Translations under genes and position numbers: made by a program
DNA from: Chiloscyllium plagiosum
Taxonomy: Eukaryota
NCBI RefSeq assembly: GCF_004010195.1
Contig: NC_057752.1
Location: forward strand, 1,255,036 to 1,319,035
DNA: 64,000 bases
Direction of reading: 5' to 3'
Shown here: piece by piece, positions 1 through 64,000 of the stretch
Position numbering within the stretch: position 1 is the stretch's first letter
Layout: each line of letters starts with the position of its first letter
The notes under the pieces: generated by a model
The model's database searches: none
Seen by the model: only the letters and a program-made list of their open reading frames with translations
What the model was told of the DNA's origin: nothing

Positions 1-197
1 CCCTGGATCCCAAGCACAGCTGTTAGATGCTGCAGAATGTTTTCTCTTTCCCCCTGCCTTTTGTAACTGTCCTAATGTGGTCTGCAAATACAGAAACTGG
101 ATCCAAGGCCTCTGCAGTAAACTAGGTAGAAGGAAGTTTCTTCAATTCTCCTTTTCTCATTTCTTCCACCCACCCACCCAAACCCAGCGATTGTGGG

Positions 198-575
198 GGG
201 TCAAATGAAGAGAGATTGAACAGTTTAGGCCTATACTCTCTGGAATTTAAAAGAATGAGGGGAGATCAAATGGAGGGATTCAAGCTGATTATGGATAAAA
301 TGGATGTGCAGTAGATGCTTCCTCTTGTGGGGCGTTCTAGGATGAGAGGTTATTAGTCTTAGGATAAGGAATAGTAAATTTAAGACAGTTGAGGAGAAAC
401 TACTACTCGCAAGGGGTTGTGAATCTGTGGAATTCGCTACCCCAAAGTGTGGTGGATGCTGGGACAGTGAGTAAATTTTGAGGAATTAAACAGATGTTTA
501 ATTGGTAATGGGTTAAAGGGATGTGGAGAGAAGGTAGGAAAATGGGGATGAAGGGCATACCAGCCAAGATTGCGT
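198..575 (+). mobile_element. CR1-type LINE 3' fragment (intronic)
   Basis: Encodes a decayed E-RL--LGLYSLEF-RMRGD C-terminus; a near-identical family copy lies at 44480-44890. Confidence 0.8.
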
Positions 576-667
576 CTGCTCTAATTTCAGTGGTGGGGCG
601 GGGCGGTGGGGAGGGGAGAAGGGTGGGTGGTAATGAAGTAAGGGTGATATGAGAAGAGCTTTTTTTT

Positions 668-955
668 TTGCTCATAGTGTGGAAGCAGCCCATTTGGCCC
701 ATCAGGTCCACACTGTGACCCTCTGAAGAGCATCCCACCCAGACCCATTCCCTTACCTTATCCCTGTTACGCTGCATTTCCCACAGTCAATCCACTTAAC
801 CTGCACATCTTTGGACTCTAGGAGGAAACTGGGGCACCCAGAGGAAACCCACTCTGAGAATGTGCAAACTACACACAGACAGTTGCCAGAGAGCAAAATC
901 GACCCCAGGTCCCTGGCGCTATGCGGCAGCAGTGCTAACTACTGAGCCACCCATT
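668..955 (-). mobile_element. HE1/V-SINE-type tRNA-derived SINE
   Basis: Reverse strand reads gtggctcagtagttagcactgctgcc...ctgtgtgtagtttgcacattct...gggtttcctc; same family as 15231-15571. Confidence 0.8.
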
Positions 956-1639
956 GGTGTTTTTATGTGCAGAACATCAAGTAGTTCAGGTCTAGAATGC
1001 ATTGCACTGTCTGGAAATGGGATGGAGGCATTCAAGAGGAGCTTTGAATGGTGAATTGGATTGTAATTGAGTGCAGGGATATGGGGGAAAAGGCAGGAGG
1101 TTAGCACTAGGTGACTGCATGATGGGCTGAGTGGCGTCATTCTGCCCTGTAACAACTCTGAGGAGTTGAATCCACTATGATACCTCTGATCGGTTTACAT
1201 TGAAAGCCAGTGGCATATTCTGCTCCCTGCCCAAGTTGCTTTTTACCTCTTCCAATTTTAAAGAAATTCTGTTAGCATGTGTTATCATTTGGACTGAGTT
1301 GTACTGAAACTGCTGAGCAGTTGTACCTCCCCCATGAACTATCAGCAGTAAGGGCCACATTGAGCAAAAGAGAGTCTCCAATCAGTCAGTGTGTTGTTAG
1401 CAGCTCTCTGGTTGCTTTGCCTGTTGTTGGCCAATTCAAACCAGAGCAGTAGTTGGACTTGTAGATTTTTGAGGTTGGGAGGTGGGGAGAGCAGCAACAC
1501 ATAATGCCTGATCTCCCATCACCTAGTAATGCCTGCCTGTATATGCAGGCATGAGGAGCTGATGGAGTTAGACCTGGTTCGGTTGCTATCCTTTCTCCTC
1601 TTCTTTGTAAAACAACTAAAGAATCAAGAGATATGTTTA

Positions 1640-2130
1640 GAACGTAGGAGTAGGCCTTTCAGCCCTTTTAAGTTGCTTCACCATTCAATTTGATCATGGC
1701 TGATCATCCAATTCAGTCCCCTGTTCCTGCTTTGTCCCCAGACCCTTGGATCGAACCCTTGATAAGATTTTTAACCCAGGACTCGGTCTGATTTAAGCTT
1801 TCACTGCACTCTCTCCATATCCAGAATAACACCTTCCCAGGAAAGGAGACCAAAAATGCTCAATACTCCAGGTGGAGTCTGACCAAGACCCTGTATAATT
1901 CCACAAGACGTCCCTGCTCCTGTTCATGAATCCTCCCACTATGAAGGCCAACACCATTTACCTTCACTGCCTGCTGTATCTGAATGCTTACTTTCAGAGA
2001 TTGTCTAAGGACACCCAGGTCTCATTGCACCTCCTCCTTTCCCAATCTATCACCTTTCAGACAATGATCAGTCTTCCTGTTTTTGCTCCCAAAGTGCCTA
2101 AGCTCACATTTATCTGTTATACTGCATGTG
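1640..2130 (-). mobile_element. CR1-type LINE 3' fragment, decayed
   Basis: Tail ggagtaggcctttcagccc...tgatcatggctgat, plus the internal tactccagg/ggtct...accaag segment shared with other CR1 copies. Confidence 0.7.
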
Positions 2131-2875
2131 CCAATTCGTGGTGCAATAGACATGTAGCAGTGACTCAGACTCATGTGTGAAGCGATATTTTGTGATTCAT
2201 TGCTTTCTGAGAGAGAGAATTGGAAAGCCCTGCCTTTTTTGTGTGGCTTTTTTTTTTGACTACTTGTGTCACTGGTAGTGGGGGAATTTCCTTGCTCTTT
2301 CTACTGTTTTGAGCTCTTGATTTCAAAGAGTCTGGTGGGTTTTTTTTTATTTTGTTGCTTGAAGTGGGGGCTGTTTTCTGGCTCCCTTCCCCCTCCACCT
2401 TCTGGATGAAGGGCTTATGCCTGAGTGTGAACCCTCCTGCTCCTTGGATGCTGCCTGACATGCAATGGTGGCCCAAAGATGAATTTATTCGCCTCTGCGT
2501 TAAACTCTTCAAGGACTAAGCGCTGCCAGCAGTTTAAAGGTTTGGTCAGCGAGACGTAGGTGAGAAAGAGTGGCAGTGACTGGTATCTTTGTTTCCAAGG
2601 GTGGCAGAAGTGGGGACCATGAGTCAAGTCGAGGTCAAACTGCTGCCTGGTTTTGGGGCTGGGGAGAGAAGGAAGGTGAAAATGACTTCCTTTTATGTAT
2701 TGCATAGCATGGTAGTTCTCCTTCAGTCTGCGCACTGCTGCAAGAGAGATAAGAAGCATTTTGATTGCTTTGAATTCTTGAAGGAGCAAGAGTTCAGATG
2801 TGTTACAATCCTTTTTTTGTGTTCCTCCACCCAGGTATTAATTGTTCCTCTTGGTTTTTCTCTCCTTTGTTCCAG

Positions 2876-3064
2876 GTCTCTGGCATTGCACTTATTGTGA
2901 TTGGTATTCTGGTGCAGACCAAATTGAATGGCACCCTGCACATCACCAGTGTCACTGCTTCCGGAGCTCCTATTGTCATCATCATCGTTGGGGTGGTTAT
3001 CAACTTTGTTGCCTTCTTCGGCTGCTGTGGTGCCTGGAAGGAGAACTACTGCATGGTGACTACG
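2876..3064 (+). CDS. CD63: CD63 coding exon (end of TM1, EC1, TM2): VSGIALIVIG...GCCGAWKENYCMVTT
   Basis: Polypyrimidine tract plus tccag acceptor, 189 nt open frame, gtaagt donor. Confidence 0.96.
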
Positions 3065-6000
3065 GTAAGTGGTTCTTCTGCACTGCTTAAACCATCCCCA
3101 TCAACTGAAATTCCAAATGTAGTCGGCTATTCGCTGACCTGGAGGGCTTTCTAATCAAGAACATCCCTTCTGAGGAACGGTCACTCAACACTGATTTCTT
3201 TCCACGGATGCTACCAGACCTGCTGAGCTTTTCTAGCAGTTTCTGTTTTTGCATTACTTTTTTTTGGTCCTAACGATCCAAAAGCCACAATATGGTGCAG
3301 ATTAGTACGTTTGCAGCTTTCTGTTTTTAACATATTTGATGTTTTTAATGTATGGGATTTGCAGTAACTGCTAGACACTGGTTAGTTGGATTGTGATCAT
3401 TAGAGTTGTACAGCACAGAAACAGAGCCTTTGGTTCAACTCGTCCATGGCGACTGGATGTCCTAAATAAATCTAGTCCCATTTGGCCCATATCTCTCTCA
3501 ACCCTTCCTATTCATATACCCATCCAGATGCTTTTTAAATGTTGTCATTGAATCAGCCTCCTCTGGCAGCTCAGTCCATACCTTTGCTTGAAAAAGTTGC
3601 CCCTTAGATGCCTTTTTTAAAATTTTTTTCACTCTTGCTATAAGTCTATGCCATCTAGTGTTCCAATGCCCTGCCGCCCCAAAACTACCTTGTCCATTTA
3701 CCCTACTGCCTACGCTCCAGAGAAAACAGCCCCAGCCTGTTCAGCCTCCCCCTATAGCTCCAATCCTCCAACCCTGGCAATATCCTTATAAATCTTTTCT
3801 GAACCCTTTCAAGTTTCACAACATCTTTCCGATAGGAAGGAGACTAGAATTGTGTGCAGTATTCCAAAAATGACCTAACCAATTTCCTGTACAGCTGCAA
3901 TATGACTTCCCAACGCCTGTGCTCAATGCTCTGACCAATAAAGGAAAGCATACCAAGTGCTGCCTTCACAATCCTATCTGTCTGTGACTCTGCTTTCAAG
4001 GAGCTATGAACCTGCACTCCAAGGTCTCTTTGTTCAGCAACACTTCCCAAGACCTTACCTATGTGTATAAGTCCTGCCCTGATTTGCCCTACCAAAATGG
4101 AACGCCTTGCATTTATCTAAATTAAACTCACTTGGAAGTTTCCACATTTCTCTGCCAGCATTTGGAAAGACTGGTTTGTGAGCTTCCATGTTAGCACTGC
4201 CACCCCATGCAGATTAAAGACGACAAAAAACTGCAGATGCTGGAATCCAAAGTAGTCAGGCAGGAGGCTGGAAGAACACAGCAAGCCAGGCAGCATCAGG
4301 AGGTGGAGAGGTCAACATTTTTGGTGTAACCCTTCTTTAGGACCCCTGTATTCTTCACTTCTCTTTAGGTTTGTATCTAGCTCTTAAGAGGAGTGTTAGA
4401 AGTGGAAGGAATGCATTCCTGTACATGTGAGCAATTTATCCTGGTAACCAGTTACTGTCCTGATATCCGATTTGAGCATTTTGCAATGTTAATCTACGAG
4501 TGGAAGAGGATTTCATTAAGTTCTGGTTCGTGTGTTTTTGTTTTTAAACATTTGCATGTGGACTGCAAATGTCACTAATAAGGCCAAAATTTATTACCCA
4601 TTTAATTTTTTGGGAAGGTGTGGCAAGTTGTTGCTTTGAACTGCTATAGTCTGTTTGCTGCAGACAGCACTCTGTGCTGTCGGGGAAGGAGTTCCTTCAC
4701 TTTCACAAGGTTAAAAGTCCTGAAACTGCAACAAGCTTTTAAGTCTGGATGGTGAGTGGCTTGGAGGGGCCTTCCTTTTTCAGGCAGTGGTGTTCCCGTC
4801 TATCTGCTGCCCTTGCCCTTCGAGAGTGTAGATGTCAACAGGTTTGGCAGGTGCTGTCTGAGGAAATTTGGCTAGCTGCTGTAGTTTTATCTTGTGGATT
4901 TGGTGTCCGGCAAGTGGGGAGTATTCCATCACACTCCTGACTTGTGCCTTGTCAATGATGGGCAGGCTTTAGGGAGTCGAGATGAGTCACTCCCTGTGGT
5001 ATTTCTAACCTCTGACCTGCTCTAGTTGCCACTGTTTGTGGCAAGTCCTGTTGAGTTTCTGGCCAATAGTGGTAGGATTTGGCAATGGGTAATGACCATG
5101 AATGTCCCAGGCACGGTGGTTAGATTTTCTCTTGACTCAGGCAATGACCATCACAAACATGAGAAACTAGCAACACTAATGCAACACTTCAACCAAAGCC
5201 TGATATGTGAACATGTAGGGCTTTCTTTTTTTCCTTTTTTTTTTTTGTTGCAAGACCTGTACAGATGTGATGTCATAAATGGTGGTCTCATTATGACTCG
5301 CAATATGATACGGTATCATTTTAAACCCTATATTCCAACCCCCTGCCTTCCCTGCCTGCCCCCACCCAAACTGAGAAGAATAAGGAAGGATGGTTGAGTA
5401 GAGCAGGCATGAAATGCAAAGGCTAGTGACTAGTCAGGAGACTGTCCAGTGGTGAGCGGTAACTTGGTGACCAGCTTTAGTGGTCTGGAAGTGCTATCCT
5501 TCTGGCCCTCTGCCATCCGGGATTCTGAGCATTTGAAGAGGCTTTCAATTTTGACTTTTGACCCAATTGTGTTTTTGACCAACTTTCTAGAATGAAAAGT
5601 ATTGTTTCTTGGATGTGATAAAAGAATTTTTTCTTTTTGGTGTAATTATTAGTTGGGTTGGAGGTGAGGAAGAGGGCATAGACCAATAGTGAATCACAAC
5701 TGACTTAGTTGTCTCTGACTACAATGTTCCTTCTGTGCAGTCTATCTAATGTAATGGCAATCCTTTGTCTCCCCACAATTTTAGAAATTTAGCATTTAAT
5801 TTAAGGAGCCAATTTCAAAAGTGTTTTGCTGGTGAAGCTAGCTCACTCTTTTCTGTTTTAGTTTGCAGTTCTGCTGATCCTGATTTTCATTGTAGAAATT
5901 GCTGCTGCCATTGCTGGTTACATCTTCAAGGATCAGGTGAGTAAAGCGTTGGCCCATCCCTTCCAAAGTGCATGGATGGTTCTTTTTGAAGTGGAGCTGT

Positions 6001-9000
6001 TCTTTTTGAGTGCGAAGCCAGATTGTGTGCCATCCATCTCCCTTGATGCTCTGTGCGGGTGAATGGATTTTCTTCAAGTTTTGTAAGTGCTTCCCCAAGA
6101 TGATTCTGCTCCAAAGACACTTTTGACTTTTTTTGAAGTAATTGAGCACGACTTAATCAGACATTGCCAAATTATCACGAGGGTGCATTGGCCAACTCAA
6201 GGTTTTGACGGAATGACCAAGACTGATCAGCCTTTCCTCAGAGGGCCATTCTTCTATTGTCCGGTTTCACAATTGCTTTTTTTATTAAAACTGACTGCAT
6301 GAGAAATGCATGTTTGTGTATTACTGTGTCCAGTTAGCTTGAATTCCATCTTGTTGCCTCCTTTTTTTGATGAAGACAGCAATGTTTGAAATTCCTCTTG
6401 CGATCTGGACACTAACAAGCCCACTTACGCTAAAAAGTTAATGTTGAACTTATTAATTGTTTGTTTGTAGTTTTGGGTTGGAGGAGGGGGTGAGATTGAA
6501 AACAAACGGGAGCTGATATAATTGACCTCTTCCATTTTTCTACTCCTTGTTACCACTTGCAGTATTGGGTAGCATCCCTGTCATGGAGTCTAAAGCTTAA
6601 GAGTTCAAATCTCATTCCAGGATGTGATGGCCAAATCAGTTGTAAATCCTTCTGACACACTGCTATGACAGGCAGTAGCAGTGAGAGAAATTCTTATTTA
6701 GCTATGTAATTGAAAAAAAAAATTGGTGCCTTTTATTGTCACCATCCATAGTTCTGGAATACAACATGCAGATAAATGTGTGTTGTCACAGTAACTTGGA
6801 CTCCTTTTTTTTGTGTGGTGAAGTTCAGTTAGCTAGATGGGCAATCTAGATCAAATAGTAGTGTTCAATCCCCATTCCAGATGGAATGGATTTGGGAACT
6901 TCCTCCTTGCCCTACCTACATAGATCAAGACTCTGGGTTGGAACTGCCTTGTACGTGTTCCTACTTGAGTGAGTTTTCGTTCAAACTTGCCTCCCTCCCT
7001 CCAACTGGATAATGCAAGTTAAGAGAATCTAAACAGTCATGGGTTTTGATTTGTCTGCGTAACCTCCTAGTCAAAGTAGCTTCTACTTTTGAATGTTGTG
7101 AACACAAGCTGCCTTGTGAAAGATTTTCAGCTGAGTTTTGTAATTTGTTGCAGTGGTTGGCTGGTGTCGCTTTTTTCACATTCTGAAGTTCTGTGTGTGC
7201 GCCTCTTCTGTAATTTTAAGGCTTTTGATTTTATTAGCAACTTATTTTCCTTCACCAACAGATCCGTGAGGTCTTTGAGAAATCGTTTAACGATACTATG
7301 GCAAATTACAACAAAACAGGAAATGCTGTTAACATTGACGAGTTGCAGAAGCAGGTGAGCTTGAAACTCTTGATCCTTTTTTGAGTTTAAATTCCATTAA
7401 AAATGGAGGAGCCAATAGTGAAGCTTTTTTTGGGGGTTGGGGAAATGAAAAGCAAGTGTACCATGAATGTACTTTTTGGGCAGATTTCTTCATGTTCTCT
7501 CCCCACCCCCAAACCAGCCACCTTTTTTTTAAATTATTCCTCAATTTATAAACTCAACAGCCATTCCAGAGGTTTTCTTGCACTGTTCTTTGAATTGAGC
7601 AAAGAAGCAATTGAGTGAGCAAATCCAGTGGGGATATTCCCTATTGGGACTCCAGTGAAACTGCTATCTCGTTTTCTCCATGTTTAGCAAAGTTTGCTTT
7701 TCAGCAGTCCCTTTCTTTGCTGATTTCCTGCAGAAACGGCAACTCTTGTGATGCCGAAAAGTAGGAGTTCACTCATTTTTGAATGATTTTGAAGGGGACT
7801 GCAAGGGAAATCAAACCTGCACTTTATTACTGGACTGGGACTTTGCGATGCGATGCAGTGAGCTCAGCGACATTACTTCAAATTGCACTGACCACTTGGC
7901 AGCCCTCCAGAAACTCTGCTTGCCCCAGATTGGTGCATTTGAATTTGTACACATCCATGGTTATACCTCTGTAGCCCAATGCCCAGCTCCTCACTTGAAA
8001 TTTTGTTCTTTTTCAGTTTCGTTGCTGTGGAAGTACCTCCTACAGAGATTGGCTTACAATATTGAACAACACCGTCCCAGATTCCTGTTGTAAAAATGAG
8101 ACTCAAAACTGTGGGAAAACTCCTACTCCGAACAAGGTTTATGAAGAGGTGAGTACTAGTTTGTGACTCTTAATCTTTCAAGTCAGTGCCTGCTGGGAGT
8201 GGGAGGCATATGGAGGAGGATGCAAGTGCCCCAGCTCTGAATTTCTTATTCGACAGAGATTGGCCACAGCTTGGCAGCCTTTTGGGACAAACCTGGCTAA
8301 CTTGCTCTCTTGGTTTGTTGCCATCGCTGCCATGCGGCAGCTTGACAGTTGATGGCACCAAATTTGGCAGCAAGAGGATCTTCATCAGAACATGCCTTGC
8401 TTCCACCTGGTCATTTATTTTTTTCATATGCATGTCTACATGCATGCTGTAAAATGGCAAAGATCCCCCTTCAGTTTCGGTCACAATAAGAAACCAATTG
8501 GGTGACCGATCAGAGTGAATACTTGGGCATTGAGGTGTATCTGGAACCTATGGATTCTCCTTAATCCTGTGTGTTGAAGCTATCTCATGTCCACTTTTTG
8601 CAATCCTGATTTCGCACTTAAATATACTCTTATTGCCTTTATACCCCTCTACAGATTCACTTGATCCCTGCTTTCTATACTTATGCCTTCTTTTTCTTGA
8701 CCAGAACCTCAATTTCTCTCGTCATCCAGCATTCCCAACACTAACTAGCCTTGCCCTTCATCCTAACAGGAACATATGGTCTCTGAACTCATTCTGTCAT
8801 TTTTTTTTTTAAAGCTTCCCACTTTCAGGCATCCCTTCACCTGTGATTATCTGCCCCCAATCAGCTTTTTGAAAGTTCTTGCCTAATACCATCAAAATTG
8901 GCCTTCCTCCAATTTAGAACTTTAACTTGTAGATCCAATGTATCCTATTCCATCACTATTTTAAAACTAATAGAATTATGGTTACTGGCCCCAAAGTGCT

Positions 9001-10647
9001 CCCCCACTGACACCTCAGTCACCTGCTCTGCCTTATTTCCTAAGAGTAGGTCAAGTTTTGCACCTTCTCTAGTAGGTACATCCACGTATTGAATCAGAAC
9101 ATTTTCTTGTACACACTTAACAAATTCCTCTCCATCCAAGCTCTTAACACAATGGCAGTCCCAGTCTGTGTTTGGAAAGTTTAAAATCTCCTACCATTAC
9201 CACCCTATTATTCTTATAGATAACTGAGATTTCCTTACAAATTTTTCTCAATTTCTTGTTACTATCGGGGGTTTAATAATACAATCCCAATAAGGTAATC
9301 ATCCCTTTCTTATTTCTCAGTTCCATCCAAATGACTTCCCTGGGCGTACTTCCAGGAATATCCTCCCTAAGTACAGCTGTAATGTTATCCCCCCTCAAAT
9401 GTCACTCCCCCTCCTCTCTCACCCTCCTCTAAAGCCTGGAACATTAAGCTGCCAGTCCTGTCCATCTTTTAACCATGTCTCTGATTGCTATGATATACTG
9501 GTCCTATGTTACTAACCATGCTCTGAGGTAATTTGCCTTCCCTGTTAGGCCTCTTGCATTGGAAATAAGTATAGTTTAATCTATTGCTCCTACCTCGTTC
9601 TCTGTTTTGTTCCTGACTGACTGTGTCTGTTTTGACTGGCCTTTTTCTCAACTGCAGCAGCCTCTGACTGATCTTTCCTCACTATCTCTCTGGGCCCCAG
9701 CCCCCCTTACGAGTTTAAATCCTCCTGCGCAGCTCTTGCAAATCTCCCCACCAGTATATTAGTCTCACCTAATGCCCTTCCCTTCAGAAAGGGGAAACTG
9801 CTGTCCTTTTGCAGACAAACCTTCTTCCTTTCCTCCTCTCTTTCTTCCCCTCCCTCACGTCAAAGGGCAGCTCTGATACTGAGCCACTCCACTGCATCTG
9901 AGATACTGGGGCATGGGCATTTGAGATGCCAGCAATACCGACACCCTGAAGTTCTCAAAGTAGAGAAGGATGAAGACCCTTTTGGTGGACTTCCTCCCCT
10001 CTGTTTGTGTTCCAGAACTTCCTGTTCAGTCATTGCAGGCTCAGCCAGATCTGGTGTGAGCTAGTGGTGGGATAGCCTTCAGATTGAGCTGTGACTCTCC
10101 CTTGGCCTAAGTTTTAATATCTGTCTGGAGAGAGACAGTGCAACATGTGGAGTTGCACTCCTACTGTGGGCAGTACTACTATTGGGACTCTTTGAACGGG
10201 GTATTTTGTCTTGATGGGAAAGAAATCGTTTTTCCAAATTGCCCTTGTACCATGAGTCAATTCAGGTTCAGCTTGTGGTGTTACTTGTTCTGCAGTCTTG
10301 CTGTGAGCTTGGTAATTTCCCTGCTCTCTCTTTTAAGTAAGCTGTTGTTTCATGGTTTTTTTTTCTCCTTCTCTCTCTTCCTCCCTTTCTCCTCACCCCC
10401 CCCCGCCCCCCCCTCCCAAATCTTGTTTTCCACAGGGTTGTGTTAACGTCATTAACACGTGGCTCAAAAACAATATTGTGATTGTTGCAGGTGTGGCTCT
10501 TGGCATTGCCTTATTCCAGGTAAAAAAAAAAAAAGTAAATTCTATATAGTTGTGCTGTGGGCATGAAGTAAAATTAACAGGTGACATAAGCCATTTTCAG
10601 TCAGCTGCTTCATTTTGACTTGCGTGAGGCCAGCCAGCGGGCGCTCT

Positions 10648-10682
<35 letters not shown>

Positions 10683-12658
10683 TCCATTTTGTCTTTGTTG
10701 AAATGCAGGTGTTCCCAGCGAGCCAAGTGAGAGCCTCCAAAAGGGTGCATATGAATGTACATGAGTAGACCACTCAGCCCTTCAAACTTATTCTGCCATC
10801 CAATAAGATCATGATTGATCTGATTCTAACCTCCAACCTTACATCCCCAAATATCTCCTCGCCCCCCCCCCCCCGTTTCCTGTTTGCTCTTGTGCTGTAA
10901 TCCATTTTGTGATATAATTTAAACCAATCCTTCTCTAGAATTCAATCTTCTTTTGAAGCTACTGGAGTTGTTCCTAAGGCTAGGCCGTTTTCCTTTTTAA
11001 AGCGGCAAGTATCTTTTGGTTTCCCCTTGGGTTGGGAACCTCCTGTGCAGAGAGAAAATGGTATTGAGGCTTAAGATGAAACAAATTTGCAACGTTTCTT
11101 TAAAACTGTACAAAGCATTTTGATACAGCAAGCTTGGAGTGACTACCTCCTTTGGGAGAGCCAAGGGGGTCATCAACTCAAAAGTCATGAGGAGAGATGC
11201 GAGAAAGCTGTCTGCAATAGAGGGAGATGGAGGCTTGGAGAAGCAAACAAAAAGCATGATGAAATTTGATCTAAGACTGCTAACTAAAGGCCAAATGGCT
11301 GCTTGTTATAATTTCCAGGAGCCTAGTGATCTGAAGGCCTGAGTGGCTGTTGAGTATCCAATCCTGGCCTGGAATTAATTGCCACTGGCTGATTTCCAGA
11401 GGGCATACAGGATGGCTTGATCAATGACCTGGGTGTCTGGGAACAGCTACTTGTACATGTTTGGAGTGGGTAGTTTATTTTTAACAATACTCTTTTCCCA
11501 GCCATTACTTTTCTGGCAAGTGGCAACCAAGTTGGAGCTCGAACTCTGCCTCCAGTTCAGGAGGGCATAGACCTGTCAATAGAGTTATGAAGTGAGGGGC
11601 TCTGGTGGCACAGTGGTAGTGTCCCCACCTCTGAGCTAGGAGCCCCGGGTTCCATTCCCACGTACTCCAGAGGGGGGGTAATGGCGCACCAGAAATGTTT
11701 CTAGTTACTAAGATGTGAAATGATTAAATGAGCATGTGGCATCTCTATATTAGCATTGTCCAGCCGTAGTGGTGACGACCACAATTTTTGCACAGCCCAA
11801 TCCTGCTGGCATTTCACTTGTCAATTTCCCCTGTTTGGGTTGAGAGTTTTTAAAATTTTGTAAAAGTCTTACCTCATGGTTGAGCTCAAAGTTTTGAGAA
11901 GACGTAAGAATGGGAGAACAAACTCTGACCAAACAGAAGTAATAGTTGTGCAGACCTTTTTGGATTTTGAGAATTGTCGGTACTTTACAGGAGGAAATCC
12001 CATTGTTTAGACAACTTGGGGAATTTAGTGTGGATAAGATGCTCGGAAAATTGTTCTCTGTGCATTCTCTTGTTCCTGTTGTTGATATTGTAAATGCCAG
12101 TGTAGGGTCTTGGGCGGCTCTCTTCCCAGCAAGATGCCCATTCTTGAATGGACAGTAAAGTTTGCATTTCATAATCATACTAATAGTAATGTTAATTTTA
12201 TAATGGTCTCCAGTGAAAATTGCCTCTCAAAGCAACCATTCCCAGAACAGAATTCAGTTGTTTTTTAAAAAGATCTGCTATCTTAGTGCTTTCACAGCTA
12301 ATACTTCAAAAGTGAAGTGGTGCTTTTTTTCCTTTCCTGATGGCATTGTTTCGGGCTAATGTCAATATTGAAATGGTGTGGGCAGAAATTTGGTTCAAGT
12401 ACATTGAGTACCCTTGCAAGATGGCAGAGACTGGAAAATATACCCAACTGTAGGCAAAGGAGGTGGCCATTTTGTATGTACCGAGATCCCCCTCTTACTA
12501 ATGAGAATGATGAGCTGTTCATTGTTTTGTTGTTTATAAAGTACCTCTTTGTTGTGTAGTCTTTTAAAATGTGTTCTTTTTTTTTTCCCCAGCTCCTGGG
12601 TATCATCTTTGCCTGTGTGCTGATGAAAGGCATCCGAAGTGGCTATGAAGTAATGTAG
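2876..12658 (+). CDS. CD63: CD63 antigen (tetraspanin), 5'-partial spliced CDS join(2876-3064,5862-5936,7262-7354,8017-8148,10436-10519,12593-12658); 212 aa plus stop in window
   Basis: The spliced translation has tetraspanin hallmarks: GCCGAWKENYC after TM2, EIAAAIAGY in TM3, CCG, PDSCC and a further Cys pair in EC2, and the C-terminus KGIRSGYEVM*. Exon sizes 189/75/93/132/84/66 are all phase 0 and match the CD63 architecture as I recall it. All introns are GT-AG. Confidence 0.97.
3400..4130 (-). mobile_element. CR1 LINE 3' fragment
   Basis: Minus ORF VAEQRDLGVQVHSSLK...LEYCTQF (CR1 RT C-terminal region) and family tail. Confidence 0.85.
4222..4345 (-). mobile_element. Penelope-type terminal repeat fragment (source family of the 49-bp minisatellite)
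   Basis: gcagatgctggaatccaaagtag-caggcaggaggctggaagaacacagcaagccaggcagcatcaggagg also occurs at 44985-45043; degenerate hammerhead core. Confidence 0.65.
5862..5936 (+). CDS. CD63: CD63 coding exon (TM3): FAVLLILIFIVEIAAAIAGYIFKDQ
   Basis: ttttag acceptor, 75 nt, gtgagt donor. Confidence 0.96.
7262..7354 (+). CDS. CD63: CD63 coding exon (EC2 helices): IREVFEKSFNDTMANYNKTGNAVNIDELQKQ
   Basis: aacag acceptor, 93 nt, gtgagc donor; D-x-L-Q motif precedes the CCG exon. Confidence 0.93.
8017..8148 (+). CDS. CD63: CD63 coding exon (EC2 variable region): FRCCGSTSYRDW...VPDSCCKNETQNCG...VYEE
   Basis: tttcag acceptor, 132 nt, gtgagt donor; CCG and PxSCC motifs. Confidence 0.96.
8570..9765 (-). mobile_element. 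CR1 LINE fragment, APE endonuclease region (intronic)
   Basis: ORF 8945-9139 QYVDVPTREGAKLDLLLGN...EHFGASNHNSISF carries the AP endonuclease PTR/LDL/SDH motifs. Confidence 0.88.
10436..10519 (+). CDS. CD63: CD63 coding exon (end of EC2, TM4): GCVNVINTWLKNNIVIVAGVALGIALFQ
   Basis: cacag acceptor, 84 nt, gtaaaa donor. Confidence 0.95.
10644..10683. repeat. Compound microsatellite (CT)n directly followed by (CG)n
   Basis: ctctct...ctc gcgcgcgcgcgc seen directly. Confidence 0.9.
12593..12658 (+). CDS. CD63: CD63 last coding exon: LLGIIFACVLMKGIRSGYEVM*
   Basis: T-tract plus cccag acceptor, 66 nt, GYEVM (YXXphi) then TAG. Confidence 0.97.
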   Translation, partial: LLGIIFACVLMKGIRSGYEVM

Positions 12659-14710
12659 TCTCCATCTTTAAAGGCCAATTCTTGTCTGATTATATATTTT
12701 TGTCTGTATTTTTGCCACAACTGTGAATGTTAATTGCAATGAAAAATTATTTCCTTAAAAGGAAACAAATGTCTACCTTTTTTTTTCTATCCTGCTTTTG
12801 ATTTTTGTTTTTAAATGTATAAATACTAAAATGTAAATGTATTGACTTGCCAAATGCAGCTCAAGTACAGCTCATTGCTGGTTTCTTTCAGGCACCTTCA
12901 TTCCTCCTTTCAGAGGACGACAAAGATTTGGCACTCTCGCTCTTATATAAAATAACAACTTCTGTAGGGTAGTCATTTGGTGTAGGCCATGATTTTGGAT
13001 GAGGCCTATTCCCTTGTTGGTGAATTTGACAGCATGTGGGTAAATGCTGTCTTTGAATTGAGGCAACCAGCTACTTGCGTTGTCCTTTTGAGTGGCTTCA
13101 GTGCTGACTGTTATTTTTGTGAGCACACGCCACACCTCCATATATGGCGGGAACTGTAGGCGCAAAGTGTGAAAGATTTTAAAACATTGCCACTGATTTA
13201 AGGTGTGGGGTCAAGAATGTCCCTCTGCCTCAGCTTTGGTAGCAGCCAAAGGAATTCAAGCAATCTCTTTTTTTTTTTTGGTCAAAATTTTGACTGGTTT
13301 TTATTCATCTATTAAAGGAGCTAGGTAATTGTGACATACTTGTGCATTTCAAATTGGCCCATGCCTGTGCCAACTACCAGCTTGTGCCCTCACCATCCTA
13401 TTGGGGTTTTATGTCAATCAAGATTCTCGTTTCTTCCGAAAATATTGTGAAGGTGCAAACTTGAGTCTTTTTGTTTGGAAAGATTCTTGCCCTTGCAAAA
13501 GGGTTGTTCGGTGCCTCATTCAAGTGCTTGTGAAAATGCATGTTTTAAACCTGATTCTGATTCCTTTTTGTTCTTGGAATCCTTGTTTATTTCTCTCTGT
13601 GCAGCTTGCAAGCTTCTTGAACCTTTTAAAACTTTCAGCGCATTTACACACACATTCACTTCTCCAGTATCCGGGGTAAGGATAGGAATATCCCCTCTGG
13701 CTTTGTACTGTGAGCCCTGGTAAGATTTGTTAACTACATTGGTGGAAGACAGTGCACCATAAAGGGATATGTAAGATTCCTCCGATAGTGTTGTGTGTGC
13801 ACATGTGTATTAATCAGACTCCACTGTGCAAGCTCCTGGACTGTGTTTTTGGGTCAATTGCTTGTGTTGTTGCTGTAGCATGTAGCACTCTAAGCTCTTT
13901 TGAAGATTTGCCTGTGCTGAGATGTATCATCTGGTTAACTGCAAAGTGCCCAATCTTGCATGTCCTGGTGTCACAGTAGGACCTCTTCCAAAACATGGCC
14001 TGTTCAATCTTAACAGAAAATAACTAACTATTTCTTCCTGTGCTCCTCCTTCCCCCTACCTTGAGCTGATGGGTACCTCTGTTGGAGGGGGAGGGGGTGG
14101 GGGGGGGCTGCAGTGGCGATTGTCAGTAGAGACTTGAAAGCTTTGTGAGAATGAAGGGGGCTGCCTGATTTCCTTCCGGAGATCACTGTCTCTAAGATAA
14201 GAATCTGACTTTTGGTCTGTTGCCGTCTCAAGTCTTCAGGCTGCATTTCCTCCAAATACTTCAGGAAAATTCTAGAACTTGGGAGTACATGATGCAAGGG
14301 CTCACTCTTGCTGCCACCTCCTCCCTCACAAATAAATGTGATGATCTTGTTCAGAATATTTGGCTCGAACAGAATGAAGGGTGGAACTTACCAAGCGTGA
14401 AGTGTTGGGGTGGAAGGGGAGGAGTGGGTGGGGGGGGGGGGAAGCAGTTTTGGAGGTTTATCAACCTCTCCCATGGATTATGTCTGCAACAGCTGCTCTA
14501 ACTTTGTAACTCTGTACAATAATGGAGAATTGGAGACCTCTTGGTAGAATTTTGAAGTTTGTATTTTTCTTTTCCTTTTTACAATCTCTTTAGCATGTAA
14601 AACGTGACCGCATGCTATTTTCAATATGGCTTCTCATATATTCAAGTGTAGAGAGATTTTTTTGGTGTTCTCATGTGGCAAAATAAACATTTTCTAAGTT
14701 GTGCGCCATC
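12659..14710 (+). other. CD63: Probable CD63 3'UTR (~2 kb)
   Basis: No recognisable retroelement between the stop codon and ~14950, unlike the flanks; ends at an AATAAA with a GT/T-rich downstream element. Confidence 0.6.
14682..14687 (+). terminator. Polyadenylation signal AATAAA (distal; another AATAAA at 14331-14336)
   Basis: Several TGTA motifs upstream (14506-14650) and a tgtctgtttttatttgtctttatttt tract downstream. Confidence 0.65.
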
Positions 14711-14959
14711 TCAATGTCTGTTTTTATTTGTCTTTATTTTCTACCATTATCACCACTTGATGCCGAATGGTTTTAGGGGCAGCCATTTATTTTGATGGGT
14801 TTTGGTGAGGAGCTGGTGGACAAAGGGAAATTTCTCTGATTTGACACAGTCCTGTGTCCTAAAGCACTGATTTGTTCACGACTGGTGTACAAGCCATTTC
14901 TGCTCTAACTTAGCCCTTGCATTGTTTCTCTGATTTGTGATTGAGATCCTTCATATCTA

Positions 14960-15880
14960 TAAGAGTAGGCCACTCAGCCCTTTGAGCCTGTTCCGCCATT
15001 CTATAAGATCTGATTTTAACCTCATCGCCACATTCCTGCATATCCCCCAATAATCTTTCATCCCCTTGGCCATCAAGAATCTATCTCTTTCTGCCTTAAA
15101 CATATTCTGAAGGGAATTTGTAAAGACTCTCTACTCTGAGAGAAAATGTTTCCTCCTCTTTGTTTTAAATGGGTGCCCTTCATTTTAAACGATGACCCTT
15201 TTTAGATTAGATTACTTTACATTAGAAGTAACCCTTTTTAGATTAGATTACTTTACAGTGTGGAAACAGGCCCTTCGGCCCAACAAGTCCACACCGACCC
15301 GCCGAAGCACAACCCACCCATACCCCTACATTTACCCCTTACCTAACATTACGGACAATTTAACATGGCCAATTCACCTAACCTGCACATCTTTGTGACT
15401 GTGGGAGGAAACCGGAGCTCCCGGAGGAAACCCACGCAGACACGGGAAGAACGTGCAAACTCCACACAGTCAGTCGCCTGAGGCGGGAATTGAACCCGGG
15501 TCTCTGGCGCTGCGAGGCAGCAGTGCTAACCACTGTGCCACCGTGCCGCCCACTGCCACCGTGCCGCCCACGGTGATCTAGATTCTCCTGCAAGAGAAAG
15601 GATCCTTTTCCATATCCACCCAGTCAAGTCCCCTCAGGATTTTATCTGCTTCAACTAAGCAATCTCTGACTCCCCTCAACTCCACAGGACACCAGGTCTA
15701 GCCTGTCCAGCCTTTGCTCACAAGGCAATCCACTTGTTGCAGGGATTAGTTCAGTGAATTTTGAGAAGATTAGTTCAGTAAACCTTCTCTGAACTGCTTC
15801 TAATCCATTAACATCTTTCTGCACAGTACTGGTCACTGTACTTGCACTACTCCAGATGTGATCTCTCGAATGCCCTGTAA
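14960..15880 (-). mobile_element. CR1-type LINE 3' fragment interrupted by a SINE
   Basis: Family tail at 14960; EAVQRRFTELI...RLDRL at 15651-15836; the sequence resumes after the SINE. Confidence 0.75.
15231..15571 (-). mobile_element. HE1/V-SINE-type SINE, near full length and young
   Basis: A box (tggcacagtgg), B box (ggttcaattcc), core gtgtggagtttgcac...gggtttcctccggg, CR1-derived tail with (ctaat)n; CpGs retained. Confidence 0.9.
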
Positions 15881-16454
15881 TCAGTCTGTTCAGGGATAGT
15901 ATGACGCACCTCTAGTTTAGGTGAGACAGGAATGTATGCCTCCTGGCTGAGAGGTAGGGACAATACCACCTTTTGTAAACCATCCTCCCACCGCCATCTC
16001 CATGATGTGATTCTCCCCAGCTCTGTGGAGTTACCTTGTTTTAGTTAAATCTGGAAATAGATTCCTGAGCCTTTTAGACTGGAAATTAGTCCTGAATGTG
16101 AAGAAACTCATTCATTGTTCTGCTGCAAGTTGTTGTAAAGATGGCCTCTGTCTTGTGCCTGCTTTCCAATTCCAGATGAAAGGTGTAGAGAAGCATATGG
16201 ATGTCCCACTATTAACTAACAAGCTTTTCTGTACGTACACAAACTAAATCAGCCCAATGTACAGTGCTGCTATTGGGAGAAGTCGCTGCCAATTGTTCTG
16301 CAATTTTCCTTTCTCTGGATGGCAAATAGCTGATTTGCTTGCCCATCTCTTCTGCTAAGATGGGGCTTTGCAAGTGGAGGGTTGAGGGGAGATTTCAGGG
16401 TCACAAACTCTGAGCCTGTTTCCAGATTGAAAACTTGGTCTCTCACCCAGGAGT

Positions 16455-16575
16455 AAGTGAGGACTGCAGATGATGGAGATCAGAGTTGAAGAGTGTGGTG
16501 CTGGAAAAGCATAGCTGGTCAGGCAGCATCTGAGGAGCAGGAGAATAGACATTTCAAGCATATACTCTTCATCCT
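16455..16575 (-). mobile_element. Penelope-type terminal repeat fragment
   Basis: aagtgaggactgcagatg...ctggaaaagc...aggcagcatc-gaggagcaggag; same family as 31125-31250. Confidence 0.65.
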
Positions 16576-16671
16576 AACTATTCTGGGGTTCTTTCCTCTA
16601 CTTGGAATGCAAGGATAATAGAGTTTGAACCATGTCCCTGAAAATAAGCCTGGGGTTCTAAATTGCTAGTC

Positions 16672-18410
16672 CATGGATATTCCTGGAAATACATCCAGGG
16701 AAGTTATTTGGGTGGAACTGAGAAATAAGAATGGGGTGATCACCTTAATGGGGTTGTATCATAGACTCCCTAATAGCAAATTTAAAATTAAACCCCGATT
16801 AGTCAACAAGAAATTGAGAAGCAAATTTGTAAGGGGGATCTGTTATCTGTAAGAATAATAGGGTGGTTATGGAGGGGATTTTAACTTTCCAAACATAGAC
16901 TGGAACTGCTATACTGTTAAGGGTTTAGATGGAGAGGAATTTATTCAGTGTACAAGAAAATTTTCTGATTCCATATGTGGATGTACCTACGAGAGAAGAT
17001 GCAAACCTTGACCTATTCTTGGGAAATAAAGCTGGGCAGGTGACTGAGGTGTCAGTGGGCGAGCACTTTGGGGCCAGTGACTATAATTCTGTTAGTTTTA
17101 AAGTAGTGATGGAAAAGGATAGACCAGATCTAAAAATTGAAGTTCTAAATTGGAGAAAGGCCAATTTGGACAGTATTAGGCAAGAACTTTCAAAAGCTGA
17201 TTGGAGGCAAATGTTTGCAGGTAAAGGGATGTCTGGAAAATGGGAAGCCTTCAGAAATGAGATAATGAGAGTCCAGAGAAAGTACATTCCTGTTAGGGTG
17301 AAAGGGAAGGCTGGTAGGTATAGGGAATGCTGCATGACTAAGAAATTGAGGGTTTGGTTCAGAAAAAGAAGGAAGCATAGGTCAGGTATAGACAGGAAAG
17401 ATCAAGTGAATCCTCAGTATAAAGGCACTAGGAGTTCACTTAAGAGGGAAATCAGGAGGGCAAAAAGTGGACATGAGATAGTTTTGGCAAATAGAGTTAA
17501 GGAGAATCCAAAGGGTTTTACAAATACGTTAAGGCCAAATGGGTAACGAGGCAGAGAATAGGGCCCCTCGAAGATCAGAGCTGAAAATGTGTTGCTGGAA
17601 AAGGGCAGCAGGTCCGGCACCCCCTCGAAGTTCAGCAAGGCAGTCTTTATGTGGAGCCACAGGAGATGGGGGAGCTACTAAACAAGTATTTTGCATCAGT
17701 ATTTACTGTGGTAAAGGACATTGAAGATATAGAATGTATGGGAATAAATGGTGACATCTTGAAAAATGTCTATATTACAGAGGAGGAGGTGCTTGATGTC
17801 TTGAAACACAAAACTGGATAAATCCCAAGGACCTGATCAGGTGTACCCTAGAACTCTGTGGGAAGCCAGGGCAGTGATTGCTGGGCCCCTTGCTGAGATA
17901 TTTGTATCATCAATAGCCATCCTCCACCTCACCTGTGACTAACGTGGTGCCACTGTTTAAGAAGGGCAGTAAAGACAAGCCAGGGAACTATGGACCAGTG
18001 AGCCTGACCTCGGTGGTGGGCAAGTTGTTGGAGGGAATCCTGAGGGACAGGATGTACATGTATTTGGAAAGGCAAGGACTGATTAGGGGTAGTTAACGTG
18101 ACTTTGTGTGTGGGGTGTCCAGAACTAGAGGGCATAGGTTTAGGGTGAGAGGGGAAAGATATAAAAGGGACCTAAGGGGCAACTTTTTCACGCAGAGGGT
18201 GGTACGTGTATGGAATGAGCTGCCAGAGGAAGTGGTGGAGTCTGGTACAATTACAACATTTAAAAGGCATCTGGATGGGTATAGGAATAGGAAGGGTTTG
18301 GAGGGATATGGACCAGGTCCTGGCAGGTGGGACTAGATTGGGTTGGGATATCTGGTTGATGGATGAGATGGACCGAAGGGTCTGTTTCCGTGCTGTACAT
18401 CTCTATGACT
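16672..18410 (+). mobile_element. CR1 LINE, endonuclease through start of RT joined directly to the 3' end (internal deletion)
   Basis: ORF 16929-17546 (PTRE-ANLDL, GASDYN); ANVVPLFKKG-K-KPGNY-PVSLTSVVGKLLE; junction near 18110 into SRTRGHRFRVRG and the family tail. Confidence 0.88.
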
Positions 18411-18644
18411 CCAGTAACATACTCACCACGCCAACCTCCCTTACCCCAACCCGCCCCTGATCTTGGCTGTTCAGGTCGCTACAGCCATTTGACCTTGGAG
18501 TGATGTAGCCTAGCAATGTGAATTTTGTACATGTGTACACAGTGGTCTTAGTGGTGATATTGCCCTGAAACATAGCCTAAAATGATGTACCATCGCCTAA
18601 TTCAAAATTGAGGCACTACCATGGGTTCAAGATTAACTCCTCCA

Positions 18645-18930
18645 GAGTTAAGATTCTATGTTTAACTCCCACTCCCAGATACTTGAGCCTGTGCCAGTAC
18701 CATGTTAAGGGCACTGTCTCGGGTGCCATCTTTCAGCATGAGGCATTAAATTGAGGTGCCATCTCTTCCCCCTCAGCTGGGTATAGAATTGCTTTTGGCT
18801 CATCTGTATCCCTCCAACATCACTCAACAAAAAAAAACCCTGATAATCTGGTATTGACCTCCTTGCTGTCTGTGGGAACTTACTATGTGCAGGTTTGCCA
18901 CACGTCCCTCTTTTGATAGTGGTTGTATTT
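18645..18930 (+). mobile_element. Old Deu-domain-like SINE (SacSINE1/AmnSINE-like), decayed
   Basis: gggtgccatctttcag-atgag-cattaaa-tgagg...ttgctgtctgtgggaact..gtgc resembles the Deu SINE core; recognised from memory only. Confidence 0.45.
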
Positions 18931-18944
18931 TTGAGATGGGGCTG

Positions 18945-19240
18945 TGTGGTGGTGGAGAGTAATGGTCATGTCACTGGATAGTAATCGAGGCAAATACTCA
19001 AGGAACATGGGTTCGAGTCCCACTGATGGTGACATTCCTTCTGACCGAAGGAGATCTGTCCTTGCCTGGTCTGGCCTACATGTGACTCCAGACCCACAGC
19101 AATGTCATTGCCTCTTAACCTCCCCCTGAAATGGCTGAGCAAGACACACTCTTTGAGTGGCAATTAGGGATAGGCAATAAATGTTGGCCAAGCCGCTGAT
19201 GCCCATGTTCTGAGAACACAAAGCACTTTCTTTTAAAAAA
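18945..19240 (+). mobile_element. tRNA-derived SINE with cttgcctggtctggcctacatgtgactccagaccc core
   Basis: B-box gggttcgagtccc; the core recurs at 35250-35310 (-), 47878-47934 and 60090-60160; tail shared with the CR1-like LINE at 46600. Confidence 0.7.
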
Positions 19241-20542
19241 AAGTGTTCTGTGGTGCCATATAAATGCACATCTTGGTGTTATTGCCAAATCATCTGAATT
19301 TCCTTAACAGTTGTGTGTGTGTGTGTCACTCTCTTTTTGTCTCATCAATTAAACTTATCCGCTATCTGCAGATTTTTTTTAATCTTGCCTCTTACATGGT
19401 TTTCTTCACCCTGACCTTTTTAAGGCTGGTCTGCTTCTCTCATGTCTCTTGGCCAAGAGTTCTCGACAAACACTCGTCTTTTACCCCCTCCTTCCTGCCA
19501 GTTAGTTTGCTCCTGAAACCTCGTGTGGGTTTTTTTTTGTTTTGCTCGAAGGCCTCTTGGCCTGGCTTTTGTTAAATTGGTTTCAGTGTCACATTTTCTG
19601 ATCAGCCAAGAAGTGAGATATCAGCTTCTCTCACACTTTGCTTACATTATCGTCGTACTTTAAAGAGCGCTGACAAGATGAACACTCGTCTCGGTAATTC
19701 AAGTCCGTGTGAGTGGCAGACACCATTGAACTGAGTAATGGTTCTCCATTATTGCCTCTTCACAAAGCCATTCTGCATTCAGGCCAAATAATGCAATTAA
19801 GATTGGTACGCCTTCCAAAATGGCAGCAGAGTGGCCTCCTAAACTGAAGCTCGTCTGCTCGATCTGTTTATTTTCGTTTTTCCTCTTTTTGCTTTTTCTT
19901 TTCTTTGCTTTTTTTCTCTCTACTTCCCTCCATTCCTCAGATGGTATTGATGGTGGAGACTCCTGGCCTCGAGGTGCGGCCCAGCATGAACTCCTGGTCT
20001 TGAGATGAGGGATAGCACGGACTCCCAGCCTTAAGGAAGCCTAGAATGGCGTCGGAAATGGGGATATTGTACGACCTTTCACTGTATCCGTGCATCCCTG
20101 TGCTTGAGTACACATGACAATGAATTCTACATTGGCCAGCCGCGTGGGAACTGTTTACAATATGTCAGATAGCTCTCAAAATCAGCATTCAATATCGTGA
20201 TGACAAAATAACCTCGAATTACTCTTAATTTGAAACTTCTTCATAAAGATGTGCTTTTCTTTTGTCTTGATTAATACCAGGATGAATTTCCATTGGCCTA
20301 TCTGAAATTTAGTTTTTCTCCAAACAGTATCCCTTCAATTCCCACGGTGACTTGCCAATGCAACGATGTGTAGAAGCATCTAAAGTCAATTGGCAGTTTG
20401 CCCACAGCACCCACTGGCCTTTGCTTCAAGCATTTGCCAGTTCTTGAGCCACATGCACATTGAGAGAGCCTGCATTTATGTAGCACCTTTCGTGACCTTC
20501 GCAGTGTGGTCACTGTGCTTAAAGCAGGGGCTTGGGGAAGTG

Positions 20543-20875
20543 ATTAGATTAGAATTCCTACAGTGTGGAAACAGGCCCTTCGGCCCAACAAGTCCACACC
20601 AACCCTCCAAAGAGTAACCCATCCAGACCCATTCCCCTACTCTATATTTTTCCCTGACTAATTCACCTAACACCATGGGCAATTTAGCACGGCCAATTCA
20701 CCTGACCTGCACATCTATGGACTGTGGGAGGAAACCAGAGCACCCGGAGGAAACCCACACAGACACAGGGAGAATGTGCCAACTCCACACAGACAGTCAC
20801 CCGAGGCAGGAATTGAACCCTGGTCCCTGGCGCTGTGAGACAGCAGTGCTAACCAGTGAGCCACTGTGCCACCCC
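20543..20875 (-). mobile_element. HE1/V-SINE-type SINE, full length
   Basis: Same head, core and (ctaat)n tail as 15231-15571. Confidence 0.9.
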
Positions 20876-21177
20876 ATGTCATGGTAATGTTACTGGGCCA
20901 ACAATTCCAAAGCCTGTATTAGTGGGCCACACAAGAGTGGGCCACTCGGCCCTTCTAGCCTGTTCCACCATTCAATAACACCGGGGCTGATCAGATTTTA
21001 ACCTCATCTCTACATTCCTGCATATCCCCCCAATAATCTTTCATCCCGTTGATCACCAAGACTCTACCTCCCTCTGCCTTCAGCATATTGAAAGGCTCTG
21101 CATCGTCCCTTCTGAGGAAGGGTGTAGATGTGAATCCAAAGCCTCCCCTTGGCTGCTGGGCAATTTAAAATCTGCTC

Positions 21178-21420
21178 CTTTTTAGAGATATTTTATTAAA
21201 CTTTTCTTTCTTTACAAAACCATAGAGAAAAGGAAAATAAATTATAACATCAGCAAACATTATTCTATATACATATAACAACAAAAAAAGAGGGAAAAAG
21301 GGCAACCGATACAACAGTACAACCAAAACACAACTATACCCATGTGTAAAACAGACAAATCAAACACATCAATATCTGTTTTTTAACCGTCACTGTCACC
21401 ATTGGCTGCCCCTCAGTTTG
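21178..21420 (-). mobile_element. L1-type 3' tail fragment
   Basis: ttttagagatattttattaaa followed by an A-rich forward strand, resembling the 3' end at 53503-53700. Confidence 0.5.
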
Positions 21421-21529
21421 AGGATGATGCCAGCACTCAATAAGGGGTTGCCCATTGAAGACAGAGATGAGGAGGAATTTCTTCTCTAAGGGGAGTGAAT
21501 CTGTGGGGTCCTTTCCTGCAGAGAGCTGT

Positions 21530-22085
21530 CCAGACCACTTTTGGAATACTGTGTGCAATTCTGGTCTCCCTTCTATAGGAAGGATGTTGTGAAACTTGAA
21601 AGGGCTCAGAAAAGATTTACAAGGATGTTGCCAGGGTTGGAGGATTTGAGCTATAGGGAGAGGCTGAACAGGCTGGGGCTGTTTTCCCTGGAGCGTCGGA
21701 GGCTGAGGGGTGACCTTATAGAGGCTTATATAACCATGAGGGGCAGAGATAAGGTAAATAGACAAGGTCTTTATTCCCAAGGTAGGGGAGTCCAGAACGA
21801 GAGGGCATAGGTTTGAGGTGAGAGGAGAAAGATTTAAAAGGGACCTAAGGGGCTACATTTTCACACAGAGGGTGGTGCGTGTACGGAATGAGCTGCCAGA
21901 GGAAGTGGTGGAGGCTGGTACAATTACAGCATTTAAAAGGCATATGGATGGGTCTATGAATAGGAAGGGTTTGGAGGGATATGGGCCAAGTGCTGGCAAA
22001 TGGAGCTAGATTAATTTAGAATATCTGGTCAGCATGGACGATTTGGACTGAAGGGTCTGTTTCCGTGTTATATAACTGACTCTGA
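21530..22085 (+). mobile_element. CR1 LINE 3' fragment
   Basis: EYCVQFWSPFYRKDVVKLERAQKRFTRMLPGL...LERRRLRGDLIE. Confidence 0.9.
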
Positions 22086-22924
22086 ACTGCCCTTTGGAAT
22101 AGCCAAACAAGCAATTCAGTTCAAGGGGCAATTAGGGGTGGGGAACAAATGCTGGCCCATCTCCTATGTACAAAGCAGAAAGAATGATAATATATATCAG
22201 AAGCTAAAGGGGGTCTATCATAAAATCTATACGTTTAATTCCAAGTAATAGGAGGCTTTTTAACTTCTGTACTTTAAAACGCAGGCACGAATAGGGTACA
22301 GAGATGAGTTTATCATGGGTAGGATGAGTGGGCATCTTGCAGTCTTGCCATGTGTAAGATGCAAACTTAGAATATAGCAGCAAAAAATGGAAGCTCCTGG
22401 TCCACTCTGGTGTACACAGCTCTAAGGCTAATTACTCCCAAAGCAAACCAACCAGTCAATTAAACTCTTCAAAGTCATGTTGCCATGCCTCCCAGAGTGA
22501 TTGATGGCTTTCTAAATGAGCTGTGAGACTTCATGCCAAGTCATTTATGGTCACACATGAGACGCTCCAGTACACACAGCCAGTGCTCCCGGCCTGGGCT
22601 GATCATCTTTATGTTTCTGTAAGTAGCATAGTAATTCTGAGCTGTTTCTGCATCAATTGGTTCGTTTAGTTTTCCGTTCTCAAATCCAAACTGAAAAAGT
22701 AGCATTTTCTGCAGGGCGATGTGAAAATGGCTGGGTGGCTGGCTAGGTGATTGGTTAAGAATGGACAATCAAATGACCCTCTTCCCAGCATCCTCTCTGT
22801 CCACGTGGGTTGATGAGTGCAGTGGGAAGACTGTATTGCGTCTCCCTGTCGAACGTGCTGGTGAGACACATGGTTGACTACCTCCTCTCCATGTTATACA
22901 GTTACATCACCCTGTCCCATTGAC

Positions 22925-23510
22925 TAGTATCATGGAGGTCTACAACACAGAAAAAGGCTATTTGGCCCAGCAAGTCTGTGCTGGTCAAAAACAGCTGCCT
23001 AACTATTCTGATCCCCATTTCCAGCACTTGGCCCATAGCCCTAATGCCTTGGCATTGCAAAGGCACATCTAAATCCTTTTTCAATGTGATGAGGGCTTCT
23101 GCCTCTCTCATCCTGACTGGCGGTGAGTTCCAGATTCCCATCATCCCTCTGGGTAAAAATAAACTCCTCACATCTCTTCCAAACCTCCTGTCCATTATCT
23201 TAAATCTATGTCCGCCGGTCATTGGTCCCTCCATCAAGGGGAAAGGTTTCTTCCTGTCTACCCTGTCTATACCCTCATCGTTTTGTCTATCTCAATCATG
23301 TCCCCCCTCTCAATTCCCTCTGCTTCAAGGAAAACAACCCCAGTCTCTCCAATCTCTCTCCATCACCGAAACTCTCCAGCCCCTGGACAACTTGCCGGTA
23401 AATCTTCTTCTGCCTCCTCTCCAGTGCTAACCCATCGCTCCTATAATGTGGATCCCAGAACTGCACACAGTACCATTGCTGTGTGGCCTAACCATTGTCT
23501 ATACAGCCGC
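22925..23510 (-). mobile_element. CR1-type LINE 3' fragment
   Basis: Minus ORF MTGGHRFKI...GIWNS..., typical CR1 C-terminus. Confidence 0.75.
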
Positions 23511-23789
23511 TGTGGAGGACCCTGGCAATTTCAGTGTGTCAATGGATCTTGAGGCACCCACCAACATGGATCTCCCAGGAGCTCACATATAACAAGGGCA
23601 TGCTGCACTCTGCGCCAGATGGGGCTCCGGAACAGAAGAGAATAGGCATCGGAAGATGGCGATGATGGTGCCACTTCCTCAGAGCCGGGGGTGGGCATAG
23701 TAACAATGAATGGTGCCATCCAGAACTCCCACTGATGTTTGTGCCCGTTGATCTGCATGGTAGAGAAAGCCAAGGTGCTGTCATCCAAT

Positions 23790-24290
23790 CAAGGTTTATT
23801 TCATGGGATGTGAGGATCGCTGGCTGGGCCCAGCATTTATTGCCCATCTCTAGCTGCCCCTTGAGAAGGTGGGGGTGAGTTGCCTTCTTGAACCACTGTA
23901 GTCCATGTTGACCCACAATGCCCTTTATGGAGGGAATTCCAGGATTTTGACCCAGTGACACTGAAGGAACGGAGATATATTTCCAAGTCAGGATGGTGAG
24001 TGGCTTGGAGGGGAACTTGCAGGGGGTGGTGTTCCCATGTATCTGCTGCCCTTGTCCATCGACGGAGTGGAGGTCAGGAGTTTGGAAAGTGCTGTTGAAG
24101 GAGCCATCTTGAGCTGTTGTAGTGCACCTTATAGCTGATCCATCCAGCTGCCACTATGTGTTGATGGAGGAAGGAAATATTTAACCAGATGGGTGGGATG
24201 CCAACAAAGTGGGCTGCTTTGTCCTGGATGGTGTTGAGCTTCCTGTTGGTGGAGCTGCACCCATTCGGGCAAATGAGGAGAGAGAGAGGG
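23790..24290 (-). mobile_element. CR1-like LINE 3' fragment (second family)
   Basis: atttccaagtcaggatggtgagtggcttggaggggaacttgcagg...gttcccatgtatctgctgcccttgtcc; recurs at 4740, 26800 (+), 36760 and 46800. Confidence 0.75.
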
Positions 24291-24514
24291 CAGAAGGGAT
24301 TTACCAGAATGGTTCCAGGGTTGAGAAACTTCAGTGAGGAGGAGTGATTGAAGACATTGGGACTGTTCTCCTTGGAGAGAAGGAGGCTGAGAGGGAGATC
24401 TGAGAGAGGGTTTCAACATCATGGGGGGAGGGGGCTGGACAGAGTAGATCGGGACAAGCTGTTCTCACATGGAAAAGGGACAGGAACGAGAGGGACAGAG
24501 ATTGAAAGGGATGA

Positions 24515-24795
24515 AGTGAGGGACCTAGGTTTGATTCCAGCCTCGGGTGACTGTCGGTGTGGAGTTTGCACATTCTCCTCCTATCTGCGTGGGTTTCCTC
24601 CAGGTGCTCTAGTTTCCTCTCACAGTCCAAAGATGTGCAGGTCAGGTAGATTGGCCATTCTAAATTGCCCATAATGTTAGGTGCATTAGTCAGAGGGGAA
24701 ATGGGTCTGGGTGGGTTGCTCTTCGGAGGGTCGGTGTGGACTTGTTGGGCCGAAGGGCCTGTTTCCACACTGTAAGGAATCTAATCTAATCTAAC
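24515..24795 (+). mobile_element. HE1/V-SINE-type SINE, 5' truncated
   Basis: SINE core and tail ending aatctaatctaatctaa. Confidence 0.85.
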
Positions 24796-25439
24796 CTCAA
24801 TTTTGTTTTGTCTCATTTCTACATTTCACCAAAGGAGTCAGCATTCTTCTTCCTACCCAACAGGAGACAGAGAGGCTGCAAGATCCATTTGGACATTCAG
24901 TGTTTGCATATCAGTTTAAAAGTCTTAAAGTAAAAAGGAGAGGGGCAGAGATTGAAAGTGATGAAGCCAGGGTGATGTGAGGAAAATCTTTCTCCCCCAG
25001 CGAGTAGTTAGGGTCTGGAATGTAATGCCTGGGAATGTAGGGGAGGCAGGTTCCATTGAGGCATTCAAGAGGGGCATTGGATGGTTATTGGCATAGAAAT
25101 AGTGAGCAAGGAAAAGGCAGGAGATTGGCATGAGCAGATGGAACCAACGCAGACACAATGGGCTAAATGGCCTCCTTCTGTTCAGTGATTTTCTGATTCA
25201 GTGGCTAATTTTCTGCTGAACTATAGAATAAGGATTGGAGGGTTTGAGTTAGGAGGGGCTGGGACTTTTTTTTCCCTGGAGTGTAGGAAGCCGAGGGTTA
25301 CCTTATAGGATGAGAGATTTCAAAACTAGGGGGCACATTTTTAACGTGAGAGGATATGAGGGGCATTTTTTACACAGACAGTGGTTTGTGTATGGAATGA
25401 ACTGCCAGAGGAAGTGGTGAATGTGGGCACAGTTACAAT

Positions 25440-25922
25440 GGATGTAGGTTTGCTCGCTGAGCTGGAAGGTTCATTTTCAGATGTTTCATCACCCTACTAG
25501 GTAACATCTTCAGTGAGCCTCCGAATGAAGCACTGGTGGTGTCGTCCGCTTTCTATTTACATGTTTGAATTTCCTTGGGTTAGTGATGTCATTTCCTGTG
25601 GTGGTGTCATTTCATGTGGTGATGTCATTTCCAGTTCTTTTTCTCAGGTAAATGGGATCCAAGTCAATGTGTTTGCTGATAGAGTTTGGTTGGAATATCA
25701 TTCTTCTAGGAATTCTTGTGTGTGTCTCTGTTTGGCTTGTCCTAGAATGGATGTGTTGTCCCAGTCAAAGTGGTGTCCTTCCTCATCCCTATGTAAGGAT
25801 ACTAGTGAGAGTGGGTCATGTCTTTTTGTGGCTAGTTGATGTTCATGTATCTGGGTGGTTTTCTGCCTGTTTTGTCCAATGTAGTGTTTGTTACAGTTCT
25901 TGCATGATATTTTGTAAATGAC
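25440..25922 (-). mobile_element. Penelope-like element 3' fragment: GIY-YIG endonuclease plus terminal repeat with hammerhead core
   Basis: Minus ORF VIYKISCKNCNKHYIGQ...IHEHQLATKRHD...GHHFDWDNTSILG (GIY-YIG); downstream CTGAAGA...GAAAC core; second terminal-repeat copy at 58955-59225. Confidence 0.85.
25476..25516 (-). ncRNA. Minimal hammerhead ribozyme motif (putative) in Penelope 3' repeat
   Basis: UCA-CUGAAGA-U-GUUACC-UAGUAG-GGUGAU-GAAA-CA-UC-UGA; stem I UCA/UGA, 6-bp stem II. Confidence 0.55.
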
Positions 25923-25924
25923 AT

Positions 25925-26490
25925 ACAAGAGGCATGTGGAAAATGTAGTCAATCTTTGTGGAAACGCAAGATGAATATTGATGGTAAGTTGAGAACCATT
26001 CATGGAGATCATGTGGACCCAGCATGGGATGAACCAAAACAAGAACACAATCTATGTTTTGATCATGAGCTCACACCCATCATGTGGACCGAGTCAGATT
26101 TCAGTGTCTGACATCTTTGAGAAACCTTTTGTGAACCGAAGCCAAAACCTGACTGTACACCAAATTACGCAGGGAGTTAAAAAGGCGTTGTAAGTCAGTT
26201 ACCAACTTGCTTTGTAAATGTGGTTCAGAAAAGAACAGGGTTAGTGTCATTTGTGCACATTTACCAAGTGTTGTACATTTGCTTTTCCCTGTTGATGCTG
26301 TATAGTGAGTGAAACAGAAAATAGTTACATTTAAACAAAAAAACATTTAAAAGGAGGGAAGCAATGTAATGTATTCATAGACAATGAGCATGCATAGCGT
26401 GCAAAGATGCTGTTAAATGTGTGAACTGACCATCGGGTCTGTGAAGTTTTATGTAACCTGTACAATAAATCAGCATTTTAAAAACCTACA
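25925..26490 (+). mobile_element. Possible Gypsy LTR-retrotransposon 3' remnant
   Basis: Frame MNIDGKLRTIHGDHV resembles a Gypsy integrase tail; purine tract aaaggagggaag (~26350) followed by tgtaatgt... and AATAAA at ~26464. Confidence 0.3.
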
Positions 26491-27954
26491 TTCTGGACAC
26501 ATGGAATGGGGGTGGTGGCTGAACTGAAAAGCAGAGGATGAGACTGAAATTATAGGCAATAACTGGACTACACCAGGCTAGCTAAGTAAATACCAACTAG
26601 GCCCCACAGCCGAGACCAGCACCAGGACGAAGAGGGCAGGATGTAGGAAACCCTGAAAACTGGCCCCACATCCGGAAGCCCCATTCCCTCCACCACCAAC
26701 ACTTAGCAGCAGTAGCAGCAGTGTGCACCACCTCCAAGATCCCCTGCAGAAATTCACCACTGATCCTCCGACAGCACCTTCCAAACCCACAACCACTTCC
26801 ACCTGGAAGGACAAGGGCAGCAGATACAAGGGAACACCACCCCCTGCAAGTTCCCCTCCAAGCCACTCACCATCCTGACTTGGAATTATATTGTAGTTCC
26901 TTCAGTGTCACTGGGTCAAACTCCTGGAATTCCCTCCGTAAGGGCATTGTGGGCCAACCCACATGGACCTGTCATGAATGGATTACAAAACAACTGATAC
27001 ATATCAAAATGTATCTAGTGACTGTTTTAAAGCTACAGTAAAGCAGGCCAACCAAAATGGCAGCTATCATCACGGGGACTGAGCAATAACCTTCAGGAAC
27101 CTTCTCTAAAGTCGATGTCACCCAGGAAGCTTGGTCACTTGACTCCCAGCGTGTGGAATCCCACTGTTTTTTTCAATTGGACAGTTTTGAAATAGCAGAC
27201 AGATTCGGGGGTCAGTGCTGCTCCAAACCACATCTACTGACAATATTAACAGCACTAACTCTGGGTGAGAAGTGAAAAGCCTATGGCCCGTAAAAGGTAG
27301 CCACAAACCTGCACTCTGCAAGCACAAACAAACTTGCTTTTGTCAAATCAATGAAGCAGAAGTTGCATTGCAGCAAAGTTTCCTCAGAATGCTTTGAAAG
27401 CGAGAACCTAAAACACTTCAACTGCTTGTTGTTAGCCAATCCTCCCGTCCTCCAGCAAGGAATTCTGGAATGCTAACTGCATCTTTGGACACCATCTTAA
27501 GAGCAAGCACATTGATAAGCTGGTATCCCACAGTTGTTTTGTACTTAAGTCTTTACTTATTGAATTGTCTCTACATCTCCTTGTGGGTTTGGAACTGTGC
27601 TTGTCTTGTGGGTGTCCCCCAGAGAAACAAACCAACTCTGCTTTTTAACTTGACCATTGTGTCGTTGTGGTCCGTGCAAAGTCAGAGCCCACAAGTAGAG
27701 GGAGTGCGGGAAATATGGCCCACTGTGTTTTTCTAACATGTTGAGAACTAAATAATCATCTGCTTATGGACAGGTGATGAGAAGAGGGAGAGAGATTTGT
27801 TTTATAACCCTCAGTCTGTCTGCAATTACAACAGTTGGCCATGACCTTCTCGAGGGCAGTAGATGCCAGCTTAGCCAACATGCCCACATCTAACAAATAA
27901 ATCAAAACTCCTCTTGTGCAATATTACAGGAGCTCCCATCCTCTGCCTGAGAAA

Positions 27955-28450
27955 TTATAGGAAGGATGTTGTGAAACTGGGAAAGGTACAGAAAAGATTT
28001 ACAAGGATGTTGTAAGGTTATAAAGAGAGGCTGGATTGATTGGGACTTTTTTCCCTGGAACGTTGGAGGCTGAGGGGTGACCATATAGAGGTGCATAAAA
28101 TCATGAGGGGCATGGATAGGATAAATAGACAAGGTCTTTTCCCTAGGTTGGGGTGTCTAAAACTAAAGGGCATAAGGTGAGAGGGGAAAGATATAAAAGG
28201 GACCTAAGGGGAAACATTTTCACGCAGAGGGTGTTGCATGTATGGAATGAACTGCCAGAGGAAGTGGTGGAGTTTGGTACAATTATAACATTCAAAAGGC
28301 ATCTGGATGGGTCTATGAATAGGAAGGGTTTAGAGGGATATGGGCCAGGTGCTTGCAAATAAGACTAGATTAATTTAGGATATCTGGTCGGCATGAACAA
28401 GTTGGACCGAAGGGTCTGTTTCCGTGCTGTACATTTCTATGACTGCATGA
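27955..28450 (+). mobile_element. CR1 LINE 3' fragment
   Basis: RGERYKRDLRGNIFTQRVLHVWNELPEEVVE and family tail. Confidence 0.88.
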
Positions 28451-30394
28451 CCCATGTCTCTATGACCCTAGCTAACAGCTCGACAGCACATGGAACTGTA
28501 TATAAAGTCAGAGTTGACGCAGTGCTGAGCATAGAGATTGTTTAAAGATGGACTGCATGGGTAAATATTGCAATTGAACAAACAAATGTAGGTGCAAAAC
28601 AAAAGATTAGGAGGAGGAAGAAGTTTAAACATCACTGTGAGAAACAATAATACCTTGCTGAATGCAAAAGTGCGATGTTTCTACTCTACGCCCACAAACT
28701 TTAAAACAGAACCGACGATGTGCACTATTCTTAGATAAGCTGTTTGTGAAAACTCTACAGGTGTCCCATCCAAGTCTGGGGACTGTTTAGGCTGGGTGTA
28801 AAAGCCTTTGAGCCACTTGGCTGTAATTGCTGTTTGTCGGAGGGTCGTTTTGAGGAACAGAGCGTTGCAGTAACTCAAAGGAAACCTATGTTCCCTCTGA
28901 GTCTCCCAGCTCACATCACGGTGCAGCTAAAGCTGAGACAGGACATTTGGAAGGGACGTAGTTAAGGAGTCAATGGCGCCAACCTTGTTGCCATCGAGAC
29001 AGAAAGATGCAACAGTAAGTCTGCACAGTGATGCTGAGGTGAAGTGAGACTCGGAACAAGTGAGCCCCAACATCAGTCCAGTCAGTGGGGGATTCAGGAC
29101 CCCATTCAACTCAAACTGGGCCATGCCACTTCTGAACCAGTCAGGGTTAGCTCAATCTGGATCAAATCGCCAATAAAAGCCAAGTACTGAAGGTGCTGGA
29201 GATATGAAAGGAAAATGGAAAGTGCTGGAGAAGCTCAGCAGGTCTGTGGAGAGAAAAGCCAAGTTAATGTTTCGAGTCCAGTGACTGTTCTTCAGAGTCT
29301 GCGTCTTGAGGATGTAAGGGGCTATCTGGTTTCATAGATGGAATCCCACTGCTGCCCTCAATAGCCTGTCTGTCAGAATATGGTTCCACACAAGGGTATG
29401 TCAAGCATTGAAATGTAAAATAAGGAGCAGGAAGAGGCCATTCAGCCCTTCAATCCTGCTCGCCCATTCAATCTGATCATGGCTGATCATTCAACTCAGT
29501 CCCCTGTTCCCGCTTTCTCCCCATATCTTTTGATTCCTTTCTTCCTAAGAAAATCCTTAACTCCTTGAAAACATTCAATATTTTGGTCTCAACTTCTTTC
29601 TGTTGCAGAAAATTCCCAGCCTCTGACCTGCTCTTGCAGCCACTGTGTTCATGTGGTGAGTCCAGTTCAGTTTCTGCTCAATGGTAACCCCCAGAATGTT
29701 GTTAGTCGGTTGGGGGGGGGGGGGGGTTCAGTGATGGTAACGCCATTGAACGTCAAGGGAGCGATGGTTCGCCCAAACATGTTTCGATTCTATCCAAAAA
29801 TCATTTCTCAATTCAGAGGGGCAACACAATAACAGTGCGAAAGGAGGGAGGATTCAGGGGCGAGGCTGAAGCGAGAACCTCTGGAAGGCCCTGGAGTAAG
29901 TGGAGGGGTGGGTTGGGAGGGGCACAGAGACCTGTTACTGGGGGTGCGGCAGGCAGTGGAGAAGGGGAATGCAAGTTTTGCGCTACTGACTCATGTGAGG
30001 CTACATTTTCCAAGCGATTTCGCGCCAACAGGAGATCCTATGTGAAAAGGAAACAGTCGGGGGCTTTTGATTAAATTGCACAATAAATTATCATCGAACA
30101 GTGAGGAATGAGCAGCTGCAAGAGCGGGGATTAATGTTTAATGTAGCGCGGCGATGAGCATCCTGTATCACAAATGGAAAATGAGTTGAACCTATGTCCT
30201 CGGGTCAGACGACTGCTGCTGCCGGGAATGGCTGTATTTCTTCAGAGATCTCGAAGGCCACTTGACTTCGAACCCCAAGTCGCGCTGTGGCTGCGGGAAG
30301 TAACAGAATGAGCTTTGATTCTGAAAGAAGCAAAATGGTGTGTAGCCTGCCCCATCAATCTTCAAAGCTAGTTGCCGCTCACAAGCAGAGCCAC

Positions 30395-30408
30395 GTTGCC
30401 ATGGAAAC
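30395..30408 (+). promoter_or_regulatory. RFX X-box GTTGCCATGGAAAC
   Basis: One mismatch from the palindromic RFX site GTTGCCATGGCAAC, in non-repeat sequence. Confidence 0.45.
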
Positions 30409-31124
30409 AACAAGCTGCAGGTCATCCAGGCCTACACCACTCTTCATGTGCACTCATCTTGAAAGGAGATGTTGATGACAATTTAAATGATATAATCAGA
30501 CCCACTTTGCGTGGTTATACAGAGAGGAGTGTTGCTCTCAATTGATAATTAGATAGTGCGCGAGCAATTACAATTTGCTTTTAATCTGTTTATCCAGAGC
30601 AGTGTTCAATTAGACAGTAATGAACTGGAAAGGCTGGAGGATAATGAAATTAAAACTGGTACATCAAATGGCACCAGCAGGCATGTTAACCCATTCAGCG
30701 CAAGCTGGTACAATACATGCGTGTTGGAACCTGGCAGCAGTGGCTGGATACTCATTCATTCTAGATCATGGCTAATCTTCCACCACAAGGTATCATCCTG
30801 AGTTATCCCTATCTCACTTGCTGCCTTTAATCTCTAGAATTCTCCATCTTAAAAGTAAGGTATCATAGTCCCGCTCTCTCATGAGAGGGAGCTGACTCTT
30901 AGTGGGTTTAACCTGAGGGTCACCACAGCTCAGGAGAGATTCAGAAGGAGAGCCCTCCATGATATTCTCAGCTGGTGTGGCAAATGAACCCAAGTTGTTG
31001 GCATCACTCTGCGTTGCAAAGCAGTTGTCCAGCTAATCAGCTCTCTCCTATAGGCGATGACTGAACACCCACTTCCCTCCAGGGCAGAAAATTCCACAAA
31101 GATTCACCTCCATCTGAGTGGAGA

Positions 31125-31250
31125 AAGTGAGGCCTGCAGATGCTGGAGTTCAGAGCTGAAAATTGTGTTGCTGGAAAAGCGCAGCAGGTCAGGCAGCATC
31201 CAAGGAGCAGGAGGATCGACATTTCGGGCATAAGCCCTTCATCAGGAATC
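31125..31250 (-). mobile_element. Penelope-type terminal repeat with intact hammerhead catalytic boxes
   Basis: Minus strand GATTC-CTGATGA-A-GGGC-TTAT-GCCC-GAAA-TG-TC-GA. Confidence 0.7.
31214..31250 (-). ncRNA. Minimal type I hammerhead ribozyme motif (putative)
   Basis: CUGAUGA and GAAA boxes around a 4-bp stem II hairpin, followed by a GUC triplet. Confidence 0.55.
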
Positions 31251-32169
31251 CATCTGAGTGAAAAGGAATTCTTCTCCTGTCTGTTTCAAACTAGGACTGA
31301 AAGGAGCCATCAGTCCAAGCATGGTTTCAGTTCCAACAGCAAGTTGAATCTTTTTCTTGCAATGAGCTAATGTAACAGAGTGCCGGAGAATACGAGGGAC
31401 TGCAATGTGAAGTGTCATTTTGTATCGAGGAGTTGATGCGACATGAGGGCAGTGTTTTAACTGAGTTCCAATCGAGTGTATCTCTGAGCAGGCTCTGATC
31501 TGCTCCATGTTACAACATTGCAGCGTGGGCCATCAGTCACACTAATGGAACTATCGACATGTAGCCTGTCCTGGCAATTACGTCTTCAAATACACTGCAC
31601 CTCTCAGTAGACAGTGCCAAACCAAATAACCCGGAGCCTCACTGCACACTGTGTGTCGGATGTACCTTCAGCTGCCGACCTCAGCTGTTCAATTCCTTCC
31701 CTACAGCTCCCTGTCTGCTGCTGGCAACCTGCCTCAGTTTGACCGAGTGTTCCGACTTGCTCGCCTGTCCTCCTATCACCTTCGATGTCAAGCTTTGGTC
31801 CCAGCAAGTTCCAGTGGAAGAAAAGGTGCTACATCAATGCAAGTTGGCATTGCTCTCCAGCTGCCAGTACTCTTTCAGACCTTGGTACTTGTGGTGACGT
31901 GGAACCCGCATTCAAATTCTTGCCAGCATTCATCGCCCGTCTCCTTGCTGCCCAGGAACTGAGCAGCTTGCTCAGCCATTTCAGGGGCCAGTCACGATTC
32001 AACCCCATTGCTGTGTGGGTCTGCAGTCGTGTGGAGGCCAGCCTGGGTAAGGGTGGCAGTTTCCTTCCCTAAAGGGCTTTGGTGAACCCGATGGGGTTTC
32101 TGCAACAATCCATGATAATTGGCATGGTCACTGTTGCTGAGACTAGTTTATATTCCGCATTTAGCAAGA

Positions 32170-32615
32170 CCAAAAGACAATGGGAGCCAAAATAGGCCAT
32201 TCAGCCCATCAAGCCTGCTGAATGAGATCATCCTCAACCCCACTTTCCTGCCTTTTCCCCACACACCCTTCATTCCCTTCCCTGATTAAAAATCTCTGTC
32301 TCTGCCTTGAATATACTGAATGACCCAGCCTCGATAGCCCTCTGTAGTAAAGAATTCCACACATTCACTCTCCTCTGGGTGAAGAAATTCCTCATCTCGG
32401 TCTTGAGTATGCGACCACTTACTCTGAGATGATACTCTCTGGTCCCAGACTCTCCCACAAGGGGAAACAACCATTCCATATCTCCCCTGTCAAGTCCCTC
32501 TAATAATCTAATAATCAGGTCACCGCTCATTCTTCTAAGCTTCAATGAGTACAGGCCCAACCTACTCAACCTCTCCTCATAAGACAGTCCCTCCATCCCC
32601 AGGATCGGCCTGGCT
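32170..32615 (-). mobile_element. CR1-type LINE 3' fragment
   Basis: MEGLSYEERLSRLGLYSL...FFTQRRVNVWNSL. Confidence 0.85.
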
Positions 32616-33317
32616 TTAGTTGAATTTGAAGTCCACCAGATGCCGAGGTGGGGATTCGAACCCATGTCCCTGGAGCATTGGGCTGGCTTCCGGATTGCGA
32701 GCCATTCTCCCATCCCCACCAGACTTGCTCGATATCCACTCCTACGCAGAGCTGGAAGGCTGTCTGCTCTGGCTGTGTGCCTATCCCGATCTGCTCCACA
32801 CTGCCTTCCGATTGGCTTCAGGCAGAGGGAAATCCAGGAAAAGCTGGGTCATGGAGCACCCTCCTGTGGCTGATTGTGCTGAGGAAGTGATGTCACAGAC
32901 GCAGTACCCATTGTGGTTCCCCGCTCAATCGTGGCATTGCAGGAGGAATAGGTCTCTTGGGCTCAACTGGGCATCAGTGTGTTCAGGGAAAACCCAACCA
33001 CGTCCTGGGACCTTGTGTTATCATCAGACAATCCAGTGCAAGATCACTGAGATGGAAGTGACTGGTGCAAATAAGTTGTCAGCTCCATCTTCAGCGAGTC
33101 CCATCACTTTCTCCTTTCTCCTGTGACAGGAATTGCACTGGCTCACCACATTCTGGGCACTCTCCTACAGAGGAACCTAGGAACAGGAGAGGCCATAGAG
33201 TCTGTCCTGCCATTCAATGGCTTATCTGTGGCCTAATTCTATATACCAGCCTTTGACCCACATCCCTTAATAGCTTTTGCTGAACAAAAATGTATCTATC
33301 TCAGGTTTGTGGAAGGG

Positions 33318-33450
33318 GTTTCGGGCAAAAGCCCTTCATCAGGGCTTCAGCATTCCTGATAAAGGGCTTTTGCCCGAAACATCGATTTTCCTGCTCCTCG
33401 GATGCTGCCTGATTTGCTGTGCTTTTCCAGCACCATACTCTTGACTCTAA
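33318..33450. mobile_element. Inverted pair of Penelope terminal repeats
   Basis: Arms 33318-33343 and 33355-33380 are reverse complements with 1 mismatch. Confidence 0.7.
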
Positions 33451-33919
33451 CCAGGGTTTAGTCTAACTGCAGCATAACCTCTGCATCCTTATACTCTGGT
33501 CCTCTCAATATAAGAGACAAGCATTCTCTTTGCTTTCTTGAATATTTCCTGCACCTGTTCGAGGTATTTTGAAGATCTATGTGCCCGAACTTCCAAGTCT
33601 GTCTGGACATCCACTGTATTTAACTCCATCTAGAAAGTACCTTGATCTTCCTTTGTCCAAAATGGCTAACCTACAAACATCTCCCTCAATTAATCTAGTC
33701 AGCAAGAGGCAACTTCACTCAAGGAGGCAATCTCTGGCTAGCCAGATGTCTCCAACTGTAATCCTTTCTGCTTGTCTCAGCCTTAAGCTCTGTCATTGTC
33801 TCTCTAAAGCAATCCGCCACTCTGTCTATCTCCCTCCTTTCAAACTTATCACTTTGACTGAGTTGTTGATCACCTATGATATCACCTCATGTCACTCACG
33901 TGAAGCATCCTGGGATGTT

Positions 33920-34770
33920 TTTTAATTTGATTTATTATTGTCTCATGTACCTAGGTACAGTGAAAAGTTTTGTTTTGCGTGCAGTCCAGGCAGACCATAC
34001 AAAGTGCATTAGGGTTATAGAACAGAGCGAGGAATACAATATTACTGCTGCAGAGAAGCTGCACAAAGAGTGAGGTCAATATTAAATGTAAAATTTGAGA
34101 GGTCCAGTCAGAAGTCTGATTACAACAGGGAAGAAGCTGTTCTTGAATCTGGTGGACTGTCTGTTTAAGCTTTTGTATCTTCTGCCCAATGGACGAGGTT
34201 GGAAGAGATGATAACTGGGGTGGGGAGGGGTCTTTGATGATGTTGGCTGCCTTCCCGAGGCAGTGGGAAGTGTAGATGGAGCCAATGGATGGAAGGTTGG
34301 TTTGGGTGATGGACTGGGTTGTGTTCACAACTCTCTGTAGTTTCTTACGGTCCTGGGCAGAGCAGTTGCTGTAGCAAGCTGTGATGCGCCCTGATAGAAT
34401 GTTTTCAATGGTGCATCTACAAAAATTGGTAAGTATCACTGTGGACACGCTGAATTTGCTTAGCCTCCTGAGAGAGTAGAGACATTGTTGTGCTTTATTG
34501 ACCGTCACATCAACATGGGTGGACCAGGACAGATTGTTGGTGATCGTCACTCCCAGGGACTTGATGCTGTCGACCCTCTCCATCTCAGCTCCACTGATAC
34601 AGACTGGGGTGTGCCCTCCACTCCCCTTCCTGAAGTTGATGACCAGCTCCTTGGTTTTGCTGACGTTGAGGGAGAGATTGTTGTCTTTACACCACACCAC
34701 CAAGCACTCCATCTCTTTCCTGTACTCTGTCTTATCGTTGTTTGAGACCCAGCCTACAACGGTGGTGTTG
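33920..34770 (-). mobile_element. Rex1/Babar-clade LINE, 3' portion
   Basis: WCKDNNLSLNVSKTKELVINFRK...LGVTITNNLSWSTH...KAQQCLYSLRRL...STRFKNSFFP. Confidence 0.88.
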
Positions 34771-35569
34771 TGTCATATTACGCAGGAAATAGAAGCACGG
34801 GGCTAGGCCTTTCGGCCGCGCAAGTCTGCTCTGTTGATCTTCTAACTGCATCATCATCCTGTGTCATCCCCATATCAATCCCGTATCCCTTGATATCATT
34901 AATATCGAGAAATCTCGGTCTTGAACATACTCAATAATTACTGCAAATGCTGGAATCTGTACTGAAGCCAACAAATGCTGGAGATCACAGTGGATCAGAT
35001 AGCATCCATGGAAAGAGAGCGAGCTAATGTTTCAAGTCTAGATGACTCGTTATCAGAGCTGAAGAGATGTCAGTAATTCCCTTCCCCCACTGGGATATAA
35101 CCTCCACATGTCCACCTGACCCCTAGTATCTCCCCCTTGTCCTCAATATAAGCCCAGCCATGTTTTTAAAATTCATTCATAGGACATGGGTGTCACTGGC
35201 CAGCCCAGCATTTATGGCCCATCCCTAATCACCCAGAGGGCAGATGGGAGTCATTGCTGTGGGTCTGGAGTCACATGTAGGCCAGACCAGGTAAGGATGG
35301 TAGTTTCCTTCCCTGAAGGGCATTAGTGAACCAGATGGGGTTTTCCCCAAAATGATTGAAGTTTTAATGAATTCAAACTCCACCACCTGGCATGGCATGA
35401 TTTGAACTGGGATCCTGGGAGTAGTAACTGGGTCTCTGGATTAATAGTCCCGTGATAATACTACCAGGTCATCACCACCTAGTGGGGCTAGAGGGTGCTG
35501 CAGCCAGCTTCAATGCCGTGTTCACTGCTGTCCACTTGGCTCATGACTGAGAGCGACACGCTCTCTCTG

Positions 35570-35880
35570 GGTCATTCCAAACCTCTGCTGCTCATGTCCG
35601 AACTATCAGTAAGCCTTAAGTCCCCTCTCACCCCTGTGCTCACTGACCTATATTAGCTCCCTGTTCCACAACATTTTGATTTTAAAATTCTCCTTCTTGT
35701 TCCCAAATCCCTCCATGGCCTTGCTCCCCACTCCCTACCTCTGTAGTCTCCTCCAGCCCTCCATGAGCCTCAGATCTCCGTGCTCCCTGAATTCTGGCCT
35801 CCTGAGTATCTGTGATTTGAATCGCTCCATCATCAGCGGCCTTCAGTTGCCTAGGCCCCAGCTTCGGGATTCCTGCTTCA
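35570..35880 (+). mobile_element. L2 LINE 3' fragment
   Basis: Decayed SPLTPVLTDLY-LPVPQHFDFKILLLVPKSLHGLAP-PYL, the L2 C-terminal motif. Confidence 0.75.
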
Positions 35881-36859
35881 TCCTCTCTGCCTCACCCTCC
35901 CTCGGTCCTCATTTGCAATGGAATAGAATGCTCTCTGTGGAGTAAAGGACATTGAGGGCAAATTGAACAGAGGTGATTATGATTGAGGTGACAGGTTTAT
36001 GATTGGGTTTAGATGTGGGAGATAAAGAAAAGCTGTTCCCATGAGCTGATGGTACAAGGATTCGGCCACACATATTGAAGGTTTTGGGCAAGAGGTGCAG
36101 GGGATAAATATCAGGACCAACTCTTTCATTGTGAGTTCGCAATGATACAGAATTTTCTGCCTATAAAGTGATGACACTGAACAATCTCAAACAGAGATTG
36201 GAGCTACCCTTTGAGGGAAATAGACCACCGTGGACAGAATGGGTAATTGGATTGCCCCATGGAAACCCAGCATGGGTCTGATGGCTCGAATAGCCTCGTG
36301 GGACTACCTCCCTGGCTAAATGAAGGAAAAGATGTTTCTGGGTTATTAGGGGTTATGCTGGGAATTAGCCCCTCAGACAATGAAGCTTGCTGCACTGGAG
36401 TATAACCCACACAATAAATTCATGGTTCAATGGCCTTCCCGTCATTTTGCACAGCTAAGCCATATTTGTCAATTTGTTCCATTTGGTAACTTCACTGTCT
36501 AGCAGAGTAGAAGTGTTAGAGGAAGTACAATAAGTGATTATATTGCCCAATATTTCTTCCTCAATTGCCTGGCTCTGCAGGTCTTCACAATTCCCTTGAG
36601 CAACATATTGGGTAATCAGTGAATGATAATCTAATCAGTCACTGGCTTTTTACAAAAGTTGTGACATCCCTTCTCAGGGAAGTGGGTGTTGTCCATCCCA
36701 CAATGCCATTAGAGAGGGTGTTCCAGGACTTTGACTCAGCGACAGTAAAGGAACTGCGATACATTTCCAAATCAGGATGGTGTATGGCTTGGAGGGGAAC
36801 TTGCATGTGGTAGTGTTCCCATGTATCTGTTGCCCTCATCCTTCTCAGGATATATGAAA

Positions 36860-37500
36860 GGCAATAGAATGTAATGTATTGTGAGGGGAACTGAATGCAA
36901 GACCAGAGAGGGTACACTTTAGTTATACAGGACATTGGAAAGATGGCACCTGGAGTACTGTGTACAGTAGTGGATTCTGTACTGATGGAGGGGTGTTAAT
37001 GCATTGGAAGCAATTCAGAGAAGGTTTGCTAGACTAATCCCTGGAACAGGTGGATTGCCTTATGAGGAAAGGCTAGACAGGCTAGGCCTCTAGCCTCTGG
37101 GGTTTAGAGGAGTCAGAGGTGACTTAATTGAAACAGATAAAATCCTGAGGGGACTTGACTGGGTAGATGTGGAAAGGATGTTTCCTCTAGTGGGAGAATC
37201 TAGAATTAGGGGTCATTGTTTTAAAATAAGTAGTTGCCCATTTAGGACGGAGATGAGGAAACATTTTTTTTCCTCTCTGAGGGTCGAGAGTCTTTGGAAT
37301 TCCCTTCCTCAAAAGGCAATGGATGCAGAATCTTTCAATATGTTGAAGGCAGAGAGAAGTAGATTCTTGATGACCAAGGGGGATGAAAGATTATCGGGGG
37401 ATATGCAGGAATGTAGAGATGAGGTTAAGATCAGATCTTATTGAATGGCAGAACAGGCTCAAAGGGCCGAGTGGTCTACTCTTGTTCCTTGTTGGTATGT
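36860..37500 (+). mobile_element. CR1-type LINE 3' fragment
   Basis: MERMFPLVGESRIRGHCFKI...SLWNSLPQKA; reverse copy at 62880-63430. Confidence 0.85.
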
Positions 37501-39130
37501 TCATAGTGGGTGTGTGTTTGGAAGCTGCTGTCTGTGTGGTGAGTTTCTGTAGGGCATCTTGTAGATGGTACACACTGCTGCTACTGAGCGTCGGTGGGGG
37601 AGGGAGTGGGTGTTTGTGGATGTGGGGCCAATCAAGTGGGGGCTGCTTTGTCCTGGCTGGTGTCAAGCTTCTTGAGTGTTGTTGGAGCTGCCCCCATCCA
37701 GGCAAGTGGGGAGTATTCCATCACACCCATGACTCGTGCCTTGTCGATGGTGGAGAGGCTGTGGGGAGTCAGGAGGGGAGTTATTCGCTGAATGTTTGGC
37801 AACGAGTCTAGTCTGTGCAATAATTCACAACGTTGGCACCAATCTCCAAGTGTGGGTGAGGAGGACTTTGAAGTGTTGAATGGGCTAGAGTGTCCTGTCG
37901 TAAGCCAATATTGGGCTGTGGCCAAGTGGTCAGCCTTTATACTCTTGCTATACAAATTCAGAAGGCAGTTAAGAATCGTCACATTGCACTGGAGTCACAT
38001 GTAGATCCCAGCCTGGGCAGGCTGAGAGCTTTCCTTCCCGAAATGACATTGTTTCTTTTCAATTATTCATTGTCAGCTTGGGAGCTGCTGTCCTGACGTC
38101 AGCCTTCTATTTCCTGATCTGAAATTAAAAAGGGAATTGAAATTTCTCAGACGTGTACACAATCAAACCTCATTGTCGGGGGCTGTCTCCGAGAAAGAAG
38201 TGCCATATCATTCCAGTTCCGGAATGCCAAGTCATAATTCTTTAAAGCTAGAGGAGGTTTGAAGCACTGAATAGGTTGGTAGCAGGAACCACAGGGTCAG
38301 TATGGCACAGGCAGAGATCCTTCAGCCCATCTAGTCTATGATGACCCTCTGTGCAGCAATCCATTCCCCCACTCTATCCAAATCCCTGACCACTCTGCTT
38401 CTCTCAGTTACCCATCCGATTTCTTGTCGGAATTATTCATCACCTCCCCCTTCCCCCGTCGTAGGCAGCCATTATCGGTAACACTGAAAAATCGCTCTTC
38501 TTCACCCACACCCCCCGCCCCACCTTCACTCTCACCCAAACCTTTACATCTGTGTCCCCTAGTCCTTGCCCCATCAACCACTTCTTTTTGTTTGCCTTAT
38601 CCCAACCTGGCAGTGTCCACCACGATCAAATCCCCCCTCGATCTCCTTCGCTTAAAGGAGAACACGCCCAGTTTCTCCAGCCTTCACCTTGTCATTACAA
38701 CCCCCCCTGCCCCTGTCCCTGGGAAATCTCCTCTGCACCCTCTCGATGATCCGCACGCCCTTCCTGAAGTGTGCTGACCAGAACTGGATGCAATATTCCA
38801 GCTGAGGCCCATAGCCAATGCTTGATAAAAGTGGGATGGAACCAGCCTGCATTTGTTCTCCCGTGCTTCTACTGGTGAAGCCCAGGATTTCAAGCAGGTC
38901 AGAAAGCACAGACAGACTCGAGCCGTGGTCTATTGAGAATCTCCATGAAGGTGAAAGTGTACATAATGCTGTCTCTCTGATATTCACAGATGCTGAGAAG
39001 AGCGATGGAATAGCCTTGACTACAGAGCTATGAGATAGCAAGTATAGTACAGGGTGGAGTTTCATGAACAATACCGTGTGAATAAAAGAGTTTGTTGCAA
39101 CTCCCAAGACTCAGACAGCATTCCTAGCTG

Positions 39131-39202
39131 AGGGCGGCTCAGTGGTTAGCACTGCTGCCTCACAGTGCCAGAGACTTGGGCTCGATTCCACCCTTGGCGA
39201 CT
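39131..39202 (+). mobile_element. 5' part of an HE1-type SINE (split by a LINE insertion)
   Basis: ggctcagtggttagcactgctgcctcacagtgccagagac...ttggcgact; the remainder is at 41667. Confidence 0.8.
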
Positions 39203-41665
39203 ACAAGACCTTAAGACATAGGAGCAGAAATTAGGCCATTCAGCCCATCAGGTCTGCTCTGCCATTCAATCATGGCTGATAAGTTTCTCATCCCCATTCT
39301 CCTGCTTTCCCCTGGTAACCCTTGATACTCAAGAACCTATCTATCTCAGTCTTAAATACACTCACTGACCTGGCCTCCACAGCCTTCTGTGGCAGTGAAT
39401 TCCATCGATACCCCACTCTCTGGCTGAAGAGGTTTCTCCTTATCTCCATTCTAAAAGGTCTCCCCTTTACTCTAAGACTATGCCCTCAGGTCCTAGTCTC
39501 TCCTACCATTGGAAACATATTCCCAACATCCACTCTGTCCAGGCCATTCAGTTTTCTGTATGTTTCAATTAGATCCCCCCTCCATTGAGTACAAACCCAG
39601 AGTCCTCAAACATTCCTCGTATGTTACGCTTTTCATTCCTGGGACCATTCTTGTGAACCTCCTCTGGCTCCAGGGCCAGTACATCCTTCCTGAGATTATG
39701 GGGCCCAAAACTGCACACAACACTCCAAATGTGATCTGACCAGGGCATTAAAGAGCCTCAGAAGTATATCCCTGCTTTTATATTCAAGCCCTCTCAAAAT
39801 AAATGCCATCATTGCATTTGCCTTCCTAACTACTGACTCAACTTGCATGTTTACCTTGCACGTATCCTGGACTAGAACTCCCAAGTCTCTTTGCACTTCA
39901 GATTTCTGAATTTTCTCCTCATTTAGAAAGTAGTCCATGCATCTATTTTCCTACCAAAGTGCATGACCTCACTTTCCCATGTTCTACTCCATCTGCCACT
40001 TCTTTACCCATTCTCCCAACCTGTACAAATCCTTCTGCAGCCTCCCCGCCACCTCAATGCTACCTGTCCCTCTACCTGTCTTTGTATTGTCTGCAAACTT
40101 AGCCAGAACATCCTCAGTCCCTTCATCTCGATCGTTAATATATAAAATGAAAAGTTGTGGTCCCAACACTGAGCCTTGTGGAACACCACTTATCACCAGC
40201 TGCCATCCTGAGAAGGACCCTTTTATCCCCACTCTCTGCTTTCTGCCAGACAGCCAAGCTTCTATCCATGCCAGCACCTTGCTTATGACACCAAGGGCCC
40301 TTATCTTACTCTGTAGCCTCCTGTGTGGCACCTTGTCAAAGGCCTTCTTAAAGTCTGGGTAGATAACGTGCATTGGCTCTGCTTGGTTTAACCTGCTTGT
40401 TACTTCATCAAAGAATTCTAGCAGATTTGTAAGGCATGACCTCCCCTTGATGAAACCAGGCGGACTTAGCCCTATTTTACCATACGCTTCCAAGCATTCA
40501 GAAATCTCATCCTTCACAATGGATTCCAGAATCTTACCCGTGACTGAGGTTAGGCTAATTGATCTGTAGTTTTCCATCTTTTGCCTTACTCCCTTTTTAA
40601 ACAGGGATGACACATTAACAATTTTCCAGTCCTCTGGTACCCTCCCTGATTGTAGCGATTCCTGAAAGATCACCACTAACGCCTCCACTATCACTTCATC
40701 TATGTCCCTTAGAACTCTGGGGTGTAGTCCATCTGGTTCAGGAGATTTATCCACCTTCAGGCCATTCAGTATTTCTCGCACCTTCTCCTTGGTGATGGCC
40801 ACCAAACTCAGCTGTGCCCCCTCACTCCCTTGAATTTTTTGGGATATTACTCGTGTCTTCCACCATGAAGACTGCCCCAAAGTAATTATTCAGTTCCTCA
40901 GCCATTTCCTTGTTCCCCGTTACTATCTCTCCAGTGTCATTTTCCAGTGGCCCAGTGTCCACTTTTGCTACTGTTTTGCCCTTTATATATCTAAAGAAAC
41001 TCGTACAGTCTTCCTTTATATTACTGGCTCGCTTATCCTCAGATTAATCTTCTCCCTCCTTATTTCTTTTATCGTTGCCCTCTGTTGGTCTTTGTAAGCT
41101 TCCCAATCCTCTAGTTTCCCACTGTTCTTCCCCACATTATATGCTTTCTCTTTTGCTTTTATACTACCCCTGACTTCCCTCGTCAGCCATGGATGGTTGC
41201 CTCACCCTCCCTGTACCATGCTTCCTTTTTCTCGGCATGAATCTCTGTGTCTCCTGAATTACTCCCAGAAACTCCAGCCATTGCTGTTCCACTGTCTTTC
41301 CTGCTGGGCTCTCCTCCCAATCAATTCTACCCAGCTCCTCCCTCTTGCCTCTGTAGTTGCCTTTATTCAGCTATAATCCGGTTACCTGATTCTATCTTCT
41401 CCCTCTCAAACTGCAGAGTAAATTCAATCATATTATGATTACTGCCTCCTAAGTGTTCCTTCACTTTAAGCTTCCTTATCAAGTCTGCCTCATTGCACAA
41501 CACTAAATCCAGTGTTGCCTGTTCCCAGTGGGCTCCACCACAAGCTGCTCCAAAAAGCCATCTCATAGACATTCCACAGATTCCTTTTCTTGCAAACCAT
41601 TACCAACCTGATTTTCCCAGTCCACCTGCATATTGAAATCCCCCAAGATCACTGTAACATTGCAT
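39203..41665 (-). mobile_element. CR1 LINE, ~2.46 kb, 5'-truncated, with RT domain (disabled)
   Basis: ORF 39984-40880: NYRSISLTS, DFKKAFDKVPH, GVPQGSVLGPQLF, KFADNTK (expected FADD); end of endonuclease at 41363-41572. Confidence 0.92.
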
Positions 41666-41666
41666 T

Positions 41667-41925
41667 GGACTGTCTGTGTGGAGTTTGCATGTTCTTCCTG
41701 TGTCTATGTGGGTTTCCTCCGGGTGCTCCGGTTTCCTCCCATTGTCCAAAGATGTGCAGGTTGGGTGGATACCCGTGTTAGATTGCCCGTAGTGTCCAGA
41801 GATGTGCAGGCTAGGTGCGTAGCCATGGAAAATGTAGGGAGGGGGTGGATCTGGGTGGGATGCCCTTCAGAGAGTCAGTGTGGACTTGTTGGGCTAAATG
41901 ACCTGTCTCCGCGCTGTCAGGATTC
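41667..41925 (+). mobile_element. 3' part of the split HE1-type SINE
   Basis: gactgtctgtgtggagtttgcatgttc... continues the SINE head at 39131-39202. Confidence 0.8.
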
Positions 41926-42614
41926 AATGGAACAAAAACGCTGAAGGAACAGGCTCGAGGGGATGAATGGCCTCCTTTTCTTCCAATGTTGCTCCAACAT
42001 CCTGACAATTCTCACCGTTACAAAAGAGGTGAAATCCTTCAGAGTAAATTTACGGTCCATTTACCCTGTCACCAAATTCACCTGGAGAAATTTATTAGCT
42101 TCAAATGCACTTTCTCGTGAATAAATGTTTAATTTCTGAAGGCGAGCAACAGCTGGAAGATGAATGAAATCATTGTTTTTGTTTGCTAAGAGGAAAACCC
42201 TTTGGGAACTGCAGCACCTCAATCTTCGTGGAATTACTTTGAACTCCCATTATGTGCAAAAGAAATAAAACCAATGGTTTTGGCTGGAGTGCCGATTGTC
42301 AACAATTAAGATTACTTGGTTGATTGGATGATTTTAGGCCATTAGAAAGGAACTTAAAATTAGAAGGAAGTCATTGTCCCTCAGGGCTGTTCCTCTGTCC
42401 AATTAGATCACAGTGAATCTCGACCTCAGTTCCATCTCGGTCCCACCTGTTAATACTCTTGCCTTACTAAATTCTGTCAGTCTCATTTCTTCATTTCTCA
42501 CTTTAACTCCATCAGCTTGCTCGGAGGAAGCCACTGGCCTTTGTATACCTCCTGCTACATTGAATAGACAACCAGCAGCAGCAACAGGCCCTCGGGCCTG
42601 CTACACCATGAATA

Positions 42615-42950
42615 GGGTGGCTCAGTGGTTAGCACTGTGGCCTTACAGCGCCAGGGACCTGGGCTCAATTTTACCTTTGGGTGACTGTTTGTGGGGAGTT
42701 TGTACATTCTCCCAGTGTCTGTGTGGGTTTCCTCTAGGTGCTCCGGTTTCCTCCCACAGTCCAGGGATGTGCAGGTTAGGTGGATTGGCCGTGGGAAATG
42801 CAGGGCTACAGGGATGGGAATGGCTGGACTGCTGATTGAAGGGTTGATGCTGACATGGAGAGAATGTGCAAACTCCACACAGACAGCCACTCCGAGGGTG
42901 GAATCGAATCGGGGTCCCTGGCACTGTGAGGTAGCAGTGCTAACCACTGA
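42615..42950. mobile_element. Two HE1-type SINE pieces in opposite orientation
   Basis: Plus-strand head and core 42615-42830; minus-strand head 42855-42950. Confidence 0.75.
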
Positions 42951-45080
42951 GATATCTAAATGCAGAAAACACACCCAATTTGTACGGAGCGAGCTCCCAC
43001 AATCAGCAGCATCACTATGGCTTATGCTTTTGTGGTGTTGGTGAAAGTGATAAATATTGGCCAGGGTGAACTGCCCTGGTATGGTTTGCTTGGAAGACAG
43101 TGCCTGATAGCACAGCGCTCCCTCAGTCTAGACGAGTTGGGGAAGACCGGACTTGAACCAACAACCTTCACAGCAGGGGTGAGTGTGCGACCTCTGAGCC
43201 TGGGGACACATCAGCAAAGGAGGCACTGAGTTTGCTCTGAGCCCAAGGTAGACCGAATGCGTTTGTCTAGTCCGCCGCCCCCACTCTCTCTCTCGCTCCT
43301 CAACCTCCACAGTTTCTGAAATGGTTATCTTCGCAATCGGAGATTTTTTTCATCAGAACTGCTATGCCTTTATCTACTAGCTCTGTTACAAGTGAGTTCT
43401 GATCGCCAGATTAGTGCATCAGACAAGACCATCTGGAACTGGTGTGAGAAAAATAAAATTACTCAGCTCGCTAAGTTTACTGTGTGATCCACGTGGGCAT
43501 CTATTTGTTGATGAGCAAAACTAGGTCTGCTGCTTTAATTTCCCGCATTTCAAACAACTCACATTCCTTCAAACAGGAATTGAGATGAATTTCAGATTGG
43601 GAACTTTGCAACTAAATGCATGAAGCGGGGACTCTGACAGCAAACCAGTAAATGCCGGGGAAGCTGCACAATATGGTTTCAGAGCTATTGGACCAAAGAT
43701 TGTATGATCTGGGAGCAGAAGGAGGCCATTCAGCCCATTGAACCTGCTCTGCCACTTAATACTATCTTATCTCACCTCCACTTTCCTGCCTGCTCTCCAT
43801 AACGCTGCAACCCATTATTAATTTAAAATCTGTCTATCTCCCCCTCATGTTTACTCAATGACCCAGTGTCCACCATACTCCAGGGGGATTGAATTTCACA
43901 GGTACACAACACTTTGAGAGAAGCCATTTCTACTGAATTCTGTCTTAAATCTGTGACCCTTATCTTAAAGCAATGACCTCTCATTCTGGATTGCCCTACG
44001 TGAGAAAACATCCTCTCCACATCTACTGTGTCAATCCCCTTTAGCATCTTAAATTCCTCAATTAGATCTCCTGTCATCCTTCTCAGAGTTGCTTGAAGAC
44101 AGAGGATTCCCACTAAAAGACCAGGGCTCAAACAATGCGAAGGGTGTACAGACCCTGTAAAGTTCTGAGATGTTTTAATGTACTGTAAGTAAGAAGTTAA
44201 AACAGATGTCACCACAGCATTGCTCTGGGATAATTCATTTAAGATAAACAGCAAATACACGACAGCAAACTACCTGAACGGTGTTATTCTGTCCAGTCAC
44301 ATTGCGATCGCCAAAACAATTGCTTTCACAACTGCATGAAATCCATTGGTGATCTAAAGCACGCAGTACAGAGCATGGAGAAGAGACTTGGGCAACTGTC
44401 GATATATATACATGATTAAAATAACCGTGACATACACGGTCAGGAAGACAAATGGAGTGCTGGCCGTTATATACAGAGGTTCACCAGATTGATCCCAGAG
44501 ATGAGGGGTTTGTTGTATGAAGAGAGATTGAACAGTTTAGGCCTATAACTGTCTGGAATTTAGAAGAATGAGAGGAGATCAAATGGAGGGCTTATTAAAG
44601 GTGGGGATAAAATGGATGTGCAGTGGATGCTTCCTCTTATGGGGGGTTCTAGGATGACAGGGCAAGGGGTAGAACAGGGTGGAGGAGAAACTACTCGTCC
44701 CAAAGGGTTGTGGAATCTGTGGAATTTGTTCCCCCAAAGTGCAGTGGACAGTGAGCAAATTCAAGGAGTGAGACAGATTTTTAATTCGTAATGGGGAGGG
44801 GGCAGGAAAATGGGGGTGAGGAGCACGTCAGCCATGATCGAATGGCGGAGCAGACTCGATGGACTGAATGGCCTAAGTCTGCTCTTATGACATTATAATG
44901 TGGGGAAGGGGTGCAGCATTTAAGAGGGTCAAAGTCCTTCCTCAGCTGGTTAGAGACATCTGGAAAAGGACAAAAAACCAAAGTGCAGATGCTGGAATCC
45001 AAAGTAGACAGGCAGGAGGCTGGAAGGACACAGCACGCCAGGCTTGTAACCCTTCTTCACCTGACACACTGACTTCTCCA

Positions 45081-45913
45081 CCTCCTGATGCTGCCTGCCT
45101 TGCTGTGTTCTTCCAGCCTCCTGCCTGTCCCTCCTGATGCTGCCTGCCTTGCTGTGTTCTTCCAGCCTCCTGCATGTGCCTCCTGATGCTGCCTGGCTTG
45201 CTGTGTTCCCCCAGCCTCCTGCCTGTCCCTCCTGATGCTGCCTGGCTTGCTGTGTTCCCCCAGCCCCCTGCCTGTCCCTCCTGATGCTGCCTGCCTTGCT
45301 GTGTTCCCACAGCCTCCTGCCTGTCCATCCAGATTCTGCCTGGCTTTCTGTGTTCTCCCAGCCTCCTGCCTGTCCCTCCTGATGCTGCCTGCCTTGCTGT
45401 GTTCCCCCAGCCTCCTGCCTGTCCCTCCTGATGCTGCCTGGCTTGCTGTGTTCCCCCAGCCTCCTGCCTGTCCCTCCTGATGCTGCCTGCCTTGCTGTGT
45501 TCTTCCAGCCTCCTGCCTGTCCCTCCTGATGCTGCCTGGCTTGCTGTGTTCCCCCAACCTCCTGCCTGTCCCTCCTGATTCTGCCTGGCTTGCTGTGTTC
45601 TCCCAGCCTCCTGCCTGTCCCTCCTGATGCTGCCTGGCTTGCTGTGTTCCCCCAACCTCCTGCCTGTCCACCCTGATGCTGCCTGGCTTGCTGTGTTCCC
45701 CCAGCCTCCTGCCTGTCCACCCTGATGCTGCCTGCCTTGCTGTGTTCCCCCAGCCTCCTGCCTGTCCCTCCTGATGCTGCCTGCCTTGCTCTGTTCTTCC
45801 AGCCTCCTGCCTGTCCCTCCTGATGCTGCCTGCCTTGCTCTGTTCTTCCAGCCTCCTGCCTGTTCCTCCTGATGCTTCCTGGCTTACTCTGTTCCCCCAG
45901 CCTCCTGCCTATC
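45081..45913 (+). repeat. Minisatellite, 17 x 49 bp (cctcctgatgctgcctg[gc/cc]ttgctgtgttcccccagcctcctgcctgtc)
   Basis: Unit starts recur every 49 bp from 45081 to 45865. Confidence 0.95.
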
Positions 45914-45916
45914 CCT

Positions 45917-46500
45917 TTATGTGGACACACTGGTTACAAAGGCCCAACAACGTCTCTTCTTCCTCAGGCAGCTGAGGAAATTTGACATGATGGTGAATAC
46001 CCTTGCCAACTTTTATAGGTGTGCCATAGAGAGCATTCTGTCTGGATGTATCACTACCTGGTGTGGCAACAGTACCATTCAAGATCAGAGACGGTTACAG
46101 AGAGTGGTGAACCCGGCCCAGACAATCACAAAGGCCAATCTCCCATCTATAGAATCCATCTACCAGGCCCGCTGTCAAGGAAAGGCCGCCAGCATTCTCA
46201 AAGATCCATCCCACCCTGGCAATGTTTTTCTACAACCTCTACCATCGGGGAGAAGGTACAGAAGCCTGAACACACGCACCAGCCGGTTTCGAAACAGTTA
46301 CTACCCTACTGTTGTTAGAATACTGAATGGACACTCAAACTTTTAACATTCACCTGTACCTGTGTTTTGGTTTTTGCCGCTGTTTACCTATTATTTACTT
46401 ATCTATGCTACTTAACTCTGTGATCTGCCTGTATTGCTCTCAAGACAAAAGCTTTTCACTATGTGTCGGTACACGTGACAGTAAATTCAATTCAATTCAA
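45917..46500 (+). mobile_element. Rex1/Babar LINE 3' end with (AATTC)n tail
   Basis: ORF 45921-46346 KAQQRLFFLRQLRKF...RTSRFRNSYYP; tail taaattcaattcaattcaa. Confidence 0.9.
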
Positions 46501-46599
46501 CTTTAATTCAATAATTTAAAAAAATTAACAGTCATGAATCCATTGTCGGAAAAACCCATCTGGTTCAGTAATGCCCTTTCGGGAAGGAAACTGCCATCC

Positions 46600-47870
46600 T
46601 TTTTTTAATTCATTTATGGGACTTGGGCATCACTGGCTGGGCCCAGTAATTATTGCCCCTGTCCCTAGTTGCCCCTTGAGAAAGTGGGGGTGAGCTGCCT
46701 TCTTGAACCACTGCAGTCCATGTGCTGTGGGTTGACCCACAATGCCCTGAGGGAGGGAATTCCAGGATTTTGATCCAACGACTGTGAAGGAAGAGCGATA
46801 TATTTCCAAGTCAGGATGGTGAGTGGCTTGGAGGGGAACTTGCAGGGGGTGGTGTTCCCATGTATCTGCTGCCCTTGTCCTTCTAAGGTGGAAGTGGTCG
46901 CACTGTCTAAGGATCTTTGGTGAATGTCTGCAGTGCATCTTGTAGATAGTACACACTGACGCTACTGGGCAGCAGTGGCACCACATCTACACACAACCAA
47001 GTGAATTGCTTTGTCCTGGTGGGGTTGTTCTTGAGTGTTGTTGGACAGTGCAGTGGTCACTTTTACCGACACTGTCACGGAGAGATGTACCTGCAGCCGG
47101 CAGATTAGTAAGGACGAGGTCAAGTATTTTTTTCCCTCTTGTTGGTTCCTTCACCATCTGCTGTAGACCCAGTCTAGACATTCGATCCTTTAGGATCTGA
47201 CCAGCTTGATCTGTAGTGCTGCTGCCCAGCCACTCTTGATGGTGGACATTGAAATCCCCCACCCAGAATACAGCTTGTACCCTTGCCAGCCCCAGTGCTT
47301 CCTCTAAGTGTTGTTAAACATGGAGAAGTACTGATTCATCAGCCGAAGGAGGACGGTATGTGGTAACCAGAAAGAAGTTTCTCTGCCAATGTTTAACCTG
47401 AAGCCATGACACTTCATGGGGTCCGGAGTCGATGTCAAGGACTCCCAGGGCGACTCCCTCCCAACTGTATCCCACTATGCCACCACCTCTACTGGGTCTG
47501 TCCTGCCGGTGGGACAGGACATATCCAGGGATGGTAATGGTGGTGTCTGGGGTGTTATCTGTAAGGTCTGATTCCGTAAGAATGACTATGTCAGGCTGTT
47601 GCTTGACTAGTCTGTGAGACAGTCTCCCAATTTCGGCACTCGCCCCCAGACGGTGGGAAGGAAGACTTTGCATGGTCGACAGGGCTGATTGTACTGCGGT
47701 CTTTTCCGGTTCCAAGGTCGAAGCCAGCAGTTTGTCCGGTTTCATTTCTTTATTGTGACTTTCTAGTGATTGATACAACCGAGTGGCTTGGTCGGCCATT
47801 TCAGGGAGCAGCTGAGAGCCAACCACATTGCTGTGGCTCTGGAGTCACACGTCACCCAGACCAGGTAAGG
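46600..47870 (-). mobile_element. CR1-like LINE with 5' end and APE endonuclease fused to the 3' end (RT deleted)
   Basis: QQPDIVILTES, YRPPS, GDFNVHH, EPTRGKKILDLVLTN, GKSDH; junction near 47042 into the C-terminal segment and poly(A). Confidence 0.82.
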
Positions 47871-49989
47871 ATGGAGTCCTTGCCTGGTCTGGATCTACAT
47901 GTGACTCCAGACCCATAGCAATGTGGTTGACTCTTAACAATTGGGAAGTAAATGCTGACCAAGCCAGCGATGCCCTTACCCAGTGAATGAATGCTTTCAA
48001 AAGAAAACTCTCTGCCCCCAGAACTCCAGCTGTTATAAATGTGAAATTCAACACCCCACCATGTGAAATTCCAAGAGGCTGGAAAGAGGCCAGTTTCCAG
48101 ACTGATGACGAGCATTAATTGATTACATGGAGGATCGATGCTGGTCAGGGCTGATTAAATCCTACTCAGTCCCCACACTCAGCCCCTGCTCCATCTAACA
48201 GGTTATCATTCACTTTCTTGCCTGAAGTAACTCTTTTAAGCAATTCTTCAGCATCCCTTTCCCCAGGTTTCAAACTGACGCAGACATGATGGCCACCATT
48301 ACCTCCTCTGTGTCATTTATTTTCTTCGCTTCAAAATAACAACTTGAGTGTTTTCGGTGATGCTCCATTGGAGTGTTCTAAAATCCATCCAACACGCAGA
48401 CTATGTGAGAATCCCTTCACCAGGAGTTAAAACCAAGACCCCGACAGGCGCTGACTGGCACCGACAGACACCATCTGATGCCAACAGGCATTGGCAGATG
48501 CCAGCAGACACTGACAGGAATTGGCAACCTTTTGTCAGGTACCGAACTATTCAGTTGTCTGAAACCTGGCCCCAAACCAATTTCCACGGCAACTGGGTAT
48601 TCATCTGCCTGCTACTGCGCCAGAGGGGCAGCGTGCTTTGACCATCAGAAAATGGCCTCCAATGGAGGCATCTGATGGTGTAGTGCTATTGACACTGGGC
48701 TAATAATCCAGACACCCAGGTAATGTTCTGGGGACTTGGGTACAAATCTCACCATGGCAGATGCCAGTCTCCGCTGATACTGAGGCAATCCATGTTCAAA
48801 TACACCAAGATCTGGACAATATCCAGGCTGGGGCTGTTACTGGCAGATAACATTCATGCCACACAAATGCCAGGCAACGACTATCTCTAGTAAGAGACAG
48901 TCTAACCACCACCCCTTGTCATTCAATGGTGTTACCATTGTTGAATGCCCCACTATCATCCTGGGATTACCAAGGACCAGAAACTGAACTGGACTCACCA
49001 CATAAATACAGTGGCTACAAGGGCAGGTCAGAGATCAGGAATACTGCAGCGAGCGACTCACCCCAAAGCACAAGTCAGGAGTGTGATGGAATACCCCCCC
49101 CCCCTTTGCCTGGATGGGTGCAGCTCCAACACTCAAGAAGCTTGACACTATCCAGAAAAAGCAGTCTGCTTGATTGGCCCTACATCCACAAGCATCTACT
49201 CCCAGCACCACCCACACCTACATCAAATATCATCAGTACCTACAACACAAGGACTGCAGTGGTTCAAGAAGGCAGCTCACCACCACCTTCTCAATGAGAG
49301 ATGGGCAATGAATGCTGGCCTGGCCAGCGACACCCACATCCTGTGAAAGAATGAAACTAGATACTTGCTGAGCTGCATAAAGCAAGGGTACCCACCCAGG
49401 CACTAGGGCTCAAGGCTGAATTTACAAGGGTTTACTTATGTTTACACAAGTGGACCAGCCTTCTATATCAATAGATCCTGAAAGCAGATGGGAGATTTCT
49501 TCAAATGTTAGTCTGTTCACAATATGAACACTGTAAATACATGCAAATAGTATAAAACATTACAATCAGCTTGTGACATAGTTATGACAGCTTTGCAAGT
49601 CAGCTTTACAAAGTTCAAAGACAATAAAAGGCTCCTGTTCCATTATTTTGTTCATTATTTCTTAAGGTGCTGTCCAGTCAATGATGCTTTCCAGTCCAAA
49701 GATGTGCAAGTTAGGTAAATTGGTCATGCTAAATTGCCCGTAGAGTTAGGTGCATTAGTTAGGGGGAATGAGTCTGGGTGGGTTACTCTTCGAAGGGTTG
49801 GTGTGGACTAGTTGGGCCGAAGGGCCTGTTTCCACACTGTAGGGAATCTAATCTAATCTAATCAAATACTTTTGTTTTTAAGTGCAGTCACCTTTTGTCA
49901 TACAGGAAATTGGGCAGCCAATTTGTGCACAGCATGATCCTACACACAGCAACAGAAACAAAAACAACCAGGTTCCCTCAGCAGGTCAG

Positions 49990-51725
49990 AGAGTCAGAGT
50001 CACGCAGACCCTTCAGTCTCATCAGTCCATGCCGACCATAATCCCAAACTAACCGAGTCCCACCTGCCTGCTCCTAGCCCATATCCCTCCAAACCTTTCC
50101 TCTTCATGCATTTATCCAAATATCTTTTAAATGTTGTAACTGCACCTTCATCCACCACTTCCTCAGGAAGTTCATTCCACACATAGTCATAGAGTCACAA
50201 AGATGTACAGCACAGAAACAGACCCTCTGGTCCAACTCATCCATGCCAACCAGATATCCTAAATTAATCTAGTCCCATTTGCCAGCACCCGGCCCATAAC
50301 CCTCCTATTCATGTCCCCATCCAGATGCCTTTTAAATATTGTAATTGCACCAGCCTCCACCACTTCCTCTGGCAGCTCATTCCATACACATACCACCCTC
50401 TGCTTGAAAATTTTGCCCCTTAGGTCTCTTTTATATCTTTCCCCTCGCACTCTAAACCTATGCCCTCTAGTTCTGGACACCCCACCCCAGGGAAAAGACT
50501 TTGTCTATTTATCCTATCCATGCCCCTCATAATTTTGTAAACCTCTATAAGGTCACCCCTCAGCCTCCAAAGCTCCAAGGAAAACAGCCCCAGCCTGTTC
50601 AGCCTCTCCCTATAACTCAAACCCTCCAACCCTGGCAACATCCTTGTAAATCTTTTCTGAACCCTTTCAAGTTTCACAACATCTTTCCGATAGGAAGGAG
50701 ACCAGAATTGCACACAATATTCCAAAATTAAACTCCATCTGCCACTTCTCAGTCCATTGGCCCATCTGGTCCAGATCCTGTTGTAATCTGAGGTAACCTT
50801 CTTCACTGTCCACTACACCTCCAATGTTGGTGCCATCTGCAAACTTACTAACTGTATATCTTATGCTCGCATCCAAATCATTTATATAAATGGTGAAAAC
50901 TAGTGGACCTAGCACCGATCCTTGTGGCACCTCTTGTGTAAAACATTTGTCCCTCATGTCGTTTTAAAATCTCTCTCCTCTCACCTTAAAAAGTGCCCCC
51001 CAGTCTTGAAATCCCATCCTAGAGAAAAGATATTTACCATGATCTATGTCCCTCATGATTTTATAAATTTCTATCAGATCAACTCCCAACCTCCTAAACT
51101 CCAGTGAAAAAAAGGTCCTAGCCTTTCTCTCTAACTCAAACCTTCCATACTTGGCAACATCCTGGTAAATCTCTTCGGAACCCTCTCCAGCTGAATAATA
51201 TCCTTCCTATAACAGGGTGACCAGACCTGGACACAGTATTCCATTAGAGGCCTCACCACTGTCCTGTACAACCTCAACAACACGTCCCACCTCCTATACT
51301 CAAAGGACTGAGCAATAAAGGCAAGCGTGCTAAACATCTTCCTAACCACCCTGTTTAGAGGTGATGCAAACTTCAAAGAATTATGTACCTGAACCCCTAG
51401 GTCTCTCTGTTCTACAACACTATCCAGGGCTCTTACCACTAATTGTATAAGCCGTACCCTTGCTTGTTCTACCAAAATACAATACCTCATATAGAGTCAC
51501 AGAGAGGTACAGCATGGAAACAGACCCTTCAGTCCAACCTGTCCATGCCGACCAGATATCCCAACCCAATCTAGTCCCACCTGCCAGCACCCGGCCCATC
51601 TCCCTCCAAATCTTTTCTATTCGTATACCCATCCAAATGCCTTTTAAATGTTGCAATTGTACCAGCCTCCACCACTTCCTCTGGCAGCTCATTCCATACA
51701 TGTTTACCTAGATTGAACTCCATCT
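49990..51725 (-). mobile_element. Cluster of stacked or nested CR1 fragments from several subfamilies
   Basis: EVPQGSVLGPLVF...KFADGT; LEYCVQFWSP; several family tails at 49995, 50185 and 51490. Confidence 0.85.
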
Positions 51726-51920
51726 CAACTCTGCCCAGACCTACTCACAATTGTACAGCAATGTTGGCATGATCTTGGTGGGCCATAACGCCTCCTCCTA
51801 TTGCTGGGGTACACACATCTCTGTGATTCTAAGACTAACTTACTAAGTCACAGATTTAGCTCCTTGACACTGTGGATTGGGCTGAGAGAGGGAGGACCAG
51901 AGCTTATATCCAACGGTGAG

Positions 51921-52150
51921 GAGGTCACATGAGGAATGCGAGGAGGAGGAGGAGGTCACATGAGGAATGCGAGGAGGAGGAGGAGGTCACATGAGGAATG
52001 CGAGGAGGAAGAGGAGGTCACATGAGGAATGCGAGGAAGTAGAGGAGGAGGTCGAGGAGGAGGTCGAGGAGGAGGTCGAGGAGGAGGGAGGTCGAGGAGG
52101 AGGTCGAGGAGGAAGGAGGAAGGAGGAAGGAGGAAGGAGGAGGAGGAGGA
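51921..52150 (+). repeat. 4 x 31-bp tandem repeat (ggtcacatgaggaatgcgaggaggaggagga) grading into (GAG/GGA)n
   Basis: ggtcacatg starts at 51923, 51954, 51985 and 52016. Confidence 0.9.
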
Positions 52151-53502
52151 ATAATCACCTGCTTATGCAAACCTTCTTATGTGTCAGGATAGCTCAAGGT
52201 ACTTTGCATACAATGCGTGACTTTGAGATACACTGACTGTTGTAACTTAAGTCATTAAGGGAAAAATAACAAGCCCATGTTATTTCAGCAGTCTCTAGAT
52301 CCTACAGTTTGCATAACAGCTTATTGCATTTCTGAAGCGGGAGATCACAGACCAATTTATACAGAAGCTGCTGTCAAAGTGATAACCCCAGATTCCAGAG
52401 ATCTGTCCTTTGATGATTGCCTAGCCATTACTTTGCAAAGGAAACTCAGCTCCAGTGACTGCAGTGCCACGTCAAAGATGGGCTGCGAAGATATTGTTCT
52501 GTCCTTTCATATTTGACCCGTTATGTCCTCAGACGGAGTGCTGCTTTCTGTTCAAGAGAAATACACAGAGTGGGTCCCTACAAAGAACTGCAAACACAAG
52601 CTCTCACCCCCTATGGGGGTGGGGTTGGGGATGAACTCTGGTTTAAACTGTCTCATTGCTTGGGGAGGGGGGTGGGGGTGGTTGCTTGCCACGTAGAGAG
52701 AAAGACGGACTTGCATTCTGATAGCACCTTTCATTTCATCACATCCCAAGGAGATTACCAGCCATTGGCGTCCTTGCGAAGTGCTGTCACTGTTGGGATG
52801 CAGGGTGATTTGTGCATCCAGCAATGGCGTGAGTGAGTAACGTCTCATGATTGCAGCCAGGTTGATTGAAGTGTAAATAATGGCTCCCAGGACATTGGGA
52901 TTAACTCCCAAGCTCCTCATCCAACAGATCATTGGTGCCACCAACAAGAGCAAATGGCGGTGTGGTAGCCTCTCACTGGGTGAGGAATGCTCTGAGGGTG
53001 TGATCAAATCTCACCATGACAGCTTATAGAACGTTCAACTCCAGTTACTAAATCTGGAGTTGAAGTGATGGCGATTATAAAGGTACCATTCATTGTTGGA
53101 AAACACCTATCTTGTTCACTAATGTCCATAAAAGGAATGACAAAGTGGCCATTTTGGCTGTATCTCGAGGATATGCTGATGATAAAGTAACTACACAGAG
53201 CTTGGGCAGAGGGAACGCAGGCTGCTCCCAGCTGATATTCCCACCCTGGGTACACACTGCTGAACCGGACACTCAGCTCATTGGTGTTTGACTTGGCTTA
53301 GGTTCAAAACAAATGCTAGTGAATTCATAGTTTGCAGAGAGGTCCTGGTTGTTCCTGAAGCATGACGAAGGTGTCACATAAACAGAAGAGCAGGCTCTTA
53401 TGTGTGACTGCACCTCTTTCAGACCTGCACACCTTCCTGTCTCTCAGGCACATCTCATATCCCCATGCAGTCTGAACAGCTTTCACTCACTCGCTCACTT
53501 TC

Positions 53503-55945
53503 TTTTTTTTATATATAGATATTTTGATTGAAAATTTAACATGTTTTTACACATTTACAAAAGAAAAGTATTAAAAAACCCCAAGTTTAAACATTGATAT
53601 ACAGTTAAATCTTAAATAAATAATAACCAAAATCTATCAAACAAGATAAAAAAGAAATACCAAGAGAAAATAAACTCAACTAACTACTCATCTAACCTAC
53701 AACTAACCAGAGGGTATGATTAAAACTCTTACACTATTCAAGAGAAAAAAAAAACCCAATTGGTAACATAGAAATTGAGTATTGATATACATGCTCGGAC
53801 TGTGTTAACATCAGATCACAACAAAACCCGTATTCGTGCAGGATTCCTCTCCTAAGGGACCCCGGACCAGCCAGGTTCACCCTCTCAATTAAACAAAGGC
53901 CCTTGTTAGGATAACTGAGATATCTGTATTTGTGTAATTCAAGAAGGGCTGCCATATTTTCTGGAGTAATTCGTTTTTTCTCTCAGTGCACCATATTTGT
54001 AAGGAAGTCAGGGGGAGTATATCCCATAATTATTCTGTGCCAACTCGAAAGTCCATGAGGGCCCTCAGCCACCCAGTTTACCAAAATGTTTTTCCTTGCA
54101 CAGAAAGAGAGAATCTCTTCCCTGTCATAATTTCAGGTGTTCTTTAATCAATAAATGTGTCTCCTATAGGAGAGCTATATCGATCCTTTCTTTCTTGGGA
54201 TTTGATAATATTCTCCTTCTTTTGATTGGTGAATTACTCCCCATGACATTCCAGGTGCACCATTTAATCAACCCGATCACCCATAATCACTGGGCAAGTC
54301 CAAGACCCCCCGGCAGAAGAAACCCTATCCAAAACATCCCGAGCATAGAGCATATAAAACTCACAAAAATAAAAGCTCTTTAATACATTCAGATCAATAT
54401 AATATAAAACTATTTCTAAATAAAAAAATATAAAACGCATTTAAACAGAGATCTTCCCCCTTATTCCCAGGGGGCATCACTTCCTTTCCAAAAAACCCAT
54501 CATAACCTCTCCCAACCAGTGCCCCACCCTTGGCCCAGGCACCCCACGATAGGATAAAGAAAATTCAAGTATACTACTGAGCTAGAACTAACAGGGAGTA
54601 CCCTATCCCCCACCCACACCAACACCTGGGTATATTTGGTAATATTAATACCATATATGAACATATGACTATAAAATTACAGTCTCAGCAAATAATAATT
54701 AAATATAGCAATACAAAATAACAGGGGAAAACAACCCCGCTCCTAAGGACAAAGATAAAATAGGATAAGGTAACCACCTTCCCCCCATCTACATTAACTA
54801 GACCCCCTGGCCTATATATAAAAAAAAGGGGGAGAAAACCGCTAAGTGAAGAATAAATAAATAAACCCATCTTCCCACCCCCCGGAGATAATATTAAATA
54901 GTAAGTTAATGAAAGGAAACAAAAAAAGGGGGTACACCGGGGTGGGGGGAGGGCAAAACAACATCAATTAACTCTTATAAATTTATCTAAGAGAGTCCAA
55001 AAGTTCCTTGGCCTTCTCCGGTGATCCGAAGTTATACACGGACCCTTCATGGCTGAAGCGTAGTGTAGCTTGGTAGCGCAAGGAGTACTGAATGTTTAAG
55101 TCCCTTAAACGCCTCTTCGCTTCATCAAATGCCTTCCTCTTTCGGACTAAAGCTAGGAAAAAGTCCTGAAATAACATAATCTTGGATCCTTTATAAATCA
55201 CGGCTTGGGGATCTTTCCCAAGATTTCTGGAAGCTTCCAAGAGCATCTGCCTCTCCTTGTAGCTCTGCAGCCAGAACAGGACCGGGCGGGGACGCTGGTT
55301 CGAGCTGGGCCTGCGTATTGCGACCCGGTAGGACCATTCCACCCTTACCTGGCCTGATCCAGCCTCCAGATTTAAAAGCTGTGGAAGCTACTGCTTGAGG
55401 AACACTAAGCTGGTCTTCCTCTTCCCGTTCGGGAAGGCCCAGCAAACAAATATTGTTTCAACAGCCTCGAGAATCGAGGTCGTCAGTGTGATTCTCTAAG
55501 GTCCGGACTTGCTGTTCAAGAGTCCGGACCCGATCCACGGCCGATTCTGCTATGATCTCAGAGGACGTGGCCTTTAGCTCTGCCCCTCCGACTCAGCGCT
55601 CAATTTCTTCGATGTCTCAGCCTTGCTTTTGTAGCGCGGCCGAGAGAGAGTCCCATCGGCTTTGGGACTCTTCAATGAAAGCATCGATCTTCGCATCGAG
55701 TTTAGAGATGATTTCCACAAGGCTCGTCGCTGTAGGTACGTCCCCCGGGGCGGCTGTGGACACCTCTGCTGCAGCTGGGGAGGGGTTCCTGCCTGCTGAG
55801 AACTGCGGGCTCCTTTCCCCCTAGTCATTTTTATAGGAGACTAGACTGTTTAAATTTAAAACTATTTTAAATGATTTGGTGAGTGTGGTGGAGGTGGGTG
55901 GCCCACTTTGCCCAGGTCTTGGGAGGAGCACTATAGACACAGACG
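53503..55945 (-). mobile_element. L1-clade element: ORF1 (55828-54983, frameshifted), spacer, ORF2 reduced to its N- and C-termini, 3'UTR and poly(A)
   Basis: ORF1 GLPE...RPRPVL...IMLFQDF-LALVRKRKAFDEAKRRL...YSLRY-ATLRF; ORF2 start WNVMGSNSPIKRRRI...DIALL*ETHL; ORF2 end ARKNILVNW...KIWQPFLNY. Confidence 0.88.
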
Positions 55946-56574
55946 TAAAACAAAGGCAGAAGAACAAAGAAAAAACAGTTCCCAACTTAACAAGAAGGGC
56001 TGTAAAGTGGTCCGCCATGGGCCTGGGGGCCAGGCGTGCGCCCCCTTCACTGTGCCACTGCTGTGGAACAAAAGTTGCCACTCTTTGGCACCATCTTACC
56101 TCCACTGATACTGTCGCCACTAAGTCCTCACTGGACTATGCCAATGCAGATGCCACCGTTGCTGCCAGGTACATGATACTCTATGCCACTTTGGGCCTAC
56201 CTTGTCAATGCAGCCACTGGCAAAGGACCAGGGATCATTGCACAAAGGTTAGAGGTCAGCAGTTCCTTCACTTCCCAGAGAATGGCGGACTGAGGAAGCT
56301 GGCTGTCACCATGACTATTTCATCACATGCAGTTCCTGGCTAGGGTGGAGATAATTGGATATAAAAGATGGGTGGAACAATAAATAAGATAAATTTGTGG
56401 TCAGTTCTTCTGTCCTCAAGATTTCGATTACTCAAGTGGGTGGAGTGGAATTTTCTCAATGAAGCAAGTGTATCCCATCACATTCTTGACTTGGGCCTTG
56501 TTGATGGTGGACAGGCTTAAGGGAGGCTGCAGGATTCCCAGCCTCTGACCTGCTCTCGCAGCCACATAGCGAAA

Positions 56575-56710
56575 AAAACCAAAAGAACGGCGGATGCGGG
56601 AAATCAGAAACAACAGAAATTGCTGAAGAAACTCAGCAGGTCTGGCAGCATCTGTGGAGAGAAAGCAAAGTTAACGTTTCAGGTCCAGTGACCTTTCCTC
56701 AAAACTGATG
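56575..56710 (-). mobile_element. Penelope-type terminal repeat (third family), mutated hammerhead core
   Basis: Minus strand TTGAGGA-AGGTC-ACTG-GACCT-GAAACGTTA; same family at 29180-29297 and 61445-61580. Confidence 0.6.
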
Positions 56711-57224
56711 GTCGCTGGGAAAAGTTTGGTACATATGCAGAAGATCAGCTGGGGAATAAACAAGAGGCGGAGATAGAGCCCAAAGAGAGAGGAGGCAGGC
56801 AGACAAAGGAGTGGGTAAAGGTCAGTCTGGGGGCTATTAGTGGCTGACAATGGTTTATGTTTAGTAGTAGCCCATGTGATGACAAGGTCTGCTGTGTGGG
56901 GGTGGGGCCTGAGACAGATGTTGGCCAGGGAACAAGGTGGGGTGTTGAAGGGGCAGGTAACTGGAAGCTCAGGGCCTGTTTTTCAGGCAGAGTTCCACAA
57001 AATGGTCACCGAGTCCGCACTACAGCAGATCACCACATTGATATGGTGAGTCCAGTTCAGTTTCTGGTCAATGCTAACCCCCAGGATGTTGATAGTTGGT
57101 TTTGGGGGAGGGTCTTCCATGATGGTAGTGCCATTGAATATCAAGGAGAGATGGTACAGAGATGGCCATTGCCTGACACTTACAGACTGCGAATATTACT
57201 TGTCAGGATTAGAGGGGTGCTGGA

Positions 57225-57772
57225 AAAGGGCTTATGCCCGAAACGTCGATTCTCCTGTTCCCTGGATGCTGCCTGACCTGCTGCGCTTTTCCAGCAACAC
57301 ATTTTCAGCTGCTGGAAAAGCACAGGTCAGGCAGCATCCAAGGAGCAGGAAAATCGAGGTATCAGGCTCTCCATGACTACCTGGTCAGGTCCACACCCCC
57401 CAACAACCCACCCTTCCGTCCTGGCACCTTCCCCTGCCACTGCAGGAATTGCAAAGCCTGCGCCCACACCTCCTCCCTCACCTCCATCCAAGGCCCCAAA
57501 GGAGCCTTCCACATCCAAAGTTTCACCTGCACTTCCACACGTCATTTACTGTATCCGTTGCTCCTGATGCGGTTTCCTCTACAGTGGGGAGACCGGACAC
57601 CTTCTCGCAGAGCACTTCAGAGTACATCTCCGGGACACCCACACCAATCAACCCCACCGCTCTGTGGCCAAACATTTCAACTCCCTCTCCCATTCTGACG
57701 AGGACATGCAGGTCCTGGGCCTCCTCCACCGCCACTCCCTCACCACCCGACGCCTGGAGGAAGAATGCCTCA
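57225..57772 (+). mobile_element. Penelope-like element fragment: inverted terminal repeats followed by a Cys-rich linker and GIY-YIG endonuclease
   Basis: PGTFPCHCRNCKACAH...FTCTST/HVIYCIRCS*CGFLYSGET...HLRD...VAKHFN. Confidence 0.85.
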
Positions 57773-58954
57773 GCCTCTGAAGATCTCTACCCTTGGGAGG
57801 GGTGTCTCTGTTCCGCGATCGGTCAAATAATCAACGGGAATGCAGACTGCTTCGGCAAGATTTCACAGTTTATTTCGACACTGGGCACAGGTTTGTCCAG
57901 CAACACAGACGTTAACAGCTTCTTTGGAGAAGCTGCAACTTCACTTGGAACAAAGGCAAGTTTTATATGTTTCTTAAGGAATAGTACAGCCTTAATTGCA
58001 GAGTAAATCCAATAAAGTGTAATAAAAATGACATTAGACAGCAGGTTAATCCAATGATATTTCCTGGGAAACAAAGTTGTTTACCACCTATTATCTCTCC
58101 GCACCTGCATTTCAAGGTTTACTGGGATAGTTAGTAATATCCTATCTAGCTTAGTTAATTCCATACTGGGAAGGCTCCAATGTCTGCTTTATCTTTTGAT
58201 TCAGTTAGCTCAGCAAGGCAGGAATGCAGCTTTAAGCAGGGTGAGAAGCCATTTTAAACAGTGTTAATTTACAGCCTGGAGCCATTTTTTTATGTTACCT
58301 TGCATTGAGAAGCCATTTTGCGGTTAATAAAAGCATGCACAAAATGGTCACTCCTGACAACAGCCTAAATCCAGATTTTAGATCCTCAGCTAGAGACCCT
58401 CCAACCCCATGGTATCAATGTGGACTTCACCATTTTCCTCATTTCCCCTCCCCCCACCTCACCCCAGTTCCAACCTGACCTACTGTGCTTTTCCAGCACC
58501 ACTCTAATCTTGACTCTAATCTCCAGCATCTGCGATCCCACTTCTGCCTACATTACTTGTCAGCCCAAGCCTGGATATTGCCTAGACCTTGTTGCATTTG
58601 GACATGAGCTGCTTCAGTATCTGAGTCATTAATGATGCTGAACATTGTTCACCGAAGATATTGTACATGCTCACTTCTGACCTTATGATGGAGGGAAGGT
58701 CATTGAAGCAGCTGAAGATAATTGGACTATTATACATTTCTGACGAGCTGGAAGTTTAGAGGTGGTCATGGGCTGCTTGAGAACCGCTCTCTAATGCGCT
58801 GAGTTCATCTGCAATGTCTTCTTATATAGTGGACGGGTCTGCCAATACTCATTGTTTGCACAGGAACAGGTGGTGTCCATTCAGCCCCTTGAGCCTGCTC
58901 AGCCAATCAACAAGACCATGGCTGCTCTGTGACCTGACTCCACATCAACAATGA

Positions 58955-59225
58955 CAGTTTTGAGAAGATTTGTAGCTCAGGTTGAGGTTCTGGTTGTAGG
59001 TTTGCTCGCTGAGCTGGAAGGTTCATTTCCAGATGTTTCGTCACCATACTAGGTAACATACTAGTGGGCCTCTGGGCAAAGCACTGCTGATGATTCCTGC
59101 TTTCTATTTATATGTTTGGGTTTCTTCGGGTTGGTGATGTCATTTCCTGTTCTTTTTCTCAGGGTGTGGTAGATAGGGTCTAACTCTATGTGTTTGTTGA
59201 TAGAGTTCCAATTGGAATGCCATGC
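58955..59225 (-). mobile_element. Penelope 3' terminal repeat (same family as 25440)
   Basis: gtaggtttgctcgctgagctggaaggttcattt-cagatgtttc-tcacc-tactaggtaaca is shared with 25445-25506. Confidence 0.8.
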
Positions 59226-60174
59226 TGCATTGGCACCGAATTACTGTATTGGTAAGGGAAAGTAATGTCTGTGGCACTGTCATCATGCAGGAATTGGCAC
59301 CTTAAGTACAAGAGGGGAGAAAGCGTGTTATTTGCAACAAGGGAGAGCAGAAGAGGTGTGGGGGAAGAACAAGAATATCCCCATCAAAACTGTCTCTTAT
59401 AGGTGTCTCATTGCTGGCTACTTAATGCAGTCCATGATCTGAACCACTGATGTACGATAATACCAGTATAGGCACGACGGACTGAATAGACTCCTCGAAA
59501 CCCAGTGGGATTGATTGTGACAGTTCTCCAGAGTGCGCAGGCAGACAGAATGTAGCAACCATACTCCCAGTTACATGTTGCATGATGTGCCATTCAGTAC
59601 TTTACTCCTAACACGATTTCCTTCTACTTGCAGGAACATTGCTATAAACCTTCCCTCGAAGCCACAGGAACACCAGCATCACTGATCTGCCTCAATGTCT
59701 ATTTCTCATCGCACTCTCTCAACAACGCCCTCGATTCCTTTCTGCTCTGTGTGTTTATCTCACCTCCACTTGAGTACATCTGTCCTATTCACCTCAGCCC
59801 ACTCAGTGCCATTGATTTCAGTCACTTACAGCACCGATTGAGGCCATTCGCTCCATCCTATCCTTCCTGGCTCTCTGAAGAGGGATCCAGTCAGTCTTAA
59901 TTCCCCCACCATAGTGCTGGTGTAGTGGAGGAGACCACATGGGATAGAATCACACCACAACAAATTTTAATGGAACAAAAGTCTGAAATTGAAAACTAGT
60001 CTCAGTGATGGTGTCCATGATAAGTACCATCAATGATTATATAAAACCTACCTGGTTCACTCATGTCCTTTCAGGAGGGAAATCTGCCATCCTTACCTGG
60101 TCTGGCCTACACGTGACTCCAGTCACGCAGAAAGGTGGCTGACTCTTAACTGTCCTCTGAAATGGTTGAGCCAG

Positions 60175-61065
60175 AGTCTTACAGCACGGAAACAGCTCTT
60201 TTGGTCCAACACGTCCATACTGACCAGATATCCTAAACTAACCGAGTCCCATTTGCCAGCATTTAGCCTATATCCCTCCAAACCCATCCTATTCATATAC
60301 CCATCCAGATACCTTTTAAATGCTGTCGTTATACCAGCCTCCACCGCTTCCTCCGGCAGCTCAGTCCATACACGCACCACCTTCTGCGTGAAACTGTTGC
60401 CCCTTGGGTCCCTTTTATATCTTTCCCCCCTCATCCTAAACCTATGCCCTCTCGTTCTGGACTCCCCCCACCCCAGGGGGAAAAGACCTTGTCATTTTAC
60501 CTTATCCATGCCCCTCATGATTTTATAAACCTCTATAAGGTCACCCCTTAGCCTCCAACGCTCCAGGGAAAACAGCCCCCAGTCTGTTCAGCCTCTCCCT
60601 ATAGCTCAGTCCCTCCAACCCTGGCAACATCCTTGTAAACCTTTTCTGAACCCTTTCAAGTTTTCCCTGGAGCATTTGGAGGCTGAGGGGTGACCTTAAA
60701 GAGGTTTGTAAAATCATGAGGGGCATGGATAGGATAAATAGATAAAGTCTTTTTCCTGGGGTGGGGGAGTCCAGAACTAGAGGGCATAGGTTTAGGGTGA
60801 GAGGGGAAAGATATAAAAGAGACCCAAGGGGGAACCTCCTCACACAGAGGGTGGTACGTGTATGGAATGAGCTGCCAGAGGAAGTGGTGGAGGCTGGTAC
60901 AATTGCAACATTTAAAAGGCATGTGGATGGTTATATGAATAGGAAGGGTTTGGAGGGATATGGGCTGGGTGCTGGCAGGTGGGACTAGATTGGGTTGGGA
61001 TATCTGGTCGGCATGGACGAGTTGGACCAAAGGGTCTGTTTCCATGCTGTACAGTTCTATGAGTC
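60175..61065. mobile_element. Two CR1 3' fragments joined in inverted orientation
   Basis: Minus copy 60175-60664 and plus copy 60661-61065. Confidence 0.85.
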
Positions 61066-62879
61066 TAAGTCACTCAGTTCAAGGGACAACTAGGAATGGG
61101 TGACAAGTGGTGGTTCTGTAAGTGATTCCCATGCCTCATGCAAGAATCAGGATGAAAACTCGCCCATTCTTTCCCTTCACTTCCTGAAAGTCTATTTCCC
61201 TCAGCGCCCCAACTAATTTCACGTTTTTAAAAAAAAAAATCAGCTGTCATTTCCATTTCTTGCCCATGTTGTGGGTGGTGAGGTTTTCACTGGGGCCATC
61301 TACTATGTAAAGGTATCTACCTCATATCCCTTTACATTTCACCTTAAATCTGCATCTCCTAACCCTTGTACCACTGATTAAGAGAGACGGCCTCTCTGTG
61401 TCTACCTCATCTCGACTTGTCATAGTCATGTATGTTCGAATAAAAAGGCAAAATCCTGCAGATGCTGGAAATCTGAACTAAAAACAGAAAGTGCTGGAGA
61501 AACTCAGCAGGTCTGGCAATATCAGTGGAGAGAGAAGAATTAATGTTTTGCATCTGGTAGAAGTCTTCTTCAGAACAATTTTCAGAGTCTTCAGTTAAGA
61601 GTCACAGCATTACCCCAGTTTCATTCTCCACAGATACTGCCAGACCAGCTGAGTGTCTCCATAATTCTTGGTTTTCACCTCAATCAAATCTCCCCTCTGC
61701 TCCTAGAGATACAATCCCAGCTTCTCGGACTTAATCTCCGGGTTAAAATGCCCAGAGTTATTATTGACTATCTATCTCGGAAAAATAATCTCCAGGAAGT
61801 GATTTGAGGAAATGTCCTCTCTCACAATAATGCCATCCAATCAGGAAGTATGTTCCTCTTCTTTGGAGAAAACCCCTTGCTTCCTTGCCTTGCCCAAGTG
61901 GCCACTCCTGGCTATTTGACTGGGTGAGGCATCACAGCAGAATTCCAAAAAGCCACCTCCGCTCTGGCACCACAAGCCCAAGGAAGGCATCACTGTATTG
62001 CAGACAGAGCAAGGAGCCGTGACTAGTTCTATGTCCCACCCCTCCAAACTGAGGGCTAATTGCAGCCTGACACCAGGCACACCCACCCGAGATGGAGGAG
62101 ACAGGAAGTTGGATTCACAATGAGATAATCCCAGACAAAATGTAACATGTCTCTCTCTCTGTGACTAACACACACTAATTACAGATGGAAATAAACTGCA
62201 GCAACATGCAATTTCCCAACACACTGCAGTTTTGGTCTCCTTACCTGAGGAAGGATGTTCTGGCAATGCAGGGAGTGCAGCTCGATTTCCCAGACTGATT
62301 CCTGGGAATAACAGGATTAATGTATGAAGAGAGACTACATTGATTAGGACTATATTCACTGGAGTTTGGAAAAATGGGGGAGGAGGGGAGGGGAGATTCT
62401 CAGAAACCAATAAAACTCGACAGGACTAGACAGGGTAAAAACAGAAAGGATGGACCGGGGAGTCCAGAACCAGGAGGTCACAGGCTAAGGATACTGGATA
62501 GACCATTTCACACTGAGATCAGGAGAAATGGCTTCACCCAGAGACTGGGGAGCCTGTGGAATTCTCTCTCACCAAAATCAATTGAGGCTAAAACGCTGAA
62601 TGTTTTCAAGGAGGCATTTGGTACTGTTATAGAGTCATAGAAATGTACAGCATTGAAGACAGAGATTCCTGCAATACAGTATTGGCCGTCTTTCCTACCA
62701 GTGGCAGTGCTTACTGTGTCAACACTTCCCCCTGCTACGTTTTGGTCCCTGTACTTCCCAGACTGTTACCCAGGACTGGGGAAATCCTACCAATTCACTC
62801 AATTTCTCTCTCCACAATGTTGCCAGGCCAACTGTCTCTTTCCAGAATTTTCTACCTTTCAGATTTCCAGCAAAAGCAG

Positions 62880-63760
62880 GACAGACAAGGAACAAGAGTC
62901 GGTCACTCAGCCCTTTAAGCCTGTTCCGCCATTAAATAAGATCGCAGCTGATCTGATTTCAACCTCAACTCTACACTTCTGCATATCCCTCGATAATCTT
63001 TCATCCCCCTTGGTTATCAAGAATCTATCTCCCTCTGCCTTCAACATATTGAAAGATTCTGCATCCACTGCCTTTTGAGGAAGGGAATTCCAAAGACTCA
63101 ACTCTCAGAGAGAAAAAGAAAATTTCCTCATCTGTTTTAAATGGGCAGCCACTTATTTTAAAACCATGACCCCTAGTTTCCTCATCTCCGTTTTAAATTT
63201 TAAAACAATGACTCTAGTTCTAGAATTCTCCCACAAGAGGAAACATCCTTTCCACACCCACCCGGTAAAGTCTCCTCAGGATTTTATATGTTTTAATTAA
63301 GTCACCTCTGACTCTTCTAAACTCCAGATGATACAGGCCCAGCTTGTCCAACCTTTCTTCATAAGGCAATCTGCATATTCCAGGGAATAGTTCAGTAAAC
63401 CATCTCTTAATCGGTTCTAATGCAGCATACCACTCCATCAGTGACCAGTAGAGTCATAGTATCAAACAGCATGGAAACAGACCCTTCAGTCCAACCAGTC
63501 CATACCACCCATAATCCCAAACTAAACTAGTCCCACCTACCTGCTCCTGGCCCATATCCTTCCAAACCTTTCCTACTCATGTGCTTATCCACATGTCTTT
63601 TAAGCGTTATAACTGTACTCACATCCACCACTCACTCAGGAAGTTCATTCCACAGACAAACAAGTCAAAAGAATTTGCCCCTCATGTCTTTTTACCGATA
63701 ACAGGGCAACCAGAACTGGACAAAGTATTCCAGAAGGGGCCTCACCAACGTCCTGGGCAA
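62880..63760 (-). mobile_element. CR1-type LINE 3' fragments (two families)
   Basis: LPYEERLDKLGLYHLEFRRVRGDLIKTYKIL; second tail at 63450. Confidence 0.8.
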
Positions 63761-64000
63761 CGGAAGTATACTTTGCTCTTGGAGATGAACTGAAGTATTG
63801 AAAATGAGCAGGCAGATTTTAACCTACTAATCATCAGCTGTACTGTATTATCGGAGGAATTCGCCAAAAGAAATCAAGCGTGTTAGACTTCATAAGCTTA
63901 GCTTTTATTTGTTTCTTATTAATGGCTTCTGGTAGTAAACCATAATTAGGCTTAATTCACACTTTTAAGCAAATGTGCTAAATTAATAAAGAGTCCAGAA

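Follow-up and report, generated by a model that had tools for sequence, protein, structure and literature searches.

The closest described counterparts of the motifs considered here are the minimal hammerhead ribozymes in the pseudo-LTRs of metazoan Penelope-like elements (PLEs). In the portions of Cervera and de la Peña (2014; PMC4209133) that are drawn on here, these carry CUGANGA and GAAA boxes with one base between positions 9 and 10.1, a short stem I and only a palindrome in place of stem III, and they form many variable families per genome, mostly as single dispersed motifs from truncated elements, with some pairs on opposite strands; they are reported for Poseidon and Neptune of fishes, and 4,000-9,000 motifs are given for coelacanth and Xenopus. 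These traits, the motif numbers apart, recur in the window, i.e. the whole stretch of 64,000 nucleotides of Chiloscyllium plagiosum DNA that was analysed, which belongs to the same class and differs from it in the U-U of stem I in one of its families (family A). Nothing about it is out of the ordinary for this RNA class, first described in 2014, to which it adds a shark case: no shark appears in the available text and supplement file 2 of PMC4209133, and a literature search, covering few subscription papers and no Repbase or Dfam entries, returned neither a shark report nor a boundary at stem I.

The insertion units of EN+ PLEs, in the cited parts of PMC8557442 and PMC3846280, comprise a 5' truncation, an inverted 5'-truncated copy and an optional 30-40-bp tail, and self-priming has been proposed for their inversions (Craig et al. 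2021, PMC8557442; Arkhipova et al. 2013, PMC3846280). The shark copies share with them truncation, head-to-head junctions, inverted end-pieces beside ORF fragments and target-site duplications of about 10 bp; the junction is not tied to the ribozyme stem I in these accounts, as far as they are cited here. In the Poseidon element PAc of Anolis carolinensis (Frangieh et al. 2024, PMC11167929, in the sections used), an AUG is located where stem II begins, the cut lying 26 nt downstream of it, RNA-seq ends are absent at the cut site, uncut RNA is the template and transposition proceeds in vitro without cleavage. Both copies of the Poseidon-type family C also have the AUG at the start of stem II, with the cut predicted 28 nt downstream, whereas protein-assisted cleavage was seen in vitro for PAc and cutting of the shark copies is a prediction from sequence; moreover, the other shark families, A and B, are of the Neptune type. 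Non-LTR retrozymes (PMC7229834; Li et al. 2026, as far as cited) are likewise ORF-less, hammerhead-bearing and derived from or related to PLE terminal repeats; they are defined, however, by tandem arrays in which every unit has its own core and from which circular RNA arises, and the window has no such array.

Hammerhead cores, their stems and their decay

The scattered hammerhead-ribozyme-like motifs are genuine. The eight sites named in the original prediction, and two more near CD63, exist with the stems quoted for them (Table 1). A full minimal-hammerhead descriptor (the loose one plus CG/CA/UG-U-H 3' of GAAA, devised after the sites were known) finds 6 sites in the window against a mean of 0.26 and a maximum of 2 in 300 shuffles, and the exact pattern CUGANGA-(0-2 nt)-stem (at least 4 bp)-GAAA finds 4 against a mean of 0.375 and a maximum of 2 in 40 dinucleotide shuffles, an enrichment that is overstated because all copies derive from few ancestors. 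The loose descriptor with one mismatch gives 16 sites, not clearly over chance (mean 9.4, maximum 16). A single unpaired base between A9 and position 10.1 of stem II is present in 10/10 registered cores; the scan omitting this base yielded no site in the window, because its descriptor was too strict. The site at 48251, although its boxes are exact, was not counted with the families: it shows neither repeat homology nor CG-U-H after GAAA and is probably a chance match. Metagenome contigs scanned with the DNA motif and with P0001 held no related locus, and a sequencing-run search listed no RNA holder.

Table 1. Positions of hammerhead-related and neighbouring features in the window
Feature	Position	Strand	Details
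Family A stub	31121..31249	-	129 bp: stem I 5' strand, core, stem II GGGC/GCCC, PLE end
Predicted cut site of that stub	31218/31217	-
Target-site duplication of that stub, left copy	31109..31120	+	12 bp; right copy 31249-31260
Family C (Poseidon-type) core	25477..25516	-	both boxes exact; stem I UCA/UGA; ACGU decayed to ACAU; AUG at stem II start
Broken GIY-YIG C-terminus, then core and terminal repeat	25440..25922	-	tblastn P0003 E 6e-44
Family C copy 2, ORF end and decayed core	58992..59225	-	tblastn P0003 E 1.5e-23; core 59029-59067, stem I CCA/UGG, box CUAGUA
Family B stub	29181..29300	-	core 29262-29299; boxes exact; ACAU
Family A head-to-head pair	33318..33454	both	11-nt spacer; core 33318-33343 (-) without end sequence; core 33352-33387 (+), G8>A, with end sequence
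Family B' stub	34936..35063	-	core 35022-35060; stem I AGCU/AGCU; G8>A
Family B stub	56583..56710	-	core 56669-56706; intact ACGU; stem I AGUU/AACU; C3>U
Family A piece	57202..57310	+	short inverted end-piece fused into stem II; GAAACGUC retained; CUGANGA gone
Inverted family A end-piece	57310-57358	+	part of 57310..57765
Broken Neptune-type linker (CX4CxxC) and GIY-YIG fragment	57363-57765	+	tblastn P0001 E 1.8e-29, 2.5e-22
Neptune-type ORF end joined straight to family A end	58413..58536	+	ORF end 58413-58472, tblastn P0001 E 1.9e-4; core deleted
Decayed family B fold-back pair	61451..61682	both	core on - at 61538-61577
Family A2 stub, CD63 intron, antisense	4226..4349	-	boxes decayed; stem I GGUC/GACC
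Decayed family A piece 5' of first CD63 exon found	2398..2467	+	GAAA lost
Family B piece, CD63 intron	3161..3255	+	3' half of core deleted
Old family A stub	16459..16582	-	first box decayed
Family A insertion	17574..17620	-	47 bp, without core; 10-bp target-site duplication
Family A2 fold-back remnant, then satellite	44984..45916	+	49 bp x17 of core-less end sequence
Family B end-piece	62804..62881	+	without core
CD63 exons	2876-3064, 7259-7354, 8014-8148, 10427-10522, 12590-12655	+

Pairing was counted over 10 hand-registered cores of the 14 core sites, excluding those at 33342, 2403, 3170 and 57228, each of which is missing one side of the motif. As originally predicted, stem II changes in sequence yet still pairs, with 30/40 Watson-Crick positions against 16.7 for shuffled partners and 8 or 11 when the strands are slid. 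A pairing stem I, on which the prediction was silent, was observed as well, and it too changes in sequence with its pairing kept (28/40, against 15.3 for shuffled partners and 10 or 10 when slid). When each of five families is reduced to a single representative, stem II pairs at 16/20 and stem I at 18/20 (p=0.008 each); stem I of family A is weak, consisting of two pairs, a U-U and one pair.

The palindrome word holds CG, CA or UG in 10/10 registered cores. The proposal that stem III is reduced to ACGU is borne out as the majority form in family-wide reads of family A, but the word is kept in only 2/14 core sites (56702 and 57228). Both boxes are exact in 4/14 sites and occur together with ACGU in none of the 14, in line with the expectation that most copies are mutated. 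Several of the named sites are altered in detail: a box reads CUAGUA at 59030-59065, and C3>U and G8>A changes are found at 56703 and 35057; the site and stem at 57228-57250 are real, but an inverted end-piece has taken the place of CUGANGA, and 33318-33380 is real but consists of two cores lying head to head on opposite strands. Of the copies around CD63, those at 3170 and 4320 are intronic, and that at 2400 is so only if the first coding exon of CD63, which was not found in the window, lies to its left.

Folding, beyond whose reach activity lies, places stems I and II together within 0.1-4.7 kcal/mol of the lowest-energy fold, which in two family A copies is not the hammerhead fold; six-base words with ACGU self-pair, those with ACAU do not and those with AUGU are marginal. 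The copies can accordingly be read as putative minimal type I hammerheads in which the palindrome ACGU stands in for a true stem III.

Clade assignment and family-wide variation

Judged by their letters, the three predicted families collapse into two clades, one of A, A2, B and B' and the other of C, the GGGC and AGUC/AGGUC families having one common downstream sequence. The clades are likely Neptune (families A and B) and Poseidon (family C). Both family C cores lie directly 3' of Poseidon-type GIY-YIG ends, as had been claimed for one core, and a Neptune-type ORF end runs straight into the end sequence of family A (both by tblastn). The proposed Penelope terminal-repeat origin is thereby upheld through links to PLE ORF ends, the terminal-repeat location being direct for family C and via the end sequence for family A; family B, with no ORF link in the window, is tied to PLEs only by the common end sequence. 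A CX2-5CxxC linker before the endonuclease, which marks the Neptune clade (PMC8557442, in the part cited), occurs in P0001 as well as in the window's frame 57342-57695 and is absent, by eye, from P0003 and P0004, which fits the Penelope/Poseidon clade. The GIY-YIG pieces of the window give no Pfam GIY-YIG hit, and their full-length relatives score just below the Pfam cut-off. The same core layout occurs in the two clades, whose end sequences are unrelated. About 280 nt of pyrimidine-rich sequence upstream of the stub at 56583..56710 may be PLE UTR; the ORF at 29706-30074, beside the 29295 core, was rejected as PLE, as it has no tblastn match to P0001-P0004.

Family A was followed in three DNA runs (X1, X9 and X16) and one RNA library, with the copy at 31121-31249 as reference. 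Read depth, which is not copy number, points to a family far above the 4,000-9,000 motifs of coelacanth and Xenopus, in keeping with the predicted abundance. Core letters are near-invariant across its reads, and the letter that makes up ACGU again is carried by 60% of the contig depth of the three DNA runs and by 1,579/1,831 RNA reads. Within the ribozyme, the listed variants fall on N7 (22-38%), on two bases of loop II, on CpG sites as transitions and on position 2.3 of stem I (31248); among those listed, 0/17 non-CpG core and stem II positions vary against 3/6 free positions (p=0.011), and the contrast of core with end sequence is not significant (0/17 against 12/89, p=0.21). With the 31248 variant, which makes up 19-25% of DNA depth, stem I of family A regains an A-U pair; it was not accepted as a compensatory change, hairpin junctions being an equally possible source.

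Origin of the stubs

The most probable reading, put at roughly 0.78, is that these are minimal type I hammerheads in PLE end-pieces, likely of Neptune and Poseidon, and that the copies are likely dead insertion stubs in which the ribozyme is a passenger. Directly established are the cores with their two stems, the physical linkage to the ends of PLE ORFs, one 129-bp unit bounded by a target-site duplication, the fold-back pairs and the decay of all 14 core sites. Target-site duplications of 12 and 10 bp accord with insertion, but they are the only ones of at least 10 bp in the 18 spans tested. Further points against the reading are the weak stem I of family A, the missing Pfam GIY-YIG and Rfam hammerhead matches, the lack of an ORF link for family B and the absence of a pile-up of RNA-read ends at the cut site. 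The stubs are best read as 5'-truncated or fold-back insertions of the two clades. To our knowledge, Naiads have no hammerhead motif.

Going by published PLE work, cleavage in an active parent would fall after GUC or GUU and would take place either in a dimer, with stem III formed by the pairing of two ACGU words, or with assistance from the protein that the element encodes. The template would be an uncut transcript: at a nicked target, the element's reverse transcriptase would begin within its 3' end and read backward across the ribozyme; once stem I had been copied, synthesis would frequently end there or turn back along the new cDNA, leaving stubs of 50-130 bp and hairpins that would later decay, CpG first. 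Strand-switch contigs joining 31212/13 to 31248-50 make up 43/52, 42/54 and 47/63 of those listed in X1, X9 and X16, and the commonest inversion joint among those listed, being at stem I, suggests that the cDNA may snap back there. A further proposal, that the hammerhead serves as a structure in transposition, with cDNA snap-back or stop at the mirror of stem I fixing the 5' end and the 129-bp unit now a self-sustaining, non-autonomous, very-high-copy shark family, is doubtful. As found, the case matters little; its practical use is its sample size, since so abundant a family offers many junctions on which to test whether stem I sets the point of truncation or fold-back.

A distinct non-autonomous, non-tandem family may nevertheless exist, because the 5' boundary at stem I recurs. 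In the form in which a SINE-like unit of about 129 bp, from stem I to tail, is transcribed passively within host RNA and re-copied in trans by a Neptune-type protein, this is improbable. The boundary that the 12-bp duplication sets for the copy at 31121-31249 coincides exactly with the first base of stem I; unit-length joints of 129/130 bp recur head to tail in the DNA runs (listed in 7 of 63,807 contigs of X1, 5 of 56,734 of X9 and 6 of 85,607 of X16), and the unit has RNA-read coverage on both strands. No two A/B-type copies in the window have upstream sequence in common, letter agreement beyond 31249 (0.33-0.43) is no better than past the end of the tail (0.34-0.43), Chlamys is reported to have non-autonomous derivatives of PLEs (PMC8557442, in the part cited), and the recurring 5' end is also compatible with a separate short template. 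Against this, every part of the unit is consistent with PLE terminal sequence and no promoter-like head was seen; pieces of the same family vary in length, some being shorter, core-less or joined to ORFs; the majority letters past 31249 are alike in the three DNA runs, which suggests a class of longer copies; and the counts of contigs lean toward copies whose flanks are unique.

The retrozyme-like family originally suggested, with tandem units cut by dimeric hammerheads, circularised and reverse-transcribed, is very unlikely, even though the unit-length joints exist in all three runs and Li et al. (bioRxiv 10.64898/2026.07.22.740005, as far as cited) found retrozymes in their single chondrichthyan. 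None of the 13 tandem-repeat rows of the window is core-bearing; head-to-tail joints are rare. At the listed joints there are 0/3,443 RNA reads, though from a poly(A)-selected library; monomeric linear or circular RNA may still occur. A cut monomer should span 1.1 to C17, whereas the single copy with both a core and a flanking target-site duplication extends from stem I as far as the tail of the PLE and has an uncut core at its 5' end. Neither a depth step nor an end cluster is listed at the predicted cut site, and RNA reads show no end pile-up there, in a poly(A) single-cell library of which about 2% was read and which is a weak test of cut ends. The core is moreover of the minimal PLE type, and published retrozymes are canonical type I (PMC7229834, in the part cited). 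The 49-bp satellite at 45081-45916, the only one built from PLE end sequence, was rejected as a retrozyme, being core-less.

That the motif is a chance hammerhead-like pattern at the end of a repeat, free of any selection for ribozyme structure, is scarcely credible: it would accord with the lack of a hammerhead among the 8 Rfam matches in the window at E<=1, the few ancestors behind all copies and the weak family A stem I, but both stems still pair across families that differ in their letters, one layout serves two clades with unrelated ends, family-wide variants fall on N7 and loop II, and the published base between 9 and 10.1 and palindrome at 15.2-16.2 (PMC4209133, in the part cited) are matched. 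The microRNA matches from Rfam are inverted PLE end-pieces that score far under the gathering scores, and annotators should be warned that such stubs yield false microRNA-hairpin matches and escape the Rfam hammerhead models.

Hammerhead cores and the pairing of their stems

The motifs quoted in the original prediction are present where it placed them, and its proposal that stem II changes its letters yet still pairs is borne out by the 10 of 14 cores that were registered by hand, the remaining four lacking one side of the motif. In figures inflated by kinship among the copies, 30 of the 40 stem II pairs are Watson-Crick, where shuffling the partners leaves 16.7 and sliding them 8 or 11; stem I, a feature absent from the prediction, keeps its pairing too, with 28 of 40 pairs (15.3 after shuffling and 10 or 10 after sliding). 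The letters of stem I range over AGUU/AACU, AGCU/AGCU, GGUC/GACC, UCA/UGA, and CCA/UGG, and in family A the stem is weak, with U-U as its third pair. When a single copy is taken from each of five families, 16 of 20 pairs are formed in stem II and 18 of 20 in stem I (p = 0.008 each).

A partial or whole core is found at 14 sites, and the majority of copies are mutated, as had been expected: both boxes (CUGANGA and GAAA) are exact in four, ACGU, the majority form of family A, is kept in two, and none combines both features. The dinucleotide following GAAA is CG, CA, or UG in all 10 registered cores, which is the pattern of CpG decay. A descriptor with no spare base after CUGANGA finds 0 sites in the window, while one allowing spare bases, with exact boxes and a stem of at least 4 bp, finds 4 against 0.375 expected (40 shuffles); a loose pattern with one mismatch yields 16 against 9.4 in shuffles, which is not clearly above chance. 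Addition of a CG/CA/UG-U-H word, picked post hoc with the sites already known, gives 6 sites against 0.26 (300 shuffles), all of them inside repeats. None of the motif sites was matched in an Rfam search. A/B-type pieces, traced with a profile built from 13 seed copies, occur throughout the window and together with family C make up 17 spans, approximately 4.1 kb or 6% of its length.

The motifs are real and of a kind already described in 2014 by Cervera and de la Peña (PMC4209133), who reported the motif, its family variety, mostly lone dispersed copies, and opposite-strand pairs; the anatomy, covariation, ORF links, duplications, inversions, and decay are here observed directly. A literature search, with many journals and repeat databases outside its coverage, returned nothing published on the motifs in sharks, nor anything on a stem I boundary.

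Links to Penelope-like ORFs and the host setting

The prediction that a core sits just downstream of a GIY-YIG ORF is correct, because P0003, a full-length protein relative of the ORF fragments, aligns through both family C cores (25922-25440 and 59225-58992). Reverse transcriptase motifs occur in these relatives together with a GIY-YIG domain whose score falls slightly below the Pfam cut-off. A second relative, P0001, aligns in two places: 57363-57765, next to a family A end-piece in inverted orientation, and 58413-58472, followed directly by family A end sequence. By PMC8557442, a CX2-5CxxC linker separates the Neptune from the Poseidon type of Penelope-like element (PLE). Because a CX4CxxC linker is present in P0001 and in the window and absent from P0003 and a further relative, P0004, this criterion classes family A as putatively Neptune-type and family C as putatively Poseidon-type. 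Families B, B', and A2 share their end sequence with family A, with no ORF link of their own within the window.

Stem II begins with AUG in both family C copies, the same layout as in lizard Poseidon (PMC11167929). In both copies (25510-25516 and 59061-59067, minus strand) a frame ending in ...EAH stops at U4-G5-A6 of the first box, and in the 59064 copy it is unbroken from the end of the endonuclease; the P0003 alignment crosses the core in a different frame, and the ...EAH stop is a candidate stop. The 59064 copy stays open and AC-rich at 58955-58990 (minus strand), beyond the end point of the 25513 copy, and this extension may be an optional PLE tail. Three 18-bp direct repeats lie in the family C ORF end (25583-25635), with a similar duplicated peptide in P0003. 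Upstream of the family B core, some 280 nt are pyrimidine-rich (56710-56990, minus strand), possibly the family B 3' UTR, with no second copy running into a core within the window.

The surrounding DNA is of shark type, with a tetraspanin exon (2876-3064) that matches the CD63 proteins of two carpet sharks at full identity; two further CD63 exons, the first coding one and a short internal one, had no match in the window at the identity cut used. Shark proteins are also the closest relatives of both endonuclease fragments, and PLE expansion in shark introns has been described (10.1101/443036). Broken pieces of LINE-type reverse transcriptase, matched by Pfam RVT_1, lie at 33951-34769 and 39984-40886 (minus strand), with many similar pieces among the window ORFs.

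Boundaries and inversions of the short copies

The family A copy at 31121-31249 is flanked by 12-bp duplications, and its 5' end is the first base of stem I. A core-less copy has a shorter duplication (see table), and none of at least 10 bp is found at the other 16 spans tested.

Coordinates of the CD63 gene, a duplicated core-less copy, and fold-back pairs
Feature	Position	Strand	Remark
CD63 gene	2876-12655	+	five exons mapped
47-bp core-less copy	17574-17620		10-bp duplication
Fold-back pair	33318-33454
Fold-back pair	44984-45129
Fold-back pair	57202-57367
Fold-back pair	61451-61682

Four runs were aligned to 31010-31390 at 80% likeness to build a profile of family A. In the three DNA runs (X1, X9, and X16, from three organisms) depth, which is not a copy number, is in millions over 31114-31256 and in tens outside. 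Variants listed within the ribozyme fall at N7, loop II, CpG sites, and stem I position 2.3. Among the variant rows listed, non-CpG core and stem II positions carry a variant in 0 of 17 cases against 3 of 6 free positions (p = 0.011), and the comparison of core with end sequence (0/17 against 12/89) is not significant (p = 0.21).

All 11 rows of strand-switch contigs listed re-enter at 31245-31251, and the joint from 31212/13 to 31248-50 accounts, among the joints listed, for 43 of 52 (X1), 42 of 54 (X9), and 47 of 63 contigs (X16), joints farther upstream being invisible with this reference. Such a joint would arise if cDNA folded back via the mirror image of stem I; self-priming was proposed earlier for PLE inversions (PMC3846280). 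The short copies probably result from insertions that were truncated, stem I being a favoured point for stopping or folding back, and present-day copies are presumably inactive. The main rival, that the short copies form a separate non-autonomous 129-bp family, is judged improbable.

Tandem units and RNA reads

In published non-LTR retrozymes, units that each hold a core are arrayed in tandem (PMC7229834; Li et al. preprint, bioRxiv 10.64898/2026.07.22.740005). The suggestion of a retrozyme-like family is not supported: the window has no tandem repeat with a core in its units, head-to-tail 129/130-bp joints occur in 7 of 63,807, 5 of 56,734, and 6 of 85,607 contigs (X1, X9, and X16), and the copy bounded by 12-bp duplications retains an uncut core at its 5' end, where a cut monomer would be expected to begin just past C17. 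Cleavage of minimal hammerheads as dimers is weak (PMC4209133), and for lizard Poseidon internal priming is reported, with uncut RNA as the template and with help from protein in cleavage (PMC11167929). In one arm of a fold-back remnant, PLE end sequence has given rise to a 49-bp satellite of 17 units (45081-45916), which is free of a ribozyme core.

In the RNA run (X21), head-to-tail joints are seen in 0 of 3,443 reads and no cluster of read ends is apparent, the poly(A) library being a weak test of circles and of cleavage alike. Reads lie on both strands, and such coverage with no end cluster fits passive transcription. At 31230, in loop II, 91 reads leave the element into one common flank (agreement 0.85), which suggests one expressed locus carrying a copy truncated in loop II.
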